The notes under the pieces were generated by a model, which saw nothing but the letters and a program-made list of their open reading frames with translations, did no database searches and had not been told where the DNA came from. DNA of 40,000 bases, taken from the NCBI GenBank assembly GCA_963666435.2, contig CAXXOG010000008.1, positions 51,286-91,285 on the forward strand. The letters run 5' to 3'. The DNA comes from Prolixibacteraceae bacterium. Lineage in GTDB: Bacteria > Bacteroidota > Bacteroidia > Bacteroidales > Prolixibacteraceae. Below are positions 1 to 40,000 of the stretch, one piece after another. Made by a program: the position numbers and the translations under genes. Positions within the stretch are counted from its first letter, which is position 1, and each line of letters starts with the position of its first letter.

Positions 1-268
1 CTACGCGGGCTCCCGCGCGAACCAATTTGGGCAAATACGTATCGAGCGCATGATGCGGAAAGCCAGCTAACTCAACAAAGCTAGCCGAACCATTGGCCCG
101 CCTGGTTAGCGTAATTCCCAATATTCCTGAAGCCCGGATGGCATCTTCGCCAAACGTTTCATAAAAGTCGCCAACCCTGAACAACAAAACGGCATCGGGG
201 TGCTTCGCTTTGACGGCATAATATTGCTTCATCAAAGGCGTTTCAACATATTTTGCAGAAGTACTCAA
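1..268 (-). CDS. mutS: DNA mismatch repair protein MutS, N-terminal end only (gene continues past window start)
   Basis: The minus-strand translation reads (MSTSAKYV)[81 protein letters not shown], which is canonical MutS domain I. The start is TTG at 268 or ATG at 232. It is absent from the ORF track because it runs off the window. Confidence 0.9.
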
Positions 269-469
269 TGATCAGATTTTTTGTTTGATGCACAAAGATA
301 CATTTTAAAGATTTCAATAAAACACACCTTCCTGACAATACGGAACGATTTAGTCCCGGTTTCGCGCGTAAAAAAAGGATTAAAAAACCATTACAATCTC
401 TCAGAAAAATAGAATATCTTGTCACCGCAAAATCAAAAACTTGTGGTAACTCACTCTTAACCCGAAGAA

Positions 470-1624
470 ATGGTGCAAACATCTATTCGAAACGGAAAGC
501 TGCTTTCAGTAAAAGAAGTAAAAACAAAAACCGATCTTCGGAAATTCATTCATTTACCTGCCGAAATTCATAAAAACCATACCAACTGGGTTCCTCCCAT
601 TTATATGGACGACTGGGAGTTCTTCAATCCGAAGAAAAACAAATCGTTCGATTCGTGTGACACCATCCTGCTTTTGGCCTGGGAAAACAATAGGGTTGTT
701 GGCCGGATTATGGGAATTATTCACCACACCTACAATGCGAAACACAACGAAAACAACGCTCGCTTTGCCTTCTTCGAAACCTGGAATGACCAGGAGGTGG
801 CTGATGCTTTGATAAGCGCCATCGAAAACTGGGCTAAGGAGAAAGGAGCGGAACGCTTAATTGGTCCTCTCGCCTTCTCGGACAAAGATCCGCAAGGGTT
901 CCTGATTGAAGGATTCGACGAACCTGCCGTTATTGCCTCAAACTGCAATTTTCCGTACCAGAGCGAATTGGTTGCAAATTGTGGATACTCGAAAGAAGCT
1001 GACCTGATTGTTTACCAGATTAAAGTGCCGAATGAAATTCCTGAATTTTATCTGAAAATATATGAGCGGGCAGTCAATCAGAATAAAGAACTGAAGGTTT
1101 TGGAATTTACCTCCCGCCGGAAAGTAAAACCCTATATTCATCGGGTATTGAATTTGCTCAACCGCACGTTTACCGACATTTTGGGATTCACCCCGTTTAC
1201 CGAAGCCGAAATGGACGATTTTGCCAACCGCTATTTGTTCCTGATTAATCCGCGCTTCATCAAAATTGTGGTGAATGAAAATGACCAGGTGGTTGCATTT
1301 ATTGTTGGCATGTCGCACATTGGCGAAGGCATTCAGAAATCGAAAGGCTACCTTTTACCGTTCGGAATCTTCCAAATTTTTGCTTCGGCCCGAAAATCGA
1401 AACAGCTCAACCTGTTGCTTGGCGGCATCGACCCAGCCTACCGAAGCAAAGGATTGGACGTGATGATGGGTGTAAAAATGATTGCATCAGCATACGATCA
1501 GGGGAAAACAGTGATCGATTCGCACCTCGAACTGGAAACCAACACCAAAGTGCGCGCCGAAATGGAGAAAATGGGAGGTAAGGTGTACAAACGGTTCCGA
1601 ATTTTGGGGAAATATTTGAATTAG
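470..1624 (+). CDS. conserved hypothetical protein, GNAT-acetyltransferase-like (family assignment from memory, not verified)
   Basis: 384-aa ORF with an ATG start and only short antisense ORFs inside it. It resembles Bacteroidota proteins usually annotated as GNAT family. Confidence 0.6.
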   Translation: MVQTSIRNGKLLSVKEVKTKTDLRKFIHLPAEIHKNHTNWVPPIYMDDWEFFNPKKNKSFDSCDTILLLAWENNRVVGRIMGIIHHTYNAKHNENNARFAFFETWNDQEVADALISAIENWAKEKGAERLIGPLAFSDKDPQGFLIEGFDEPAVIASNCNFPYQSELVANCGYSKEADLIVYQIKVPNEIPEFYLKIYERAVNQNKELKVLEFTSRRKVKPYIHRVLNLLNRTFTDILGFTPFTEAEMDDFANRYLFLINPRFIKIVVNENDQVVAFIVGMSHIGEGIQKSKGYLLPFGIFQIFASARKSKQLNLLLGGIDPAYRSKGLDVMMGVKMIASAYDQGKTVIDSHLELETNTKVRAEMEKMGGKVYKRFRILGKYLN

Positions 1625-1779
1625 TGTTCAGTTACCAGTCGCAGTATTCAGAACAATTCAATTGCTAATCCGAAATAATCAGCAGAAAGAAGAGTGCGCG
1701 TTCTTCAACTCCAAAGTTTAGGCACTTCATTTTTTAATTGCTAATTTTGTTCCTTTATTCCGAAACAGAAAAAAGAAAC

Positions 1780-3630
1780 GTGGCAGATATTATTCAATTA
1801 TTACCCGATTCGGTTGCAAATCAAATAGCCGCAGGCGAAGTTATTCAACGTCCTGCATCAGTAGTTAAAGAGCTGGTTGAGAATGCTATTGATGCCGGAG
1901 CGACCCAGGTTACGGTAAACATTAAAGATGCCGGGCGCACACTTATCCAGATTATCGACAATGGCTGCGGAATGTCGGACACCGATGCGCGCATGTCGTT
2001 CGAGCGCCATGCCACTTCCAAAATCCGTTCGGCCAACGATATTTTTGCCATTCGCACCATGGGTTTTCGCGGCGAAGCACTGGCTTCGATTGCCGCCATT
2101 GCGGATGTTGAACTTCGCACCCGCGAGCACGACAAAGACCTGGGAACATTCATCCACATTTCAGGATCAAGCATTATTACCCAGGAGCCGGTTAGTTGCG
2201 ACAAGGGCACAAATTTCCAGATTAAAAACCTGTTTTTCAACGTGCCTGCCCGTCGTAAATTTCTGAAATCGAACCCGGCAGAGTTGAAGCACATCATCAA
2301 CGAAATACAGCGTATTGCGTTGGCCAATCCTGAAATTGCCATTGTACTTCACCACAACGGTTCGGTTATATATGACTTGAACAGCGCCAACAAGCGGGTT
2401 CGCATTGTTTCGATGTTTGGGAAAAGTATCAACCAAAACCTCATCCCCATTGACACCGAAACTACGCTGGTGAAAATTTCAGGATTTATTGGTCAACCCA
2501 AATATTCGCGAAAAACATTCGGAGAGCAATTCTTTTTCGTGAACAAACGGTTTATGAAACATCCGTTTTTTCACAAAGCCATTATGCAGGCTTACGAGAA
2601 AATTTTGCCTCCCGACTCCATTCCATCGTATTTTATTTATTTCGACCTGAATCCAGGTGATATCGATGTAAATATCCATCCAACGAAAACAGAAATTAAG
2701 TTTGAAAACGAATCGGCTATCTGGCAAATTTTGCAAGCCTCGGTTCGCGAATCATTGGGGAAATTCAACGTGGTTCCTTCCATCGACTTCGATCAGGCTG
2801 GAAGCATTGATATTCCAATGCCTTTACACCATTTCGACGAGGTAAATATCCCTGAAATAAAAGTCGATCCAACGTATAATCCCTTTGAGACAAAGCCGCC
2901 AACCAGGAACTACTCTGGTTCAGGAAATACGTTTCAGGAAAAGTCTTTTGAAAAACCTAATGTAACCAACTGGCAATCGTTGTATAAAGGACTTGACAAC
3001 AATGCTGAAGTTCGTACAGAACCACCGGCAGATGAGCCATTTCAAACAAAAATAGAAGAACAGCAATCGACACGAAGCTCCATTCAGTTTAAAAACAAAT
3101 ACATTTTGACGCCGGTAAAATCGGGACTGATGGTGATTGACCAAAAACGCGCACACGAGCGCATTTTGTACGAACGGCTTTTGCATGTTTTGGAAAACCA
3201 TGAAGTGGCCAGCCAGCAACAGCTTTTCCCCGAAACTTTTGAGCTAAATGCCTCGGACGCTACCTTGCTTACCAGTATCTTGCCCGACCTGAAGGCGCTG
3301 GGATTCGACATTCGCGAATTTGGGGGCAATACATTCATCATCAACGGGACTCCGGGCGTACTCAATACATCGAGCCCGGTTGAAATTATCGAAAGCTTGC
3401 TCGAAGAATATAAAAACTCGGCAGTTAACCTTCAGGAGAAAGCCCGCGAAACCGTAGCAGTCTCGTTGGCGCAGGCATCAGCAATTGCTTATGGCCAGGC
3501 ATTAAAATCGGGAGAAATCAATGAGCTGATCGACAATTTGTTTGCCTGCCAAACGCCCAACTTTTCGCCCAAAGGGAAAAAAGTGCTTGCAATTATGCCA
3601 TTGGACGATTTCGAGAAAATATTGAAGTGA
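1780..3630 (+). CDS. mutL: DNA mismatch repair protein MutL
   Basis: The N-terminus (V)ADIIQLLPDSVANQIAAGEVIQRPASVVKELVENAIDAGAT is the GHKL ATPase motif of MutL. The ORF is open from TTG 1738, but the in-frame GTG at 1780 gives the usual MutL N-terminus. Confidence 0.95.
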   Translation: MADIIQLLPDSVANQIAAGEVIQRPASVVKELVENAIDAGATQVTVNIKDAGRTLIQIIDNGCGMSDTDARMSFERHATSKIRSANDIFAIRTMGFRGEALASIAAIADVELRTREHDKDLGTFIHISGSSIITQEPVSCDKGTNFQIKNLFFNVPARRKFLKSNPAELKHIINEIQRIALANPEIAIVLHHNGSVIYDLNSANKRVRIVSMFGKSINQNLIPIDTETTLVKISGFIGQPKYSRKTFGEQFFFVNKRFMKHPFFHKAIMQAYEKILPPDSIPSYFIYFDLNPGDIDVNIHPTKTEIKFENESAIWQILQASVRESLGKFNVVPSIDFDQAGSIDIPMPLHHFDEVNIPEIKVDPTYNPFETKPPTRNYSGSGNTFQEKSFEKPNVTNWQSLYKGLDNNAEVRTEPPADEPFQTKIEEQQSTRSSIQFKNKYILTPVKSGLMVIDQKRAHERILYERLLHVLENHEVASQQQLFPETFELNASDATLLTSILPDLKALGFDIREFGGNTFIINGTPGVLNTSSPVEIIESLLEEYKNSAVNLQEKARETVAVSLAQASAIAYGQALKSGEINELIDNLFACQTPNFSPKGKKVLAIMPLDDFEKILK

Positions 3631-3769
3631 CAATTTGACCGAATAGAAGCACAAATCAGGAAAATGATTACTTTGGCCGAAAAAGCTCCAGGTTTCGGCT
3701 CCCCGGTTTTGGGTTGGTGCGATTCTTGAAGTTGGAGCCAAAAGTTAACAGAAACAAAAACAGAATAAT

Positions 3770-4510
3770 ATGCAAAATTTCAGACCAAGCATACAAGCCA
3801 TTCCGCCGGTAGTAAAAAATCTTATAATAATCAATGTATTGATGTTGCTTGTTACTTCAATACTCGAATTTCGGGGAATTGACCTCGCACGAACTTTAGG
3901 ATTACATTACATCCAATCGCCCGAATTCAGACCCTATCAATTAGTTACGCACATGTTTATGCACGGCGGCTGGATGCACCTCATCTTTAACATGTTTGCG
4001 CTTTGGATGTTTGGCCGTGTTTTGGAAACTGTTTGGGGACCGAAGCGGTTTTTCATTTATTATTTTGTTACCGGACTGGGCGCGGCTGCTCTTCATTCGT
4101 TTGTCAACTACATGGAATTTCATTACATGGCAAGTAAAATGGCTCCCGAAGTTGTCAAAATGGTTATGTCTCAGGGTCCTGAAATTTTTGCACAAGGTCA
4201 GAATTTCTCAGATCCGGCAGCAGGCAAACTAAATCTGCTTTTAAATATACCAACAGTTGGGGCATCGGGGGCTGTATTTGGCATTTTGCTTGGCTTCGGG
4301 ATGTTGTTCCCCAATACCGAATTAATGCTTTTGTTTCCGCCAATACCAATCAAGGCCAAATATTTCGTGATTGGCTATGGCGCCATCGAATTGTTGAGTG
4401 GAATTACCAATCCGGGCGACAATGTTGCCCATTTTGCGCACCTTGGCGGTATGTTGTTTGGGTTCTTTCTGATTAAATACTGGAACAAAGGCACAAGGAA
4501 CTTTTATTAG
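3770..4510 (+). CDS. rhomboid family intramembrane serine protease
   Basis: Multi-TM protein with the GASGAVFG catalytic Ser motif and a downstream HFAHLGG catalytic His motif. Confidence 0.85.
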   Translation: MQNFRPSIQAIPPVVKNLIIINVLMLLVTSILEFRGIDLARTLGLHYIQSPEFRPYQLVTHMFMHGGWMHLIFNMFALWMFGRVLETVWGPKRFFIYYFVTGLGAAALHSFVNYMEFHYMASKMAPEVVKMVMSQGPEIFAQGQNFSDPAAGKLNLLLNIPTVGASGAVFGILLGFGMLFPNTELMLLFPPIPIKAKYFVIGYGAIELLSGITNPGDNVAHFAHLGGMLFGFFLIKYWNKGTRNFY

Positions 4511-4650
4511 GAAAGCCTCCCCAAGCCCCTCCCAAGGAGGGGTGAAAGAAAAGGTATGGCAAATAATTAAACCAATATTAGAGAGCAAGTCAACTAAATA
4601 AAAATAAACTTAGCCTCTCCCTTTCGGAGAGAGGTTGGATAGGGACTTTT
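4511..4650. repeat. two GC-rich hairpin elements (REP-like), same family as 34067-34408
   Basis: CCCCTCC-caa-GGAGGGG and CCTCTCC-ctttc-GGAGAGG, followed by TTGG/GGG tails, sit in the spacer between the two rhomboid genes. Confidence 0.7.
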
Positions 4651-4654
4651 ACAA

Positions 4655-5518
4655 ATGACCATCTGGGACGAAATAAAAGAATCATTTAAAGAAGGATCGG
4701 CGCTAACGCGGCTGATTTACATCAACCTAGGCATTTTTCTGATAACCCGGATTCTGAATGTCTTCTATTTTCTTTCGGAGCGCCCCTTTACACTTTTAGA
4801 CTGGTTTGCTTTGCCTTCAAATTTCGAATCGTTGGGTGAACGCCCCTGGACTTTGCTTACCTACATGTTCCTGCATTTCGATTTTCTGCATATACTTTTC
4901 AACCTGCTTTGGTTATTCTGGATGGGGCAAATTTTCCTGACTTATTTCGATCAGAGGAGACTGGTAATAATCTATATTCTGGGTGGAATTGTTGGTGGAC
5001 TGGTTTATGTTGCCGGATTCAATTACTTTCCTGTTTTTGAGGAAGTTGTTGCCGACTCGAAACTTCTGGGAGCTTCGGCTTCGATTATTGCAATAGTAAT
5101 GGTTCTGGCTATTTTTGCACCCAATCACACGCTTAACCTTATGTTCCTGGGTGAGGTAAAAATGAAATTTATCGCACTGATTTCGATACTACTTTACATT
5201 ATCGGAATATCATCGACCAATGCCGGGGGAAACCTGGCGCATTTGGGTGGCGCATTGGCCGGTGTTTTGTACGCGCTGCAACTTAAAAAGAATAATCCGG
5301 CCAATAGCAGCAAAACTTCTTCGGGATTTGCTTCTTTTTTTTCGCCGAAACCTCATGTAAAAGTCAGCTACAAAAAACCGGCAAGCGAAATAGAATACAA
5401 CAGGCAACAGAACCAGGAAAAGGAGCATATGAATCAGATTCTTGAAAAAATAAGCAAATCGGGCTACGATTCGCTGACAAAAGAAGAAAAAGAGTTTCTT
5501 TTCCGAATGGGAAAATAA
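4655..5518 (+). CDS. rhomboid family protein (second paralogue, with hydrophilic C-terminal extension)
   Basis: Multi-TM protein with the GASASIIA Ser motif and the AHLGGALAG His motif. Confidence 0.8.
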   Translation: MTIWDEIKESFKEGSALTRLIYINLGIFLITRILNVFYFLSERPFTLLDWFALPSNFESLGERPWTLLTYMFLHFDFLHILFNLLWLFWMGQIFLTYFDQRRLVIIYILGGIVGGLVYVAGFNYFPVFEEVVADSKLLGASASIIAIVMVLAIFAPNHTLNLMFLGEVKMKFIALISILLYIIGISSTNAGGNLAHLGGALAGVLYALQLKKNNPANSSKTSSGFASFFSPKPHVKVSYKKPASEIEYNRQQNQEKEHMNQILEKISKSGYDSLTKEEKEFLFRMGK

Positions 5519-5538
5519 GCTATTGATGGTCAACCCTT

Positions 5539-6468
5539 TCAATTCTTCTTCGCTGAGCGTTTTACGGCTTCGTTAATGCTGGCATTTAATTCGAAACCAA
5601 CAAGCAGAATCATCGACAGAATATACATCAAAAGCATGATTACCAACAGGGTACCAATCGATCCGTATAGCTTATTATACTGCCCGAAGCGATTAATATA
5701 GTAGCTAAAACCCAAAAATGTTGCTACACTTAATATGGTAGAAACAGTGCCACCTGCCGAGATAAACCGCCATTTTGTTCGTTTGGCCGGAGCCAGCCAA
5801 TAAAGAAAAGAATTTGCTATAAAAAACAGGAGCAAAATAACAATCCATTTGGCTGCCGAAAGAAGTACAAATATAAGATGATCTTTAAGATAGCCGTGAA
5901 CAACAAAAAAATTGATAACCTGCTGTCCATAGGTAATTAAAGCAATAGCAACTGCAAGTAGAAGCGACTGAATAACCAGGAGTAAAAGGGCCACAATTCG
6001 TTGTCCCAACCATGTTCGACGTTCGAAACTATGCAACGAAGCATCGAAAGCGCTCATCATCGAAGCAAAACCGTTGGTCGAAAATATCAGCGCCATAAAA
6101 AAACCGAGCGACAGCAAATCGCCGCGCTGCCGGGTTAAAATATCCTTAACCGTATCTTCAATCGCCTTAAAAGCATTCTCAGGAACGATATCTTTTATCA
6201 GGAGAAATAATTCGCTTTGAAAATTATCAATTGGAATGTAAGGGATTAAGGTGAACAGAAATATAATTGCCGGGAAAATGGCTACAAAGAAACTAAAAGC
6301 GATAGCCGAAGCACGGGTCGATAAAGCCCCATCGACTATGCTGCGCCAGAAAAAAACCATCACATCATAGACTGCCATACCATCGAGACCAGGGAAAGTA
6401 ACCCGTTTGGCTTTGGAAATTACACTTTCCCAAATAGAAGTTAATTTCTGAAGGAGTTTATCAGGCAT
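5539..6468 (-). CDS. YihY/virulence factor BrkB family membrane protein
   Basis: 309-aa polytopic protein. The N-terminal region ...STRASAIAFSFFVAIFPAIIFLFTLIPYIP is typical of the YihY family. Confidence 0.8.
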   Translation of the reverse strand: MPDKLLQKLTSIWESVISKAKRVTFPGLDGMAVYDVMVFFWRSIVDGALSTRASAIAFSFFVAIFPAIIFLFTLIPYIPIDNFQSELFLLIKDIVPENAFKAIEDTVKDILTRQRGDLLSLGFFMALIFSTNGFASMMSAFDASLHSFERRTWLGQRIVALLLLVIQSLLLAVAIALITYGQQVINFFVVHGYLKDHLIFVLLSAAKWIVILLLFFIANSFLYWLAPAKRTKWRFISAGGTVSTILSVATFLGFSYYINRFGQYNKLYGSIGTLLVIMLLMYILSMILLVGFELNASINEAVKRSAKKN

Positions 6469-6863
6469 TAGCCTTGTTTTTCAATACGTAACTGGTGAAT
6501 GTAGGAATTATTATTTTTATTCTTCAGCAAAAAATAAACCCTGTAAGTACCTGAAGCCGTGGTTAGGCTACCAATTGCATAACGGGCATCGTCTTTCCCT
6601 CCCTGGTGAATAATACTAAACTGCCGGGGTTTATTCGACTTAAAAAACTCGGCAACAATTTGTTGCGCCTGCGATTTGCTATATACATCGTCATGAGTGC
6701 CCACAACCAACTCAACGTTATCATTAAAGAAAGCAGCCAAAGTTGCATCGTTACCAGTCTGAAAACTTACAACAATATCGTCGGGTACCTGAGCAAACGA
6801 AACGCCCACAAAAGCCATAAAGACAAAAACAAGAGAAACGAACCTCAATTTAAACTTTTCCAT
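6468..6863 (-). CDS. DUF4783 domain-containing secreted protein
   Basis: Signal peptide MEKFKLRFVSLVFVFMAFVGVSFAQ, followed by a pattern recalled from DUF4783 (..FFNDNVELVV....VYSKSQAQQI..FF......F.IIHQG...). The ORF is open to 6914, but the ATG at 6863 fits the signal peptide. Confidence 0.7.
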   Translation of the reverse strand: MEKFKLRFVSLVFVFMAFVGVSFAQVPDDIVVSFQTGNDATLAAFFNDNVELVVGTHDDVYSKSQAQQIVAEFFKSNKPRQFSIIHQGGKDDARYAIGSLTTASGTYRVYFLLKNKNNNSYIHQLRIEKQG

Positions 6864-7263
6864 CCGTAATAAATTGTTTAGTTTTCGGATAAAATTCGCA
6901 TAATAAAATTTCATCCTGATTTGTGATTAACGAATTATGCTCGTTTTCTGTAATAATTTCTGATTAAATAGGTTCAGCATTAATCATCACCAAAAACCGT
7001 GCAATTTTTTATTTAAACAAATACCTTTGTAAAGTTAGCAAAATTCGGTAACCAGAAAAATATTACAACATTGGCTGGCAAAGTCGGTCAAAACAAACGG
7101 GAGCCGGGCCATTTAGAGAAAAACGATGAAACGAATATACTACAGCGGCAAACTGAAGGGTGGCGGCACAAAAGAACATGGAAATATGGAGGAACCAGTT
7201 TCCATTTCACAACATTGAATTTCACAAATAAACAATTAATATTCAACAAATTACTATTTACTC

Positions 7264-7737
7264 ATGAAAATCTGCCTTCTGGTAATCGGGAAAACTGATG
7301 AAACTTATCTTCAACATGGGATGGAACTTTTTCTAAAACGGATTCCGCATTACATTCCATTCGAACTTAAAGTAATTCCAGATGTCAGGAATTCAAAAAA
7401 TCTGAGCGAAGACCAGCAAAGAGAGAAAGAAGGAGAGCTTATTTTACAACACATTTCAACTTCGGATGAACTTTTTTTGCTCGATGAGAAAGGTTTCGAG
7501 TTTTCGTCGGTTGAATTTGCACGCTTTTTGGAGAAAAAAATGATTGCCGGAAATAAACGCTTATTTTTCGTTATTGGCGGCCCTTATGGTTTCTCGGGAA
7601 GTGTTTATTCGAAGGCAAGCGGGAAAGTCAGCCTTTCGAAAATGACATTTTCTCATCAAATGGTCAGGCTTATTTTCCTGGAACAACTTTACCGGGCTAT
7701 GACAATTTTGAAAGGTGAACCCTATCATCACCAATAA
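7264..7737 (+). CDS. rlmH: 23S rRNA (pseudouridine1915-N3)-methyltransferase RlmH
   Basis: 157 aa with an SPOUT-fold signature: MKICLLVIGKT..., LDEKG...S..FA, FVIGGPYGFS, LSKMTFSHQMVRLIFLEQLYRA. Confidence 0.9.
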   Translation: MKICLLVIGKTDETYLQHGMELFLKRIPHYIPFELKVIPDVRNSKNLSEDQQREKEGELILQHISTSDELFLLDEKGFEFSSVEFARFLEKKMIAGNKRLFFVIGGPYGFSGSVYSKASGKVSLSKMTFSHQMVRLIFLEQLYRAMTILKGEPYHHQ

Positions 7738-7754
7738 TTTGCAGACGAACGAAC

Positions 7755-10700
7755 ATGGATAAAATAAAAAAAAATATCTTACTGCTACTCACCTTCCTGC
7801 TGATTTCGATAGGCGCCACACGTGAAAACAAAATGCTTAACAACCATCCTGAGCTTATCGTAATTCATAAATTCCAGGAAAAGCTTCTCTACCAGGAAAC
7901 AAAACTCACCGATTATTTAACCAAAGCCGAAGTAAAAATTACCGAAAGCCTGAAACCCGAAAACTACTCGTCCACGTTCTCGGAACTAAACAAATTGTTC
8001 GAAGATGAAGGTTTTGGGTTCCTCATTTATAAAAAAGAAAATAAGAAAGAGAAAATGATATACTGGTCAGACAACCAGTTTGCTTTTCCCAATATACTTA
8101 ATAAAGTTTCGGTTGACAGTAAATTACTCAACCTGCCTAACGGAATTTTTGTTGCAAAAACCAGGATCATTGGCAGTTACCGAATTGTTGGGTTAATTCA
8201 CATAAAAAACAATTTCTCATACGAGAATCAATACCTCGAAAATACCTTCGTTCCTCCATTTACATTACCGCCTGGATATAAAATCAGCATTGCCCGAAAT
8301 TCGAACGCTGTTGAAATTCACGACAAAAAGAGCCAATATTTATTTACCATTTTACCATCAACCGAAGAAGCCTACAACGAGTGGGAGTTATACATTCCGG
8401 CGATTTTTTACCTGGTTTCTTTCATCTTTCTTCTGATCTACCTCTTTCAGAAAACCGAAAAATATAAAGGTAAATATTTCATAGCTAAAATATTATCACT
8501 TGGAGGCATTTTGGTTTTTCTATACCTCCTGCACATCCATTATAAATTCCCGGTAATATTAAACCATATTGGTTTGTTCGGGCCCAAATATTACGCTTTT
8601 TCGAGTTGGATGCCTTCACTGGGCGATTTCTTCCTGGTTAGCGCGTTATTTTTTTACTGGAGCTTGGTATTTGCCCGCGAATTCGACTCCAGTCAATTGC
8701 TCCGGCAAAACTTTGTAGTTCCTGCCTATTCGCTGGTTGCCATACTTTACCAGTCTGTCGGGTTTATGATCAACAACTTAATCCGCAACAGCAACATCAA
8801 TTACAAGCTCAACAAAATTACTGATATTGACCAATATAGCATAAGCTGCTACCTTGTAACTGCAATGTTGTTGTTTTCGATATTTCTTATTCATCTGAAA
8901 ATTATACAACGAACCGAATACCTAAACAGGAAGAGCTATTTCCTCAACCTCAACATTATACTAATTATAGCTTCGTTTGCTCTTTGCGTTGTTTTACCAT
9001 CTGGCGGGTCGTATATGTTTGTTCTCTTCTTTGGAGTAAATATACTTCAAAGCATGGTCAGGAAAATGAACATCAGCCAGTTCTCGCTTTCGTATTCTAT
9101 CCTTTTTATATCGCTTTTTTCCATCATTTCGCTCATTGTTGTTTACAATACGGTAAAAGAACGCGACCTGGAATTCCAAAAATTAAGGGCGACAACATTA
9201 AGTACTGAACAAGACCCGGTTGCCGAAGTTTTGCTGGCCCGAATGCAATCGAAATTTGATGCCGACACCATTATAACAACCTTGCTGGCTCCTCCTTACG
9301 ATAAACTGGAAAACTACCTGACACGCTCCTACTTCAGCGGGTACTTCAGAAAATATGATATCAGGTATTGGTTTTGTAATCCAAAAGACAGCATTGTAAA
9401 CGACGATGAAAATAAGATGGAATCCTGCTACCCGTTTTTCGATAAAATGATTGAGCATTCAGGAAATAAGATACTGAACAGTAACTTTAATTTTATGAAT
9501 AACTTCAATGGCAGAATATCATATCTTGGAAAATTGCCGTTTCTGTCGGCTCTGAACAAAAAAGAAACCTCTGTTTTCATTGAAATTAATTCGAAAACGA
9601 TTTCGGATGGGATCGGATTTCCCGAACTCCTGATGGACAGATCGTTTATCAAGCCATTCAGGTACAAATACTTATCCTATGCAAAATATTACGACGACGA
9701 ACTGGTTTCGCAAACCGGAGATTACCCCTACAATTTATACCTTAGTTCGTATAACCTGAAAGCGAAAGAGAATGAATTCCACCGGACAAGCTGGGACGGC
9801 TACGACCATTTAATTTATAACATTGACGGCAAGAACCAAATTGTTGTTAGTAACCGCTCGCTCAAACTCCGGGATTACATTATTTCGTTCCCCTACATAT
9901 TTGTGTTCTATTTCATGTTTGTGCTGCTTGTTATTTTAATTCGAAATTCGGGATTACGTAACTCGCCAATGGCCAACGACCTGCGGTTCCGAATCCAGGG
10001 ATCAATCATTTCGGTACTGTTGATTTCGCACCTCTTTGTCGCAACCGGGACCATTTACTACAATATCCTCGAATATCGCTCCCGCCACCAAACCGACCTC
10101 CAGGAAAAAATAAAATCAATTTCGGAGGAAATAAAAAGCCGGTTGTACAATGTAAACTCCATTACTCCCGAATTGCAGCAATGGCTGTACATGGAATTAA
10201 ATAAATTATCGAATATTTTCAGAACCGACATTAACATTTACGACACTTCGGGTGAACTAATTGCAACATCGAGACCCGAAATTTTCGACAAAGGAATTAC
10301 TTCAAGCCGCATTAATTCAGATGCTTACCTCGAATTGTCGGAACGGTTCCGCTTGAAATACTTCCAGCCTGAAAAGATTGGCACGCTTTCGTACCTTTCG
10401 GCCTACGAACCTATCGTAAACAATAACAGCGAATACCTGGGCTACATCAACCTTCCGTATTTTACCCGGGAAGACGACCTGAAACAGGGCATTTCCACAT
10501 TCGTCGTGGCATTTATCAATCTTTACCTCATTTTATTCCTGGCCAGTGTGATTATTGCCGTATTCCTGTCGAACAAAATTACACAACCGCTAAGCTTAAT
10601 TCGCGAAAAACTCAGGGGGATTCAGTTAGGAAAAAAGAACGAACACATTAATTATCAGGCCGAAGACGAGATTGGAGCATTGGTGCGCGAATACAACCAC

Positions 10701-11435
10701 AAAGTTGACGATTTGATGGAAAGCGCCGAATTACTTGCCCGCTCGGAACGCGAATCGGCCTGGCGCGAAATGGCCAAACAAATTGCGCACGAAATTAAAA
10801 ACCCGCTTACGCCAATGAAACTGAATATTCAGTACCTGCAAAAGGCGAAAGAAGAAGGAAAAGAACATTACGACGAGTTTTTCAACCGGGTAACCAAAAA
10901 CCTGATCGAACAAATTGATACACTTTCGGGTATCGCAACCGAGTTTTCGAATTTTGCCCAAATACCCAAAGCCCGAAATGAGGTTTTTAACCTGATCGAT
11001 GTTCTTCAGAATGTATGTTCGCTCTTCGAACCAAGCCACAACCTGTCGATGTCACTGTATGCCAATAACCACACCGAAGTCATGGTTTTCGTCGATAAAG
11101 AACAGATTTCAAGAGCTTTATTAAACCTGGTTAAAAACGGTATCCAGGCCATTCCTGCCGACCAGAAAGGCGAAATCAGGATTTCGGTGCTTAAAATCAA
11201 CGACCTGGCGGTTGTCCAAATCAGCGATAATGGTACCGGCATTAGCGAAGATGCCCAGGAAAACCTGTTCCAGCCCAATTTTACGACCAAAACCAGCGGA
11301 ATGGGATTAGGTTTGTCGATTGTGAAAAACATCATTGAAAGTTTCGGCGGGAAAATATGGTACACCACCGAAATAAACCAAGGTACAACCTTCTTTGTTG
11401 AAATACCCCTGTACATTCCTGCAAAAAAAGCATAG
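7755..11435 (+). CDS. large multi-TM sensor histidine kinase (HAMP + HisKA + HATPase_c)
   Basis: Carries the H-box AHEIKNPLTPM, the N-box LLNLVKNGIQA, and the G-boxes DNGTGI and GMGLGLSIVK. The ~950-aa N-terminal region contains many TM segments. Confidence 0.9.
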   Translation: MDKIKKNILLLLTFLLISIGATRENKMLNNHPELIVIHKFQEKLLYQETKLTDYLTKAEVKITESLKPENYSSTFSELNKLFEDEGFGFLIYKKENKKEKMIYWSDNQFAFPNILNKVSVDSKLLNLPNGIFVAKTRIIGSYRIVGLIHIKNNFSYENQYLENTFVPPFTLPPGYKISIARNSNAVEIHDKKSQYLFTILPSTEEAYNEWELYIPAIFYLVSFIFLLIYLFQKTEKYKGKYFIAKILSLGGILVFLYLLHIHYKFPVILNHIGLFGPKYYAFSSWMPSLGDFFLVSALFFYWSLVFAREFDSSQLLRQNFVVPAYSLVAILYQSVGFMINNLIRNSNINYKLNKITDIDQYSISCYLVTAMLLFSIFLIHLKIIQRTEYLNRKSYFLNLNIILIIASFALCVVLPSGGSYMFVLFFGVNILQSMVRKMNISQFSLSYSILFISLFSIISLIVVYNTVKERDLEFQKLRATTLSTEQDPVAEVLLARMQSKFDADTIITTLLAPPYDKLENYLTRSYFSGYFRKYDIRYWFCNPKDSIVNDDENKMESCYPFFDKMIEHSGNKILNSNFNFMNNFNGRISYLGKLPFLSALNKKETSVFIEINSKTISDGIGFPELLMDRSFIKPFRYKYLSYAKYYDDELVSQTGDYPYNLYLSSYNLKAKENEFHRTSWDGYDHLIYNIDGKNQIVVSNRSLKLRDYIISFPYIFVFYFMFVLLVILIRNSGLRNSPMANDLRFRIQGSIISVLLISHLFVATGTIYYNILEYRSRHQTDLQEKIKSISEEIKSRLYNVNSITPELQQWLYMELNKLSNIFRTDINIYDTSGELIATSRPEIFDKGITSSRINSDAYLELSERFRLKYFQPEKIGTLSYLSAYEPIVNNNSEYLGYINLPYFTREDDLKQGISTFVVAFINLYLILFLASVIIAVFLSNKITQPLSLIREKLRGIQLGKKNEHINYQAEDEIGALVREYNHKVDDLMESAELLARSERESAWREMAKQIAHEIKNPLTPMKLNIQYLQKAKEEGKEHYDEFFNRVTKNLIEQIDTLSGIATEFSNFAQIPKARNEVFNLIDVLQNVCSLFEPSHNLSMSLYANNHTEVMVFVDKEQISRALLNLVKNGIQAIPADQKGEIRISVLKINDLAVVQISDNGTGISEDAQENLFQPNFTTKTSGMGLGLSIVKNIIESFGGKIWYTTEINQGTTFFVEIPLYIPAKKA

Positions 11436-11499
11436 AGCCAACTTTTGCACCAGCACGAAATCGTAAAATTGCAAATGTTTAAATCGTAAATAAAAACAC

Positions 11500-12495
11500 A
11501 TGGAATACCGCAAATTAGGAAATTCGGATTTGGAAGTATCAGTAGTAACCTTCGGCGCATGGGCTGCCGGTGGCTGGATGTGGGGAGGAACTGAACGTTC
11601 GGAAGCAGTAAAAGCCATTCAGGCCGGATTTGACCTGGGTGTTAGTTCGATTGATACAGCTCCGGTTTATGGGCAAGGATTGAGCGAAGAAATTGTTGGA
11701 GAAGCCATAAAAGGAATGCCTCGCGACAAAGTTCAAATCCTGACCAAATATGGATTAAGCTGGTCGGATACCAAAGGATCGTTCTTTTTTCACAGCCGGA
11801 ACAACGAAGGCAAACCGCTCGATATTTACCGTTACTCGGGCAAAGCCGCCGTAAAAAAAGAGTGCGAAGACAGCCTGAAACGTTTGGGCACCGACTACAT
11901 TGATCTTTTGCAAATTCATTGGGCCGATCCAACGACCCCGGTTCAGGAAACAATGGAAGCCGTTTCAGAACTCATTCAGGAAGGAAAAGTAAGGTATGCA
12001 GGCGTTTGCAACTACGATTTGCCCCTGATGAAGGAAACCGCCAAATACATCAACCTGGTTTCGGACCAAATGCCCTACAGTATGCTAAAACGCGACATTG
12101 AAGCCGATTTAGTGCCTTACCTCATCGAAAAGAACCAATCGGTGCTGGCCTATAGTCCGTTGCAAAGAGGCTTGCTGGCTGGCAAAATAAAACCAGGTCA
12201 CTTATTTTCTGATGGAGATACACGTGCCGACCAAGCTTATTACAGCGCCAGAAACATTGAACAAACCAATGTTTTTCTCGAAAAACTGAAACCGCTGGCT
12301 GCCGATAAAAATGCCACGTTAGGGCAATTGGTTATTCGCTGGACCATTGAACAGCCCGGAATTACGATTGCCCTGGTGGGCGCCCGCAATGCCACCCAGG
12401 CCATAGAAAATGCCAAAGCTGCCCAGATTAAACTAAGCCAGGAAGAAATCGGGTTCATCAATACCGAACTTGCAAAACTTAAACTGGAACTTTAG
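11500..12495 (+). CDS. aldo/keto reductase
   Basis: MEYRKLGNSDLEVSVVTFGAWAAGG...IDTAPVYGQGLSEEIVGEAI is the typical AKR N-terminus. Length is 331 aa. Confidence 0.85.
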   Translation: MEYRKLGNSDLEVSVVTFGAWAAGGWMWGGTERSEAVKAIQAGFDLGVSSIDTAPVYGQGLSEEIVGEAIKGMPRDKVQILTKYGLSWSDTKGSFFFHSRNNEGKPLDIYRYSGKAAVKKECEDSLKRLGTDYIDLLQIHWADPTTPVQETMEAVSELIQEGKVRYAGVCNYDLPLMKETAKYINLVSDQMPYSMLKRDIEADLVPYLIEKNQSVLAYSPLQRGLLAGKIKPGHLFSDGDTRADQAYYSARNIEQTNVFLEKLKPLAADKNATLGQLVIRWTIEQPGITIALVGARNATQAIENAKAAQIKLSQEEIGFINTELAKLKLEL

Positions 12496-12501
12496 TCAGC
12501 G

Positions 12502-13290
12502 ATGCAAAAACTCAAGATTACAGTTTTAAGCGACAACGTTGCCGGGAAATGGTGTCGTGCCGAACATGGTCTTTCGTTTTTGGTTGAAGCCGACCGAAAG
12601 ATTTTGTTCGACACCGGATCATCGGATCTGATAAGCCACAATGCCCAAATTTTAGGTATCAACCTTGCAGAAATCGACACGATTGTACTTAGTCACGGGC
12701 ACGACGACCATTCGGGAGGATTGATGCAGCTTCGCGGACAGCAGCTCGTTTGCCATCCCGACGTATGTATCAGTCGTTTTCGGAAATCGAACTCTTCGCC
12801 GCTTGGTATGAAGTGGAACGAAGCTGAAATTCGGCAAAGATTCGAGGTACAAACCTCCGTTGACCCGATCAAACTTTCGGAACAAATCTATTTCCTGGGG
12901 GAAATTCCGCGAATTACTGAATTCGAAAGCCAAACAACGGCTTTTAAAAAAGCCGATGGAACCGACGATTTTGTGCTCGACGATTCGGGATTGGCAGTGG
13001 TAACCAACAACGGACTGGTGGTGATTTCGGGTTGCGCACATTCGGGTATTTGCAACATGGTTTTGCACGCCCAAAAAGTAACCGGCATTGAAAAAGTACT
13101 CGCTGTAATCGGTGGTTTCCACCTGCAAAACAACGATGAGACAACCCGGATAACAATCGATTGGCTGAGATCGGCAAAAGTTGAGCAGGTTATTCCATCG
13201 CACTGCACCGGTTTTGTTGCACAAACAGCCATATTCAAAACATACAAATTTATCCAGACAAAAACCGGCAATGTGATCGAGCTGGGATGA
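12502..13290 (+). CDS. MBL-fold metallo-hydrolase
   Basis: Contains the HxHxDH motif as SHGHDDHSGG. Length is 262 aa. Confidence 0.8.
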   Translation: MQKLKITVLSDNVAGKWCRAEHGLSFLVEADRKILFDTGSSDLISHNAQILGINLAEIDTIVLSHGHDDHSGGLMQLRGQQLVCHPDVCISRFRKSNSSPLGMKWNEAEIRQRFEVQTSVDPIKLSEQIYFLGEIPRITEFESQTTAFKKADGTDDFVLDDSGLAVVTNNGLVVISGCAHSGICNMVLHAQKVTGIEKVLAVIGGFHLQNNDETTRITIDWLRSAKVEQVIPSHCTGFVAQTAIFKTYKFIQTKTGNVIELG

Positions 13291-13382
13291 GTACCAAATT
13301 GCCCGGAACATTATTCTTGCACTTGTTGTTATATCAGGTATATTTGTCAAAAACAACTTAAATCAATTTAAAATATAACCTA

Positions 13383-13904
13383 ATGAAGAACGCGTTAACA
13401 CTTCAAGCTACCTCCAAGTACCAGATTAGTCAAACAGTTTTGGTTTTGGCTGCAACCATGATTTTACCTTTGGTCATTCACTTAATTCCACCCATTAACG
13501 GAAACCTGTCCGGCGCTGTTTTACTGCCTATTTTCTGGGCTCCAATGTTTGCTGCATTGGTCTATAAAAAACATGTTGCAATTCTTGCAGGTATCTTTGC
13601 ACCACTCCTGAATTACCTGATTTTGGGTCGTCCGGCTCCTGAAATGGTAGTAACTCTTGGCTTCGAAATCGTTGTTTTTGCCCTTATTTTGGGTTGGTTA
13701 AAAAACTTAAACATCGTGAAATATGTTGCAGCACCTGTTGCCTACCTCGTTGCATCATTGGTTGTAGCCGTCGGAATGAGTTTCTTCAACGAACATCTTT
13801 CTTTCGCGGTGTGGGTAAATGCAACAACGGTGGCCCTTCCCGGCATTATTCTTTTGGGTTTGGATAACCTGGTTTTTCTTCGCTGGAGTAAATATTTTTC
13901 CTGA
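13383..13904 (+). CDS. hypothetical integral membrane protein (about 5 TM)
   Basis: 173-aa hydrophobic ORF with no recognisable motif. Confidence 0.55.
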   Translation: MKNALTLQATSKYQISQTVLVLAATMILPLVIHLIPPINGNLSGAVLLPIFWAPMFAALVYKKHVAILAGIFAPLLNYLILGRPAPEMVVTLGFEIVVFALILGWLKNLNIVKYVAAPVAYLVASLVVAVGMSFFNEHLSFAVWVNATTVALPGIILLGLDNLVFLRWSKYFS

Positions 13905-13977
13905 AAATAACCAATCAAACGCAGGCCAATCCAGTTTATTGACCTGCGTTTAAAGTATAATAACTTTTTATCCGGCT

Positions 13978-14376
13978 ATGGTTCCAATAACATTTACAGA
14001 AATTTCAGCCCGTTTGCGCTCGATGAACTTGCCCGAAACCGATTTGGTTATTGGCATCGGAACGGGAGGTGTTGTTCCGGCCAGCCTGGTTGCTTTTCAT
14101 TTGGGCTGCGAGCTTCACATCATAACGCTCAATTACCGCGACGAAAGCAATACCCCGCGCTACGAAAAACCAATCGTCATCAACATGCCCGAATTACCTT
14201 CGCTCGAAGGCAAACGAATCCTGCTGGTTGATGATGTCTCGGTTTCAGGAAAAACGCTAGGCGAAGCCCTGCTCCATTTCCCGGATTTGAACATTAAAAC
14301 CCTTACGATGAAAGGAAAAGCAGATTATGTACTTTTCCCGGAAGTTAAAGATTGCGTAAAATGGCCGTGGAAGTAA
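13978..14376 (+). CDS. phosphoribosyltransferase (small PRTase-fold protein)
   Basis: Contains the PRPP-binding motif ILLVDDVSVSGKTL. Length is 132 aa. Confidence 0.8.
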   Translation: MVPITFTEISARLRSMNLPETDLVIGIGTGGVVPASLVAFHLGCELHIITLNYRDESNTPRYEKPIVINMPELPSLEGKRILLVDDVSVSGKTLGEALLHFPDLNIKTLTMKGKADYVLFPEVKDCVKWPWK

Positions 14377-14490
14377 CAATCGACAAACATGTCGATCAAA
14401 ACATCTTGCAGGTGTGGTGAATGTGTTGCATCAAGACTGTCGGAATGTCGTGCGTCTGCACTTCTCGATTAGCAATCCTAATTCATTTCG

Positions 14491-15057
14491 TCAGCAGCAG
14501 TTAAAATACATTACTACTTTTTTTGCTTTCTTTGAATAGGCAATTGTCCTTCCATCTTCTTCTCCAATTAAATAAAAGAATCCAATGGCAGTCCGGTCTG
14601 ATTGAATATCATTCCATATTTCCTTGTCCGAATAGTTCTCATCAAAAACCTCGTCCCGTTTTATTGCTGGATACTTAAAATTCTTCTCTTCGAAGAATTC
14701 TCTGATTCGATTTTTCATATATTTTTCTCTGTCCTTGACAGATTCTAAGTCACCTTCGAATCCATAATTCATTAATAGATCGGAAGGAAATTCCTCTCTC
14801 AAAATTGTTGTCTTGTCGTAACTAACGATTGTAAAAATAACTTTCCCCTCTGCGATTGATTTACCTCGAATACAAATGTAAAATTCATCCTTCTTGTTAA
14901 CGTTCGAGAAGTTATGCACCGCTCGTTGTTCAATCAATAGTGAATCAATAATTGTAGCAGATTGCAACTCATTTTTTACACCTAAAGTTTGACCTGTCGA
15001 ACTTTTTATGCTTGCTGTCAGAAAAAAAATAATTAACATCCAGTGTTCTGTCCTCAT
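14491..15057 (-). CDS. hypothetical secreted protein (last cassette of the array)
   Basis: 188-aa ORF with an N-terminal hydrophobic signal-like segment. It is AT-rich and has the same orientation as all other island ORFs. Confidence 0.6.
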   Translation of the reverse strand: MRTEHWMLIIFFLTASIKSSTGQTLGVKNELQSATIIDSLLIEQRAVHNFSNVNKKDEFYICIRGKSIAEGKVIFTIVSYDKTTILREEFPSDLLMNYGFEGDLESVKDREKYMKNRIREFFEEKNFKYPAIKRDEVFDENYSDKEIWNDIQSDRTAIGFFYLIGEEDGRTIAYSKKAKKVVMYFNCC

Positions 15058-15263
15058 GGTTACTATATTTTATTATGATTTATTTCTGCAAAACGCTCGG
15101 TTTCATACTTCTGCCATAAGTTACCACAGTCAATACTTGATTGTCCGCCTTCATTTGTCGTCTTTTTGTCGAGTTTGAGTCCAATCAATTTGACCCCCGG
15201 AATAGTTGTCCTATCCATATTTGCTATTTATTTGTCTGCCTATTTCTGCCCATACAATGCCAC

Positions 15264-15485
15264 AACGGCTACCTCAAGCCCCCAAAACCTTACGTTCGCC
15301 TTTCTCACCCATACGGCTCCGTCACCTTTAAGGCTCACCCGGCAAAGGGTAAATAAAATTCAATAAATCGCTCTACAAATACATACATCCAATCCCGGCG
15401 GGTGCGGTGTATCGAGCTTGCCGGGGTGTAGTTCAACACACACTCATCGCTGGGTCGTGCCGACCGCTCAGAGTCCTATTTATTA
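15264..15485 (-). repeat. junction repeat B1: B-family site module (15485->15350) plus decayed group II intron 3' fragment (15349->15264)
   Basis: Alignable by eye to 16194-16416. The site module begins 14 nt after the HepT stop. The domain V/VI region is mutated here. Confidence 0.75.
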
Positions 15486-15499
15486 TAACCAGTTGTTAT

Positions 15500-15832
15500 T
15501 TAAGCAAGTAGATTATCAATCTCTAATTTCAAGGTAGGCAGATGTCTTACAATCGTTCCCCAGATAATTTCATTGTCAATTTTGTCATAACCATGGATCA
15601 CTCGATTTCGCATACTGATAATTTGTCGTTTACTCGATATCTCAATAGTTGAATCCAATTTCTCAATCCGACTCATTGCTTCTCCTATAATTTCAAACTC
15701 TCGTTCGACCGCTCTTCTCAGCATCTTATCTGCCATATAGACTTTAAAATCACGATTGTCCCCAAGATATTTTAGAATGGAATCTATAGACTCCTGGATG
15801 TCAAACAGATATTTTTTAATCTCATTATCCAT
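15500..15832 (-). CDS. hepT: HepT-like (DUF86/HEPN) toxin
   Basis: Contains the HEPN R-x4-H-x-Y motif as RNRVIHGYD. It overlaps the upstream MNT gene by 8 nt. Confidence 0.85.
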   Translation of the reverse strand: MDNEIKKYLFDIQESIDSILKYLGDNRDFKVYMADKMLRRAVEREFEIIGEAMSRIEKLDSTIEISSKRQIISMRNRVIHGYDKIDNEIIWGTIVRHLPTLKLEIDNLLA

Positions 15833-16127
15833 ATAGCAAGGTTTTTGTTTGGTTAACGGAATTAATAAAATATGGATTAGACAAAGATTTGTCCGTAACT
15901 AAGTCAACGGGTCGTTGAAACAGATCCTCAAATTTATCAGCTAAATCAAAATATGTGTCCGCATAATCTCCGTAGTCCATAGGTTTAAAGGAGATTAGTA
16001 AATCAATATCACTTTTGTCGTTAAATCTGTCGGTGCAGACCGAGCCAAAAACAAATAACGACGCTACATTATGTGTCATGCATAATGATCTGATTCTTTC
16101 AATATTATCGGTTATTAGTCTTTGCAT
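15825..16127 (-). CDS. mntA: MNT-type nucleotidyltransferase antitoxin
   Basis: Contains the minimal nucleotidyltransferase motif FVFGSVCTDRFNDKSDIDLLISF (GS...DxD). Confidence 0.85.
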   Translation of the reverse strand: MQRLITDNIERIRSLCMTHNVASLFVFGSVCTDRFNDKSDIDLLISFKPMDYGDYADTYFDLADKFEDLFQRPVDLVTDKSLSNPYFINSVNQTKTLLYG

Positions 16128-16193
16128 ATCAATGTTTTGTACAAATCTATCATTAATGTTGAAATCTTACAAGTGCCGCAATACAATTGGTGC

Positions 16194-16416
16194 ACCGGGT
16201 AGCTTACGCCCCCTAAGAACCGTACGTGCGACTTTCACCGCATACGGCTCAGGCCCTTTTAAGGCTCACCCGGCGGAGGGTAAATAAAATTCAATAAATC
16301 GCTCTACAAATACATACATCCAATCCCGGCGGGTGCGGTGTATCGAGCTTGCCGGGATGTAGTTCAACTCACACTCATCGCTGGGTCGTGCCAACCGCTC
16401 AGAGTCCTATTTATTA
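16194..16416 (-). repeat. junction repeat B2: B-family site module (16416->16281) plus 87-nt group II intron 3' fragment (16280->16194)
   Basis: The fragment carries an intact domain V (GAGCCGTATGCGGTGAAAGTCGCACGTACGGTTC) and domain VI, identical to the 3' end of the full-length introns. Confidence 0.85.
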
Positions 16417-16448
16417 GGTGTTGTAGTACTTTTATCTCGAAAACAATT

Positions 16449-17633
16449 CTATATCAATTTGTTAATAGCATCTAGAATTTCTTTATCAGTAGTCTCTTTA
16501 TCATAGCCTACTATTATCTTTTTAATCACTCGATTCTTATCTATAATATAAAATGCAGGAACTCCGTTGACCAGATAACTTTTGGAAACCTCTTGTGTTG
16601 ATAATAAAAACTTGTAATTCAATTCATTATTCTTCTGATACCTTTTCATACCTTCAATATTATCGCTCCAGGTTTCTATACTTACAAAATCAAAATCCTT
16701 ATTACTATACTTTGTTACAAGCTTCTTTAAAAATGGAATTGACATATGACAGGGACCACAACCAATTCCGCTGAATTGTACCATAAGTACCTTGCTTCTC
16801 AAATCTTTTAAATTGATTATGTTGTTATTTAAATCTTTAAGTGCCCAATCTGGTGCAATATGCCCGGTTAAATCAACCCTTTCTATTTTTTGCTTTCCCC
16901 GCACTGAAACCGGAAAGTCCTTTGGAAAATACTCTTGTACAATGAAATTCTCAATTTTCTTCTTGTTTAATTCAGCATTCTTACATGTCTCCCAGCTTGT
17001 ACTATGGGGCAGGTTTCTTCTGTACCGATAAGGCAGGTTATTTGATTTTTTTATCCATATATCATATCTGGAAAATTCATCTTTGGCGGGTAAATCCGGA
17101 TTGTCACAAACAACAGGTTTTCCTAGAAATTCGACAACCTTGTGAGGAATGAATAACCTAAATTTAACAGAGTCCCCAAAATCTTTTATTTCAGTTGAAA
17201 TACTATCTTGAGTATTTAATGCATATTTAATTATATTCTTTGTAGTAGTAAAAAATGGAGTGAATCGTCTTTGAGGAGAGCTGTCAATACTTATTCTTTT
17301 TTCGTCCCACAGAAGATATGTAAACGCTTTCCCGTCATAAAACCAACTTGTCTTATGTGTTCGGTCCTGTTGTGTCACAGTAAAACTGGAACCGGCCAAT
17401 GTGTCGACAGAATTAAAATATTCGTCATTATACCGGGAATAAGTTTTAAACTGTAGGGTATCTCCAGGTGCACTTCCGGAAACAGTAGAATAATATGTTG
17501 CAGATTTAATCTGTTCAAGGTTGTTTAAAACCTTTTGTAGATATTTAGTATTGCTATATTCTGTTCGGCATTTGTAAAATAATACTAACGCGATACCTGT
17601 TAGGAATAATAAGAGTAAATACGACCTTTTCAT
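16449..17633 (-). CDS. TlpA-like thioredoxin-fold protein with N-terminal anchor and uncharacterised N-domain
   Basis: The C-terminal domain has the CxxC motif FSGIGCGPCHMSIPFLKKL. Length is 394 aa. Confidence 0.75.
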   Translation of the reverse strand: MKRSYLLLLFLTGIALVLFYKCRTEYSNTKYLQKVLNNLEQIKSATYYSTVSGSAPGDTLQFKTYSRYNDEYFNSVDTLAGSSFTVTQQDRTHKTSWFYDGKAFTYLLWDEKRISIDSSPQRRFTPFFTTTKNIIKYALNTQDSISTEIKDFGDSVKFRLFIPHKVVEFLGKPVVCDNPDLPAKDEFSRYDIWIKKSNNLPYRYRRNLPHSTSWETCKNAELNKKKIENFIVQEYFPKDFPVSVRGKQKIERVDLTGHIAPDWALKDLNNNIINLKDLRSKVLMVQFSGIGCGPCHMSIPFLKKLVTKYSNKDFDFVSIETWSDNIEGMKRYQKNNELNYKFLLSTQEVSKSYLVNGVPAFYIIDKNRVIKKIIVGYDKETTDKEILDAINKLI

Positions 17634-17703
17634 TTTAGAGGTTTTTAGTTTGTGGAGACTATGATTAATTAGCTGTGCAAATATTTATCGGAACTATAAC
17701 ACC

Positions 17704-17970
17704 ACCGGGTAGCTTACGCCCCCTAAGAACCGTACGTGCGACTTTCACCGCACACGGCTCAGGCACTTTTAAGGCTTGCCCGGCTGTTGTTACTTCAAAA
17801 ACTCAAAATCGGTCGCTAACTGCACACTTCGACAAGCTCTGTAACTACTTCGACAAGCTCTGTAACCTTAGCCCCGAATCCGGCGGGTGCGGTGTATCGA
17901 GCTTGCCGAGGTGTAGTTCAACACACACTCATCGCTGGGTCGTGCCGACCGCTCAGAGTCCTATTTATTA
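17704..17970 (-). repeat. junction repeat B3: B-family site module (17970->17796, with 2 x 21-bp internal tandem repeat) plus 92-nt intron 3' fragment (17795->17704)
   Basis: The fragment matches the full-length intron from the last codons of the RT ORF (GTAACAACAGCCGGG) through domains V-VI. The tandem units acttcgacaagctctgtaac lie at 17826-17867. Confidence 0.85.
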
Positions 17971-17984
17971 GCGCCTGTTGTCTA

Positions 17985-18554
17985 TTATGTCTCAATGGTA
18001 AAACGTTTATATTTAGAAACTATTCTTGTCGTTGTCCAACCGCTAATTGTATATAATTTTCTGATTGAAGTTACTTTTATGATCTCATTCCCTTCCAATG
18101 AAATTGATTCAATTCCTAATAACTTGTTTGTTGAATTCTGATAAAAACCTGATAACAGATTAATTGATTTGTAATTCTCATCAAATTGACACATAGCTGC
18201 GTTGGCATAGTTGGCATAGTTAATCGTATAACTCGGATGATAGCTGGTCGAATCAAATATTTCACCTTTGGGTACACTGATATATTCAACTGGCCATTTC
18301 TCCTCAAATAAATTTTTACTGGCTTCAATAACCCGAAGTTCCAATCCCGCGCCTAATATCTCTTTATTTTCACGAAGAAGATTGGTCGAAGGAATACCAT
18401 CCATATTCAAATCTACCGGTTCGGAAGAAATTGAAGAAATCATTTCATATTTACCATGAAATTTTGCCTTTAATAGTTCAATACTCTCGCTTGAATCATT
18501 CTTATTACAACTAAATAGAATAATAGAAATAAAAATTAATAGACTTTGTTTCAT
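17985..18554 (-). CDS. hypothetical lipoprotein
   Basis: MKQSLLIFISIILFSCNKN is a lipobox-type signal. The ORF is open to 18587, but ATG 18554 fits the signal peptide. Confidence 0.65.
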   Translation of the reverse strand: MKQSLLIFISIILFSCNKNDSSESIELLKAKFHGKYEMISSISSEPVDLNMDGIPSTNLLRENKEILGAGLELRVIEASKNLFEEKWPVEYISVPKGEIFDSTSYHPSYTINYANYANAAMCQFDENYKSINLLSGFYQNSTNKLLGIESISLEGNEIIKVTSIRKLYTISGWTTTRIVSKYKRFTIET

Positions 18555-18654
18555 AAACTTCAGTTTCTGTTTTGTGATATAGGACAAAAAATAGTCTTAA
18601 ATATGTCATTTTATAGTATTTGTCTCTTTGTTATTAGCACAATAAATTACCCAC

Positions 18655-18676
18655 AACGTAGGAAGCTACACGCAGG
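18655..18676 (-). repeat. A-family site A1, arm separated from the rest by IS insertion
   Basis: aacgtaggaagctacacgcagg is identical to the equivalent arm of the intact A sites at 25644, 28568 and 31696. Confidence 0.85.
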
Positions 18677-18766
18677 CTGTATGTTTGTAAGTGCGCAATG
18701 CATAAGCCTTCAGTGTTTTTGTAAATTTAGTTTTTGAAAAAGAAACAAAACAAAAAACGAAGACTT

Positions 18767-19843
18767 ATGCTAGCTAAAGGTACGACAATTGATTTTAACG
18801 GGCAAAACGTTTATGCCGGAATTGATATTCATTTAAAGAGTTGGAAGGTAACCATCATGTTGGGAGACCGGGAACATAAAACATTTTCACAAGATCCGAA
18901 TGCAGAAACCCTGTGGAATTACCTGCGGAAGAATTTTCCCGGGGCAGTATATCATTCAGCCTACGAAGCAGGTTTTTGCGGATTCAGCGCCCATCGCGAA
19001 CTTGCGGGTTTTGGGATACACAATCTGGTGGTCAATCCTGCGGATATACCTACCACCGACAAAGAAAAGCGGCAGAAGGAAGACAAACGCGACAGTCGCA
19101 AGATCGCCAAATCGCTCCGTAACGGTGAACTGGTGGGCATCTATGTTCCGGGCAAGGGGATGGAAGAACTGCGTGGTCTGGTTCGTTACCGCAAAACGCT
19201 GGTAAAAGAAATCAGCCGCCATAAGTGCAGGATCAAGTCGTTCATTTATTTTAACGGCATACAAATTCCAATGGAACTGGGCGGCACCTCAACGCATTGG
19301 TCCGGGAGGTTCACCCGGTGGTTAAGCGCAGTTGAATTATCAACGGTACATGGCAAAATGGTACTTGACGACACAGTCGATACGGCAGAACTGCTGCGAA
19401 AAAAACTGTTAAAGGTCAACCGGCATTTGCGTCAGGTTGTCCAGAATGGGGAATATTCACAGCAACTAAGGTTATTGCAGAGCATCCCGGGAATCGGCCT
19501 GATATCGGCCATTACACTTTTGACCGAAATGGAGGATATCCTTCGGTTCAGGAACCTTGACCAACTTTGTTCATTCGTGGGACTGGTACCATCAACCAAC
19601 TCCTCGGGCGAAAAGGAGAATGTTGGTCGTATCACCAGGCGCAACAACCGTTTTCTACGCAGCATTCTTGTAGAGGCAGCCTGGATGGCATCGAGAAAAG
19701 ACCCGTCGCTGTTATATAGCTATGCCTTACTTTGCAAGCGGATGGAACCAACGGAAGCCATCATCCGGATAGCAAAAAAATTACTAAACAGGATAAGATA
19801 TGTAATGAAAAATGAAACAGAATATGTACATTCAGTGCTATAA
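18767..19843 (+). CDS. IS110-family transposase (DEDD N-domain plus Transposase_20-type C-domain)
   Basis: N-terminal VYAGIDIHLKSW and C-terminal LQSIPGIGLISAITLLTEM...FVGLVPSTNSSGEK..GRITRRNNRFLRSILVEAAW are typical of the family. The ORF is open from TTG 18734, but the ATG at 18767 is the likelier start. Confidence 0.9.
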   Translation: MLAKGTTIDFNGQNVYAGIDIHLKSWKVTIMLGDREHKTFSQDPNAETLWNYLRKNFPGAVYHSAYEAGFCGFSAHRELAGFGIHNLVVNPADIPTTDKEKRQKEDKRDSRKIAKSLRNGELVGIYVPGKGMEELRGLVRYRKTLVKEISRHKCRIKSFIYFNGIQIPMELGGTSTHWSGRFTRWLSAVELSTVHGKMVLDDTVDTAELLRKKLLKVNRHLRQVVQNGEYSQQLRLLQSIPGIGLISAITLLTEMEDILRFRNLDQLCSFVGLVPSTNSSGEKENVGRITRRNNRFLRSILVEAAWMASRKDPSLLYSYALLCKRMEPTEAIIRIAKKLLNRIRYVMKNETEYVHSVL

Positions 19844-19899
19844 CATCAAAACTGGTTGTAAAAACTACTCCATGATAAAGAGACTGTTTTCCGCCCCTT

Positions 19900-20140
19900 G
19901 CGGCCCCTGATAGGGTGTCCGTTACACGCAGGCCACAGCTCTTATCTATAATAAATTGAACACAGGAATGCGGCTGGTTGCACCATGTCCGTTGATAGAA
20001 GGGTGTTTTTATAGACCGGTATTTGATACAAAAGAGGGGAACCCGAAGGTGAAGTTTTACACCGAAGGTTTAGAAATTATGCTGGGCTTTTGCCCAGCAT
20101 AATTAAACCAAGAGGGGAAACCCTCAGGCTCTGTATTGCC
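19900..20140 (+). ncRNA. candidate bridge/seek RNA of the IS (3' non-coding region)
   Basis: Four short segments match the insertion chemistry. TACACGCAGG (19923-19932) equals the target left flank plus core. TGCGG (19969-19973) equals the target right flank. ATAGAAGG (19995-20002) equals the IS right end plus core. CTGTAT (20131-20136) equals the IS left end. Two of these follow a repeated GTCCGTT scaffold. The RNA boundaries are not defined. Confidence 0.5.
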
Positions 20141-20233
20141 CAAAGGTTTAGGGATTTAAAAAGTTAACTTACTGAATAGTAGAAAAATAGTTTAAAAATA
20201 AAGAATGAAAAATTTGGATTACAACATAGAAGG

Positions 20234-20356
20234 GGCGGACTGCGGGCGATTTGGCTAACGCCGATTTTCAATTCCTGTCAAGCCGAAATGCAGCCCGGGC
20301 GGAAAGATACACACCGAAAACCAATGCTGCCGACCTTGACGGGTAGCTGATGTTAT
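20234..20356 (-). repeat. A-family site A1, remainder
   Basis: ggcggactgcgggcgatttggctaacgccgattttcaattcctgtcaagccgaaa...gacgggtagctgatgttat is homologous to the intact A sites. Confidence 0.85.
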
Positions 20357-20379
20357 ATGCCGCTCTTATTCTGTCCCAT

Positions 20380-21117
20380 TTAATATTCAAACCTAATGGA
20401 ATAATATTGCAATAAATCTTTATCATTCTGTTGGTCATATTCGTGAGTCGCAATGTATATAGTGTTTTTGTCTGCCCAAAACATTGCTGTTTTTTCATCC
20501 TCATTAATGTCAATGTCCGTAAAATCAAATGCAAAAAGCGTCCAAACGCCATTTTTTGAAGACTTGCATATCTCAATTTGAAGGAAATTGTCGCAATCTT
20601 GTCTCTCCAACCCAACCCAAAGTCCATCTTTGGACATCACACCATATTCGCCTCTAAATCTTCGATAACCTGATGCTACTTTATTTGTGCTGGCAAACAC
20701 AAAACTTGCTTTTGCATTATGATAGTCTAGTATGTAAAACAAATATAAGTTAAGAGTAGGATAATATGCTTTAAAAGAAGTAAGGCATCTCGGTGAATTG
20801 CATAATTCACTTTTTGCAAGTTCTTTTTCATCTTCATTGTAAGTTTTTTCAATAGACTCAAATGGTTTTTCAAGTTTTGTAGTGTCACCAATTTCGGTTA
20901 CAAAAGGTGCATTATAGTTTCTTTTTAATGCGTTTCTAAATTCTAATTTGGTAATAGGCGAAAAGGTAAAAAATCGTCTATTTCCTTCTGACTTTGTGCT
21001 GTCAGCCTTGATTGTCTGTGCATTTGTCGAGTTGTTACAACTTATCAAAAGCAAAGTCGCTATGAGTGTCCTAGCAATTTGAAGTCTTAATGTCGATATG
21101 GTAATTGTCTTGCTCAT
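20380..21117 (-). CDS. hypothetical secreted/lipoprotein
   Basis: 245-aa ORF with the signal LLLISCNNS. The cassette is bracketed by a 13/14 inverted repeat. Confidence 0.65.
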   Translation of the reverse strand: MSKTITISTLRLQIARTLIATLLLISCNNSTNAQTIKADSTKSEGNRRFFTFSPITKLEFRNALKRNYNAPFVTEIGDTTKLEKPFESIEKTYNEDEKELAKSELCNSPRCLTSFKAYYPTLNLYLFYILDYHNAKASFVFASTNKVASGYRRFRGEYGVMSKDGLWVGLERQDCDNFLQIEICKSSKNGVWTLFAFDFTDIDINEDEKTAMFWADKNTIYIATHEYDQQNDKDLLQYYSIRFEY

Positions 21118-21138
21118 AATGTCGTCTTAGAGTGGCAT

Positions 21139-21162
21139 ATAACGTAGGAAGCTACACGCAGG
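21139..21162 (-). repeat. A-family site A2, arm separated by IS insertion
   Basis: ataacgtaggaagctacacgcagg, the same arm as at 18655-18676. Confidence 0.85.
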
Positions 21163-21252
21163 CTGTATGTTTGTAAGTGCGCAATGCATAAGCCTTCAGT
21201 GTTTTTGTAAATTTAGTTTTTGAAAAAGAAACAAAACAAAAAACGAAGACTT

Positions 21253-22329
21253 ATGCTAGCTAAAGGTACGACAATTGATTTTAACGGGCAAAACGTTTAT
21301 GCCGGAATTGATATTCATTTAAAGAGTTGGAAGGTAACCATCATGTTGGGAGACCGGGAACATAAAACATTTTCACAAGATCCGAATGCAGAAACCCTGT
21401 GGAATTACCTGCGGAAGAATTTTCCCGGGGCAGTATATCATTCAGCCTACGAAGCAGGTTTTTGCGGATTCAGCGCCCATCGCGAACTTGCGGGTTTTGG
21501 GATACACAATCTGGTGGTCAATCCTGCGGATATACCTACCACCGACAAAGAAAAGCGGCAGAAGGAAGACAAACGCGACAGTCGCAAGATCGCCAAATCG
21601 CTCCGTAACGGTGAACTGGTGGGCATCTATGTTCCGGGCAAGGGGATGGAAGAACTGCGTGGTCTGGTTCGTTACCGCAAAACGCTGGTAAAAGAAATCA
21701 GCCGCCATAAGTGCAGGATCAAGTCGTTCATTTATTTTAACGGCATACAAATTCCAATGGAACTGGGCGGCACCTCAACGCATTGGTCCGGGAGGTTCAC
21801 CCGGTGGTTAAGCGCAGTTGAATTATCAACGGTACATGGCAAAATGGTACTTGACGACACAGTCGATACGGCAGAACTGCTGCGAAAAAAACTGTTAAAG
21901 GTCAACCGGCATTTGCGTCAGGTTGTCCAGAATGGGGAATATTCACAGCAACTAAGGTTATTGCAGAGCATCCCGGGAATCGGCCTGATATCGGCCATTA
22001 CACTTTTGACCGAAATGGAGGATATCCTTCGGTTCAGGAACCTTGACCAACTTTGTTCATTCGTGGGACTGGTACCATCAACCAACTCCTCGGGCGAAAA
22101 GGAGAATGTTGGTCGTATCACCAGGCGCAACAACCGTTTTCTACGCAGCATTCTTGTAGAGGCAGCCTGGATGGCATCGAGAAAAGACCCGTCGCTGTTA
22201 TATAGCTATGCCTTACTTTGCAAGCGGATGGAACCAACGGAAGCCATCATCCGGATAGCAAAAAAATTACTAAACAGGATAAGATATGTAATGAAAAATG
22301 AAACAGAATATGTACATTCAGTGCTATAA
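21253..22329 (+). CDS. IS110-family transposase (copy 2, identical protein)
   Basis: The ORF-track protein is identical to that of copy 1. Confidence 0.9.
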   Translation: MLAKGTTIDFNGQNVYAGIDIHLKSWKVTIMLGDREHKTFSQDPNAETLWNYLRKNFPGAVYHSAYEAGFCGFSAHRELAGFGIHNLVVNPADIPTTDKEKRQKEDKRDSRKIAKSLRNGELVGIYVPGKGMEELRGLVRYRKTLVKEISRHKCRIKSFIYFNGIQIPMELGGTSTHWSGRFTRWLSAVELSTVHGKMVLDDTVDTAELLRKKLLKVNRHLRQVVQNGEYSQQLRLLQSIPGIGLISAITLLTEMEDILRFRNLDQLCSFVGLVPSTNSSGEKENVGRITRRNNRFLRSILVEAAWMASRKDPSLLYSYALLCKRMEPTEAIIRIAKKLLNRIRYVMKNETEYVHSVL

Positions 22330-22385
22330 CATCAAAACTGGTTGTAAAAACTACTCCATGATAAAGAGACTGTTTTCCGCCCCTT

Positions 22386-22626
22386 GCGGCCCCTGATAGG
22401 GTGTCCGTTACACGCAGGCCACAGCTCTTATCTATAATAAATTGAACACAGGAATGCGGCTGGTTGCACCATGTCCGTTGATAGAAGGGTGTTTTTATAG
22501 ACCGGTATTTGATACAAAAGAGGGGAACCCGAAGGTGAAGTTTTACACCGAAGGTTTAGAAATTATGCTGGGCAAAAGCCCAGCATAATTAAACCAAGAG
22601 GGGAAACCCTCAGGCTCTGTATTGCC
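22386..22626 (+). ncRNA. candidate bridge/seek RNA, copy 2
   Basis: Same sequence as 19900-20140, except that the hairpin loop at 22574-22577 is AAAA instead of TTTT. Confidence 0.45.
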
Positions 22627-22719
22627 CAAAGGTTTAGGGATTTAAAAAGTTAACTTACTGAATAGTAGAAAAATAGTTTAAAAATAAAGAATGAAAAATT
22701 TGGATTACAACATAGAAGG

Positions 22720-22821
22720 TGCGGATCGCGGGCGATTTCCTGTCAAGCCGAAAAGCAGCCCGAGCGGAAAGATGCACACCGAAAACCACTGCTGCCGCGC
22801 TTGACGGGTAGCTGATGTTAT
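22720..22821 (-). repeat. A-family site A2, remainder (carries a 21-bp internal deletion)
   Basis: tgcggatcgcgggcgattt|cctgtcaagccgaaaagc...gacgggtagctgatgttat. The segment ggctaacgccgattttcaatt is missing relative to the other A sites. Confidence 0.8.
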
Positions 22822-23393
22822 GGGCTGCCTTTCGTTTCATTAATACTGTGATTTCTAAAATCTTTCGCGATCACATAGTTGTCACCGACCAAAATAAGTT
22901 TATAATTGTTTGGTTTTAATACACTCTCAAACGACTTTGTCAAAACCCCGTGTTTGTCGCAAACTGCAACAATCTTTTGATTAATTGTAAGTGGAGCCTC
23001 TGATAATTTTCCACTTCCATCCTTCACATTTCCTAAGAATTTGTCAAAAGTGAAATTGATATTCTTGTCGGTTAAATAATTAGTCCAACGTCTCCAACCT
23101 TCGGTAATTTCTTCAATTGCATCCTTTAAGTCGTCAATAAATCTGTCAAAATGGTCTGGTTTCGAGTTTATGTAAGTTGTCACAATAATTTCGTTATAGC
23201 CAATTAATAAAGGATGTTTTTCAAAATAATGGAATTGTCCAATGACACCTTTCTTTAAACTAAATTCCTTTTTGCCAATGAAGTCGAACCGAAATAATTG
23301 CTCGTCAATCTTCAGCGTCAAAAATGTCGCTTGGTAGTTGTCCACTTGAACTGTTTTATTTTGAATATCGTCCAATATCATTTGTGCTGTCAA
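22818..23393 (-). CDS. hypothetical protein
   Basis: 191-aa ORF. Its TAA stop lies inside the ATAAC core of site A2. Confidence 0.6.
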   Translation of the reverse strand: MTAQMILDDIQNKTVQVDNYQATFLTLKIDEQLFRFDFIGKKEFSLKKGVIGQFHYFEKHPLLIGYNEIIVTTYINSKPDHFDRFIDDLKDAIEEITEGWRRWTNYLTDKNINFTFDKFLGNVKDGSGKLSEAPLTINQKIVAVCDKHGVLTKSFESVLKPNNYKLILVGDNYVIAKDFRNHSINETKGSP

Positions 23394-23407
23394 TTAAGGT
23401 TGCCGCA

Positions 23408-25643
23408 ACCGGGTAGCTTACGCCCCCTAAGAACCGTACGTGCGACTTTCACCGCATACGGCTCAGGCACTTTTAAGGCTCACCCGGCGGAGGGCAACCC
23501 GGCTGTTGTTACTTTTTTATTGGACATAAACATAGTAATTTGTTTGCATTCTTTTGCTAAATTAGCTCTCCATTTTGTTCTGTTACTGAAGTATTCATCA
23601 AATTCGGGCAGAAAAGGATTGGCTTCGGCCTTCAGTTTTACATGATACCGAATGGGAACATATCCAATACGGTACAGTCGATGATTCTCTGTTCCGTTTT
23701 TGGTGATCCGCTGATCAGTAAAATGGTTGTCGTGAAAGTAACGATGGTATATCCACCAGCGATTTTTGTTTCCATGCTGGTATTTAGCCCATCGCCTGAG
23801 CTGCCACCAGATGAATGTTGCCAAACGGATGAAAATACGTTTTGAGCAGATGCCTTTGTGGTAGTTCGACCATCCCCTGATTACAGGGTTCAGTATCCGT
23901 ATCAGAGCATGTGCGGGTATTCCACGGTTTTCGTTGATGATCGTTTTCACCTTGTCTCTAAACGATTGGACTGATTCTTTCGATGGACGAATAACCAGTT
24001 TGCCTTTAAATTTACGGACATTCTGTGAAAGGAAGTTAAACCCATCGCTGATATGCGTGATTCTGGATTTTTCGGCAGAGAGTTCTAACCCTCTTTCCAT
24101 CAGGAAGTCGTTTACCAAAGGGATAATCTCTTCGGTAATGACTTCTTTGCTGATGGCCGTGATCACAAAATCGTCGGCATAACGGATGAAGTTCACTTTC
24201 TTGTTTTTCCATCGGGGAAACTTTTTATTGATGGCCGTTTCCAGTCCGTCCAAAACCATGTTCATGATTACCGGTGATATGGTTCCTCCCTGTGGCGTAC
24301 CTTTATCTGTGCGGAACAAACGTTTTTTCTCGATGTAACCGGCTTTTAACCATTGATTAAGAATGGTCTTGTTGACGGGAATATTTTCCAATATCCAGTC
24401 GTGCCGGATGTTATCGAAACAAGATTTGATGTCCGCCTCGAATATCCATTGGGACGAGATTTTTCGGCAGAGCAATTGGAAACAGGCGGCAATGGCATCG
24501 TTGCACGAACGACGAGGTCTGAACCCGTAAGAGTTCTTGTCGGCCAACGATTCGGCCATTGGTTCGAGGGCTATCTTATGCAATGTTTGCATAGCCCTGT
24601 CGCTCATGACCGGAATACTTAACGGACGCTTTTTCCCGTTTTTCTTTGGGATGTAAAGTCGGCGCAATGGTTTCGATCTGTACCCTCTGGATTGGAGTTT
24701 TCGGGCTGCTTCGAGTTTTTCTTCCCCGTTTGTCCAAACGGTGTTGTCAACCCCGGGAGTTGCGCCTCCTTTGTTGGTTGAGACCCTTAGTACAGCCAGT
24801 AATTTAGCGTAGAATGATTTGGTAACAAGGTGCATCAGGGCTTTTGCTTTCGCCCAACGACCTTGTTTTACAGCCTTGGCAATGCGGCGTTGCAGCCTGG
24901 TCACATGTTGGATAACCTTCCGCCATAAAATGGTTTGCCAGTTATTCAATTGGTGTGGGAGCGCACACGATAAACTTTCATCCTCGTTCATTTGCTTTCT
25001 TCCATTTGCAGGTTCTGTAAAACTTTATGCCATAAAGCACCAGATGAAGGTAGGCAGGCTTTCGCCCGTGGTGATGTTGTAAACAAACTCAACCACTATC
25101 CAACCCGTTACAGGAAGGCATTCGCTTTGTTCATCGTCTCTGTCCGGCGTTTCCCGATGCCTCGCGGTTACGGTTTTATCCCGAAAATAATGGGAGAGAG
25201 CGCCGGGCTTACACGTTCCGAATAAATAATCAATTGTGTGGGTTTAGGCCCATCCTGTCTGCCGGCTGATCTACATCCTTGTAGGCACTGCGTTAAACGT
25301 ACCTAACCTGTCAGCTCACCATTTTGGTACAAAGCGTATCATTCTCTTTTTCGCTCCTACTCGCCTGTCGGCAGTAACGGATTGTTCACTATATGTTAGC
25401 CATGCCCACTGATCCAAGCCCTTAATTGACTTTGAGACTTCAAAGACTGTCTGCCTCACGGTTTCCAGCCCCGCCATTGGCTGCACGAGCCCGGCAATTG
25501 GTACTGTTTCCCGGGGGCTTCACCCGGTAATGGCTGCACCATACACCAGGTGCCCCGGTAGGATACTGCTGAAGGAACAGCAGGTTTTGTCAATCAGTTG
25601 TAACTGACTGCAAAACAATTGCTTAATACGACTTCGTGTCGCA
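23408..25643 (-). mobile_element. group II intron, full length, copy 1 (2236 nt; boundaries +/- 2 nt)
   Basis: Domain V lies at 23464->23431 (GAGCCGTATGCGGTGAAAGTCGCACGTACGGTTC). Domain VI (GGGGGC-GUAA-GCUACCC) has a bulged A at 23414, 7 nt from the 3' end. An RT/maturase ORF sits in domain IV, preceded by a ~650-nt 5' ribozyme region. The intron lies exactly between site A3 and the next cassette. Confidence 0.9.
23480..24991 (-). CDS. group II intron reverse transcriptase/maturase (no HNH endonuclease domain)
   Basis: RT motifs RLYIPKKNGKKRPLSIPVMSDRAMQ and FIRYADDFVI (YADD), plus the maturase/X domain RGWSNYH. Length is 503 aa. Confidence 0.95.
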   Translation of the reverse strand: MNEDESLSCALPHQLNNWQTILWRKVIQHVTRLQRRIAKAVKQGRWAKAKALMHLVTKSFYAKLLAVLRVSTNKGGATPGVDNTVWTNGEEKLEAARKLQSRGYRSKPLRRLYIPKKNGKKRPLSIPVMSDRAMQTLHKIALEPMAESLADKNSYGFRPRRSCNDAIAACFQLLCRKISSQWIFEADIKSCFDNIRHDWILENIPVNKTILNQWLKAGYIEKKRLFRTDKGTPQGGTISPVIMNMVLDGLETAINKKFPRWKNKKVNFIRYADDFVITAISKEVITEEIIPLVNDFLMERGLELSAEKSRITHISDGFNFLSQNVRKFKGKLVIRPSKESVQSFRDKVKTIINENRGIPAHALIRILNPVIRGWSNYHKGICSKRIFIRLATFIWWQLRRWAKYQHGNKNRWWIYHRYFHDNHFTDQRITKNGTENHRLYRIGYVPIRYHVKLKAEANPFLPEFDEYFSNRTKWRANLAKECKQITMFMSNKKVTTAGLPSAG

Positions 25644-25790
25644 ATAACGTAGGAAGCTACACGCAGGTGCGGATTGCGGGCGATTTGGCTAACGCCGATT
25701 TTCAATTCCTGTCAAGCCGAAAAGCCGACCGAGCGGAAAGATGCACACCGAAAACCACCGAACCCGCACTTGACGGGTAGCTGATGTTAT
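25644..25790 (-). repeat. A-family attC-like site A3 (intact)
   Basis: Imperfect inverted arms: TAACGTAGGAAGCTACACGCAGGTGCGG ... CCGCACTTGACGGGTAGCTGATGTTA. It starts ~20 nt after the stop of the 25811-26359 ORF. Confidence 0.85.
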
Positions 25791-25810
25791 GGTGCGTTTT
25801 CCTTTGTCTG

Positions 25811-26359
25811 TCAAGCATCTCCGTTAACCATTAGTTCATAATATTCTCCTTTTGTCAGGTTGATTTTAAGGTTAAAATAGCAATTCCCGCCATCCATAAC
25901 TTCTATTATCTCTTTTTTCCAATCAGTGTCCCAAGTGTTACAAAAGCAATTTACCCAAATTTCCTTTTCTCCTTGTGAATTAATGGCCGCAATATATTGT
26001 CGTTTGTAACGGGACAAATCAATGATAAAATTTTTCTTGTCCAGTTTATAATTTGGGTGCTTGTCATTTATTTCCTTGAATTGTCTCTCTTGGTCTGGGT
26101 TATAATTGTCAATACATTCTTTTAATAATTTCTCAACTTGCGTCAAGTCAGCATTTGTCAGCTCCACCGGTTTGCTGTCTATAAACAACCATTTTTGCGC
26201 CGTGTCAAACGGTAAAACGGCTATGGTAGAAGTGTCAATTTGTAAAGATGTCGAACTTAAAACTCCGTCTTTACTTGCAACTTGATTCTGTCCACAGCAT
26301 GAAAGGTTGACAGTCAAAACCAAAACTAATATTGTCATTTGTCTAATCATTCGTGTCAC
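25811..26359 (-). CDS. hypothetical secreted protein
   Basis: 182-aa ORF with an N-terminal signal-like segment (MTILVLVLTVNLSCCGQ). Confidence 0.65.
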   Translation of the reverse strand: MTRMIRQMTILVLVLTVNLSCCGQNQVASKDGVLSSTSLQIDTSTIAVLPFDTAQKWLFIDSKPVELTNADLTQVEKLLKECIDNYNPDQERQFKEINDKHPNYKLDKKNFIIDLSRYKRQYIAAINSQGEKEIWVNCFCNTWDTDWKKEIIEVMDGGNCYFNLKINLTKGEYYELMVNGDA

Positions 26360-26374
26360 TCTTTTAAATGCGCC

Positions 26375-26640
26375 AACCGGGTAGCTTATGCCCCCTAAAG
26401 AACCTTACATTCAACTTTCACCTCACACGGCTCAGGCACCTTTAAGGCTCACCCGGTTGTTATTACTTCAAAAACCATAAAACGGTCGCTAAGTGCATAC
26501 TTCGACAAGCTCTGTAACTACTTCGACAAGCTCTGTAAACACTTCGACAAGCTCTGTAATCTTAGCCCCGATCCCGGCGGGTGCGGTTCAACCGGGAATA
26601 ATCGCTGGGTCGTGCCGACCGCTCAGAGTCCTATTTATTA
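26375..26640 (-). repeat. junction repeat B4: B-family site module (26640->26469, 3 x 21-bp internal tandem repeat) plus decayed 94-nt intron 3' fragment (26468->26375)
   Basis: Homologous to B3. The tandem units lie at 26499-26561. Domain V carries several substitutions. Confidence 0.8.
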
Positions 26641-26651
26641 GCACCAGTTTT

Positions 26652-27356
26652 CTATGTGTCAGTTGTAATATCGTCCCAATTTTCGTCATAATATGTTACC
26701 CAATTTATTGCGTAATGTCTTTCTTCTACAATACTCTCATCTATTCTAAGTTTCTCTAACTTATCCAAATCAGCTTGTCTTGTCGCCCAATGTAATCTAT
26801 AAGTCAAGTCAGAGATGTCAAGTATTTCCGAAACTGTCCGAAGAGTCGCCTTTTCCACAAATTCATTCGTATCTGCCATGAAATCTGGAACGAGGCTTAA
26901 TAATTTTGATATTTCAACTTGTTCAATTGGCAATTCTAACTTTTCAACTTTGTTAATTGCCCAAAGTAGAATCCAAATGGCTTCTGATCGCCACGAAATA
27001 TTTATCTTGTCTTGGTCCGTAAGTTCGTTTTTGAAAAGTTCAATTTCAGCATTTGAAATACTGTTCCAGAGTCCTTGTTGTTTTAGAAAATCAACTACAT
27101 TTTCCTTGTCATCTGGTTCTTCCGCAATATAATTCAGATAAATTAAAACCAATATTCTCTTTGCTATTTCTTGAGGTGTCCTAATTCTTGCGTCACTTTC
27201 TTCTTCAATTGCAGGCAAATGGTCAATAAACGGAATAGCTAAAGACTTTAAATATTTCTCAGTCTGTGCTTTTCTTTCTTTAGCAGTCTTTTGCTCTGAT
27301 TGCTTGCCTCTTTTATAAATGTCAAATAGTCCCATTCTTAATATTGTTGTGTCCAC
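26652..27356 (-). CDS. hypothetical protein (possibly DUF4272-like; from memory, unverified)
   Basis: 234-aa ORF. The start is GTG 27356 or ATG 27335. The cassette is bracketed by a 13/14 inverted repeat. Confidence 0.6.
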   Translation of the reverse strand: MDTTILRMGLFDIYKRGKQSEQKTAKERKAQTEKYLKSLAIPFIDHLPAIEEESDARIRTPQEIAKRILVLIYLNYIAEEPDDKENVVDFLKQQGLWNSISNAEIELFKNELTDQDKINISWRSEAIWILLWAINKVEKLELPIEQVEISKLLSLVPDFMADTNEFVEKATLRTVSEILDISDLTYRLHWATRQADLDKLEKLRIDESIVEERHYAINWVTYYDENWDDITTDT

Positions 27357-27372
27357 TTAAAATTGGTGCTAA

Positions 27373-27497
27373 CGTTGAGGGTATGCAGCGTGCGGGAGTT
27401 CGTGGCCACTTCCTTATCCACCGTTACTGCCCTTGCCAGCGAGCCCTGAGCTTGCAAATGGCTCTGAAACCCGCATGTTGTATACCCTGTGTTGAAC
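27373..27497 (-). repeat. C-family attC-like site
   Basis: Imperfect inverted arms: (A)ACGTTGAGGGTATGCAGCGTGCGGG ... CCCGCATGTTGTATACCCTGTGTTGAAC. It shares the AACGT..GCAG.GTGCGG layout with family A. Confidence 0.75.
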
Positions 27498-27559
27498 TAA
27501 ATCCGCCTTCGCGGATAGCTTTTTAAAACTACCCGATTCTTCCTATTCTAAGGAATTAA

Positions 27560-27832
27560 TCACAACAAAAATTTCTGAATATGAGAAAGAAATCGGGTTT
27601 TAATATTGTTGAGCAGGCCATTGTGCTTGTTCCTGAGTTTGAAAAAGTTGTCCGCAAGTTGGCGTACATGGGAAAGGTATGCCCAATTGCCAGCGAAAAT
27701 GACTAAAAACAGGTGGCCAAACACGATTTTACCAGTGCTGTGAAACCATAAAAGCACTAAAACCTGCAATACGTCAAAAAACGTTATCTCATTAATTTCC
27801 TTCAAAAACTCAAAATCGGTCGCAAAGTGCAT
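27560..27832 (-). CDS. doubtful small ORF in a ~310-bp cassette (may be ORF-less)
   Basis: 90-aa ORF whose first 8 codons lie inside repeat B5. No motif recognised. Confidence 0.2.
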   Translation of the reverse strand: MHFATDFEFLKEINEITFFDVLQVLVLLWFHSTGKIVFGHLFLVIFAGNWAYLSHVRQLADNFFKLRNKHNGLLNNIKTRFLSHIQKFLL

Positions 27833-27909
27833 AGCTCCGATCCCGGCGGGTGTAGTTCAACACAGACTCATCGCTAGGCGTTGCACGCCACTCAGAGTCC
27901 TATTTATTA
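27809..27909 (-). repeat. junction repeat B5: B-family site module without any intron fragment (uninvaded form)
   Basis: Homologous to the site-module part of B3 and B4. It lacks domains V-VI and carries a compensated hairpin variant at 27877-27889. Confidence 0.8.
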
Positions 27910-27926
27910 GCAACCGTATCTTATTA

Positions 27927-28556
27927 TCATTTCTCAAGTTGTTGTCTGATTAAAGCATAAACTAATCCAAGCGTTAGAACAATAAGAAATATTAGCCAGC
28001 CATAGCCGCTGTATTTATTATTCTTGTTTGCAGTATATGCGTTAGTCGCATTTTTTGTCTTAATATTTCTCCTAACTCTTTGAAGTTCTCCATTGAAAAT
28101 ATAATAATCTGAAATTTCAAACGAGTTATACTTTATTTTTTTACCATTCTTTAATTCTATGATAGTCTTGTCTCCACTATATACATTTATGTTTCGACCA
28201 GCATGTGAGGGATTTATTTTAAAATCTCCTTCTGTTACGCTTTTAATTTCAGTCAATGGTATGGCCTTAGTCAAAAATATTAGAGGCCTTTTTATTAAAA
28301 AACTCTTATCTGTCAGAACAAAAGTTTTGACTGTCAGTAGCATTACCAAACAGGCAGAAGCAAAGAAAACAAATGAGCCAAATGTCACGCACATAATTAT
28401 TAAACCAACTGGCCCATCGGTTCCCTTTTCAATTACCCATATTGTTGGCCGTGTCATATAAGTAAACGCGCCAAAGAAAATAGTCCCGAAGAGTCCGAAT
28501 CCGATAGTTTTCACACTCAAAGAAGTTGTCAAAATATTTGTCTCTGTTGTCTCCAT
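27927..28556 (-). CDS. hypothetical membrane protein (2 N-terminal TM, soluble middle domain, C-terminal TM)
   Basis: ATG 28556 (METTETN...) is the first start outside repeat A4. The track ORF extends to 28628 only by reading through the repeat. Confidence 0.6.
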   Translation of the reverse strand: METTETNILTTSLSVKTIGFGLFGTIFFGAFTYMTRPTIWVIEKGTDGPVGLIIMCVTFGSFVFFASACLVMLLTVKTFVLTDKSFLIKRPLIFLTKAIPLTEIKSVTEGDFKINPSHAGRNINVYSGDKTIIELKNGKKIKYNSFEISDYYIFNGELQRVRRNIKTKNATNAYTANKNNKYSGYGWLIFLIVLTLGLVYALIRQQLEK

Positions 28557-28567
28557 AATATGGTTGC

Positions 28568-28713
28568 TAACGTAGGAAGCTACACGCAGGTGCGGTTTGC
28601 GGGCGATTTGGCTAACGCCGATTTTCAATTCCTGTCAAGCTGATAAACAGCCCGAGCGGAAAGATGCACCCCGAAAACCACCAAACCCGCACTTGACGGG
28701 TAGCTGATGTTAC
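28568..28713 (-). repeat. A-family attC-like site A4 (intact)
   Basis: Same architecture as A3, with a few substitutions. It starts ~12 nt after the stop of the TIR-like ORF. Confidence 0.85.
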
Positions 28714-28725
28714 CTGCATGTGCCT

Positions 28726-29385
28726 TTATTCTGTCATTTGTTTTAGGTCATCCAAATCTTTTCTCATTTGGTCTAAGTTATTCTTATTAATCAGTGGACC
28801 AAACTGGGTTGCAATTATTTCAAGTTCAACTTTTCTCGAACGAGCAATTAGTTCAATTAATTTCTTAAAACGGTCATTTGTTAATTCAAATTCGTCTGTT
28901 GCGCTTCCTAATTTTTTAAGATGATTAGTCACTCTAATTCCTAATCTTTGAATTTCGTTTTGAATTAATGTTGTCGGAGCACCTAATGATGCTAAAAGAT
29001 TACCGTCTGAATGCTCTTGAAAAGAGGCAAATGTTATTCCTGCTAGATCAGTAGGGATTTTGATTTGCTTTGAACGGTCAAAGACAATGAATGTTCTGTC
29101 TCGACCGATGCCGCCAACAAAAAGACCAAGCTCAAACAGTACATTGTCTCGAGGTGATTGTGTCGTTTGCTCTTTTGAGGTTGTCATGTCGTCAGGCGTT
29201 AGAGCAAGTATTGCGAAATCATACTTATCCAAAGCAAGAACTAACGATTCTAATGTCCCTTGGCTGAGACCAAATACTCCTTGACTCCAGATTGTCACTT
29301 CGCAACTGTTGTCAAGTAGCACTTGGATTGATTGAGCAACTTTTAGTCCTTCAGTGGAAGAACCAATAAAAATCTTAGGTCTCAT
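28726..29385 (-). CDS. TIR-like nucleotide-binding domain protein (pfam10137 / Cap12-type N-domain) with helical C-terminal domain
   Basis: MRPKIFIGSSTEGLKVA..I...L.....V..WSQGVF......L......YDFAILALTPDD..........PRDNVLFELGLFVGGIGRDR matches the pattern recalled for the TIR-like family. Confidence 0.7.
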   Translation of the reverse strand: MRPKIFIGSSTEGLKVAQSIQVLLDNSCEVTIWSQGVFGLSQGTLESLVLALDKYDFAILALTPDDMTTSKEQTTQSPRDNVLFELGLFVGGIGRDRTFIVFDRSKQIKIPTDLAGITFASFQEHSDGNLLASLGAPTTLIQNEIQRLGIRVTNHLKKLGSATDEFELTNDRFKKLIELIARSRKVELEIIATQFGPLINKNNLDQMRKDLDDLKQMTE

Positions 29386-29459
29386 TTATTCTGCACTTTT
29401 TGTATTATTTATGTGTCAATTTGTAAAACTCACTGTCTGCTGTCCTCTGGCATTGCAGG

Positions 29460-31695
29460 ACCGGGTAGCTTACGCCCCCTAAGAACCGTACGTGCGACTT
29501 TCACCGCATACGGCTCAGGCACTTTTAAGGCTCACCCGGCGGAGGGCAACCCGGCTGTTGTTACTTTTTTATTGGACATAAACATAGTAATTTGTTTGCA
29601 TTCTTTTGCTAAATTAGCTCTCCATTTTGTTCTGTTACTGAAGTATTCATCAAATTCGGGCAGAAAAGGATTGGCTTCGGCCTTCAGTTTTACATGATAC
29701 CGAATGGGAACATATCCAATACGGTACAGTCGATGATTCTCTGTTCCGTTTTTGGTGATCCGCTGATCAGTAAAATGGTTGTCGTGAAAGTAACGATGGT
29801 ATATCCACCAGCGATTTTTGTTTCCATGCTGGTATTTAGCCCATCGCCTGAGCTGCCACCAGATGAATGTTGCCAAACGGATGAAAATACGTTTTGAGCA
29901 GATGCCTTTGTGGTAGTTCGACCATCCCCTGATTACAGGGTTCAGTATCCGTATCAGAGCATGTGCGGGTATTCCACGGTTTTCGTTGATGATCGTTTTC
30001 ACCTTGTCTCTAAACGATTGGACTGATTCTTTCGATGGACGAATAACCAGTTTGCCTTTAAATTTACGGACATTCTGTGAAAGGAAGTTAAACCCATCGC
30101 TGATATGCGTGATTCTGGATTTTTCGGCAGAGAGTTCTAACCCTCTTTCCATCAGGAAGTCGTTTACCAAAGGGATAATCTCTTCGGTAATGACTTCTTT
30201 GCTGATGGCCGTGATCACAAAATCGTCGGCATAACGGATGAAGTTCACTTTCTTGTTTTTCCATCGGGGAAACTTTTTATTGATGGCCGTTTCCAGTCCG
30301 TCCAAAACCATGTTCATGATTACCGGTGATATGGTTCCTCCCTGTGGCGTACCTTTATCTGTGCGGAACAAACGTTTTTTCTCGATGTAACCGGCTTTTA
30401 ACCATTGATTAAGAATGGTCTTGTTGACGGGAATATTTTCCAATATCCAGTCGTGCCGGATGTTATCGAAACAAGATTTGATGTCCGCCTCGAATATCCA
30501 TTGGGACGAGATTTTTCGGCAGAGCAATTGGAAACAGGCGGCAATGGCATCGTTGCACGAACGACGAGGTCTGAACCCGTAAGAGTTCTTGTCGGCCAAC
30601 GATTCGGCCATTGGTTCGAGGGCTATCTTATGCAATGTTTGCATAGCCCTGTCGCTCATGACCGGAATACTTAACGGACGCTTTTTCCCGTTTTTCTTTG
30701 GGATGTAAAGTCGGCGCAATGGTTTCGATCTGTACCCTCTGGATTGGAGTTTTCGGGCTGCTTCGAGTTTTTCTTCCCCGTTTGTCCAAACGGTGTTGTC
30801 AACCCCGGGAGTTGCGCCTCCTTTGTTGGTTGAGACCCTTAGTACAGCCAGTAATTTAGCGTAGAATGATTTGGTAACAAGGTGCATCAGGGCTTTTGCT
30901 TTCGCCCAACGACCTTGTTTTACAGCCTTGGCAATGCGGCGTTGCAGCCTGGTCACATGTTGGATAACCTTCCGCCATAAAATGGTTTGCCAGTTATTCA
31001 ATTGGTGTGGGAGCGCACACGATAAACTTTCATCCTCGTTCATTTGCTTTCTTCCATTTGCAGGTTCTGTAAAACTTTATGCCATAAAGCACCAGATGAA
31101 GGTAGGCAGGCTTTCGCCCGTGGTGATGTTGTAAACAAACTCAACCACTATCCAACCCGTTACAGGAAGGCATTCGCTTTGTTCATCGTCTCTGTCCGGC
31201 GTTTCCCGATGCCTCGCGGTTACGGTTTTATCCCGAAAATAATGGGAGAGAGCGCCGGGCTTACACGTTCCGAATAAATAATCAATTGTGTGGGTTTAGG
31301 CCCATCCTGTCTGCCGGCTGATCTACATCCTTGTAGGCACTGCGTTAAACGTACCTAACCTGTCAGCTCACCATTTTGGTACAAAGCGTATCATTCTCTT
31401 TTTCGCTCCTACTCGCCTGTCGGCAGTAACGGATTGTTCACTATATGTTAGCCATGCCCACTGATCCAAGCCCTTAATTGACTTTGAGACTTCAAAGACT
31501 GTCTGCCTCACGGTTTCCAGCCCCGCCATTGGCTGCACGAGCCCGGCAATTGGTACTGTTTCCCGGGGGCTTCACCCGGTAATGGCTGCACCATACACCA
31601 GGTGCCCCGGTAGGATACTGCTGAAGGAACAGCAGGTTTTGTCAATCAGTTGTAACTGACTGCAAAACAATTGCTTAATACGACTTCGTGTCGCA
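29460..31695 (-). mobile_element. group II intron, full length, copy 2 (identical to copy 1)
   Basis: Offset of +6052 from copy 1. Identity extends through the adjoining A site (29460-31838 equals 23408-25786). Confidence 0.9.
29532..31043 (-). CDS. group II intron reverse transcriptase/maturase (copy 2)
   Basis: Its 503-aa translation is identical to that of 23480-24991. Confidence 0.95.
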   Translation of the reverse strand: MNEDESLSCALPHQLNNWQTILWRKVIQHVTRLQRRIAKAVKQGRWAKAKALMHLVTKSFYAKLLAVLRVSTNKGGATPGVDNTVWTNGEEKLEAARKLQSRGYRSKPLRRLYIPKKNGKKRPLSIPVMSDRAMQTLHKIALEPMAESLADKNSYGFRPRRSCNDAIAACFQLLCRKISSQWIFEADIKSCFDNIRHDWILENIPVNKTILNQWLKAGYIEKKRLFRTDKGTPQGGTISPVIMNMVLDGLETAINKKFPRWKNKKVNFIRYADDFVITAISKEVITEEIIPLVNDFLMERGLELSAEKSRITHISDGFNFLSQNVRKFKGKLVIRPSKESVQSFRDKVKTIINENRGIPAHALIRILNPVIRGWSNYHKGICSKRIFIRLATFIWWQLRRWAKYQHGNKNRWWIYHRYFHDNHFTDQRITKNGTENHRLYRIGYVPIRYHVKLKAEANPFLPEFDEYFSNRTKWRANLAKECKQITMFMSNKKVTTAGLPSAG

Positions 31696-31842
31696 ATAAC
31701 GTAGGAAGCTACACGCAGGTGCGGATTGCGGGCGATTTGGCTAACGCCGATTTTCAATTCCTGTCAAGCCGAAAAGCCGACCGAGCGGAAAGATGCACAC
31801 CGAAAACCACCGAACCCGCACTTGACGGGTAGCTGAAGTTAT
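31696..31842 (-). repeat. A-family attC-like site A5 (intact)
   Basis: Identical to A3 up to the outer core. It starts ~15 nt after the stop of the 31858-32139 ORF. Confidence 0.85.
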
Positions 31843-31857
31843 AGGGCGTTTTTCGTT

Positions 31858-32139
31858 TCATCTGTTTGATAATGATTTCTCTAAAGTTGTCGATAAAAAT
31901 TCGGCAATTTGTATTTGTTCGACAGACATTAGCTGTCTGTTTGAATTAATTGCTTTCTCCATAGCAAACTTAAATTCATACCAGCCATCTGTTAGTCCGT
32001 TTATAAACTTCTTTGCGTCCATAAAATCTAAAACGATTCTGTCTTTGTTTTCCGCGTTCAAAAGGTCGATTAACTTGTCAAAAATCAACCAATAGTCCGA
32101 CCAACCATTGATTTTAAACTTTTCCATTTGCTTCATCAT
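31858..32139 (-). CDS. hypothetical small protein (second gene of a two-gene cassette)
   Basis: 93-aa ORF that overlaps the stop of the upstream DUF4279-like ORF. Confidence 0.55.
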   Translation of the reverse strand: MMKQMEKFKINGWSDYWLIFDKLIDLLNAENKDRIVLDFMDAKKFINGLTDGWYEFKFAMEKAINSNRQLMSVEQIQIAEFLSTTLEKSLSNR

Positions 32140-32557
32140 TAGCAGAATTGAATCTGTAAATATCTATATCTGTCGTTGTTCCTGTCCGATACAGAAATTC
32201 TATTGTTCTCAAGTCGTGTCCTAACGCTGGTGTCGAATTATCTTCGTTAGTGTCAATGTACAAAACAATTTCTAATACCGAGTTCAATTGAAATTGGCTT
32301 TTTAAATCATTGATAATCTCAATTTTGTCGCACAACTTAGACACAATTTCATCCACTAAATTGTCAATTTGTATGTACTCTTTACCTTTGTCTGTGGATA
32401 ATCTCCACATTGCAAACTCAACGGCAGTTTTATAAAATCCTTTATCTCCTTTTCGCCATGAATCTGTCGGTGTTATACCAAGTCTATTTGTCACCTCGTC
32501 TGTGTCAAAACTGTCTCCTTTAAGAGCAAAATAAACATATGAACTACCTGTCTCCAT
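32114..32557 (-). CDS. DUF4279-like protein (family from memory)
   Basis: 147 aa. The N-terminus YVYFALKGDSFDTDEVTNRLGITPTDSWRKGDKG resembles the DUF4279 pattern. Confidence 0.6.
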   Translation of the reverse strand: METGSSYVYFALKGDSFDTDEVTNRLGITPTDSWRKGDKGFYKTAVEFAMWRLSTDKGKEYIQIDNLVDEIVSKLCDKIEIINDLKSQFQLNSVLEIVLYIDTNEDNSTPALGHDLRTIEFLYRTGTTTDIDIYRFNSANDEANGKV

Positions 32558-32577
32558 TAGCGATTTTTAAATGCCCT

Positions 32578-32631
32578 ATAACTAGTAAATAGCGGCAAGT
32601 TTATAGTACTTTTTCTCTTGCCGTTTGTTAC
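32578..32631 (-). repeat. D-family compact attC-like hairpin (54 bp) upstream of the first cassette
   Basis: ATAAC-TAGTAAATAG-CGGCAAG ...loop... CTTGCCG-TTT-GTTAC. It has the same TAAC/GTTA core and asymmetric bulges. Confidence 0.6.
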
Positions 32632-32923
32632 GATAAAAAACAATTGCGCCGGCAATTTCAGAGATCGAGCCCTTATGTCGCCCCGGAATCCGGGTGCGAA
32701 TTTCGCTGGTTTTACACAGCTATGTGAACAGTGTCATGCCCCACAAAGGCAGGTTCAGGATGCCGCTCGTTGTTTTGCTAAAAATAAGGCGTTATGTTCA
32801 AATATCAAAACTATTGTTCACTTATTTTCAATCTTTATTTGCATTAAATTGCTCAGTGCCAAACTATCCGGAATCCAGCTTAACGATTGCTCCGAAAATG
32901 TCGGTATCGCATTGCACAACCCG

Positions 32924-32954
32924 AAAAAGAAAAAGCCCCGCTTTCGCGGGGCTT
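32924..32954 (-). terminator. rho-independent terminator of the 32959-33999 gene
   Basis: On the minus strand GCCCCGC-GAAA-GCGGGGC is followed by TTTTTCTTTTT. Confidence 0.8.
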
Positions 32955-32958
32955 CACT

Positions 32959-33999
32959 TTAATTCTTCGAAAGCTGAACTTTCAAATCGGTTAGTTCACC
33001 ATCGGCCACCGTAACCGTTGTTACCTGGTCGGCATAACCAATCTTTTGAATGGTCACTGTGTAAACACCAGCCGGTATCGATTTAATGTTAAATCTGCCT
33101 TTGGCGGCCGTCTTTTTAACAATGCTTCCGGTCGGAGTTTTTGCGGCTTTCGCCAGGCTGCTACCGCCTTCAGGCAAAAACGAAAGCACAGCGCCCTTAA
33201 CAGGTTCGCCACTCAGCGCGTCGGTAACCAATCCTTTAACAGCCAGCTTGGCCGAACCAGCTACAATAACCTTCCTGACCTTCTGATACTCGTCGTAAAA
33301 AACGGGTTGAGTAGTTCGAACCATTTCTACCAGTGTGTCAATCTTTTCCCAGTTGGTGGTAAGCGTTTTAAACAAGCCGGTAAGCAAAGTGGTTGCTTCG
33401 CCGCTATCGGTAGTGTTAACCCTGCCTTTGGCAATAGTGGCGTTAAAGCTGGTAATCGCCGTTTGTAAAGCAGCAACCACAACCGATGTAACACCATAAA
33501 CCGACAAAGCCGCAAGGTTCGCATTGGCGCTATCCCTGATAACCTGCGAAATACTGATCAAATTCGAATCCGAACTTCTTTTCAATTTACTTTCGGTGTA
33601 ATCGACCAGTTTAAGTAAACCGGCATTGTTTACATTGGTAGCATAAGCAATCTCTTTGCGGATAACATCAATTGCGAGCGCAATTAAATTGGTCCGTAAC
33701 ATCTTTTTAGTTGCAGTATCGCCGCTTTTATTGGCTTCCTGCTGAACCTTTGCTGTCAGGATCTGGGAATTCGTGGTTTGTACCGTTGCAAAATAAACCG
33801 AAAAGTTGGGAAGAGAAGTAGTAATGGCGCCATTGGCTAACAAAAACGCAACTGTGGCTACCGACATTTTTTCGATACCTTCTTGAAAATTTGTCATAAC
33901 ATTTAAATTTAGGGCGGTTAATAAAATAATTGCAATGTTTTGCATTTCAATGCCATAACATTGTGTAGCTAAAATAAGAAATATACAATAAATATCCAA
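32959..33999 (-). CDS. hypothetical protein with C-terminal carboxypeptidase-regulatory-like (CarboxypepD_reg) domain
   Basis: The C-terminus VKGLVTDALSGEPVKGAVLSF...GRFNIKSIPAGVYTVTIQKIGYADQVTTVTVADGELTDLKVQL is typical of the fold. The start is uncertain (33999, 33945 or 33897). Confidence 0.65.
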   Translation of the reverse strand: MDIYCIFLILATQCYGIEMQNIAIILLTALNLNVMTNFQEGIEKMSVATVAFLLANGAITTSLPNFSVYFATVQTTNSQILTAKVQQEANKSGDTATKKMLRTNLIALAIDVIRKEIAYATNVNNAGLLKLVDYTESKLKRSSDSNLISISQVIRDSANANLAALSVYGVTSVVVAALQTAITSFNATIAKGRVNTTDSGEATTLLTGLFKTLTTNWEKIDTLVEMVRTTQPVFYDEYQKVRKVIVAGSAKLAVKGLVTDALSGEPVKGAVLSFLPEGGSSLAKAAKTPTGSIVKKTAAKGRFNIKSIPAGVYTVTIQKIGYADQVTTVTVADGELTDLKVQLSKN

Positions 34000-34066
34000 A
34001 TGCTTTCAATTGCAGAAAACGAAGCCATCACCTCCAAATTTTACCGGCATTATATCTTTAAGCTTA

Positions 34067-34408
34067 AAGCCCCCTCTAAATCTCCCCCGAGGTGGGAGAC
34101 TTTGGATAGCACAAATTCACAACACTTTAGTTTCAGGAAACATTCTTTTTATCTTCTTAAGCCCCAGCCTTCGGAGGGGGTTGGGGAAAATCGCTTTAAA
34201 AAAATGTGCTGGGATTATTAAAAAAAAAGAATTGCTATTTTTCAAGTACTTACCCCGTCGCATCTGCGGTACGCCCCCCCCTCTCTCGCGAGAGAGGGGA
34301 AATCCCGAGCTTTGCGAGGGAAGGGGTGAGTTCCTGGATATAAAAAAATAAAAGTTGAGCCCCTGTAATGTTAAAAGCGATTTCCCTTCTAAGGGGATTG
34401 GGGAAGCC
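34067..34408. repeat. cluster of at least 4 GC-rich hairpin (REP-like) elements
   Basis: TCTCCC-ccgaggt-GGGAGA, the perfect palindrome CCCTCTCTCG|CGAGAGAGGG, CCCTT-ct-AAGGG and others, each with a TTGGGG/AGGGGTGAG tail. They belong to the same family as 4511-4650. Confidence 0.7.
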
Positions 34409-34460
34409 GTTAAGTTAATCGTTATTGTTTGCAGACACAAGTTTCTTGAATAGTCTCGCT

Positions 34461-34900
34461 TCGCGTACTCTCAGGATGGCTCTGCGCTGTTGTAGTATCA
34501 CATCGCGCACTCATAAGACAGCTTCGCACGGTTGTAAGACGGTTCCGCGCACTCTTAAGATGGCTTCGCACGGTCTTAAGACGGTTCCGCGCACTCACAA
34601 GACGGCTTTGCACGGTCTTAAGACGGTTCCGCGCACTCACAAGATGGCTTCGCACGGTCTTAAGACGGTTCCGCGCACTCACAAGACAGCTTCGCGCGGT
34701 TGTAAGATGGTTCCGCAGTATCTTAATACGGTTCCGCGTGCCATTTAGATGACTTTGCAGACACTTTATGCGGCTTTGCAACACCCCTCCGATGACTTTG
34801 CAGGCACTTTATCCGGCTTTGTAACACCCCTCCGATGGCTTTGCAGGCACTTTATGCGGCTTTGTAACACTCTTCCGATGACTTTGCAGGTGGCTTTCCC
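34461..34900. repeat. tandem array of ~21 units of 21 bp (42/43-bp higher-order periodicity)
   Basis: Units in register at 34503, 34524, 34545 ... alternate ccgcgcactcacaagatggct and tcgcacggtcttaagacggtt. From 34748 there are three 43-bp units, gatgactttgcag.cactttat.cggctttg.aacac.c.tcc. Confidence 0.9.
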
Positions 34901-35597
34901 GAAAATAACCTGACAGGATTTTTACTTGTTTGTTGAAGTGGATATAAACATAGGATTTATTCCTGGTTTGTATTTCACCTGATTTAACTATCCCTGTTTC
35001 TTCCCCTTTGATATTTCTTTTTCCTGGTCTTTTATCACAGATTTCTGGTCTTCCTGTTTTTTACTTCTCATGGATTTTTATCCCTGTTTGGTGCTTTTTT
35101 CTTTTTCTATTTCCTGCTTTTTCATACAGGTTTATCCGTAATTGCTGGAACTTCGGTGCATGGTTTTGTTATGCACTGAAAATGCTGACAACCGGGTTTT
35201 TGCAGAGATTTTGCCCAAAATACGACCCAAAGGGTGGAGATTTTGGGCAAAACCCGAAGGACTTGTCCCTGCAAAAATTCCGGGGGGGCAGGTTACCTTT
35301 GCATTTTCAAAAGCATGTACATCAGTATCTTTTGGGTATTCTTCTTCCATTTTGTTTTTGTTCTTTTTGTACCACCTTTTTTTCAATTCACCGGTTTGTT
35401 TATGGGCCGCTCTACGGTGATTACATTGTCAAAACTAAATGCAACATTCAATAGTTTACATGACTTAAAAGTTGAGCCAATCGATAATTTGCCGGCAAAA
35501 ATATTGTACCCGTCGAAAAATGCAGGCCGTTTGAATCCGTTTCTATAACTTTGTTCAAAACAATCTGAAAAAGTAAATTTCAAAAAAACAAGGAAAC

Positions 35598-36365
35598 ATG
35601 CAATCACACGAAATTGATTACAAGATTATGGGTCACGATGTTCAGTTGGTTGAAGTTGAACTCGATCCGGGAGAAACAGTTATTGCCGAAGCTGGCGCCA
35701 TGTTATATATGGAAGACGGAATTAGCTTCGACACCAAAATGGGCGATGGTTCCAATCCACGCGCCGGTTTTTTCGATAAAGTTTTGGCAGCGGGTTCCCG
35801 CCTGATTACCGGCGAATCGCTTTTCATCACCCATTTTACCAACCAGGGCTGGGGCAAAAAACATGTAGCTTTTTCGGCTCCTTACCCCGGAACCATCATC
35901 CCGGTTAATCTGATGAATCACCGAGGCAACCTCATTGTTCAGAAAGATGCTTTCTTGTGTGCAGCCCTAGGCACAAAAATTTCGATGCGCTTCAACCGTA
36001 AACTGGGTGCCGGTTTCTTCGGAGGCGAAGGGTTCATTCTCCAGCAATTGCAAGGCGATGGCAAAGCCTTTATTCACGCCGGAGGTACAGTTATCGAACG
36101 TCAGCTGAACAACGAAGTTTTACGGGTTGACACCGGCTGCGTGGTAGGTTTCGAAGAAACAATCGATTTCGATATTCAGCAAGCCGGTGGCCTGCGCTCA
36201 ATGGTGTTTGGCGGCGAAGGTTTATTCCTGGCCACCTTGCGCGGAACCGGAAAAGTTTGGCTGCAATCAATGCCCATCCGCAAGCTGGTTGCCCAACTAA
36301 GCTCCTTTGGTCCAAACAGCCGCAAAGAAGCCAGCGGCGGATTGCTCAACAGCATTTTTGAATAA
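35598..36365 (+). CDS. AIM24 / TIGR00266 (DUF124) family protein
   Basis: [42 protein letters not shown]... matches the family N-terminus as recalled. Length is 255 aa. Confidence 0.8.
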
Positions 36366-36387
36366 ACGGCTAAAACAAATAACCGGG

Positions 36388-36428
36388 CAGGAGGAAAATA
36401 AAATAGTTTTCCTCCTGTTTTATTTTTA
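36388..36428 (+). terminator. rho-independent terminator of the AIM24-family gene
   Basis: An 11-bp stem, CAGGAGGAAAA ... TTTTCCTCCTG, is followed by TTTTATTTTT. Confidence 0.8.
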
Positions 36429-36724
36429 GTCATTGGTGTCCAGGTAAAAACCGGAGATTCATCGCTTCACTCCGAACGACAGTTACCTACCCTACCTTCT
36501 TCCCACAACTGGTTGATGGTCATTTCGAACAAAGTGCGAAATCTAAATCGGATATGCACTGCGAAGATTTTACCGGACAATAGTCATTTTTAATGAATAT
36601 CCTTTCGTTGCCTAAAGAAGAGTATTCTACCGAGTATTCAATTCATTCTTTAAATTCCAACGCCGCAATAGGCATCGTCGCGCATAAGTCAACACGTTAT
36701 TCATCGATACCCGGTAAACGAACG

Positions 36725-36768
36725 AAAGGCTAATAAGCATGGGCAAACGCCTTAACTTATTAGCCTTT
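36725..36768 (-). terminator. terminator-like hairpin downstream of the RRM gene
   Basis: A 13-bp stem, AAAGGCTAATAAG / CTTATTAGCCTTT, has T-rich flanks on both strands. The loop is long (18 nt), so the call is moderate. Confidence 0.45.
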
Positions 36769-36821
36769 TATGTATTTGTAAGATAGGTCTTACTTAAATA
36801 GCACTTAATCTACAGGAAATA

Positions 36822-37295
36822 TTAAACATCTGATCTTCTGTTTCCGCCAGCGCTTCCACCACGATTGAAACCGCCTTTGTTGAAGCCACCGCCTGAATTA
36901 CCGCCACGGAAACCACCACGGTCGCCACCGCCAGAGTTACCACCACGGAAACCACCGCCAGAGTTACCACCACGGAAACCGCCGCCATTGCCACCACGGA
37001 AACCGCCGCCGTTACCACCACGGAAACCACCACCTGCTGGGCGGCTACCTTCTTTTTTTTCTTCAGCTTTATTTACAACAATTGTCCGGCCTTCAACTTC
37101 TGCGTTATTCAGTTCTTCAATTGCTTTTTTAGCTTCTTCTTCGTTAACCATTTCAACAAAACCAAAGCCCTTTGATCTGCCTGTAGCTTTGTCCATAATA
37201 ATCTTCACGGATGCAACTTCTCCGTATTCTTCAAAAATTTCCTGTAATTCGCTTTCCACAATTTTAAAAGGAAGGCTGCCAACAAAAATGTTCAT
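36822..37295 (-). CDS. RNA-binding protein, RRM domain with C-terminal RGG/Gly-rich repeats
   Basis: RNP-2 is IFVGSL and RNP-1 is KGFGFVEM. The C-terminus has about six GGGFRGGN repeats. Confidence 0.9.
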   Translation of the reverse strand: MNIFVGSLPFKIVESELQEIFEEYGEVASVKIIMDKATGRSKGFGFVEMVNEEEAKKAIEELNNAEVEGRTIVVNKAEEKKEGSRPAGGGFRGGNGGGFRGGNGGGFRGGNSGGGFRGGNSGGGDRGGFRGGNSGGGFNKGGFNRGGSAGGNRRSDV

Positions 37296-37926
37296 AAATA
37301 ACTGTTTAAATAATGGATAAATATATTCGCCAAATGTAGTTATATTTTAATTCAAAATACCTCAGCCCAAAGAAATTATCTCAAATTAAATCATTTTTCA
37401 ATCTTTTTATTAGCCTAGTATATAATAATTTACAGGAGATAGGCTCATAAATCTATTCAACAACATAGAATTTTATTCCTGGATAAAACTAAAACATGCC
37501 TTTCCCGGTCAGCTTATCCGTTTAAAAGTCAATAAAAAAACAACATACAAAGCCGGTTTTATTCAAATTCAATCTAAATTATACGATTTTTATTTTTCAA
37601 ATTAATTCAAACAAAAACTTATAATTGATTTGTAATAATGATCTTCAGCTTTTATAATGAAAGAAATGATTGTAGAATACTTACAATCACCACGAAACGA
37701 TGTTTGGAGAATTAGATAAAACTTATACTTTTGAACCCCGATTCCGGCACTTGTAACTCTTTTAGTTTGAGGGTTCAACAATCCGGGCAATTTGAATTAA
37801 AGACCAAAGTAATTAACCCGACTTCTTTTTGAAGCCATTGTTTTTTGCATTACCCAAAAATGCACAAAACAATTGTAAGACCCTGTAATTAAATGAAAAA
37901 ACTGCTTTTTTTTATTCTTTCTTTAA

Positions 37927-39177
37927 ATGCTGTTGTTGCTTTTGCCCAGGATAAACCCAAAGAAATTACCTCGGAGTTTTATGGATTTGTTCGTTTCGAG
38001 TCGTTTTTTCGATTCTTACAAAGGACTAAATGCTGGTAATGAATTATTTTTCATTGCTCCAAACTACATTGGGACTGATGTGAATGGGAAGCACATTAAC
38101 GAAACGCCAACGTACAACTTTTCGTCGATGGCATCTCGCTTAGGTGTTCGCATAAGCGGGCCTGTTATCCTGAACGCCAAGACGACAGCCAACATTGAAG
38201 CCGATTTTGCCGGAGACCTGGGCAGTAATCCCGCATTATTTCGCGTGCGCCAGGCCAATGCTGTTTTTACATGGCCGAAATCGTCGCTGCTGATTGGACA
38301 AACATGGCATCCGTTCTGGAGTGGAAAGGTATTTCCTTCGGTTGCCGGGCTGAATACAGGCTGCCCATTCCAACCATTCAACAGGAGCCCCCAAATTAGG
38401 TTCGACTATAAACCAAGCTCCGGTCTGATCCTTACTGTTGCCGCTGTGGGAGAGTTTCAATATAAATCATACGGGTTCTCGAAAATTGAAAATTACACGA
38501 CCGAAAAATCGGATATGTATAGCCGGAATGGGGGTATTCCCGAGTTGACTGCAAATATTGAAATGAACAACGGCGGATGTACGTTAGGAGCAGGAACAAG
38601 CCTAAAATACATTCTTCCTACATTATATACTGTGGGCACAAGCGGCAAATTTGTTTCCAACGACAAAGTAAAAGCCTTGTCGTTTGTGGGATACGGACAG
38701 TATGTGAAAAACTTATTTACAATCAGGGCCAAAGCCGTTTGGGGACAAAACATGACTCATTTAAATATTCCGGGAGGATACGGAATAAAGTCGCTCAACA
38801 AAGCTACCGGGGCTGTAACTTACACTCCGTACAACTCATTTACCAGCTATATCAATATGGTTTACGGTAAAAAGTATCAAATTGGCTTCTTTGGCGGCAT
38901 TATGAAGAACCAGGGAACCGTTGATGCTTTATATAATTTTGGAACTGACGCATTGCCATCTGCCGTTACACCAGGTCTGCTTCCCAACATTGCATCGATG
39001 TATAGGATAGCGCCGCATTTTGCGTTCAACATGTCGAAGCTGCGTTTCGTATTCGAATACGAGCTTACTAACGCCAAATATGGAACCGGGAACATTGACC
39101 TTTCCGATGGCTTATACAATAGCCATGTTAACGCAACCAACAAAAGAGCATTACTTGTAATGATGTATTCATTTTAA
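37927..39177 (+). CDS. porin-like outer-membrane beta-barrel protein, body of a frameshifted gene (signal peptide encoded from 37893 in another frame)
   Basis: The beta-barrel-like sequence ends in ...LLVMMYSF (aromatic C-terminus). The upstream ORF MKKLLFFILSLNAVVAFAQ...FYGFVRFESFF joins it if one T of the T6 run at 38004-38009 is removed. Confidence 0.7.
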   Translation: MLLLLLPRINPKKLPRSFMDLFVSSRFFDSYKGLNAGNELFFIAPNYIGTDVNGKHINETPTYNFSSMASRLGVRISGPVILNAKTTANIEADFAGDLGSNPALFRVRQANAVFTWPKSSLLIGQTWHPFWSGKVFPSVAGLNTGCPFQPFNRSPQIRFDYKPSSGLILTVAAVGEFQYKSYGFSKIENYTTEKSDMYSRNGGIPELTANIEMNNGGCTLGAGTSLKYILPTLYTVGTSGKFVSNDKVKALSFVGYGQYVKNLFTIRAKAVWGQNMTHLNIPGGYGIKSLNKATGAVTYTPYNSFTSYINMVYGKKYQIGFFGGIMKNQGTVDALYNFGTDALPSAVTPGLLPNIASMYRIAPHFAFNMSKLRFVFEYELTNAKYGTGNIDLSDGLYNSHVNATNKRALLVMMYSF

Positions 39178-39189
39178 TAACTAACCACC

Positions 39190-40000
39190 ATGTATTGGGA
39201 AAAAGAGCTTGAAACGCTCACCAGACCTGATTTAGAGAAACTTCAGGCAGCCCGGCTGAAAAACACAATCCAGTCGGCCATGAATTCTCCGTATTACGGA
39301 AATTTGTACAAACAACTGGGACTTTCGCCCGATTCAGTAAAATCGGCAGCCGATATTCGGAAGTTGCCGTTTACAACCAAGCAAAACCTGCGCGAGAATT
39401 TCCCCTATGGCTTTTTGGGCCTGCCAACCAAAGAGTTGATCCGTTTGCACAGCACCAGCGGAACAACGGGAAATCCAACCGTAATTTTTCACAACCGGCA
39501 CGACATTGATTCGTGGGCAAACCTGATGGCACGCTCGCTCTTTTGTGCCGGTGTGCGCGACACCGACGTTTTTCAAAACATCTGCGGCTACGGTTTATTC
39601 ACCGGCGGCCTCGGATTTCAGTATGGTGTCGAACGCCTGGGTTGCCTCAGCATTCCGGCCGGTGCAGGAAACAGTCCGCGCCAGATTAAGCTGATGCAGG
39701 ACTATGGAACAACCGTGGCCCACGCTATCCCAAGTTACCTGAATCGCCTATACGAAGTGTTCCTCGAAGAAGGCTTTGACCCGAAGAAAGATACGAAGCT
39801 GCATACCTTTGTGATTGGCGCCGAGCCGCATACCGAAGAACAACGTCGGCGCATTGAAGAAATGTACGGCGTAAAAGCTTACAATTCGTTTGGCATGACC
39901 GAAATGAACGGGCCTGGTGTTGCATTTGAATGCACCTGCCAAAACGGCTTGCATGTTTGGGAAGATGCTTACCTGGTCGAAATTGTCAATCCAGAGACAC
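39190..40000 (+). CDS. paaK: phenylacetate-CoA ligase family protein (partial, runs off window end)
   Basis: MYWEKELETLTRPDLEKLQAARLKNTI...LPFTTKQNLRENFPYG....LIRLHSTSGTTGNPTV is the PaaK-type adenylate-forming N-terminus. There is no stop before 40000. Confidence 0.8.
   Translation, partial: MYWEKELETLTRPDLEKLQAARLKNTIQSAMNSPYYGNLYKQLGLSPDSVKSAADIRKLPFTTKQNLRENFPYGFLGLPTKELIRLHSTSGTTGNPTVIFHNRHDIDSWANLMARSLFCAGVRDTDVFQNICGYGLFTGGLGFQYGVERLGCLSIPAGAGNSPRQIKLMQDYGTTVAHAIPSYLNRLYEVFLEEGFDPKKDTKLHTFVIGAEPHTEEQRRRIEEMYGVKAYNSFGMTEMNGPGVAFECTCQNGLHVWEDAYLVEIVNPET

Follow-up and report, generated by a model that had tools for sequence, protein, structure and literature searches.

The block at positions 14380-32820 of the 40,000-nucleotide stretch of DNA analysed here (the window) is best explained as a cassette array belonging to an integron-like platform for gene capture, of a kind typical of Prolixibacteraceae, whose recombinase gene has decayed here; the probability of this reading is put at about 0.8. 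The block comprises 11-12 co-oriented, AT-rich single-gene cassettes with GC-rich imperfect palindromes between them, and gene coordinates bear out the bounds given in the initial annotation, namely a PRTase gene (13978-14376) and a CarboxypepD_reg gene (32959-33999). All 13 credible non-mobile ORFs in the block lie on the minus strand, as had been claimed for an earlier count of 14; a 90-aa 'ORF' (27560-27832) lies inside an IS91 remnant. The higher AT content reported for the ORFs was also seen, with GC values of 34.1% in the cassette ORFs and 42-43% in the flanks; the family A sites have 55%. Contrary to the proposed rule that each ORF or ORF pair is followed by a repeat, the last cassette has no recognisable terminal site; the repeat termed family D follows no ORF. 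The features of the array are as follows.

32636-32777, minus strand: frameshifted recombinase-gene remnant, amino acids ~74-120 of the N-terminal extension of a 578-aa tyrosine recombinase
32573-32617, minus strand: attI-like site (earlier family D), GAGAAAAAGTACTATAAACTTGCCGCTATTTACTAG|TTATAGGGC, with CGGCAAG/CTTGCCG boxes
31700-32581, minus strand: cassette 1, with a DUF4279 protein (32114-32557, Pfam), a 93-aa ORF (31858-32139) and site A5 (31700-31847)
29460-31696, minus strand: group II intron copy 1, with RT/maturase ORF 29532-31043 (Rfam RF02012, RF00029; Pfam RVT_N, RVT_1, GIIM)
28571-29459, minus strand: cassette 2, its first 3 nt (31697-31699) upstream of the intron, with a CAP12/Pycsar-type TIR protein (28726-29385; Pfam PF10137, E 3e-31) and site A4 (28571-28718)
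27373-28570, minus strand: cassette 3, with a membrane-protein ORF (27927-28556) and left core GGTTGCTAA (27907-27917), parted by an internally deleted IS91-family remnant (27492-27906, holding family B copy 5) from its own site body, which is family C (27373-27491)
26376-27372, minus strand: cassette 5, with a DUF4272 protein (26652-27356; Pfam PF14094, E 5e-54), left core 26638-26648 and a composite tail (26376-26637) made up of the IS91 end B4, tandem repeats of 21 nt and the 3' remnant of a group II intron, its own site body being deleted
25648-26375, minus strand: cassette 6, with a 182-aa putative lipoprotein (25811-26359) and site A3 (25648-25795)
23408-25644, minus strand: group II intron copy 2, with RT ORF 23480-24991, inserted after GTTA| of A3
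21143-23407, minus strand: cassette 7, with a 191-aa ORF (22818-23393) and site A2, interrupted by IS110-family copy 2 (21163-22716; transposase 21220-22329, plus strand) so that its parts lie at 22717-22826 and 21143-21162
18657-21142, minus strand: cassette 8, with a 245-aa ORF (20380-21117) and site A1, interrupted by IS110-family copy 1 (18677-20230; transposase 18734-19843, plus strand) so that its parts lie at 20231-20361 and 18657-18676
17704-18656, minus strand: cassette 9, with a 200-aa ORF (17985-18587), core 17968-17978 and a composite of IS91 end (B3) and intron remnant (17704-17967)
16194-17703, minus strand: cassette 10, with a 394-aa redoxin/thioredoxin-fold protein (16449-17633, Pfam Redoxin), core 16414-16424 and B2 composite 16194-16413
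15264-16193, minus strand: cassette 11, with an MNT nucleotidyltransferase (15825-16127) and a HepT RNase (15500-15832), a toxin-antitoxin pair (Pfam PF01934, PF18765, PF01909), core 15483-15493 and B1 composite 15264-15482
14380-15263, minus strand: cassette 12 (last), with a 188-aa ORF (14491-15057), adjoining the 3' end of the PRTase gene

Family A has five copies, as first described; their conservation does end at CCTACG|TT, and one stop codon (22818-22820) does lie inside a TAAC core. In several cassettes of the window the start is complementary to the end. Cassette 1 begins with GTTATAGGGCATTT, the reverse complement of the left flank of A5, read as GTTATAGGGCGTTT, and cassette 8 begins with GTTATATGCC, which is reverse-complementary to the left flank of A1, GGCATATAAC. 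For cassette 2, the flanks of intron copy 1 rejoin as GTTA|CCTGCAATG, which matches the left flank of A4. The start of cassette 3, TTAGCAACC, is the exact reverse complement of GGTTGCTAA, and the starts of cassettes 5 (GTTAGCACCAATTTT) and 10 (GGTGTTATAG) match the reverse complements of their cores (ATTAGCACCAGTTTT and TTAGGTGTTGTAG, respectively). The signature is therefore present in window cassettes 1, 2, 3, 5, 8 and 10.

Related loci were collected by a motif scan and 125 loci were compared. At least 116 related blocks were found, mostly in Prolixibacteraceae MAGs, and among the matches listed almost all were from Prolixibacteraceae or Bacteroidales. The blocks listed hold 295 family A sites, and 240 of these come from blocks that have two or more. 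Across these loci a cassette opens with ~14 nt that are reverse-complementary to the flank of the site at its own downstream end. When the nine variable nucleotides after GTT of one site were compared with the reverse complement of the nine before AAC of the next, 164 consecutive pairs agreed at a mean of 6.29 of nine positions, against 3.48 for shuffled partners (maximum of 200 shuffles, 3.76) and 3.39 for the site's own flank. Flank positions 12-14, which lie outside the selection, matched in 79-89% of pairs, and position 11 showed a systematic A/G difference in 70%. Such start/end complementarity is the mark that circular cassettes leave on insertion at G|TT. The original proposal of an integron-like array with non-canonical attC-like sites and a G|TT crossover is supported.

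Where cassettes are common to other genomes, homology begins at the site boundary. The cassette 3 ORF is 86% identical to that of one related locus (L017), with homology beginning where the upstream site ends, and the cassette 9 ORF is 87.5% identical to that of another (L071). Two observations count against the main reading: the ORF that the window shares with L017 is followed by a different site in each genome, and the start and end flanks of cassette 9 do not match. Evidently sites can be swapped or lost. The cassettes have a median length of 680 nt, of which the ORF makes up 80%, and the longest ORF lies on the sense strand in 116 of 141; 111 Pfam families are represented among 118 cargo proteins.

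The family A consensus folds into an R stem, an asymmetric internal loop and an L stem with bulges. The fold energy is -17.4 kcal/mol for the bottom strand versus -11.1 for the top, with 132 G.T pairs versus 3, and as many as four kinds of Watson-Crick pair occur at each variable position of the R stem. The body of the site is ~90% conserved across genera. Since attC sites are usually far less conserved in sequence, the A site may have a further role.

A 578-aa tyrosine recombinase is encoded directly 5' of the arrays, and co-oriented with them, in seven loci (L006, L041, L042, L111, L117, L118 and L123), of which L117 is an Aquipluma nitroreducens isolate. A distant or unknown recombinase serving the array had been envisaged in the initial annotation, and this consistently associated protein is a candidate for it. 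It is 36% identical to IntI1 across the full IntI1 length (E 1e-55), its best NCBIfam match is TIGR02249 (integron integrase), its best solved relative is VchIntIA (2a3v), and its catalytic residues are invariant. However, it lacks the IntI-specific additional domain (alignment gaps of ~37 aa versus IntI1) and carries an N-terminal extension of ~290 aa built of three beta-beta-alpha-beta-beta-alpha repeats. In integron integrases the additional domain contacts extrahelical bases, and the integron mechanism can therefore not simply be assumed for this protein.

Next after the recombinase gene lies a conserved attI-like site. Family D of the window, previously described as trailing an ORF, instead stands at the head of the array, and its homologues lie just past the recombinase stop codon in nine loci (the seven above, L124 and L125); the strict attI pattern occurred nowhere else among the 125 loci compared. 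Its crossover would lie between 32582 and 32581. The neighbouring remnant (32636-32777) is 72-77% identical to the recombinase genes of L006, L041, L042 and L111 (blastn), and tblastn recovered it as two adjoining pieces in different frames (E 2e-5 to 9e-5). The earlier statement that the 40 kb hold no attI or integrase fragment was thus wrong, because the window contains both an attI-like site and a frameshifted recombinase remnant.

Among close relatives the array varies by entire cassettes, starting at the attI junction, as would be expected of the array first proposed. L006 and L123 are 96% identical up to ...ACTAGTTATG, past which their cassettes are completely different, and L124 and L125 present a third state beyond attI.

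IS1111-type elements and group II introns had been reported in or next to the repeats, and both were found there, the former as IS110-family copies. Two such copies split A1 and A2 at CCGCMCCT|GCGTG, and copies occupy the same A-site position in L004, L005, L024 and L043; one fixed position and one orientation inside the site stem are likewise features of the IS1111-attC subgroup of the IS110 family. A full group II intron lies directly after each of A3 and A5; the two are identical over the 300 nt compared at the 3' end. Copy 1 is inserted in sense after GTTA|, 3 nt past the A5 crossover, and ends 5'-UUGCG...GU-3'. Insertion immediately past the site hairpin is shared with attC-associated group II introns, but classical IIC-attC introns are antisense to the cassettes, on the bottom strand at TTGT|T. 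In their sense orientation, their position after GTTA| and their 5'-UUGCG...GU-3' ends, the introns here resemble the IIB1/CL1 intron UHB.I2, which was reported downstream of an attC (PMC7923331).

Family B, initially counted as a cassette-site family, was rejected as such: alignment to intact copies identified its five copies as the ~95-nt terminus of an IS91-family element. In B1-B4 a group II intron remnant is joined by its 3' end to this terminus; the remnant is assigned by Rfam RF00029 matches in B2 (16194-16252) and B3 and by alignment in B4 and the degenerate B1. The element encodes a 391-aa protein (Y2_Tnp and Zn_Tnp_IS91), as in the IS91 family (Y2 HUH rolling-circle), preceded by an accessory 301-aa tyrosine recombinase, an arrangement listed in ISfinder for some members. 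It differs from that family in its position, which is always at the core of a cassette site, as in the at least seven copies of CAXXIM. In the arrays it is inverted, at the left core TAA|C, and it possibly also occupies the attI crossover in L124 and L125. Its two ends are mutually complementary, as are the start and end of a cassette.

In an intact platform, the 578-aa recombinase, whose catalytic half is closest to integron integrases, is encoded immediately upstream and co-oriented, followed by the attI-like site. Each cassette consists of a compact, apparently promoterless gene or gene pair with a ~125-150-nt imperfect-palindromic site of family A or one of several others. On the integron model, the cassette would circularise, and its site would fold as a single strand of DNA, in all likelihood the bottom one, into a stem whose outer (R) part of 10-14 bp is specific to the cassette and is closed by AAC/GTT. 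We infer from sequence comparison that the recombinase would catalyse strand exchange at G|TT with attI or another site by this single-strand route. In the present genome the recombinase gene has been deleted to a 140-nt remnant, with attI and 11-12 cassettes remaining as a CALIN-like fossil, unless another recombinase copy in this genome acts in trans. Three site-specific parasites have colonised the sites, namely IS110-family elements (in the stem, CCGCMCCT|), group II introns (after GTTA|, sense) and the IS91-family element (left core TAA|C, inverted).

The platform is probably kin to the rAID-1 arrays of Bacteroidales, a relation already raised in the initial annotation for recombinase-associated arrays of that order, and with these it was compared by published description; that it is itself a member of this gut Bacteroidales family is possible but rather doubtful. 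rAID-1 clusters (Ross et al. 2019) likewise consist of short low-GC genes in one orientation with a tyrosine recombinase at the 5' end, their repetitive intergenic motifs are described as 'reminiscent of integrons', and Prolixibacteraceae are Bacteroidales in the GTDB sense. The architecture here, with a cassette GC content of 34%, fits the published definition of a 5' co-oriented recombinase, at least two co-oriented genes and GC of at most 41% (10.1101/471110). In L089 a different, 285-aa recombinase heads a similar array; recombinase and site thus do not form an exclusive pair, which counts against the main reading. Note, however, that this short protein and the 578-aa recombinase are only 33% identical, which points to several recombinase lineages. 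rAID-1 is defined by homology to a B. fragilis recombinase (at least 44% identity to BF9343_RS08045; 10.1101/471110) and by orphan immunity cargo, whereas the cargo here is very diverse and not immunity-dominated, and rAID-1 arrays of ~16 kb compare with arrays of up to at least 86 kb here (CAXXQR, measured from the recombinase). The rAID-1 biogenesis mechanism is stated to be unknown (PMC12247911), and neither start/end complementarity nor attI is described for rAID in bioRxiv 10.1101/471110 or PMC12247911.

Sedentary chromosomal integrons and CALINs share with the present arrays the compact, co-oriented, promoterless cassettes ending in an imperfect-palindromic AAC...GTT site. The crossover is placed at G|TT in both, because of which a cassette's first bases pair with the left core of its own site. 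Also alike are the attI-like site by the recombinase gene, the recombinase itself (closest characterised relatives IntI1 and VchIntIA), arrays of tens of kb, and a highly diverse cargo including toxin-antitoxin pairs and defence-type genes. Differences lie in the domain make-up of the recombinase and in the co-orientation of its gene with the cassettes, an arrangement also known from Treponema and Chlorobium integrons of the 'inverted' type. The conserved site body and the 10-14-bp cassette-specific R stem likewise depart from integrons, where a 7-bp RYYYAAC/GTTRRRY consensus is found. It is improbable that the block is the remnant of an ordinary integron (CALIN), with canonical attC sites for a standard IntI elsewhere in the genome and the 578-aa recombinase incidental. 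Such an origin would agree with the AAC...GTT cores, conserved in 97-98% of sites, with an R/L-box fold whose bulged bases favour the bottom strand, and with sites targeted, as attC is, by IS110-family elements and group II introns (PMC7923331). Yet the 578-aa recombinase and attI head the arrays in 7/7 loci with intact context, and the remnant heads that of the window, while no protein with the IntI-specific domain was seen among the 125 loci compared. The strict consensus fits only 6% of left cores (RYYYAAC) and 3% of right cores (GTTRRRY), a poor fit that counts against the platform reading as well. The host belongs to Bacteroidota, a phylum for which IntegronFinder surveys report next to no integrons (In0 and a single complete integron, and nothing else, in Bacteroidetes; PMC9024848).

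There is little chance that the array was built by its resident mobile elements, either by one-ended rolling-circle transposition of the IS91 type or by introns that join genes to sites, without a dedicated recombinase. The IS91-family element, with its own recombinase, is multicopy at site cores, four window cassettes end in IS91-end/intron-remnant composites, and for integrons a role of introns in forming cassettes has been proposed (Leon and Roy 2009, as cited in PMC7923331). However, most cassettes of related arrays carry neither element, many loci have the same cassette structure without IS91-family elements and introns, and where the elements lie they break up sites that are otherwise whole; having no site body, the composites look like damage, not genesis. 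Generic intergenic elements (REP/MITE-like or terminators) in an ordinary variable island without cassette mobility, a reading open to GC-rich hairpins just past stop codons whose single-copy folds are little more stable than shuffles (z-scores -0.2 to -2.1), are next to impossible to reconcile with cassette-specific start/end complementarity, strict co-orientation and clustering across related loci (A sites in one locus are never on mixed strands among the blocks listed, and the dispersed REP-like pattern considered at the outset was not seen), homology breaks at G|TT and the association with recombinase and attI.

The decayed cassette array of the window and its relatives in Prolixibacteraceae suggest that integron-type gene capture occurs on a large scale in Bacteroidota, where integrons have been thought to be almost absent.

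The array at 14380-32820 is bounded by housekeeping genes: on one flank those for MutL, rhomboids, BrkB, RlmH, a histidine kinase, an aldo-keto reductase, an MBL hydrolase and a PRTase, and on the other those for a CarboxypepD_reg protein, AIM24 and an RRM protein. Thirteen credible non-mobile ORFs lie within it, all 13 on the minus strand, with a GC content of 34.1% overall (31-37% per ORF) against 42-43% in the flanks. Their products are mutually unrelated, in keeping with the initial annotation, which had read the block as an integron-like array of co-oriented, AT-rich cassettes. That reading proved essentially right and needed three corrections, concerning two of its repeat families and an integrase fragment. 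Several of the array ORFs had no Pfam match; the other products were the following.

Window array, minus strand: DUF4279 protein and its 93-aa partner
Window array, minus strand: CAP12/Pycsar-type TIR protein
Window array, minus strand: DUF4272 protein
Window array, minus strand: redoxin-fold protein
Window array, minus strand: HepT/MNT toxin-antitoxin pair

The mechanical ORF call at 27927-28628 uses a TTG start at 28628 and extends into A4, a family A repeat; the likely start is the ATG at 28556, 14 nt past the crossover, like that of the homologue in the related locus L017.

The repeat families A (five copies of ~147 nt, 55% GC) and B (five copies) are both real. An Rfam scan of the window gave group II intron matches only; there is no attC family in Rfam. 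One genome per species was then covered by an exact scan with a 19-base family A core as query, and at least 116 8-kb blocks matched. Among the matches listed, the hosts were almost all Prolixibacteraceae or Bacteroidales MAGs and isolates, with genera including Draconibacterium, Mariniphaga, Sunxiuqinia and Maribellus. A profile made from the window's copies located 295 A sites in the window and the at least 116 matched blocks; 240 of these 295 were in sources with two or more sites, and no mixed-strand locus was present among the window and the listed blocks. Blocks from the same chromosome were clustered, for example at 424-496 kb in OW818695.1 and at 4176-4320 kb in contig_1 of CAXXIM. The idea that the repeats are dispersed REP-like elements was discarded, as the A sites among the matches listed are clustered and co-oriented.

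A-type sites were also present in MAGs labelled as other phyla (L082, L009, L095, L005, L035, L048, L070 and L098), the labels being a complete Victivallales chromosome, Ignavibacteriaceae, Chlorobiaceae, Solibacteraceae, Limnohabitans, Sphingomonas and an archaeon. The Chlorobiaceae MAG also carries a C-terminal recombinase fragment (59% identical). Mis-binning is a possible source of the short contigs in this set; the Victivallales chromosome is less easily explained away like this.

The related loci were searched with an IntI1 sequence that had been verified as 100% identical to plasmid intI1 genes. A tyrosine recombinase of ~578 aa was found directly 5′ of the arrays, and co-oriented with them, in L006, L041, L042 and L111, and homologue look-up added three more loci (Aquipluma nitroreducens AP018694.1, the chromosome CAXXQR and a third contig), giving seven at which a recombinase adjoins further copies of the sites. 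In CAXXQR, the recombinase gene lies at 3.990 Mb and A-site blocks run on to 3.904 Mb, from which the array must span at least 86 kb.

The C-terminal 290 aa of this recombinase showed 36% identity over the full length of IntI1 (E 1e-55), and the alignment had two gaps, one of 27 and one of 10 aa, that coincide exactly with the additional domain specific to IntI, near patch III; the 578-aa enzyme lacks this domain. The best NCBIfam model was that for the integron integrase, TIGR02249, matched in two stretches at 237.6 bits, below the cutoff of 265, and the best solved relative by profile and fold was the integron integrase VchIntIA (2a3v). Catalytic residues were invariant in 44 of 44 homologues. 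The N-terminal ~290 aa are predicted to form three beta-beta-alpha-beta-beta-alpha repeats; for this extension, PDB profile and Foldseek searches of the enzyme matched the catalytic half only, Pfam gave only a weak DUF5710 match, and a single-sequence AlphaFold model had a pLDDT of 36. The recombinase family is large and uniform, with 476 homologue matches, the best 120 of which are mostly 577-583 aa long (up to 643) and at least 69% identical. At L042:1540-1930, a small GIY-YIG-like ORF interrupts the recombinase gene near its 3′ end, the last ~38 codons resuming after it. A separate ORF just upstream of the recombinase, L006:3516-3947, is a paralogue of its N-terminal repeat domain, with 31-63% identity over aa 42-188.

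A second type of recombinase was found at L089:4537-7615. This enzyme of 285 aa, 33% identical to the 578-aa recombinase and without the N-terminal extension, heads a similar array comprising an attI-like CTATAAACTAG|TTA, one A-type site and a mini site of ~55 nt, and both of its cassettes follow the start/end complementarity rule described below. More than one recombinase lineage would therefore use such platforms. In L119-L122, a 283-aa recombinase that is 72% identical to that of the L089 array (gene 8001-8852 in each) has the conserved context SBF_like-Fic-144aa-recombinase. The cargo after it differs per contig and includes MmeI-type restriction-modification and ABC transporter genes, and L121 carries the SBF-Fic pair in duplicate, one copy on each side of the cargo. 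These loci may represent another cargo-capturing system.

After the recombinase stop codon, a conserved site was found in nine loci: AAAAAGTAC(C/T)ATA(T/A)A(T/C)TT...TA(T/C)TAG|TTA. The first insert at this attI-like site differs among loci with 99-100% identical recombinases, and the comparison of close relatives proposed in the initial annotation did show cassette-level polymorphism. L006 and L123 are 96% identical over 5.9 kb of flank, recombinase gene and attI-like site; the homology ends at ...ACTAGTTATG, beyond which nothing is common except A sites. A third state was seen in L124 and L125, whose recombinase is identical to that of L123. There, the attI-like site is followed by TTGAACTAAACCGC (L124:2672-2727, L125:2672-2719), which resembles the recombinase-proximal end of an IS91-family element, and the contigs end ~25 nt on. 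This sequence suggests that the IS91-family element can enter at the attI crossover like a cassette. At the head of the window's own array, two features were located.

32573-32617, minus strand: attI-like site (family D of the initial annotation), by homology to the site after the recombinase in nine loci
32636-32777, minus strand: frameshifted remnant of the recombinase N terminus, 140 nt with 72-77% nucleotide identity to four recombinase genes

Family D had been described as one of the attC-like repeats placed after ORFs, in a 40-kb stretch with no attI and no integrase fragment. On the contrary, cassette 1 (numbering runs from the array head) begins at the G|TT of this attI-like site, which heads the array, and tblastn on 32636-32777 recovered the recombinase stretches NNERHPEPAFVGHDTVHIA and SEIRTRIPGRHKGSISEIAGAIVF in two frames. 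Taken together, the remnant and the attI-like site indicate that the window array once had a recombinase and then lost it. A comparable remnant, here C-terminal, adjoins an attI-like site in L072. Judged on sequence, the block is most likely a cassette platform of integron-like type, with a recombinase gene that has decayed in the present genome.

The delimitation of the cassettes rests on a signature at their ends. In an alignment of 144 A sites, a body of ~125 nt was ~90% conserved across genera and the flanks were variable, and homology between genomes breaks at G|TT. The nine variable nucleotides after the GTT of a site match the reverse complement of the nine before the AAC of the next downstream site, with a mean of 6.29/9 over 164 consecutive pairs, compared with 3.48/9 for shuffled partners (maximum 3.76 in 200 shuffles) and 3.39/9 for the site's own left flank. 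The match extends to position 14, with 79-89% at positions unused for pair selection; at position 11, there is a systematic A versus G difference in 70% of pairs. Complementarity of this kind would arise if every cassette had formerly been circular, with a site that had an outer stem of 10-14 bp and was opened at G|TT, which is the logic of integrons. In the window, cassette 1 starts with GTTATAGGGCATTT and the left flank of A5 is GTTATAGGGCGTTT in reverse complement; cassette 3 starts with TTAGCAACC and ends with GGTTGCTAA, and cassette 8 starts with GTTATATGCC and ends with GGCATATAAC. Cassettes 2, 5 and 10 obey the same rule after removal of inserted elements. Linking starts to ends also revealed further site families in related arrays, which have only nnnnnnTAAC in common.

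Each base of AAC was 97-98% conserved in 280 left cores, and each base of GTT 97-100% conserved in 251 right cores. The integron 7-bp consensus was found in few of them, RYYYAAC in 16 of the 280 (6%) and GTTRRRY in 8 of the 251 (3%), and the misfit to the strict consensus pointed out in the initial annotation is therefore upheld; the observed consensus, NNNYAAC / GTTRNNN, fits 93-94%. Single-copy ssDNA folds of A and B sites barely beat shuffles, and support for a structure was consequently drawn from comparative data. When 102 'circular' A sites were rebuilt by joining the first 16 bases of each cassette to its own site, the predicted consensus fold had an R stem, closed by AAC/GTT, and an L stem (AGCTAC/GTAGCT) that carries bulged bases, with an asymmetric internal loop between the two; an inner GC stem and a variable tip complete it. 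Variable R-stem positions showed up to four Watson-Crick pair types each, in a set that was preselected for R-stem complementarity, and one inner pair alternates between G-C and C-G. The consensus energy was -17.4 kcal/mol for the bottom strand versus -11.1 for the top, and G.T pairs numbered 132 on the bottom strand versus 3 on the top, including one that is invariant. From the modelled fold, we infer that the bottom strand would be the folded substrate, as in integrons.

The start/end linking rule delimited 141 cassettes, whose lengths have a median of 680 nt. In 116 of these, the longest ORF was on the sense strand; it occupied 80% of the cassette and was preceded by ~50 nt and followed by ~23 nt. 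Among 118 related cassette proteins, 111 Pfam families were represented, none of them in more than three proteins; they include Gp49/HigB, Fic, Schlafen-AlbA2, Abi_2, TPR proteins and hydrolases. Orphan-immunity cargo was looked for with general Pfam profiles, and this gave DUF4272, DUF4279 and several matchless ORFs in the window and no dominant family in the 118 relatives. The ORF at 27927-28556 has a counterpart of 86% identity in a Draconibacterium MAG (L017), with homology beginning right after the upstream site. Its downstream site is the IS91-split family C in the window versus an A-type site in L017, and the classical unit of an ORF plus its own site is therefore no simple explanation.

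The mobile elements noted earlier inside or next to the repeats were all confirmed. Sites A1 and A2 are each interrupted at CCGCMCCT|GCGTG by one of two identical copies of an IS110-family element, and copies in L004, L005, L024 and L043 occupy the same position of the A site, which parallels the IS1111-attC group. A3 and A5 are each followed directly by a group II intron; the two do not differ in the 300 nt compared, and both are full introns with matches to Rfam RF02012 and RF00029 and a reverse transcriptase with RVT_N, RVT_1 and GIIM. Their ends are 5'-UUGCG...GU-3', and insertion is after GTTA|, 3 nt past the crossover. The two full introns and four remnants are all sense-oriented after GTTA|, whereas classical IIC-attC introns occupy the site's bottom strand and run antisense to the cassettes (PMC7923331), and the window introns thus fall outside the IIC-attC definition. 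In this they match the IIB1/CL1 intron UHB.I2, which has been reported from a position downstream of an attC (PMC7923331).

A further element, of ~2.4 kb, recurs in the arrays of CAXXIM and of other genomes, where at least seven copies lie on the opposite strand. Its genes specify a tyrosine recombinase of 301 aa, which has 35% identity to the 578-aa enzyme, and a 391-aa Y2_Tnp/Zn_Tnp_IS91 transposase (PF04986 E 4e-51 and PF14319 E 9e-28 in the intact L114 copy); the Y2 HUH transposase and Zn-binding domain assign it to the IS91 family. The ends of seven copies align to B1-B5 of the window and to the sequence before family C. At its far end, which consists of family-B sequence, it adjoins the preceding cassette at nnnnnnTAA|; its near end, ...GGCGGATTTAGTTCAA, abuts C(A/T)TCAGCTACCC of an A site. 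This places the element inside the left core TAA|C. Between its ends TTGAACTACACCCGCC and GGCGGATTTAGTTCAA there is the same kind of complementarity as between the start and end of a cassette. In the window, only remnants of this element were found; one of them, and the site body that comes after it, are the following.

27492-27906: internally deleted IS91-family copy, composed of B5, ~240 nt of left end and the right end, by alignment to intact copies
27373-27491: family C, the body of cassette 3's own site, after the IS91 remnant

Family B, initially listed as a cassette-site family, is by the same alignment an IS91-family end. Two interpretations, of family B as a variant cassette site with TAAT for TAAC and of the small-recombinase element as an inverted cassette, were replaced once the Y2/IS91 transposase had been found. 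The sequence after the B sites had been considered an intron 5′ end and is IS91 sequence in the alignment to intact copies, in which Rfam detected no intron domains. In B1-B4, the IS91 ends run into group II intron remnants (the last ~125 nt, domains V-VI), which abut the next cassette at the usual intron insertion position, indicating that cassettes 5, 9, 10 and 11 have lost their site bodies. Two of these composites contain a 21-nt tandem repeat (ACTTCGACAAGCTCTGTAA plus 2 nt) in two to three copies, at 17826-17870 and 26499-26566; it is missing from the other two and from intact IS91 copies.

The arrays share with integrons imperfect inverted repeats with an AAC left core and a GTT right core, the G|TT crossover signature and an attI-like site by the recombinase gene. 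They differ in the 7-bp core consensus and in a recombinase that is nearest to IntI but without the IntI-specific domain. The standard integron detection tool demands that domain, and almost nothing has been found in Bacteroidetes (PMC9024848, 10.1101/2024.07.02.601686): the IntegronFinder 2.0 survey lists only In0 and one complete integron, in Salinibacter (PMC9024848), and a 2024 preprint still names Bacteroidota as an example of clades 'previously found without any integrons' (10.1101/2024.07.02.601686). In the classification of tyrosine recombinases by Smyshlyaev et al., conservation of the insertion is described as incomplete for the integron-like subgroup. A literature search for integrons in Prolixibacteraceae or Marinilabiliales returned nothing relevant.

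The closest description is that of the rAID-1 clusters (recombinase-associated acquired interbacterial defence) of gut Bacteroidales, a likeness drawn from the published description. In these clusters, an XerD-like recombinase lies 5′, the genes are co-oriented and low in GC, and the intergenic repeats are called 'reminiscent of integrons' (10.1101/471110), and their biogenesis was still called unknown in 2025 (PMC12247911). The general architecture matches, and the cargo here is broader. By the rAID-1 definition, at least two co-oriented downstream genes have a GC content of 41% or less, and the 13 window ORFs lie well within this at the values reported; the recombinase is defined by at least 44% identity to B. 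fragilis BF9343_RS08045. Bacteroides-named proteins were absent from the best 120 of the 476 recombinase homologues and from the homologues of the short L089 recombinase.

A more far-reaching interpretation, to which we give a probability of about one half, is that the window holds the decayed head and the array of an undescribed Bacteroidota integron lineage. This lineage would be characterized by a 578-aa IntI-related recombinase with a three-repeat N-terminal extension in addition to its missing IntI-specific domain, a conserved attI, sites of ~125 nt with cassette-specific outer stems of 10-14 bp, arrays of at least 86 kb, and its own site-specific parasites, including a recombinase-carrying IS91-family element that acts as a selfish cassette. 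If this reading is true, it would supply the missing mechanism for rAID-1 arrays.

Integrons are the model system of bacterial gene capture, and the present loci point to a Bacteroidota family in which integron-type cassette logic operates at large scale and the recombinase does without the IntI-specific domain. If confirmed, this would widen both the definition and the host range of integrons and show which parts of the recombinase are dispensable for the recognition of folded sites. The long cassette-specific stems, and the one ORF found with different downstream sites, would bear on the question of how cassettes are born. Confirmation would also provide a concrete, testable mechanism by which rAID-type arrays are built, through attI, G|TT crossover and circular cassettes, and Aquipluma nitroreducens, as a cultured host, makes experiments feasible.

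Follow-up and report, generated by a model that had tools for sequence, protein, structure and literature searches.

The closest described relatives of the locus reported here are integrons, either mobile (class 1) or sedentary in the chromosome (Vibrio). With both of them the locus shares mostly promoterless small ORFs, each with an imperfect ...AAC/GTT... palindrome (attC), a crossover in GTT, a distal R′ half that is owned by the next cassette and matches that cassette's own R″, a bottom strand that folds better than the top one, and an attI-type start of the array. To our knowledge, integrons have barely been described in Bacteroidota, and no account of integron-like arrays in Prolixibacteraceae came up in a literature search of incomplete coverage, which speaks only weakly for their being new. 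It is known that R′ takes its variable part, within an array, from the next cassette (PMC5371416), and the cleavage position within AAC has also been given (PMC7439510). In inverted-integrase integrons, such as those of Treponema, the recombinase gene is transcribed in the direction of the cassettes (PMC4889954). Published group IIC-attC introns lie on the bottom strand, opposite to the cassette genes, between a gene and its attC (PMC3001079).

The analysed window, a whole stretch of 40,000 nucleotides from a Prolixibacteraceae bacterium (GCA_963666435.2 CAXXOG010000008.1:51286-91285), contains the features listed in Table 1. An initial annotation had noticed that its cassettes are bracketed by inverted repeats of their own, abutting a conserved core, and had explained them by the integron model, with the start of a cassette as the distal half of its own R′, pairing with R″ in the circle. 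This explanation is partly supported: its central idea stands, in that the matches are cognate-specific, hold after attI and are accompanied by a duplicated unit of 843 bp. Very probably, each cassette is bracketed by the outer (R) arm of its own attC hairpin, one half at either end, in an integron-like platform typical of Prolixibacteraceae.

Table 1. Features of the cassette array and of the elements inserted in it (window coordinates).
Feature	Position	Strand	Remarks
Recombinase gene remnant	32636-32777	-	N-terminal residues ~73-119 only, rest deleted; tblastn of L114 and L107 recombinases against the window
attI-like site	32583-32620	-	AAAAAGTACTATAAACTTGCCGCTATTTACTA, then G at 32582; array start; conserved with sites after the ~580-aa recombinase gene in L107, L114, L005, L035, L036, L119
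Array	32582 to ~14400	-	attI-like site, then cassettes with an attC of ~120-145 nt each
Cassette 1 start arm	32567-32581	-	TTA TAGGGC A TTT AA; pairs with 31838-31854
Cassette 1 end arm	31838-31854	-	..AAAC GCCCTA TAAC; pairs with 32567-32581
Cassette 1 type A attC core	31700-31840	-	AAC...G; repeat family D1; fold R arm / unpaired spacer / L arm
Cassette 2 TTA, ahead of intron	31697-31699	-	separated from positions 2-13 by intron copy 1
Group II intron copy 1	29460-31696	-	RT of 503 aa; in cassette 2, after GTTA and ahead of position 2; Rfam RF02012 and RF00029, RT domains, junctions
Cassette 2 start arm, positions 2-13	29448-29459	-	CCTGCA A TGCC A; pairs with 28709-28725, 1-nt bulge
Cassette 2 end arm	28709-28725	-	GGCA CA TGCAGG TAAC; pairs with 29448-29459
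Cassette 2 type A attC core	28571-28711	-	repeat family, fold
Cassette 3 start arm	28556-28570	-	TTA GCAACC A TAT TA; pairs with 27909-27922
Cassette 3 end arm	27909-27922	-	ATAC GGTTGC T; AAC moved to 27491-27493 by IS remnant
Internally deleted IS91-family element	27494-27908	-	between Y and AAC of R″; blastn against intact L002 copies (78-91% identity) and L068
Type C attC core, true attC of cassette 3	27373-27493	-	with IS removed: continuous stem, -35 kcal/mol (bottom strand)
Cassette 5 start arm	27358-27372	-	TTA GCACCA A TTTT A; pairs with 26640-26653
Cassette 5 end arm	26640-26653	-	AAAA C TGGTGC T; pairs with 27358-27372
IS91 left end::group II intron chimera (last ~81 nt of intron)	26376-26639	-	attC core deleted; blastn comparison
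Cassette 6 start arm, positions 2-13	26364-26375	-	TGGCGC A TTT AA; pairs with 25786-25802
Cassette 6 end arm	25786-25802	-	AAA C GCACCA TAAC; pairs with 26364-26375
Cassette 6 type A attC core	25648-25788	-	repeat family, fold
Group II intron copy 2	23408-25644	-	identical insertion position (GTTA|)
Cassette 7 start arm, positions 2-13	23396-23407	-	TGCGGC A A CCTT; pairs with 22817-22833, 1-nt bulge
Cassette 7 end arm	22817-22833	-	AAGG C A GCCCA TAAC; pairs with 23396-23407
IS110-family copy 2	21163-22716	+	transposase of 369 aa; inside type A attC of cassette 7; Pfam/NCBIfam matches, repeat D4, junctions
Cassette 8 start arm	21128-21142	-	TTA TATGCC A CTCT A; pairs with 20352-20368
Cassette 8 end arm	20352-20368	-	AGAG C GGCATA TAAC; pairs with 21128-21142
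IS110-family copy 1	18677-20230	+	equivalent position in type A attC of cassette 8
Cassette 9	17971-18656	-	start arm GTTG TGGGTA A TTTA, end arm ACAA C AGGCGC T, no mutual match
IS91 left end::intron 3′ end chimera	17704-17969	-	attC core deleted
Cassette 10 start arm, positions 2-13	17692-17703	-	GGTGTT A TAGT T; pairs with 16416-16429
Cassette 10 end arm	16416-16429	-	ACTA C AACACC T; pairs with 17692-17703
IS91 left end::intron 3′ end chimera, second junction type	16194-16415	-	
Cassette 11 start arm, positions 2-13	16182-16193	-	GCACCA A TTGT A; with 15485-15498: 4/6, wobble, 4/4
Cassette 11 end arm	15485-15498	-	ACAA C TGGTTA T; pairs with 16182-16193
Degenerate IS91 left end::intron 3′ end chimera	15260-15484	-	precedes terminal cassette
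Terminal cassette	15259 to ~14400	-	start arm only, end arm absent

In nine of the ten two-ended cassettes of the window, the sequence following GTTR at the start is the reverse complement of that preceding YAAC at the end, and the controls are non-complementary, which confirms the cassette-specific repeats that had been proposed. When the 14 nt beyond GTTA and TAAC were compared in register and without gaps (n = 10 cassettes), cognate pairs scored 9, 7, 10, 10, 8, 6, 11, 3, 11 and 9 (mean 8.4), as against a mean of 4.34 (sd 1.73) for the 90 non-cognate pairs and of 4.6 for the end of one cassette and the start of the next over the same core. The cognate sum of 84, to be compared with 47.5 ± 6.7 for random pairings (z≈5.5), was reached once in 200,000 permutations. 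Two 'weak' pairs (29459/28713 and 23407/22821) conform to the template of the others once a single 1-nt bulge is admitted. Cassette 9 (18654-17971), already listed as an exception, is the sole true one: both of its arms are well formed but fail to match, and no partner for either arm was found elsewhere in the window. The terminal cassette, as also reported before, lacks a clear partner, its end arm being absent. The strings and coordinates originally quoted are all in place except for AAATGCGCCA, which maps to 26366-26375 and not to 26365-26374.

The pairing rule was also followed in 125 non-redundant cassettes of related Prolixibacteraceae genomes, which are partly non-independent observations insofar as related cassettes occur in different genomes. 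The arm comprises GTT plus 12 nt, in which 6 bp are followed by position 7, which is semi-paired, by position 8, where A/C is near-fixed, by 3-4 further bp and by a closing mismatch. In a formal pair count on 116 arms, 83.6% of the cells are paired, as compared to 65.2% in shuffles (none of 500 attained the observed value) and 29-47% with slid partners; the covariation score is 0.493 versus 0.173. Position 1 after GTT (A/G) covaries with the Y of YAAC (0.87 versus 0.68), which sets the crossover 5′ of position 1. First cassettes, which follow attI and not an attC, keep the arm rule in the window as well as in L114, L035, L036, L107, L005 and L119, and in the last of these a cassette identical to an internal one stands directly after attI. 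In Aquipluma nitroreducens, a unit of 843 bp is present in 100% identical copies after attI and after an internal attC, with the limits of identity exactly in GTT, which shows that such units have been mobile in recent times. This unit and the covariation of cognate arms bound the mobile units at G|TT, with the GTT triplet as the resolution.

These data weigh on the alternative that survives best, according to which the arms are a historical by-product: each cassette would first have been made from a gene and a whole palindromic attC, the latter being split afterwards, and the pairing would no longer be selected. Consistent with such an origin, the arms cannot pair with each other within the array, and four window cassettes keep matching arms without an attC core. 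Unselected halves, however, would drift apart, and what is found instead are double-sided compensatory changes at 11 of the 15 arm pairs (116 arms), together with a wobble and a closing mismatch that have been kept fixed; with the recent mobility of the cassette at attI, this makes the by-product improbable.

The window sites fold as an R arm, an unpaired spacer and an L arm, and the elements of an attC are present: AAC/GTT, the R arm, an unpaired spacer of 6+3 nt, and an L arm in which an A·G mismatch is accompanied by one extrahelical A, a pattern that departs from the canonical two extrahelical bases of integrons (G and T). In folding of the rejoined cassette junction, a check suggested by the initial annotation, reconstituted sites had an advantage of 5.7 kcal/mol over sites in their array context. 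Of the two strands, the bottom one is favoured, being the more stable in 95% of 112 sites. Position 8 carries A at the start of 116 and C at the end of 85 of the 125 cassettes, which results in T·G on the bottom strand and A·C on the top strand. This polarity speaks against the idea that the repeats act in RNA by pairing the 5′ and 3′ ends of the cassette transcript, for instance in stability or translational control. ORFs, start arms and end arms do lie all on the transcribed (minus) strand, where a stem would bracket each ORF, but the mismatch at position 8 falls on the sense strand and the wobble on its complement, the stabler strand is the bottom one, and the boundaries of the units are those of DNA mobility, so that a role in RNA is very unlikely.

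An even less likely explanation is that the complementarity reflects a consensus shared by all starts and ends, or chance, with no cassette-specific relation. A consensus does exist, as starts resemble GTTRYNGGCAANNNTA and ends its near-complement, and non-cognate pairs accordingly match at 4.06 of 11 positions (2-12 after GTT), above the random expectation of ~2.75. Nevertheless, cognate pairs of the 125 cassettes reach 7.22 of 11, as against 4.15 for pairs over the same core, and scores of at least 9/11 are found in 46% of cognate and 0.5% of non-cognate pairs; in the window, the identity pairing was the maximum of 200,000 permutations, and the non-cognate controls refute the explanation. 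The same kind of cognate signal was measured in a canonical Vibrio superintegron, where matching is 0.79-1.0 at positions 1-6 after GTT and fades at 7-9. The arm reported here reaches position 12 (15 bp in total); in Vibrio the corresponding reach is roughly 6-9, and the R box of the literature has 7 bp. Two further differences from integrons are the T·G wobble, near-fixed at position 8, and the closing mismatch, which is fixed. The earlier statement of 9-14 complementary nt instead of 6 exaggerates the contrast: with 6-9 cassette-specific nt already in the Vibrio superintegron, the longer arm is a difference of degree.

The single conserved core first described proved to be three different things, of which types A and C are attC sites, whereas half of the claimed cores are not. 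Those beginning with TAATAAATAGG... represent the left end of an IS91-family element that has entered R″ between its Y and AAC. Intact copies in L002 have the Y2/HUH transposase with zinc-binding N-terminal domain of this family (NF033538, 391 bits; PF04986 and PF14319), and only ends are left in the window. A second attC family, either as a two-hairpin site or as an attC-only 'empty cassette' with GTTGAAC, was considered for this type B repeat and discarded, since intact IS91-family elements with the same end occur in L002, L003, L049, L063, L074 and L111. The remnant at 27494-27908 consists of the left end, the first codons of the element's Xer-like recombinase gene (plus strand) and the right end ...GGATTTAGTTC; the supposed cassette at 27805-27497 is the interior of this internally deleted copy, recombinase codons included, and its 9/12 pair (27491-27503 with 27794-27805) is spurious. 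At four junctions, this left end runs directly into the final 80-90 nt of the intron, with loss of the attC core; TTAGCGACCG..., once a candidate 5′ end of a 'mini-intron', is IS91 sequence, and the intron contributes its last 80-90 nt only.

The complete introns match the Rfam models for domains V/VI and D1-D4 and encode a reverse transcriptase with RVT_N, RVT_1 and GIIM only and no endonuclease domain (TIGR04416, 356 bits), whose best matches, ltrA genes of Rhizobium and Burkholderia plasmids at ~50% identity, are uninformative for lineage. Their insertion after a hairpin suggests that they belong to class C. The lack of an endonuclease domain and the insertion at the edge of the attC hairpin, next to the GTT/AAC box, are shared with group IIC-attC introns (S.ma.I2 lineage), but both full copies and all 3′ fragments of the window lie on the ORF (top) strand, in the sense of the cassette ORFs, after GTTA of R′, as does a copy in L066. 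The pairing resumes directly after the intron 3′ end, as had been claimed; the insertion point, however, is not the cassette boundary or crossover but 3 nt inside, between GTTR and position 2. The IS110-family elements encode a DEDD transposase with a C-terminal Transposase_20 domain (PF01548 and PF02371; NF033542, 205 bits), and are inserted at one fixed position of attC, twice in the window and likewise in L004 and L019, for which they are presumably comparable to the IS1111-attC group of this family. It is scarcely tenable that the cassettes are transposon-like, with the repeats as their terminal inverted repeats, or that the repeats were left behind by these introns and IS elements. Although three kinds of mobile elements heavily invade the array, at or beside the arms, uninterrupted junctions refute this view: the arms are found at insertion-free junctions (cassettes 1, 3, 5 and 8) and in the 125 cassettes from other genomes, there are no target duplications, and the arms vary by cassette while the inserted elements are constant.

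With the repeats taken as halves of the attC R arm, strand exchange takes place inside the invariant GTT/AAC triplet, placeable only to within or next to GTT, the G|TT point being assumed by analogy with integrons, and the sequence 3′ of the crossover goes with the cassette that follows. Each cassette of the linear array starts with TT plus 12 nt of the R′ arm and ends with the complementary 12 nt plus AAC, and pairing would there be limited to GTTR and the consensus positions. Upon excision as a circle, both halves would rejoin around the attC core, and the bottom strand would form a 15-bp arm (AAC/GTT, 6 bp, semi-paired position, conserved T·G wobble, 3-4 bp and closing mismatch) adjoining the unpaired 6+3-nt spacer and then the L arm with its A·G mismatch and extrahelical A. 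This long duplex arm probably binds one monomer of a ~580-aa Xer-like tyrosine recombinase, a binding in which the extra length and the wobble presumably have a role, and it would also lend stability to the folded circle that is to be inserted at attI.

Related arrays, some of which exceed 100 kb in Prolixibacteraceae, are headed by this recombinase, with the attI beside its gene as a conserved stretch of ~35 nt ending in ...TACTAG|TT. The protein scores 224-238 bits on TIGR02249, below the cut-off of 265, and matches VchIntIA in two pieces, without the 26 + 16 residues of the IntI insertion; unlike the integrases of integrons, it does not have the extra domain that is specific to IntI (alpha-I2, around patch III), and it has an N-terminal extension of ~300 aa. 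Its gene is co-oriented with the cassettes, unlike in integrons generally and as in the inverted-integrase ones, although the latter encode IntI proteins. With Xer-type recombinases (XerC/D, archaeal XerA), the resemblance is that XerA/XerC-like structures can be aligned over the full length of its catalytic and core-binding domains, with no IntI insertion, and a 15-bp duplex arm beside a 6-nt unpaired spacer would recall the classical arm-spacer-arm sites. The differences from Xer are the large N-terminal domain and the substrate, a folded single strand in a cassette array and not a chromosomal dif site. The integron reading first proposed has to be qualified here: the platform is integron-like, but its recombinase is without the domain by which integron integrases are defined, and the window holds only a remnant of 47 residues of its gene. 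The region of the window upstream of the array is largely deleted.

The platform of the window is decayed, with the recombinase gene deleted and the attCs disrupted: two are split by IS110-family elements, one carries an IS91-family remnant in R″, two have full introns after GTTA, and four cores have become chimeras. As a consequence, the arms of several cassettes are relics, and those of the four cassettes without an attC core are currently non-functional. It is possible, and can be proposed only tentatively, that a distinct and so far unrecognised class of integron-like platforms, of which the window would hold a decayed copy, is common in Prolixibacteraceae and recombined by the ~580-aa Xer-like enzyme, which, without alpha-I2 and with its novel 300-aa N-terminal domain, would recognise the folded bottom strand through the 15-bp covarying R arm and its T·G wobble instead of I2-extrahelical-base contacts.

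A last point to be considered is what these repeats mean. As such, they follow from the cutting and joining of integron cassettes, and they confirm that logic in Bacteroidota. Matching of arms can be used as an annotation rule, as it tells where a cassette really begins and ends, locates inserted introns and IS elements with single-base precision, and reveals cassettes that have been fused or rearranged. The context outweighs the repeats themselves: the arm has twice the length of the textbook R box and a conserved, strand-asymmetric wobble, and the arrays are headed by a recombinase other than the canonical integron integrase. Moreover, a cultured strain has a duplicate of one cassette at attI, an indication that the system is active. 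If the ~580-aa recombinase does the job, it would offer an experimental handle on how single-stranded hairpin recombination originated from Xer-type enzymes and, if the platform is indeed a distinct class, it would stand between Xer and integron recombination, either as a natural intermediate or as a solution reached in parallel.

Every junction was anchored on TAAC/TAAT and on the invariant GTTA or, alternatively, CCCGGT of the intron 3′ end, and the next 14 nt were compared in register between start arms (the bases after GTTR at the start of a cassette) and end arms (the bases before YAAC at its end). In the window, the two arms of one cassette (cognate pairs) showed a mean match score of 8.4, versus 4.34 (sd 1.73) for 90 non-cognate pairs and 4.6 for pairs across a core (end arm of a cassette, start arm of the next). 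The true pairing sums to 84 against 47.5 ± 6.7 for random ones, and it was the maximum among 200,000 random pairings. The cassette-specific inverted repeats of the initial annotation, whose strings were located with one coordinate off by one, are thus borne out, with non-cognate flanks not scoring as well as cognate ones and nine of the ten two-ended cassettes conforming. Two pairs regarded as weak (29459/28713 and 23407/22821) follow the same template as the others when one 1-nt bulge is allowed. In cassette 18654-17971 (minus strand), each arm is well formed but the two fail to match, and a search elsewhere in the window found no partner for either; this cassette (17971-18656) may be a fusion or rearrangement beside the IS110 insertion. 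After GTT, start arms follow a template of R, six variable bases, A, three or four variable bases and A, and the end arm is the complement of the start arm save for a C facing the first conserved A, resulting in an A·C mismatch on the sense strand and a T·G wobble on the complementary (bottom) strand. This template, with its conserved A/C position, is absent from the initial annotation.

Species-representative genomes were scanned with 20 nt of the attC of core family type A, which returned >116 stretches, nearly all of them from Prolixibacteraceae and other Bacteroidales MAGs. Among 125 non-redundant cassettes sampled between consecutive type A sites, positions 2-12 after GTT scored 7.22/11 in cognate pairs, versus 4.06 in non-cognate and 4.15 in across-core ones, with scores ≥9/11 in 46% of the cognate and 0.5% of the non-cognate pairs. 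In this sample, arm matching ends at position 12 and is followed by a conserved A/A mismatch at position 13; at position 8, A is found in 116/125 starts and C in 85/125 ends. When 116 arms were written as bottom-strand hairpins and their pairs formally counted, 83.6% were standard pairs, versus 65.2% in shuffles (0/500 reached the count of the real arms) and 29-47% when the partners were slid. The covariation score was 0.493 vs. 0.173, and compensatory changes were seen at 11 of the 15 base pairs of the arm; the wobble position was U·G in 77 arms and U·A in 15, with no other pair type. In a single MAG (CAXXIM010000001.1, 4.168-4.320 Mb; loci L114, L050, L104, L111, L002 and L099), one recombinase gene is followed downstream by type A matches over ~150 kb, a spread that suggests superintegron-sized arrays in Prolixibacteraceae. 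Exact type A matches are also present on contigs that were binned into unrelated phyla (L030, L042 (Limnohabitans MAG), L064 (Sphingomonas MAG), L078 (Victivallales), L008 (Ignavibacteriaceae) and L091 (Chlorobiaceae)), which would be either mis-binned short contigs or cases of horizontal cassette spread.

Reconstituted sites, in which the end arm, the attC core and the cassette's own start arm were joined and folded with DNA parameters, showed a mean bottom-strand fold of -30.1 kcal/mol, versus -24.4 in the array context, where the start arm is that of the neighbour, and the bottom strand was stabler than the top one in 95% of 112 sites. In the window, the folded sites have an outer arm of 14-15 bp, then an unpaired 6+3-nt spacer and an inner arm, in which 6 bp, an A·G mismatch, 2 bp and an extrahelical A precede ~9 bp and a variable tip. 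The A or G at position 1 after GTT covaries with the Y of YAAC (0.87 vs. 0.68), so the crossover lies 5′ of this position. The arm rule is also obeyed, in the window and six related loci, by first cassettes, which follow an attI-like site and not an attC. The strongest evidence for the unit boundary comes from the cultured Aquipluma nitroreducens, in whose complete genome (AP018694.1; L119) an 843-bp unit occurs in two 100% identical copies (11796-12638 and 19473-20315), one directly after attI and the other after an internal attC. The two copies agree precisely from GTT onwards, the base ahead of it being A in one and C in the other, up to and including the next GTT and no further. Excision followed by re-insertion, with the crossover inside GTT, predicts such limits, and the duplication indicates recent cassette movement in this strain.

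The cassette array runs on the minus strand from position 32582 to ~14400, between ordinary chromosomal genes, which are those for MutL, rhomboid proteases, a histidine kinase and an aldo-keto reductase on one side and for a CarboxypepD_reg protein and AIM24 on the other. No tyrosine recombinase gene was found in the window, a remnant aside. Cassette ORFs include a redoxin-domain protein and DUF4272 and DUF4279 proteins, and several have no Pfam match; the TIR and MNT/HepT cargo fits with the view of chromosomal cassette arrays as stores of defence and addiction modules.

Features mapped in and beside the cassette array
Feature	Position	Strand	Remark
attI	32583-32620	-	kept in window
Recombinase gene remnant, 47 residues	32636-32777	-	kept in window
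CAP12/Pycsar-type TIR effector domain protein and MNT/HepT (nucleotidyltransferase/HEPN) toxin-antitoxin pair	28726-29385 and 15500-16127	-	cassette cargo
Internally deleted IS91-family copy	27908-27494	-	in R'' of type C attC
IS91 left end::intron 3′ chimeras, attC core missing	26639-26376, 17969-17704, 16415-16194, 15484-15260	-	two junction types
Full group II introns	31696-29460 and 25644-23408	- (ORF strand)	between GTTA and position 2 of next cassette
IS110-family elements, two identical	18677-20230 and 21163-22716	+	same position inside two type A attC sites (...CCGCNCCT/IS/CCTGCGTGTAGC)

What had been taken for a single conserved core comprises three different things, namely the type A attC (141 nt from AAC to G), the type C attC and the left end of an IS91-family element. 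The latter (TAATAAATAGGACTCTGAG...) was rejected as an attC, intact copies of the element having been found, which encode a Y2 transposase (391 aa) and an IntI/Xer-like recombinase (301 aa). The element always lies between Y and AAC of the attC R'' box (E-Y/AATAAATAGG...GGATTTAGTTC/AAC-core, E being the end arm), in L002 (3250-5683), L003, L111, L063, L049, L074 and the window, a position symmetrical to the cassette crossover, and its site choice may be steered by its own recombinase. Because the window remnant interrupts the R'' of the type C site, this site belongs to cassette 3, and the pair 27491/27794 of the initial annotation is spurious, since the remnant occupies that stretch. In the chimeras, ~110 nt from the start of the IS run into the final 80-90 nt of the intron, with two junction types, and the cassettes at these junctions keep matching arms and can no longer recombine. 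A 21-nt tandem repeat (ACAGAGCTTGTCGAAGTNNTT, 2-3 copies) is present inside left-end copies of the window (26499-26566 and 17826-17870, minus strand) and absent from intact IS copies in other genomes.

Rfam matches to group II introns, which are confined to the minus strand, comprise two full copies and additional domain V/VI fragments. The intron insertion lies 3 nt beyond the presumed crossover, and a further intron is found on the cassette-ORF strand after GTTA of R' in L066 (~5092). In published group IIC-attC introns the orientation is the reverse of that of the cassette genes, with insertion into the bottom strand (PMC3001079); the orientation in the window is the mirror image. L004 and L019 carry the same IS110-family end at the attC position used in the window, which suggests an IS that targets attC and would be comparable to the IS1111-attC group.

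In the literature, the R box measures 7 bp, and its variable 4 bp come, in the array, from the neighbouring cassette and need not match R'' (PMC5371416; PMC7439510). As a control, the same arm test was applied to 47 usable cassettes in the superintegron of Vibrio sp. HDW18, which encodes an integrase with 90% identity to the crystallised VchIntIA. Cognate matching after GTT was 0.79-1.0 at positions 1-6, then 0.57, 0.51 and 0.38 at positions 7-9, and at background from position 10; therefore, cassette-specific complementarity beyond the textbook box already exists in a classical integron. Of the extension to 9-14 nt instead of 6 initially proposed, the longer arm stands and the contrast with integrons is in part lost. 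The Prolixibacteraceae arm, in contrast to that of Vibrio, reaches position 12 and contains an internal conserved wobble, which is a difference of degree plus one new fixed feature.

The arrays of related genomes are headed by a tyrosine recombinase of 577-613 aa, co-directional with the cassettes and followed by a conserved attI-like site; it is from this gene that the 47-residue remnant next to attI in the window derives. Its closest solved relative is VchIntIA, aligned in two pieces; the protein is without 26 + 16 residues of the IntI-specific insertion, scores under the integron-integrase cut-off, aligns end to end with Xer-type proteins and carries an N-terminal extension of ~300 aa, and its >400 homologues are annotated solely as XerD, phage integrase or tyrosine recombinase. 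The integron-type explanation first offered for the repeats was right as to mechanism, and the platform is integron-like, with a recombinase in the related arrays that does not qualify as an integron integrase by the defining test. We infer a role of the arm in recombinase binding. The feature itself represents a known property in a variant specific to this lineage, namely a longer covarying R arm with a fixed bottom-strand wobble.

Follow-up and report, generated by a model that had tools for sequence, protein, structure and literature searches.

Domain V-VI stubs of a group IIB-like intron, fused to IS91-family tails in a Bacteroidota cassette array, as probable copies of one or two old joints

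The 40,000-nucleotide stretch of Prolixibacteraceae DNA analysed here (the window) contains four short group II intron ends, each of which follows the tail of an IS91-family transposon and directly precedes a gene cassette (Table 1). They belong to a genome-wide family of 13 such stubs that share one of two joints, and one of them (16194) has undergone gene conversion. We infer that a single deletion event gave rise to the fusion, which recombination then spread; on this reading the stubs are probably copies of one or two old IS91-tail/intron joints. The original prediction had seen in them four independent abortive retrohoming events into B sites, a view contradicted by the shared joints, by domain-V substitutions in common and by the lack of an intron target upstream.

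The four stubs correspond to the final 81-107 nt of the resident 2237-nt group II intron, and their identity as domains V-VI was confirmed. In BLAST alignments with the intron 3' end, stub 16194 is 97.8% identical over 90 nt, 17704 96.3% over 81 nt, 26376 88.9% over 81 nt and 15264 79-80%; measured against the last 81-107 nt of the full intron, they display 79-98% identity and the shared terminus ...CTACCCGGT. The common end reads ...GCTACCCGGT (GGTAGCCGTT in the decayed copy at 15264), with unrelated sequence beyond. Membership of Rfam family RF00029 was taken to require a score of >40 bits (the gathering threshold) and a 34-nt domain V with an AGC triad, a 2-nt bulge and a GNRA loop. Segments 16194-16252 (minus strand; 59.8 bits, the same as the full introns at 23408 and 29460) and 17704-17762 (minus strand; 54.5 bits) belong to the family by this definition. 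Stub 26376, with 11/14 pairs and only 25.1 bits (E 0.34), and stub 15264, which carries an indel and falls under detection in the scan of the window, do not, and these two are recognizable through homology alone. Both searches bear out the earlier proposal that the fragments are the 3' terminus of the resident intron with a common end, with a correction of one base at 26376 (previously 26375). The two kinds of 5' start that had been noted, CCCT(C/T)(C/T)GCCGGG and GTAA(C/T)AACA(G/A)CCGGG, are real but are not separate breakpoints: the GTAA type is the 107-nt form from which 15 internal nt, lying between two GCCGGG repeats, have been deleted.

Table 1. Features of the window discussed in the text.
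Feature	Position	Strand	Remarks
Intron stub, joint class a, decayed	15264..15349	-	Domains V-VI, indel in domain V; 78-80% identical to the intron; resembles class-a copies of G012
IS91-family right-end tail ('B' module: leader + terminal two-palindrome core)	15350..15484	-	Terminus 15484
Intron stub, joint class a, re-converted by live intron	16194..16280	-	Domain V 14/14 pairs
IS91-family right-end tail	16281..16415	-	Terminus 16415
Intron stub, joint class b, 107-nt form minus 15-nt internal deletion	17704..17795	-	Domain V intact; A8 to G gives a G-U pair
IS91-family right-end tail, long variant with two 21-nt repeats (GTTACAGAGCTTGTCGAAGTA)	17796..17969	-	Terminus 17969
Full-length group II intron copy 1, 2237 nt, 5'-UUGCG...GGU-3', 503-aa RT/maturase	23408..25644	-	Gene-conversion donor and putative recombination partner
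A-type attC-like site, 5' exon of intron copy 1, ending in target TCCTACGTTA	25645..25789	-	
Intron stub, joint class b, 15-nt-deleted form	26376..26468	-	Shared defective domain-V haplotype plus one extra broken pair
IS91-family right-end tail, variant with three 21-nt repeats	26469..26639	-	Terminus 26639
Internally deleted IS91-family element ('B5')	27498..27908	+	Left end, first ~28 tyrosine-recombinase codons, last ~250 nt of right end
Full-length group II intron copy 2	29460..31696	-	100% identical to copy 1
A-type attC-like site, 5' exon of intron copy 2	31697..31841	-	

The genome contains five full introns, all identical. The encoded protein is nearest to the T.el4h maturase (6me0_C, group IIB; E 3.6e-147) and is devoid of an endonuclease domain, the non-ORF RNA measures ~725 nt, and Rfam returns the match group-II-D1D4-7. 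Candidate EBS2 (GTAGGA) and EBS1 (TAACG) elements match TCCTACGTTA at the A sites, pairing with TCCTAC/CGTTA there and not with the IS tail. Judged from these features, the resident intron is a T.el4h-like group IIB intron that homes, sense-oriented, to attC-like sites on their R' (3') side, after TCCTACGTTA; introns, stubs and all cassette ORFs lie on the minus strand. Its unusual boundaries and its orientation and position after the attC hairpin, together with its IIB-like character and its EBS2 and EBS1, resemble those of UHB.I2, a group IIB (CL1) intron located just downstream of attC in the cassette orientation with ends 5'-UUGCG..GU-3' (PMC7923331); the likeness rests on the description of UHB.I2, and the host here is a member of the Prolixibacteraceae (Bacteroidota). 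Group IIC-attC introns (S.ma.I2 etc.; PMC3001079) likewise home to attC beside the conserved GTT/AAC core, but they insert into the attC bottom strand, opposite to cassette transcription (PMC7923331). That class was defined by a IIC ribozyme and protein, no EBS2 and ~400 nt of noncoding RNA, and the resident intron falls outside it on account of its IIB-closest protein, its EBS2 candidate, the length of its RNA and its co-orientation with the cassettes. No canonical integron integrase was found (best TIGR02249 score of 92 bits against a cut-off of 265); the recombinases found are Xer-like, IS-associated or 67-aa remnants.

The module upstream of each stub, previously called a B site, is by its sequence the right-end (oriIS-side) tail of an IS91-family element and not a recombination site. 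The parent element encodes a tyrosine recombinase (Pfam Phage_integrase) and a Y2 transposase (Y2_Tnp, 1.4e-51; Zn_Tnp_IS91, 2.7e-28), and the B core with its leader forms the element terminus in two full copies and in a miniature copy. At least 26 IS tails and two intact transposase genes are present in the genome. The element homes to the R'' (GTTC) side of attC-like sites, antisense to the cassettes. Its left end carries one palindrome directly beside GTTC (bottom strand), with the true end TAA-ATCCGC-CTTC-GCGGAT; its right end is followed by GAAC in a tandem copy alone and elsewhere by cassette-specific bases, and no target duplication was seen at these ends. IS91-family ends are defined by a GTTC/CTTG tetranucleotide by oriIS, a single-palindrome terIS by the cleavage site and no target duplication, and the family (IS91, IS801, IS1294, ISCR) is known for its oriIS tails and one-ended transposition (PMC13181058). 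The element described here agrees with this family, especially the two-gene subgroup with a tyrosine recombinase, in having its right end downstream of a Y2/Zn-ribbon transposase, two subterminal palindromes on the right and one by GTTC on the left, tail-only relics and a miniature derivative. It differs in that the right-end tetranucleotide is not consistently GTTC/CTTG, that it targets the attC core in cassette arrays of Bacteroidota and that an intron end is attached internally to its tail. Two other readings of the module were discarded. A second attC family (suggested by spacer asymmetry and R''/R'-like ends in comparison with the A sites) was ruled out because the B core and 'leader' proved to make up the 3' non-coding stretch in which the IS91-family element terminates. 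The motif ATG(C/T)ACTT..CGACCG as a start of small ORFs (66 and 27 aa) was ruled out because it lies antisense to the IS tail and the 403-nt 'unit' takes in the last 48 transposase codons, which a tandem tail repeat also includes. B5, which had been regarded as the uninvaded state of a B site, is an internally deleted IS91-type element whose two ends match the full copy at C8:984.2-986.7 kb (left, 93% over 174 nt; right, 99% over 250 nt) and whose left palindrome lies beside GTTGAAC. It is a genuine two-ended miniature; the stub composites have no left end and no GTTCAAC attC core after them.

The earlier observation that fragments are tied to B modules and full copies to A sites extends to the whole genome: a B module precedes 13/13 stubs and A-type attC-like sites adjoin 5/5 full introns, a split of 13 and 5 between B and A with an exact probability, by our own arithmetic, of 1/8568. 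Within the family, 11/13 stubs share the joint ...GTTTTTGAAG/TAA(C/T)AACAGCCGGG and the other joint, ...GAATTTTATTTA/CCCT.., is common to 2/13. Both joints, as well as the intact IS tail, recur in another species of the genus (OY761460.1, Prolixibacteraceae; G012 in Table 1), which is the sole match for the class-b joint in an exact-pattern scan of genome contigs. Stubs of other lengths were not found in the genome, and a search for domain-VI-only remnants returned none.

These observations bear on the idea that each stub is an independent product of incomplete target-primed reverse transcription at a B site, at varied ages. All stubs are 5'-truncated, with an exact intron 3' end and an authentic 3'-exon junction; an endonuclease domain is missing from the intron protein; incomplete reverse transcription has been invoked before for 5'-truncated copies found in cassette arrays (PMC7923331); and breakpoints in relatives, which contain at least three further joints, vary within the last ~130 nt of the intron. 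Against this stand the identical 5' joints within the genome and in a second species, the inactivating domain-V substitutions held in common, the absence of intermediate lengths, and an upstream IS91 3' non-coding tail that has no IBS2/IBS1 (TCCTACGTTA) and is not followed by the expected attC. For the individual copies, abortive retrohoming is largely refuted and we consider it very improbable; as the source of the first joint or joints it is possible.

The junctions of the stubs indicate a replacement of attC. Each stub retains the last 110-250 nt of the IS element upstream; the attC expected between IS tail and stub is lost. The B/IS sequence never resumes past the stub, so nothing was inserted into B. 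On the other side, the 3' junction of each stub is an authentic intron/cassette junction: in stubs and full introns, a cassette-specific inverted-repeat arm begins immediately after CCCGGT, and its first 8-12 nt form a reverse complement of the sequence immediately ahead of the following site core, giving the same insertion register. When this was examined by local alignment to the sequence preceding that core (an ungapped 14-mer search was too crude), 9/10 testable stubs and 4/5 full introns passed a shuffle test at p <= 0.05. One cassette start is found both directly after CGTTG at a window A site and directly after CCCGGT in C2. Outside this genome, an MNT-HepT cassette in G029 that is 94% identical is preceded by an ordinary hairpin site and no composite; an attC at the homologous junction, where a composite stands here, argues for replacement and not insertion. 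No homologue of the redoxin cassette was found in 60 relatives.

The composites could alternatively constitute a non-autonomous rolling-circle element, in which the oriIS tail would start replication, the two resident transposases would act in trans and the domain-VI hairpin (3 nt, a 6-7-bp stem and a 4-nt loop) would serve as a surrogate terminator resembling the true left end. The units do have sharp ends and a constant interior between variable flanks, the retained tail, at 113 nt or more, is longer than the 82 bp with which an IS91 oriIS can function, members of the family often undergo one-ended transposition (PMC13181058), and both intact transposase genes and a two-ended miniature derivative are at hand. 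The parent IS and the miniature, however, are flanked on one side by a cassette end and on the other by an intact attC, at its GTTCAAC core, whereas no composite has an attC past the intron end and the next cassette stands in the intron 3'-exon register; the junction in G029 again speaks for replacement, and the left boundary is equally well explained by the intron's own end. We regard this mechanism as unlikely. The original prediction would have yielded to a composite repeated as one unit at non-cassette loci; in spirit this is what was found, since the composite is a repeated unit, but every copy lies within a cassette array.

The state of domain V differs among the copies. All 14/14 pairs, the AGC triad and the AC bulge are intact at 16194 and 17704, whereas three pairs are broken at 26376 and an indel is present at 15264, pair counts that agree with the earlier division into pairing-competent and mutated copies. 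In the genome as a whole, 6/13 stubs are perfect in domain V, in domain VI and at the 3' end, and 7/13 are catalytically defective by sequence (AGG triad, broken pairs or AT bulge). One defective haplotype (G6.A29, G10.A23 and an AT bulge) spans copies, joint classes and species, mosaic stubs exist (e.g. C5:289979), and pair 8-27 shows pair-preserving changes from A-U to G-U to G-C. The differing decay states had been taken to signify events of different ages; the decay is real, but the derived domain-V substitutions in common do not fit separate insertions. Stub 16194 and the resident intron agree at 86/87 positions, among them the resident-specific CCCTCC, and the units at 15264 and 16194 are identical at 133/136 positions in their IS arms and at just 68/88 in their intron arms. 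Stub 16194 has thus clearly been re-converted by the live intron, and recent gene conversion explains the intact state of stubs.

An intact domain V could also signify that stubs are retained by selection as RNA modules, either as alternative or trans 3' splice acceptors working with domains I-IV of a full intron or as structured 5' leaders of cassettes. The stubs point the same way as ORFs and full introns, each has a cassette immediately behind it, the perfect copies and pair-preserving changes would fit such a role, and C.te.I1 of Clostridium tetani provides a precedent, its three extra D5/6 motifs (nearly identical, within 5 kb) being used in vivo as alternative 3' splice sites (PMC3919590). 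The arrangement here is similar in that a full intron and same-strand D5/6 motifs are found, each motif directly before an ORF; unlike in C.te.I1, more than half of the motifs are defective, their spacing is irregular and each is tied to a transposon tail. Moreover, the intact stubs show no regular placement on the downstream side of full introns, two antisense IS110 copies separate stubs from full introns in the window, and gene conversion accounts for the intact copies. Rfam gave no domain I-IV match near the second D5-D6 family, and a scan of the composites for sigma-70 promoters and intrinsic terminators returned nothing. Selection for an RNA role is a faint prospect, and the specific possibility that the six intact stubs serve as alternative or trans acceptors is fainter still. 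If they did, a transcript from one cassette junction could be spliced onto a distant cassette, an RNA-level reshuffling of the array analogous to the C.te.I1 system, and the acceptors would be maintained in working order through gene conversion by live introns.

The explanation that we favour, descent from one or two old joints, would proceed as follows. An ancestral junction (one or possibly two) would have comprised an IS tail, the remaining IS, an attC, the intron and the next cassette. A deletion or template switch at the AAG.AA microhomology present at the joint would have removed the remaining IS, the attC and ~2.13 kb of intron, leaving the IS tail, domains V-VI and the cassette. Homologous recombination or gene conversion would then have carried the joint to many intron-bearing cassettes, followed by the 15-nt deletion, point decay and re-conversion by live introns. 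Because both arms of the scar are multicopy (the IS tails on one side, and the five identical introns and the stubs on the other), the joint could be copied or moved by recombination. At C8:984136 and C2:151662 an IS precedes an attC whose intron target is intact; no locus with IS, attC and intron together, the full precursor state, was caught.

Several observations count against this explanation. The recombination arms are short (81-107 nt), and flanking cassettes have no intra-genome copies of the kind that would mark unequal crossing-over, apart from one shared 5' leader. The two joint classes may be independent events ~10-20 nt apart. The clustering of joints in the last ~130 nt, which random deletion leaves unexplained, may point to a bias in the mechanism, for instance early RT abort. 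The copy at C13:294851 has the IS-type base G in place of T inside the joint microhomology, on a short-leader tail background, and could signal a separate formation.

Such a bias would be expected if the same joint had arisen many times: reverse transcription would regularly abort just past domains V-VI, and the nascent cDNA, ending in the complement of AAGTAA, would re-prime on AAGGAA in an IS tail just upstream. The AAG.AA microhomology, the different tail background of the C13:294851 copy, the position of all known joints of the genus and the common IS-then-attC order are consistent with this course of events. Yet a microhomology of 5 of 6 nt is unlikely to have been chosen 11 times, an active intron cannot yield defective domain-V haplotypes each time, and the same joint in two species is accounted for more simply by inheritance or transfer. 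Recurrent formation is thus, in our estimation, quite improbable.

Among known systems, the intron fragments UHB.F1 and H.ha.F1/F2 (the latter from a Halorhodospira halochloris CALIN), which were read as products of incomplete reverse transcription (Sonbol & Siam, 2021; PMC7923331), are comparable in that the 3' part alone survives (domains V-VI, sometimes together with the end of the RT gene) in an integrase-less attC cluster. The 13 stubs described here make up a family with one or two joints in common, a fusion to an IS91 tail, an occurrence in two species and a partial refreshment by gene conversion, and for these reasons they are not single independent truncations. No earlier description of an intron/IS91 composite was found in literature look-ups.

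The 'B family of sites' in the array is therefore redefined as transposon tails and not recombination sites. In cassette arrays of Bacteroidota, two unrelated mobile elements target the same attC-like hairpin on opposite sides, and together the group IIB intron and the IS91-type element leave a chimeric scar in place of attC. Annotation is affected as well, as domain V-VI matches counted as separate insertions overestimate intron activity. The conversion between live intron and relic offers a small, clean example of dead copies that stay 'young'. The scars are multicopy patches of homology, possibly with an oriIS that is still competent, and can re-sort or lock cassettes through ordinary recombination where arrays have no integrase.

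The cassette array occupies ~14.4-32.6 kb of the window (G000:C8:51286-91285, contig C8 of the source genome G000) and consists of small minus-strand ORFs with repeated noncoding modules between them. The whole G000 genome yielded no intact integron-type integrase, and it lacks a canonical integron integrase (TIGR02249 reaches at most 92 bits, with the cut-off at 265). Remnants of tyrosine recombinases (67 C-terminal residues) lie beside cassette arrays at C11:201534-201728, C12:129655-129849 and C5:270355-270522. Each of the two full group II introns in the window is directly preceded by a 145-nt A-type attC-like hairpin (A site); attC identity and strand were judged by sequence features only. 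The intron protein (503 residues) contains RVT_N, RVT_1 and GIIM domains, without an endonuclease domain, and its nearest solved structure is the T.el4h group IIB maturase 6me0_C (E = 3.6e-147). This likeness, the boundaries 5'-UUGCG...GGU-3' and the ability of intron GTAGGA (nt 285) and TAACG (nt 350) to pair with the TCCTAC/CGTTA that ends the A site identify the resident intron as a predicted IIB-type, sense-oriented, attC-homing intron, as is UHB.I2 (PMC7923331). Assignment as a group IIC-attC intron was rejected, as introns of that class run counter to the cassettes, being inserted into the bottom strand (PMC7923331).

Four short intron 3' ends (stubs; domains V-VI) had been predicted in the window; RF00029 and homology confirm them, at 15264, 16194, 17704 and 26376, with the predicted coordinates correct to within one base. 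RF00029 scores 59.8 bits at 16194, 54.5 bits at 17704 and only 25.1 bits at 26376, while 15264 is detectable by homology alone. All four share the end ...CTACCCGGT, decayed in 15264, with unrelated DNA beyond. Two identical IS110-family copies (369-residue DEDD transposase; + strand; 18655-20210 and 21141-22675) occupy the same position in two A sites and interrupt any read-through transcription from intron copy 1 to stubs 17704 and 16194. In the whole G000 genome, BLAST and RF00029 located five full introns, identical to at least 99.95%, together with 13 stubs (81-107 nt), and neither stubs of other length nor domain-VI-only remnants. The predicted association of fragments with a second site family (B) and of full introns with A sites extends genome-wide: 13/13 stubs have a B core on their own strand, 100-210 nt upstream, and 5/5 full introns abut an A site (exact probability of this split 1/8568, our own calculation). 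A further 13 B cores have no stub. A 116-nt intron 5' fragment (84% identical) directly follows an A site at G000:C2:169177-169292; this 3'-truncated relic could not be made by abortive reverse transcription, so deletion also acts on these introns.

Features of the array and of the second domain V-VI family
Feature	Coordinates	Strand	Locus	Description
Full group II intron copy 1	23408-25644	-		2237 nt, 100% identical to copy 2
Full group II intron copy 2	29460-31696	-		2237 nt, 100% identical to copy 1
Internally deleted two-ended IS91-family miniature ("B5")	27498-27908			411 nt
Second D5-D6 family copy	G000:C1:98818-98893	-	L027	RF00029 50 bits
Second D5-D6 family copy	G000:C12:117006-117083	+	L028	RF00029 48 bits

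The B core is the terminus of an IS91-family element. A two-gene element that ends in it is present in G000 as two full copies, encoding a 301-residue tyrosine recombinase (Phage_integrase) and a 394-residue transposase (Y2_Tnp and Zn_Tnp_IS91). The sense strand of the element is the window + strand, and the B core is the extreme end of its 3' noncoding tail (...GAGTCCTATTTATT). The "leader" and supposed small ORF of the B module both correspond to the antisense strand of this tail. The left end, GTTGAAC followed by TAAATCCGCCTTCGCGGAT, has a single palindrome beside GTTC of the other strand, similar to the terIS of IS801/IS1294 (PMC13181058). "B5", originally predicted to be an uninvaded site, turned out to be an internally deleted element copy with both ends present: a 174-nt left-end segment with 28 recombinase codons, and the last 250 nt of the right end. 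Full element and miniature alike have a cassette end on one side and, on the other, the GTTCAAC core of an intact attC; the element therefore homes to the side of attC opposite to that used by the intron. The order IS to attC with an intact intron target occurs at C8:984136 and C2:151662; in the window, the site that the miniature precedes (27366-27497) is attC-like but of a third type, and of the intron target it has the CGTTA half alone. A 403-nt tandem unit at C8:986.7-987.1 kb (986684-987088) is the element tail including the last 48 transposase codons, and looks like a product of re-initiation or failed termination in rolling-circle transposition. It is less probable that the composite of IS91 tail (IS arm) and stub (intron arm) is itself a chimeric rolling-circle mini-element.

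Domains V-VI of a second group II family, unrelated to the first (GAGCCGTATGAATCGAGAGGTTCACGTACGGTTC and a long domain VI), occur in two copies, near which no RT gene or domain I-IV match was found. One of these, on C1, is part of a cassette array and sits behind a decayed B-like core. A ~240-nt repeat (CCTGCTCCTTGGGATATGCCCAAAGGTTGC...CACAAATCCGGATGAGCTTGG) at G000:C1:98900-99140 and at least nine other places (C1, C2, C12, C13) follows B-type cores at several junctions; one copy only runs into this family.

Alignment of the 13 units revealed one joint (class b), ...GCGACCG(A/T)TTT..GTTTTTGAAG followed by TAA(C/T)AACAGCCGGG, common to 11 of them. The next 15 nt are kept in four (the 107-nt form) and lost between two GCCGGG repeats in seven, including 17704 and 26376. 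Two kinds of 5' start are real, as predicted, but the supposed start inside the RT codons is the common joint with a later 15-nt deletion. The remaining two stubs, 15264 and 16194, have a second joint (class a), ...GAATTTTATTTA followed by CCCT. Both joint types also occur in G012 (OY761460.1), a Prolixibacteraceae (Bacteroidota) MAG of the same genus (class b twice, class a five times). Domain V is defective in 7/13 stubs; four G000 copies share the haplotype G6.A29, G10.A23 and an AT bulge, C5:289979 as a fifth shares part of it, and G012 copies of both joint classes carry the same defective haplotype. Identical joints with identical inactivating changes contradict independent abortive retrohoming of each stub from an active intron. 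It is rather probable that one or two ancient IS91-tail/intron joints formed and then spread by homologous recombination or gene conversion. This model does not explain why all joints known in the genus (classes a and b and three others, in G012, G018 and G029, the relatives compared being a sample) fall in the ~130 nt at the intron's 3' end; each class may thus have originated in early RT abort, and the mechanism first proposed is partly retained. Recurrent, biased formation of the joint and a role of the stubs as functional splice acceptors are unlikely rivals. Stubs L022 (G012:C1:~5701250) and L030 (G029:C58:~22860), from two other species, share a ~20-nt domain-V insertion (..GCACAGCTTGTCCCGTTTTT..), the core of which resembles the 21-nt repeat (ACAGAGCTTGTCGAAG) present in the long IS tail.

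Immediately beyond stubs and full introns alike comes an inverted-repeat arm that is specific to each cassette and complementary to the bases preceding the next site core (p ≤ 0.05 by local alignment, tested with shuffles, for 9/10 testable stubs and 4/5 full introns; for three stubs the next core was not found). One cassette leader, with one base differing, follows both CGTTG of a window A site and CCCGGT of a C2 stub. This register and the common leader indicate that the stubs end in authentic intron/exon junctions, at a wide variety of cassettes, whereas attC and the 5' exon of the intron are gone. G029 has a 94% identical copy of the MNT-HepT cassette (15500-16127), and there an ordinary ~90-nt hairpin site precedes it with no composite; the window state is a replacement, and not an insertion into B. 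Inter-cassette modules differ on both flanks of this cassette (window 15495-16135 against L030, G029:C58:23048-23688), and hence were not inherited with either neighbouring cassette in these arrays.

Units 15264 and 16194 are identical at 133/136 positions of the IS arm and at only 68/88 of the intron arm, and the 16194 intron arm matches the resident intron at 86/87. The 16194 intron arm is a gene-conversion tract beginning at the joint; its stub has the resident-specific CCCTCC, and old stubs and introns of other species have CCCTTC. Mosaic domain-V haplotypes, with positions 8 and 21 in all four combinations, point the same way. In the recombination model, an IS91 tail would have been joined, once or twice and long ago, to the final ~107 nt of an intron flanking the same attC, by deletion or template switching at an AAG.AA microhomology. 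With several copies of each arm in the genome, homologous recombination or gene conversion could then have carried the joint to other intron-bearing cassette junctions, where the 15-nt deletion, decay and re-conversion would have followed.

What the first reader, a model, noticed from the sequence alone, without database searches (positions are those of the whole stretch)
19900..20140. The IS 3' non-coding region contains all four guide-like segments expected of a bridge/seek RNA
Within the 390-bp region downstream of the transposase, four segments match the target and the IS ends.

- GTCCGTT-ACACGCAGG (19923-19932) reproduces the target left flank plus the GG core (A site: GCTACACGCAGG).
- AA-TGCGG-CTGG (19969-19973) reproduces the first 5 nt of the target right flank.
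- GTCCGTT-GATAGAAGG (19995-20002) reproduces the IS right end plus core (ACATAGAAGG).
- GGCT-CTGTAT-TGCC (20131-20136) reproduces the IS left end (CTGTATG).

The two left guides follow the same GTCCGTT scaffold motif. IS110-family recombinases are known to use an IS-encoded non-coding RNA with one loop specifying the target and another specifying the donor, and in the IS1111 group this RNA lies 3' of the ORF. Here the predicted guides can be read directly against a natural, repeated target, the A site. That gives an internally validated guide-target pair.
Basis: partly seen in the sequence, partly recalled or inferred. Interest (0 to 1): 0.75.

Follow-up and report, generated by a model that had tools for sequence, protein, structure and literature searches.

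The report
Bridge RNA of an IS1111-type element

Summary
The window holds two near-identical copies of an IS110-family, IS1111-like insertion sequence (18676-20232 and 21162-22718). Both sit in a ~150-nt palindromic repeat, the "A site", of which three empty copies remain. Just after the transposase gene, 19878-20015 folds into two paralogous modules. Each is an outer stem, an internal loop and an inner hairpin (GCGG...GUCCGU).

About 110 homologous elements support the four helices: 96% of cells are paired, 21 of 28 pairs show compensatory changes, and RNAalifold finds the same helices independently.

- **Right target guide:** actually UCCGCCCCU (19890-19898) on the 5' side of loop 1, the reverse complement of core plus right flank.
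- **Right donor guide:** actually ACAG (19962-19965) on the 5' side of loop 2, pairing with CTGT at the IS left end.

Target guides track flanks across 50-55 target classes (0 of 10,000 permutations). The shared core is more likely AG than GG. This is a new member of a known kind.

The parts
18655..18675 (+). Left half of the interrupted A-site target. It ends in ...GCTACACGC + core AG (18674-18675).
   Evidence: Alignment of the two occupied and three empty A sites; sequence.
18676..20232 (+). IS copy 1 (1557 bp, counting one AG core at its right end). Left end GCTG-TATGTTTGTAA; right end TTACAACATA-GA-AG.
   Evidence: Self-BLAST and pairwise alignment of the two copies. Junctions compared across about 70 homologs fix the shared core as AG.
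18680..18690 (+). Left sub-terminal inverted repeat TATGTTTGTAA. It also matches the Bacteroidetes -7 promoter consensus TAnnTTTG.
   Evidence: Reverse complement of the right end is TATGTT-GTAA, 10 of 11 with one indel. The motif is nearly invariant in homologs.
18767..19843 (+). Transposase gene (358 aa from the ATG). N-terminal DEDD/RuvC-like domain plus C-terminal Transposase_20 domain, with the motif GLVPSTNSSG.
   Evidence: Pfam PF01548 (4e-13) and PF02371 (2.5e-25). NCBIfam NF033542 'IS110 family RNA-guided transposase', 204.7 bits against a cut-off of 140. Distant PDB hits to ISCro4 and IS621 transposases.
19878..20015 (+). Bridge/seek RNA core: module 1 (target-binding) plus module 2 (donor-binding).
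   Evidence: Covariance model R1 scores 135.7 bits here and at 22361-22505. [quoted passage not shown] 96.4% of cells are paired and 21 of 28 pairs show double changes. RNAalifold recovers the same four helices.
19878..19887 (+). P1 5' strand (AAGAGACUGU), pairing with 19935-19943 (ACAGCUCUU).
   Evidence: Helix 1: 97% of cells paired, 8 of 9 pairs with compensatory changes.
19888..19899 (+). 5' side of loop 1, UUUCCGCCCCUU. It contains the true right target guide (19890-19898). U19898-C19897 pair with core AG. [quoted passage not shown] U19899 can pair with the last A of the IS right end, in the manner of a handshake guide.
   Evidence: Reverse complement matches core plus right flank: 9 nt for copy 1, one mismatch for copy 2 and the empty sites. 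Covaries with the right flank across 50 target classes: mean longest match 6.62 against 3.64 +/- 0.14, 0 of 10,000 permutations. U19899.
19900..19922 (+). P2 inner hairpin of module 1 (GCGG...GUCCGU).
   Evidence: Helix 2: 100% of cells paired, 3 of 5 pairs with compensatory changes. The G-U closing pair marks the + strand as the RNA strand.
19923..19934 (+). 3' side of loop 1, UACACGCAGGCC. This is the left target guide, same sense as the top strand and so pairing with the bottom strand of left flank plus core. Core AG is 19930-19931.
   Evidence: 10-nt match to the A site, reached by 3 of 1000 shuffles. Covaries with the left flank across 55 classes: 5.84 against 3.46 +/- 0.14, 0 of 10,000.
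19945..19955 (+). P3 5' strand (UCUAUAAUAAA), pairing with 20006-20015 (UUUUUAUAGA).
   Evidence: Helices 3 and 4: 92% of cells paired, 7 pairs with compensatory changes.
19956..19969 (+). 5' side of loop 2, UUGAACACAGGAAU. The true right donor guide is ACAG (19962-19965), pairing with the top strand CTGT (18677-18680) of the IS left end. It has no complement to the core.
   Evidence: Position-by-position pairing in 37 distinct combinations. IS left-end position +2 is Watson-Crick in 35 of 37. Position +3 is Watson-Crick in 36 of 37 with three pair types. Position +4 shows four Watson-Crick pair types. Position +5 pairs in 37 of 37 counting G-U.
19970..19992 (+). P4 inner hairpin of module 2 (GCGG...GUCCGU).
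   Evidence: Helix 5: 100% of cells paired, 3 of 4 pairs compensatory. The segment is TGCGG in 42 of 71 homologs and matches the right flank in 1 of 71.
19993..20005 (+). 3' side of loop 2, UGAUAGAAGGGUG. The left donor guide is AUAGAAG(G), 19995-20002, the same sequence as IS right end ATAGA + core AG + first base of the left end.
   Evidence: 8-nt match at the position paralogous to the left target guide. Conserved together with the invariant IS right end in all homologs. Covariation cannot be tested because the end does not vary.
20030..20155 (+). Accessory module: two paralogous small stem-loops flanking a perfect hairpin (20075-20104).
   Evidence: The module is present in many homologs, replaced by an unrelated conserved block in others, and absent in short elements such as L044, L068 and L078. 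The loop does not covary with the IS left end.
20219..20228 (+). Right sub-terminal inverted repeat TTACAACATA.
20233..20356 (+). Right half of the interrupted A site. It starts GGGCGGACTGCGGG.
21162..22718 (+). IS copy 2, in a second A site whose right flank is GTGCGGATCG. It is identical to copy 1 except that the hairpin loop reads AAAA instead of TTTT. Its bridge RNA is at 22361-22505.
25645..25789 (+). Empty A site. Target TACACGC-AG-GTGCGGA lies at 25658-25673. Further empty copies are at 28568-28712 and 31697-31841.
   Evidence: The repeat folds as a long imperfect palindrome.

Best explanation
Region 19878-20015 encodes the guide RNA (bridge RNA, or long seekRNA) of an IS1111-type insertion sequence. 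It is probably co-transcribed with the transposase gene and then processed.

The RNA is two tandem paralogous modules. Each has an outer stem, an internal loop and an inner hairpin closed by GCGG/GUCCGU.

[quoted passage not shown] **Module 2 reads the donor**, meaning the joined IS ends ...ACATAGA-AG-GCTGTATG.... [quoted passage not shown] The DEDD/serine transposase then exchanges strands at the AG core and inserts the element without a target duplication.

**Shown here:** the structure, the strand, the covariation of both target guides with their flanks, the covariation of the right donor guide with the left end, and the conservation of the left donor guide.

**Inferred from published IS621, ISEc11 and related work:** that the RNA is made, that it binds the transposase, and the chemistry of the reaction.
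For: - **Family.** The protein carries the IS110-family domains and passes NCBI's 'IS110 family RNA-guided transposase' model.
- **Recent activity.** Two copies, identical except for one hairpin loop, sit at the same point of a repeat that also has three empty copies.
- **Conserved RNA.** A covariance model finds one hit per element, always on the + strand 3' of the gene, in about 100 loci with 48-94% protein identity.
- **Structure.** 96.4% of cells are paired, against 36-55% when partners are slid by 1-3 columns. 21 of 28 pairs have changes on both sides. No shuffle of 500 reaches the observed values. RNAalifold on an unfitted MAFFT alignment returns the same four helices. The G-U closing pairs fix the strand.
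- **Target guides.** The left guide read in the same sense and the right guide read as reverse complement both exceed all 10,000 permutations. All four wrong-sense or wrong-side controls are null.
- **Compensatory examples between close relatives.** L020 against L021 (guide AGUCC against AGUUC; flank GGACT against GAACT). L022 against L023 (ACGGU against ACCGU; AACCGTT against AACGGTT).
- **Natural retargeting.** The L004 family has 80% protein identity and the same scaffold. Its guides ACCCGUAGG and GAAUUCCC match its own target TTCCCGTAGGGAATTA.
- **Right donor guide.** ACAG/CTGT, ACUG/CAGT, AAGG/CCTT, ACGG/CCGT, AUGG/CCAT and AGGG/CCCT are all seen.
- **Agreement with the literature.** The guide order (top-strand guide 5', bottom-strand guide 3'), the 3' location and the sizes (module 1 is 66 nt, both modules 138 nt) match published IS1111 seekRNAs (PMC11187229) and the report that IS1111 bridge RNAs lie in the right end (PMC11208160).
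Against: - There is no expression or binding evidence for this RNA.
- Rfam 15 has no matching family.
- Single-sequence minimum-free-energy folds do not recover the two-loop structure and pair part of the guides instead.
- The left donor guide cannot be tested by covariation because the IS right end is invariant. On its own its 8-nt match is reached by 66 of 1000 shuffles.
- The right donor guide is only 4-5 nt and does not pair with the core. In IS621 all four guides include the core.
- About a third of classes show only 3-4 nt left-flank matches. Likely causes are off-target insertions, indels or mis-called ends.
- The right target guide has one mismatch to copy 2 and to the three empty sites (G against T at the second base of the right flank).
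Confidence: 0.85

Rival explanations
1. The four same-sense segments at 19923-19932, 19969-19973, 19995-20002 and 20131-20136 are the four guides, with a GG core.
For: All four strings exist. In this window alone AGG is shared by the target and the IS right end, so a GG core cannot be excluded from the window itself.
Against: - TGCGG is a base-paired scaffold stem with compensatory changes. It is unchanged in homologs with unrelated targets and matches the right flank in 1 of 71.
- The CTGTAT loop matches the IS left end in 2 of 17 lineages, and its module is dispensable.
- Both matches are at chance level (374 of 1000 and 727 of 1000 shuffles).
- Same-sense reading of the 5' loop side against the right flank gives no signal.
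- In 12 non-redundant elements the base after AG differs between the two junctions. The left junction carries the base fixed for that IS lineage and the right junction carries a base that varies with the site. This fits an AG core.
Confidence: 0.03
2. Only module 1 is a functional guide, acting as a short seekRNA. Module 2 is a structural, processing or vestigial duplicate. The IS ends are recognised by the transposase through the sub-terminal inverted repeats, not by RNA.
For: For ISEc11 the short 82-nt seekRNA carrying only the target matches was sufficient for transposition, and the role of the long form was left open (PMC11187229). Here the inverted repeats and the right end are nearly invariant. 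The right donor guide is only 4-5 nt and has no core complement.
Against: - Module 2 is as conserved as module 1 and its helices covary.
- Its 5' loop side changes together with IS left-end positions +2 to +4 in at least six different Watson-Crick combinations.
- Its 3' loop side keeps a 7-8-nt copy of right end plus core, in the same register as the left target guide of module 1.
Confidence: 0.1
3. The conserved block acts as DNA (transposase-binding sites or a recombination enhancer in the right end), not as RNA. The flank matches are copies of target sequence captured inside the element.
For: No transcript data. IS ends commonly carry protein-binding repeats.
Against: - The helices keep pairing through G-U pairs, which would be C-A mismatches on the other strand (58 of 79 and 61 of 74 at the two closing pairs).
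- Compensatory changes preserve pairing rather than sequence.
- One guide matches in the same sense and the other as reverse complement, at fixed positions around a hairpin, in more than 50 independent target classes. Passive capture of flanks would not produce this.
Confidence: 0.02

Closest known systems
IS1111-family seekRNAs (ISEc11, ISKpn4, ISPa11, ISPst6; Siddiquee et al. 2024, PMC11187229)
   Same: - DEDD transposase, sub-terminal inverted repeats with short terminal extensions, and a long non-coding region downstream of the gene.
- A target-reading RNA in which the segment complementary to the top strand lies 5' of the segment complementary to the bottom strand, and the two matches overlap at the insertion point.
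- Short form of about 70-100 nt (module 1 here is 66 nt between the P1 ends) and long form of 145-170 nt (both modules here are 138 nt).
- Natural retargeting among relatives with about 70-80% identical transposases.
- Insertion without a target duplication into a repeated sequence.
   Different: - A Bacteroidota (Prolixibacteraceae) lineage with a 358-aa transposase, slightly longer than the 330-350 aa quoted for IS1111 types.
- That paper did not assign donor-reading segments. Here a second, paralogous loop covaries with the IS left end.
- No experimental data exist for this element.
IS621 bridge RNA (IS110 group; Durrant et al. 2024, PMC11208160; Hiraizumi et al. 2024, PMC11208158)
   Same: - Two internal loops, one for the target and one for the donor.
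- Each loop reads the bottom strand on the left of the core and the top strand on the right.
- A shared dinucleotide core.
- A base next to the right target guide that can pair with the donor rather than the target, like a handshake guide (U19899).
   Different: - The RNA is 3' of the gene rather than in the left end.
- The order of guides within each loop is reversed: the top-strand guide is on the 5' side.
- The core is AG, not CT.
- The right donor guide does not pair with the core and is only 4-5 nt.
- The inverted repeats are about 11 bp rather than 2-3 bp.
- The protein is only distantly related (phmmer E = 3e-4, C-terminal domain only).
REP-targeting IS110-family elements of Pseudomonas putida (ISPpu9, with the downstream Ssr9 small RNA, PMC12288879; ISPpu10)
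   Same: Multiple copies inserted at one point of a repeated extragenic palindromic element. ISPpu9 also has a small RNA gene downstream of the transposase.
   Different: Different phylum, target and RNA sequence. Not compared at sequence level here.

Membership tests
IS110 family (DEDD RNA-guided transposases) | N-terminal DEDD/RuvC-like domain (PF01548) plus C-terminal Transposase_20 domain (PF02371) | tested here: met
   PF01548 E = 4e-13 over residues 17-159. PF02371 E = 2.5e-25 over residues 235-315.
IS110 family (DEDD RNA-guided transposases) | Passes NCBIfam NF033542 'IS110 family RNA-guided transposase' above its curated cut-off | tested here: met
   204.7 bits against a cut-off of 140, with model positions 1-342 of 343 matched.
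IS110 family (DEDD RNA-guided transposases) | Site-specific insertion without target-site duplication, with a short core shared by target and IS end | tested here: met
   Comparison of empty and occupied A sites shows no duplication beyond the shared AG(G). AG is invariant at 71 of 71 left junctions and 67 of 71 right junctions.
IS1111 group | Sub-terminal inverted repeats of 7-17 bp with short terminal extensions | tested here: met
   TATGTTTGTAA (18680-18690) against TTACAACATA (20219-20228), 10 of 11 with one indel. The extensions are GCTG on the left and GA on the right. Conserved in homologs.
IS1111 group | The longer non-coding region, and the RNA, lie downstream of the transposase gene | tested here: met
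   389 nt downstream (19844-20232) against 91 nt upstream (18676-18766). Covariance-model hits are always 3' of the gene.
IS1111 group | The guide complementary to the top strand lies 5' of the guide complementary to the bottom strand | tested here: met
   Criterion taken from PMC11187229.
IS1111 group | C-terminal motif GL-P----S(T)G | tested here: met
   GLVPSTNSSG in the translation. L273, P275, S279 and S280 are invariant and G272 is conserved among 11 homologs.
IS1111 group | Transposase related over its full length to the IS1111 transposase (phylogenetic placement) | not tested
   No IS1111 or ISfinder reference sequences were available in the tools.
Bridge RNA / seekRNA | Conserved structured RNA with internal loop(s) flanked by stems | tested here: met
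   Four helices supported by covariation and by RNAalifold.
Bridge RNA / seekRNA | Loop segments covary with the left and right halves of the target, one per DNA strand, overlapping at the core | tested here: met
   Permutation tests give 0 of 10,000 for both guides, with null wrong-sense controls.
Bridge RNA / seekRNA | A second loop is complementary to the joined IS ends (the donor) | tested here: met
   The right donor guide covaries with IS left-end positions +2 to +5. The left donor guide equals the right end plus core, but that end never varies, so only the match and its register could be shown.
Bridge RNA / seekRNA | All four guides include the core dinucleotide (an IS621 feature) | tested here: not met
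   The left target, right target and left donor guides include AG or its complement. The positions of the right donor side that would face the core are AA in most homologs (31 of 37 A opposite A at the first core base; 26 of 37 A opposite G at the second).
Bridge RNA / seekRNA | The RNA is transcribed, binds the transposase and is required for transposition | not testable with these tools
   No expression or biochemical data.
Rfam families | Match to a curated covariance model | tested here: not met
   Nothing relevant at the gathering threshold, or at E <= 10, in 18600-20400 or in eight homologous loci.

The most novel reading that the evidence does not exclude
This Bacteroidota clade may use a reduced, asymmetric way of reading the donor, unlike IS621.
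- The RNA reads only four variable bases of the IS left end and does not pair with the core there.
- The bases just after the core in the left target guide mostly match the IS left end rather than the target. The second base after the core equals the IS base in 60 of 71 cases and the target base in 4 of 71.

That pattern would fit a handshake on the bottom strand, with the invariant 11-bp inverted repeats read by protein or by the accessory hairpin module. If so, it would be a mechanistic variant of bridge recombination and not only a new sequence family.
Probability: 0.2. Interest if true: 0.5.

Novelty: new member of a known kind. Interest (0 to 1): 0.3.

Why it matters
This adds a well-supported Bacteroidota lineage to the RNA-guided IS110/IS1111 recombinases. 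It comes with a corrected guide map and more than 50 natural guide-target classes that share one scaffold, which amounts to a natural reprogramming series.

It also gives a concrete, testable pairing in this window: a guide with three unoccupied copies of its natural target nearby.

It does not change the current picture of how these elements work. Its main value as a scan result is to show that same-sense string matching recovers only the two bottom-strand guides and produces false right-hand guides.

Tried and rejected
- **Single-sequence folding** of 19844-20233 and 19870-20070. The minimum-free-energy structures pair parts of the guides and do not show the two-loop architecture. The 201-nt fold is no better than shuffles (z = +0.89). 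Only the comparative structure was informative.
- **Rfam**, at gathering and permissive thresholds, on the IS and on eight homologs. No relevant family.
- **Sigma-70 promoter and terminator scan**. Nothing useful, as expected for Bacteroidota promoters.
- **Search of solved structures**. Only distant C-terminal matches to the ISCro4 and IS621 transposases.
- **Same-sense reading of the 5' loop side against the right flank, and the other wrong-sense or wrong-side combinations**. No signal.
- **The accessory hairpin loop as right donor guide**. Rejected.
- **GG as the core**. AG is more parsimonious, but GG cannot be excluded from this window alone.
- **The A site as the 5' end of the neighbouring group II intron**. 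Rejected, because the repeat also occurs without intron sequence. It looks like an independent palindromic repeat that the intron abuts.
- **Loop of the first accessory unit as a mimic of the inverted repeat.** The resemblance (ATGTTT) is seen in some homologs but not in this window. Not pursued.
Full report
**What is in the window**

The ORF at 18767-19843 (358 aa from its ATG) has the two domains of IS110-family transposases, PF01548 and PF02371. It passes NCBI's model NF033542, 'IS110 family RNA-guided transposase', with 204.7 bits against a cut-off of 140. Its only relatives with solved structures are the ISCro4 and IS621 transposases, and these are distant.

An identical gene lies 2486 bp downstream. 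Self-comparison and alignment define two copies of one element. They are identical except for the four loop bases of one hairpin, TTTT against AAAA.

Both copies interrupt a ~150-nt repeat. Three uninterrupted copies lie at 25645, 28568 and 31697. The empty site reads ...GCTACACGCAGG|TGCGGATTGCGGG. The occupied sites read ...ACACGCAGG-CTGTATG...ACATAGAAGG-(G/T)GCGGA.

The element has sub-terminal inverted repeats: TATGTTTGTAA at 18680-18690 and TTACAACATA at 20219-20228. It has 389 nt of non-coding sequence after the gene and 91 nt before it. Both are IS1111-group traits (PMC11187229, PMC11208160).

**Checking the four segments**

All four strings are at the stated places. I compared each match with dinucleotide-preserving shuffles of the non-coding region.

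| Segment compared | Longest match | Shuffles reaching it (of 1000) |
|---|---|---|
| Same sense, left flank + core | 10 nt | 3 |
| Same sense, IS right end | 8 nt | 66 |
| Reverse complement, core + right flank of copy 1 | 9 nt | 2 |

This is what the published mechanism predicts. In IS621 the left guides pair with the bottom strand, so they look like the top strand. The right guides pair with the top strand, so they appear as reverse complements (PMC11208160).

**Comparative evidence for the structure**

Scans with the protein returned 29 loci from genomes, mostly Prolixibacteraceae and other Bacteroidales metagenome-assembled genomes, and 80 loci from metagenomes. Protein identity ranges from 48% to 94%.

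The region after the gene has a conserved scaffold with variable inserts. I proposed a structure of two tandem modules. Each is an outer stem, an internal loop and an inner hairpin closed by GCGG/GUCCGU.

- On a MAFFT alignment of 30 diverse sequences, 95% of cells are paired and 17 of 28 pairs show changes on both sides.
- RNAalifold, run without my structure, returns the same four helices.
- A covariance model built from that alignment finds one strong hit per element. Every hit is on the transposase strand just 3' of the gene. The window hits are 19875-20019 and 22361-22505 at 135.7 bits each.
- On the 79 distinct aligned sequences, 96.4% of cells are paired, against 36-55% when the 3' partners are slid by 1-3 columns. 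21 of 28 pairs have changes on both sides. No shuffle of 500 reaches the observed values.
- The closing pairs of both inner hairpins are mostly G-U. That fixes the + strand as the folded strand and argues for RNA rather than DNA.

In window coordinates the parts are as follows.

| Part | Coordinates |
|---|---|
| P1 | 19878-19887 with 19935-19943 |
| Loop 1, 5' side | 19888-19899 |
| P2 hairpin | 19900-19922 |
| Loop 1, 3' side | 19923-19934 |
| P3 | 19945-19955 with 20006-20015 |
| Loop 2, 5' side | 19956-19969 |
| P4 hairpin | 19970-19992 |
| Loop 2, 3' side | 19993-20005 |

**Guides against flanks**

For every element I located the left junction through the conserved TATGTTTGTAA and the right junction through ACAACATAGAAG. 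I then extracted the four loop sides from the model alignment. Elements were collapsed into classes with different guides.

The statistic was the mean longest exact match between a loop side and its own flank, compared with 10,000 random re-pairings of RNAs and flanks.

| Comparison | Classes | Observed | Re-paired | Permutations reaching observed |
|---|---|---|---|---|
| 3' side of loop 1, same sense, against left flank + core | 55 | 5.84 | 3.46 +/- 0.14 | 0 of 10,000 |
| 5' side of loop 1, reverse complement, against core + right flank | 50 | 6.62 | 3.64 +/- 0.14 | 0 of 10,000 |

The four wrong-sense or wrong-side controls were null.

Individual cases are clear.
- The L004 family has 80% protein identity and the same scaffold. 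Its guides are ACCCGUAGG and GAAUUCCC, and it sits in TTCCCGTAGG|GAATTA sites.
- L020 and L021 differ by AGUCC against AGUUC in the guide and by GGACT against GAACT in the flank.
- L022 and L023 differ by ACGGU against ACCGU in the guide and by AACCGTT against AACGGTT in the flank.

Loop 1 is therefore the target-binding loop. Its top-strand guide is 5' of its bottom-strand guide, the order reported for IS1111 seekRNAs and the reverse of IS110-type RNAs (PMC11187229).

**The donor loop**

The 3' side of loop 2 carries AUAGAAG(G), which equals the IS right end ATAGA plus AG. It sits in the same register after GUCCGU as the left target guide does in module 1. It is conserved in all homologs, but so is the IS right end, so covariation cannot be tested.

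The 5' side of loop 2 does covary with the IS left end, in the same register as the right target guide.
- Left-end position +2 is Watson-Crick in 35 of 37 distinct combinations.
- Position +3 is Watson-Crick in 36 of 37, with three pair types.
- Position +4 shows four Watson-Crick pair types.
- Position +5 pairs in 37 of 37, counting G-U.
- Matching sets seen: ACAG/CTGT, ACUG/CAGT, AAGG/CCTT, ACGG/CCGT, AUGG/CCAT and AGGG/CCCT.

In the window the right donor guide is ACAG, 19962-19965, pairing with CTGT at 18677-18680. Unlike IS621, the bases that would face the core are AA and do not pair with it.

TGCGG (19969-19973) is the last loop base plus the 5' strand of P4. It pairs with 19989-19992, and those pairs show compensatory changes. 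The segment is TGCGG in 42 of 71 non-redundant elements whatever the target. It equals the right flank only in this window's own element. The match arises because this particular target happens to contain GCGG.

CTGTAT (20131-20136) is in the loop of a small hairpin in a three-hairpin accessory block (about 20030-20155). Its variable bases do not follow the IS left end. Elements with the same GCTG left end carry TCGTAT, CAGTAT, CGGTAT or CCGTAT there, and only 2 of 17 lineages match. The whole block is replaced by an unrelated conserved block in some homologs. It is missing in elements with only 75-100 nt between module 2 and the IS end.

**The core**

Within the window, AGG is shared by the target and the IS right end, so the boundary is ambiguous.

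Across homologs, AG is invariant in the left target guide (71 of 71), at the left junction (71 of 71) and at the right junction (67 of 71). The next base differs between the two junctions in 12 non-redundant elements.

In those elements the left junction carries the base fixed for that IS lineage, which differs between lineages. The right junction carries a base that varies with the site, and in most of them the right target guide predicts it.

The simplest reading is an AG core. On that reading the IS is 18676-20230 plus the AG at 20231-20232. A GG core is not strictly excluded.

**Likely mechanism**

By analogy with IS621 and ISEc11 (inference), the element excises as a circle whose junction is ...ACATAGA-AG-GCTGTATG.... 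Module 2 holds this junction and module 1 holds an A site. The transposase then exchanges strands at AG.

The last U of the right target guide side (19899) can pair with the A that precedes the core in the donor in 47 of 48 elements. It can pair with the corresponding target base in only 18 of 48. That resembles the IS621 handshake guide (PMC11208158), but the base never varies, so this is only a resemblance.

The guide matches the GGGCGG variant of the A site perfectly. That variant is found at copy 1 and at the insertions in other genomes (L001-L003, L013, L030). The guide has one mismatch to the GTGCGG variant at copy 2 and at the three empty sites.

**Comparison with what is known, and verdict**

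Bridge RNAs were predicted computationally in 93% of ISfinder IS1111 elements, in the right end (PMC11208160). seekRNAs were shown experimentally for four IS1111-family members (PMC11187229). This element fits that kind in location, size, guide order and target logic.

The differences I could document are modest.
- Both loops are simple internal loops of two clearly paralogous modules.
- The right donor guide is short and avoids the core.
- There is a dispensable accessory block.

I therefore rate it a new member of a known kind.

No experiment or expression data were available. That the RNA is made and used rests on comparative evidence and on published relatives.

Noticed in passing
window 25645-25789, 28568-28712, 31697-31841, plus the interrupted copies at 18655-18675/20233-20356 and 21141-21161/22719-22820: The 'A site' is a ~150-nt repeat with long imperfect terminal inverted repeats and folds as one long hairpin, like a MITE or REP element. 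The IS inserts in its left arm only.
   Followed up: partly
window 23408-25644 and 29460-31696 (minus strand): Two copies of a group II intron: Rfam RF00029 and RF02012 hits plus a 503-aa ORF, repeated 6052 bp apart. Each abuts the left edge of an A-site copy. The same palindromic repeat therefore seems to serve as landing pad for both the intron and the IS. Further intron domain V/VI hits lie at 16194-16252 and 17704-17762.
   Followed up: partly
window 20075-20104 against 22561-22590: A perfect 12-bp hairpin inside the IS has loop TTTT in copy 1 and AAAA in copy 2. This loop inversion is the only difference between the two IS copies.
   Followed up: no
window 20213-20232 joined to 18676-18687 (predicted circle junction): Joining the IS ends would create TTTG-N20-TATGTTTG. 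As I recall it, that matches the Bacteroidetes -33/-7 promoter consensus (TTTG ... TAnnTTTG), positioned to drive the transposase gene and the RNA. The integrated copy has no TTTG at that distance. Junction promoters are known for IS110/IS1111 elements (PMC11187229).
   Followed up: partly
window 20030-20155 and homologous loci (for example L004:3770-3890 and L019): An accessory block of two paralogous small stem-loops (GAGGGGAA-CC...GGUUU) flanks the perfect hairpin. It is conserved in many homologs down to about 55% protein identity. In others (L037, L082, L083, L089, L092...) a different conserved ~200-nt block replaces it. In short elements (L044, L068, L078) it is absent. Function unknown.
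   Followed up: partly
L005:3950-4080; L012 and L006: L005 carries a tandem partial duplication of the IS right end, starting inside the accessory block at GAGG|GGAAAAC. L012 and L006 show IS copies in tandem arrays within clustered CCCGTAGG|GAATT targets.
   Followed up: no
L096:1557-1664 and L100:2459-2558: A second, weak covariance-model hit (46-47 bits) lies just upstream of the main RNA in these two loci. It may be a degenerate extra module.
   Followed up: no
window 19932-19934 and homologs: The bases after the core in the left target guide mostly match the first bases of the IS left end rather than the target. Position +2 equals the IS base in 60 of 71 cases and the target base in 4 of 71. 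Where the two junctions differ at position +1, five lineages follow the IS and one follows the target. This could be a handshake on the bottom strand, but the bases vary too little to prove it.
   Followed up: partly
window 34462-34890: Tandem repeat arrays with periods of 21 nt and 43 nt, unrelated to the IS.
   Followed up: no

Follow-up and report, generated by a model that had tools for sequence, protein, structure and literature searches.

Two identical chloroplast-like group IIB introns at the attC recombination core of a Prolixibacteraceae cassette array

Results

The introns and their insertion sites

Within the 40,000-nt stretch of Prolixibacteraceae DNA analysed here (the window), the recombination cores of two attC sites are each interrupted, precisely and in sense orientation, by one of two identical group II introns. 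By sequence they are endonuclease-less members of the chloroplast-like IIB (CL1-type) lineage, and both are recently copied and probably active, activity being judged from their intact motifs. We consider it likely that such introns reached their places by retrohoming, the target being the top (coding-sense) strand at two near-identical attCs of a CALIN-like array.

Copy 1 occupies positions 23408–25644 and copy 2 positions 29460–31696, both on the minus strand. An earlier note on this DNA had described them as full-length and 100% identical, and the alignment bears this out (2236/2236 nt). The 3' ends given there were correct, but the 5' ends (25643 and 31695) were 1 nt short; with the junction GTTA/TTGCG read in the same note, the intron is 2237 nt long, from 5' UUGCGAC to CUACCCGGU 3', with bounds set by an empty A site and by R''/R' complementarity. 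The copies show 0 differences, against 9–13% DNA divergence from their nearest relatives elsewhere.

A search with RF00029, which had been suggested earlier, was run, and domains V and VI (23408–23466 and 29460–29518, minus strand) scored 59.8 bits in both copies, above the Rfam gathering score. Domain V is intact, and the domain VI sequence, GGGGGC-GUAA-GCUACCC-GGU, has the expected GUAA loop and the bulged A 7 nt from the 3' end. The domain I core (25418–25584 and 31470–31636, minus strand) matched RF02012 (D1) over the full model length with 63.4 bits, again above the gathering score in both copies, and the RNA 5' of the intron ORF measures 652 nt. The intron-encoded protein (23480–24991 and 29532–31043, minus strand, identical in both copies) is a 503-aa RT/maturase with RT0–7, X/maturase and a C-terminal DNA-binding region. 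Pfam recognized RVT_N, RVT_1 and GIIM but no HNH or endonuclease domain in its 503 residues, YADD lies at residue 271, and NCBIfam TIGR04416 was matched with 356 bits, all in keeping with the first description.

The 5' end UUGCG had been suspected of being misplaced. It is invariant across ~30 independent insertions while the adjoining exon base varies between A and G, and it is shared by the published intron UHB.I2 (PMC7923331); thus, as judged from these alignments, the unusual UUGCG...GGU ends are genuine.

Each copy directly follows the ...CGTTA of a 148-nt A-type attC, predicted to form a long imperfect hairpin (25645–25792 for copy 1, R'' CCATAAC; 31697–31844 for copy 2, R'' CTATAAC, one base unlike the former; both minus strand, R' GTTA). 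With the GTTA of R' as the last exon bases, the insertion point lies 3 nt beyond the G/TT crossover, in agreement with the earlier placement of the introns exactly at the cassette core beside the A-site stem-loop. An unoccupied A-type attC, in effect an empty target (28568–28715, minus strand), reads ...GTAGCTTCCTACGTTA/GCAACC and confirms this point. Removal of copy 2 gives GTTA followed by CCTGCAATG, to which the end of the same cassette, ...CATGCAGGTAAC, is complementary save one base, so that a cassette-specific R' is indeed restored; the cassette-specific R''/R' complementarity adjoins the intron ends. This cassette (28716–29459, minus strand), with a TIR-domain ORF at 28726–29385, begins with CCTGCAATG, complementary to its own end CATGCAGG. 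The cassette downstream of copy 1 (22824–23407, minus strand) holds an ORF at 22818–23393 with no Pfam match. Cassette ORFs in the window lie on the same strand as the introns, and the co-orientation reported before is correct. The flanking identity, put at 2379 bp in the earlier note, does run through the upstream A site, but amounts to 2378/2379 (sole mismatch at 25785/31837), followed by 4 more matching bases.

Four further cassette junctions, not mentioned in the earlier note, carry 80–107-nt 3'-terminal remnants of the same intron on the minus strand, and 2/4 reach the RF00029 gathering score. Two are 5'-truncated: 16194–16283, at another cassette junction, comprises the last 90 nt with 2 mismatches (59.8 bits), and 17704–17795 the last ~107 nt with a 15-nt deletion (54.5 bits). 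A degenerate remnant at 26376–26456 (last 80 nt) and the most diverged one at 15266–15352 (last ~88 nt) were recognized by alignment. Separately, two other A sites are interrupted by identical IS110-family elements, absent from the earlier note, and both copies occupy one fixed position inside A-type attCs.

Target recognition

The sequence UAACG in a hairpin loop of domain I, GUUUAACGCA, is complementary to the R' core pentamer CGUUR. In the window the loop, GUUUAACGCAG, lies at 25288–25298 in copy 1 and 31340–31350 in copy 2 (minus strand), and its UAACG (25291–25295) is complementary to the 5' exon CGUUA. We propose that this loop is EBS1 and would pair with IBS1 CGUUR, an assignment that covariation and a prediction borne out by UHB.I2 both support. 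The loop is invariant within the attC clade, and in outgroup introns and UHB.I2 changes in the loop are matched by changes in the 5' exon of the same intron: in Legionellales relatives, homologous loops and exons read AUCCAC/GUGGAU, UUUAUA/UAUAAA, CGUAU/AUACG and CUUAG/CUAAG. From the UHB.I2 loop, GUAGAACGU, a 5' exon ending in ACGTTCT was predicted, and the contig has exactly ACGTTCT. The closing stem shows changes on both sides in 6/7 pairs, a score reached by 0/500 shuffles, and the loop resembles the attC R'' consensus RYYYAAC.

Among 31 unique 5' exons only positions -5 to -1, CGTTR, are conserved (1.2–1.65 bits), and positions -6 to -22 hold little information (at most ~0.5 bit per position). 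An EBS2/IBS2 signal was not found: the best complementary run was 4.42 nt vs 4.31 ± 0.16 in permuted pairings, with the EBS2 position taken from alignment to outgroups, so that a shifted or non-canonical EBS2 may exist. Identical introns also occupy sites whose -6 to -20 sequences are unrelated, and EBS2 appears not to be used. EBS3/IBS3 complementarity was not detectable, exon position +1 is G in 32, T in 25, A in 5 and C in 5 cases, and CAXXIC010000001 contains head-to-tail tandem intron copies with 0 nt between them; these alignments show no 3'-exon requirement.

Most occupied sites lie at the 3' foot of a predicted 110–140-nt imperfect hairpin. A long helix ending 4–12 nt upstream was present at 20/30 occupied sites vs 170/500 control CGTTR pentamers, a modest enrichment, and the control loci themselves include unoccupied attCs. 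The structure is not strictly required, since one relative (L078) occupies a non-hairpin site, AATACGTTA/, within the 3' end of a SpoIIE-type gene, and two others (L013 and L015) are also at sites without a hairpin.

Related insertions in other genomes

Some 75 related loci, mostly from Prolixibacteraceae, Marinilabiliaceae and Bacteroidales, have the same site and orientation, and dozens of them are independent insertions at the identical nucleotide. Their flanking ORFs amount to 75.9 kb sense vs 32.9 kb antisense. By GC skew, the intron sense strand is the G-rich strand in 17/19 windows of the stretch studied here and at 34/42 related loci, both counts being confounded by the composition of the cassette coding strand; such placement fits insertion into the lagging-strand template.

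Discussion

Origin of the two copies

The introns probably arrived by retrohoming, with the attC top strand as target and the EBS1 loop pairing with the R' core CGUUR. The single-stranded, folded attC would add to the 5-nt pairing, a hairpin use similar to the IIC strategy and presumably reached by convergence. Since the intron protein has no endonuclease, the intron may reverse-splice into DNA exposed at the replication fork, with the nascent strand as primer. Its sense orientation could allow the intron to be spliced from read-through transcripts of the cassettes, whose expression would then be unaffected; and its position 3' of the crossover point could let an integrase carry it along with the downstream cassette.

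Simple reverse splicing does not explain the near-identity of the two upstream attCs. The second copy could instead be a DNA-level duplication or conversion of an 'attC + intron' block, if A-type attCs recombined unequally or underwent gene conversion. Identity extends 148 nt past the intron over the whole upstream attC to R'' with one mismatch, the third intact A site reaches no more than 94% identity, and two 2.4-kb direct repeats 6 kb apart are good recombination substrates. However, identity stops exactly at the intron 3' nucleotide, and the unrelated cassettes beyond leave a DNA-based event no downstream homology arm; the upstream cassettes differ as well, and the many independent insertions at this nucleotide elsewhere show that the element homes here. 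We therefore regard duplication in place of independent retrohoming as unlikely. The simplest reading is retrohoming, followed by gene conversion spreading from the intron into the attC.

Nature of the repeats

No integron integrase was found in the 40-kb window or in the fetched related loci, where tyrosine recombinases scored 178 bits, below the TIGR02249 cut-off of 265 bits. The array is thus CALIN-like, and the label attC is given on the basis of architecture. The repeats might then be another intergenic palindromic family, with the intron homing to a conserved repeat, and IntegronFinder surveys find almost no integrons in Bacteroidetes (PMC9024848). Yet every unit is built like an attC (an RYYYAAC-like R'' followed by an unpaired spacer, the L''/L' stem, a second spacer and GTTR), and each cassette start is complementary to the sequence just 5' of its own R'', the signature of circular cassettes recombined at G/TT. 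The content is typical of cassettes (HepT/MNT toxin-antitoxin, TIR effector, DUF proteins), and IS110-family elements lie inside the sites, as with IS1111-attC elements. A family other than attC is thus quite improbable.

Class of the introns and comparison with known systems

The earlier assignment to class C (IIC) had to be abandoned. The best PDB match of the RT was the T.el4h group IIB maturase (6ME0_C, E 3.6e-147, 494 bits, residues 15–476), whereas the IIC RTs GsI-IIC, E.r. and R.i. scored 102–129 bits (E about 3e-36 to 4e-28); LtrA gave E 6e-40. Identity to the protein of the CL1 intron UHB.I2 is 48–49%. The RT clusters with another class, the chloroplast-like IIB maturases, an outcome that the note itself had named as speaking against IIC. 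RF02012 is also matched by canonical GUGCG-type CL1-like relatives (101–110 bits). T.el4h, from Thermosynechococcus (PDB 6ME0, 6MEC, 8FLI), is the closest solved maturase (~50% identity), and its RT, X and D regions align with the protein described here. Like conventional IIB homing introns, T.el4h recognizes its target sequence-specifically, through EBS1, EBS2 and EBS3 pairing, and its ends are canonical; it is not known to be associated with attC sites.

In behaviour the introns resemble IIC, with a short IBS1 and insertion at a hairpin foot, yet class C membership fails on these comparisons. That they are a class C (IIC-attC) subgroup switched to the sense strand, as the endonuclease-less RT, the stem-loop foot and the short IBS1 with undetectable IBS2 might suggest, is refuted by the PDB search and hardly tenable given the 652 nt of 5' RNA, the D1 match shared with GUGCG-type relatives and the placement by phylogeny of UHB.I2, the nearest published relative, in CL1/IIB1 by its authors (PMC7923331).

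UHB.I2 comes from a cassette array in the Tanatar-5 soda-lake metagenome (Sonbol & Siam, Mob DNA 2021;12:8, PMC7923331). Like the introns here, it has an endonuclease-less CL-type protein, co-orientation with the cassettes, top-strand insertion in the attC R' core, non-canonical UUGCG...GGU ends, no recognizable EBS3 and an EBS1 loop complementary to (A)CGTTxx. In an NJ tree it is not resolved as sister of our clade. Its insertion point follows GTTCT, 4 nt beyond the crossover, as opposed to GTTR (3 nt) in our clade, and it gives no RF02012 match that reaches the gathering score.

The published IIC-attC introns (S.ma.I2 and relatives; Leon & Roy 2009; Quiroga et al. 2008) lie on the bottom strand, antisense to the cassettes, as the earlier note had stated (PMC3001079, PMC7923331). 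They too are endonuclease-less, specialized on integron attCs, located at the attC hairpin base with a very short IBS1, and found in CALINs. They differ in class, by RNA and protein, in bottom-strand insertion at TTGT/T in R'', hence their orientation, and in relying on an outward promoter for downstream expression. Sense-oriented IIC exceptions are the E. cloacae intron (Rodriguez-Martinez et al. 2012, as cited in PMC7923331) and that of S. algae KC-Na-R1 (PMC9229058), co-oriented with cassettes like ours but, by their descriptions, isolated cases of class C. IS1111-attC insertion sequences (Post & Hall 2008, as cited in PMC9229058) are a second class of mobile elements specialized on attC, comparable to the two IS110-family copies here; these are DNA transposons, not retroelements, and lie inside the hairpin rather than at R', here on the opposite strand.

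The introns described here thus belong to a known but barely documented kind. UHB.I2 is a single example, the one published precedent for a sense-oriented IIB intron in an attC, whereas the clade here comprises dozens of insertions, and this arrangement, as far as the related loci indicate, is characteristic of a large Bacteroidota family.

Intron copies and their ends

The two introns lie on the minus strand at 23408-25644 and 29460-31696, and no base difference was found between them over 2237 nt. Domains V and VI were recovered with the Rfam model RF00029 at 23408-23466 and 29460-29518 (59.8 bits each; cut-off 40) and the core of domain I with RF02012 at 25418-25584 and 31470-31636 (63.4 bits). 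Domain VI reads GGGGGC-GUAA-GCUACCC-GGU, with a bulged branch-point A 7 nt before the intron end. Downstream of 652 nt of 5' RNA, each copy carries in domain IV an ORF (23480-24991 and 29532-31043) for a 503-aa protein with RVT_N, RVT_1 and GIIM domains and YADD at residue 271; it scored 356 bits against TIGR04416 (cut-off 300), and no HNH domain was found in it with Pfam. The earlier note had described two identical full-length copies with an intact domain V, a GUAA-loop domain VI, a bulged A at this distance and an RT/maturase devoid of HNH, and all of this was borne out.

The 5' junction on the minus strand reads ...GTAGCTTCCTACGTTA/TTGCGACACG (slashes mark boundaries here and below), so the 5' ends are at 25644 and 31696 and the intron is 2237 nt long. 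The earlier note had suspected an error of 1-2 nt: its 5' coordinates indeed had to be moved one base outwards, but the unusual UUGCG end that it reported stands. The ends UUGCG ... GU do not match the canonical GUGYG ... AY, and they are shared by about 30 insertions and by UHB.I2, the published IIB1/CL1 intron that lies in sense orientation in an attC; all full-length related copies begin TTGCGAC and finish CTACCCGGT. Moving the 5' end by 1-2 nt to regain GUGYG was ruled out, as the preceding exon base is A or G and UUGCG is invariant. We regard the ends as fixed because the empty site, the R''/R' complementarity and tandem copies with 0 nt between them agree. Outgroup relatives, unlike the window intron, begin GUGCG; the canonical relatives at loci L039, L041, L047, L042 and L054 start in this way and are located outside attC sites, and so U1 tracks with the attC-associated introns. 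Splicing would join the exons of the two copies as ...CCUACGUUA/UGCGGCAACC and ...CCUACGUUA/CCUGCAAUG.

The cassette array

Almost every ORF from about 14.4 to 32.6 kb is encoded on the minus strand, and repeated elements stand between the ORFs. Five of these elements, of A type, are about 148 nt long and are arranged as R''(..ATAAC)-spacer-imperfect hairpin-spacer-GTTR; both the sequence and DNA folds match the attC layout of R'' (RYYYAAC) ... R' (GTTRRRY) with unpaired spacers and an L box. A canonical-looking site unlike the A type (GTTCAAC...GTTA) is present at 27370-27497. Two A sites hold an intron, one is empty (28568: ...CGTTA/GCAACC) and two are split by identical or nearly identical IS110-family elements on the other strand. 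The latter elements (18677-20232 and 21163-22718, plus strand; transposase ORFs 18734-19843 and 21220-22329; NF033542, 205 bits) both occupy one and the same internal position of an A-type attC, ...CCGCCCC/IS/CCTGCGTGTAGC..., with the cassettes on the opposite strand, and behave as is known for IS1111-attC elements.

Four cassettes (TIR, DUF4272, redoxin and 27927-28628) begin with a sequence complementary to the stretch that precedes their own R'', for example GTTA+CCTGCAATG to CATGCAGGTAAC, GTTAGCACCAATTTT to AAAACTGGTGCTAAT and GCAACCATATTA to GATACGGTTGC-TAAT. Judged from the sequence, such complementarity is what recombination of circular cassettes at G/TT leaves behind. The contents are typical of cassettes (HepT/MNT, a CAP12-type TIR protein, DUF4272, DUF4279 and redoxin). 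Defence or addiction cassettes among them are a HepT/MNT toxin-antitoxin pair (15500-16127) and a CAP12/Pycsar-type TIR effector domain protein (28726-29385).

No integron integrase was found with Pfam among the major window ORFs (5539-39177), and motif scans of all related loci gave only Xer-like recombinases, with an NCBIfam score below the TIGR02249 IntI cut-off. Because no integrase was present among the ORFs scanned and ordinary genes lie at both bounds, the array is CALIN-like. Integron surveys report almost none in Bacteroidetes (PMC9024848). Just beyond the array, at 34462-34890, there are dense tandem repeats with a 21-nt and then a 43-nt period, overlapping short ORFs on both strands that have weak coiled-coil-like Pfam matches.

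Intron remnants, consisting of the last 80-107 nt of the window intron, are found on the minus strand at four other junctions in the same orientation (15266-15352, 16194-16283, 17704-17795 and 26376-26456); the association between intron and array therefore goes back further than the recent insertions. No significant match to the intron 5' end was detected in these remnants, which are plain 3' fragments. They finish exactly at the onset of the next cassette's specific sequence and pair by a common upstream junction (15.3k with 16.2k, 17.7k with 26.4k).

B-type junction elements (TAATAAATAGGACTC...) at 15408-15500, 16339-16431, 17893-17985, 26563-26655 and 27832-27924 begin R''-TAAT-AAATAGGACTCTGAGCGG and include GTTGAAC; no single convincing attC fold was obtained for them. 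After four of the copies comes a stretch lacking ORFs, which leads to an intron remnant; after the fifth (27.9k) comes a normal cassette of 90 aa that has an attC of its own. Within the B-type composites, 2-3 tandem copies of a 21-nt unit (TTACAGAGCTTGTCGAAGTNG) are located at 17826-17893 and 26499-26587.

Intron class and relatives

The earlier note had assigned the introns to class C. This was ruled out by the similarity of the RT: the best solved relative was the maturase of the Thermosynechococcus group IIB intron T.el4h (6ME0_C; E 3.6e-147, 494 bits, residues 15-476), compared with 102-129 bits for the IIC RTs of E. rectale, R. intestinalis and GsI-IIC and 141 bits for LtrA (IIA). The UHB.I2 protein (published supplement) is 49% identical to the window protein (E 7e-163). 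By sequence, the intron protein groups with chloroplast-like IIB proteins, and its placement in CL1 or CL2 would be that given to UHB.I2 by its authors. RF02012 also matches canonical Legionellales relatives, at 101-110 bits. In a neighbour-joining tree the Bacteroidota clade was distinct, with 91% support for the complementary split, and UHB.I2 fell with the Legionellales at 46% support only.

A scan at one genome per species yielded 75 related loci, almost all from Bacteroidota (Prolixibacteraceae, Marinilabiliaceae, Mariniphaga, Draconibacterium and Bacteroidales MAGs), the closest RTs being from Prolixibacteraceae and Bacteroidales MAGs; RT homologues of 64-90% identity are abundant in metagenomes. 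No record identical to the window RT turned up in an exact-match look-up. The ORFs flanking the related introns amount to 75.9 kb co-oriented and 32.9 kb antisense, and many 3' exons lead straight to a same-strand start codon. The sense orientation to the cassette ORFs and the exact placement at the core, both proposed previously, hold: the introns are on the top strand after CGTTR. IIC-attC introns, by contrast, use the bottom strand at TTGT/T and lie antisense to the cassettes (PMC3001079, PMC7923331), the orientation that the earlier note had given for them. They silence downstream cassettes, whereas sense-oriented introns would not. The direct precedent for a IIB intron in attC is UHB.I2, from one 2021 paper (PMC7923331).

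Several loci showed unusual arrangements. In a Bacteroidales MAG (CAXXIC010000001, L009-L011) introns stand head to tail with 0 nt between them, e.g. L010 4921-7157 and 7158-9394, and adjoin repeated antisense Xer-like tyrosine recombinase genes; such tandems would be expected of an intron that recognises the 5' exon alone, an occupied site still being a target. Many 3' intron fragments of about 500 nt, starting near intron nt 1736-1754, were seen in Prolixibacteraceae (OY759981/OY759982, L055-L069), each joined through an intact 3' junction to a cassette-like start, which suggests that one truncated intron form was propagated. The 5' exon at L036 (~440-505) consists of DV/DVI-like sequence, the 3' end of another group II intron, and then TTTAACGTTA, so that two intron types are nested or adjacent. 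The L077 copy (7348) follows a solitary A-type attC, and its neighbours are a gene for mannitol dehydrogenase and another, unrelated group II RT.

Target site and EBS pairing

Conservation among 31 unique 5' exons was confined to positions -5 to -1 (C29 G29 T29 T29 A24/G7), positions -6 to -22 carrying at most about 0.5 bit each. In 67 unique 3' exons the base at +1 was G, T, A or C in 32, 25, 5 and 5 cases; since it varies in this way among near-identical introns, no single EBS3 base fits. The C-A-A-K at +5 to +8 is a feature of cassette starts.

An alignment of domain I from about 40 copies revealed a hairpin at intron nt 340-363 with a loop, GUUUAACGCA, that is invariant in the attC clade (the Bacteroidota relatives at CGTTR sites). 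In its stem 6 of 7 pairs were altered on both sides, and 88.6% of cells were paired, compared with 63.8% in shuffles, none of 500 shuffles matching the score. The UAACG of the loop is complementary to the exon CGUUA, and CGUUG fits through G.U pairing; the earlier note had proposed to look for an EBS1 complementary to GTTA. In Legionellales relatives the homologous loop fits their own, different 5' exons. The loop of UHB.I2, GUAGAACGU, predicted an exon ending in ACGTTCT, and contig LFIK01005957 then gave ...ATCTTTACGTTCT/TTGCGACATG. The Legionellales exons and the UHB.I2 prediction support the identification of this loop as the putative EBS1.

In outgroups a second segment fits exon positions -8 to -14 as EBS2 over 5-8 nt. 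With the EBS2 position set by the outgroup alignment, EBS2-IBS2 complementarity in the attC clade was 4.42 nt, against 4.31 ± 0.16 for permuted pairings, and identical introns in one genome occupy sites with unrelated -6 to -20 sequence. The candidate UAGGA in GAGUAGGAGCG, facing UCCUA of the A site, was rejected as a general rule because the conserved GGAGCG is a structural element and because this segment also occurs in relatives that occupy unrelated sites.

The window contains 157 CGTTR pentamers on both strands, and 5 nt therefore cannot be the complete code. When the strict 8-mer inverted-repeat detector (13 of 30 sites, 46 of 600 control pentamers), which bulged bases made too strict, was replaced by an MFE criterion, a helix with a span of 50-140 nt (most 107-142) was found to end 4-12 nt before 20 of 30 occupied sites, compared with 34% of control pentamers from the same loci. 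We infer that the folded single-stranded attC may contribute to target recognition, as in class C introns. The fold is not obligatory, as the insertion sites at L078, L013 and L015 have no hairpin. With a 5-nt IBS1, no IBS2 signal and, mostly, a position at the foot of a hairpin, the introns are class C-like in behaviour only. No attC is present at L078 (7347; ENA ERZ21878447 ctg34839l), where a 90%-identical intron lies in sense orientation within a SpoIIE/PP2C-type gene, in its 3' end at AATACGTTA/.

Origin of the second copy

The nearest relatives elsewhere differ from the window intron by 9-13% at the DNA level, so the absence of any difference between the two copies indicates a very recent copying event. 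The earlier note had left recent retrohoming, duplication and gene conversion side by side; the recent copying holds. Retrohoming is the simplest source of the second copy. DNA-level duplication lacks a downstream homology arm, because identity stops precisely with the last nucleotide of the intron, beyond which the cassettes are unrelated.

Upstream, the identity was said to run through the adjoining A site; it does so up to the end of R'', apart from one mismatch at 25785/31837. The attCs of the two copies differ only by this mismatch, and the third intact A site is 94% identical. Their near-identity is not a product of reverse splicing; we would ascribe it either to sites that were already identical before homing or to gene conversion that later spread from the 2.2-kb repeat.

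Strand and replication

Introns devoid of an endonuclease exploit replication-fork DNA (Zimmerly & Semper 2015). GC skew of the window plus strand was negative in 17 of 19 windows, and this held for the left 14 kb too, whose genes are on the plus strand; G is thus enriched on the intron sense strand, which would be the lagging-strand template. In 34 of 42 loci the flanks of the relatives were G-rich on the intron strand, a count confounded by coding-strand composition.

Significance

The observation of two introns at cassette cores is confirmed and extended. As a working rule, attC targeting is a speciality of class C, and all the remaining bacterial group II lineages find their homing sites by long sequence pairing (Zimmerly & Semper 2015). 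The phenomenon is barely documented, being known from one published precedent. No description of the lineage-level picture (a fixed CGTTR site, pairing of EBS1 with R', absence of an EBS2/EBS3 signal, U1 ends, tandem copies and abundance in the arrays of Bacteroidia) was found in the literature searched, to which it appears to be new.

It is conceivable, although we would put it at somewhat under even, that the IIB clade of Bacteroidia cassette arrays dropped the EBS2/EBS3 homing code and converged on the class C strategy of a 5-nt IBS1 plus folded attC, on the top strand and with an EBS1 loop mimicking the R'' core. Sense-oriented, spliceable and situated 3' of the G/TT crossover, such an intron would be a phenotypically silent passenger that an integrase could move with the downstream cassette.

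Taken with its approximately 75 relatives, the window intron indicates that the IIB exception is a sizeable and probably active lineage, with one fixed insertion point at the R' core, a testable EBS1/R' pairing, an apparent loss of EBS2/EBS3 use and U1 ... GU ends. Long cassette arrays into which two kinds of attC-specific mobile element have moved are thereby documented in Bacteroidia, and the lineage offers a natural experiment in the re-wiring of intron target specificity.
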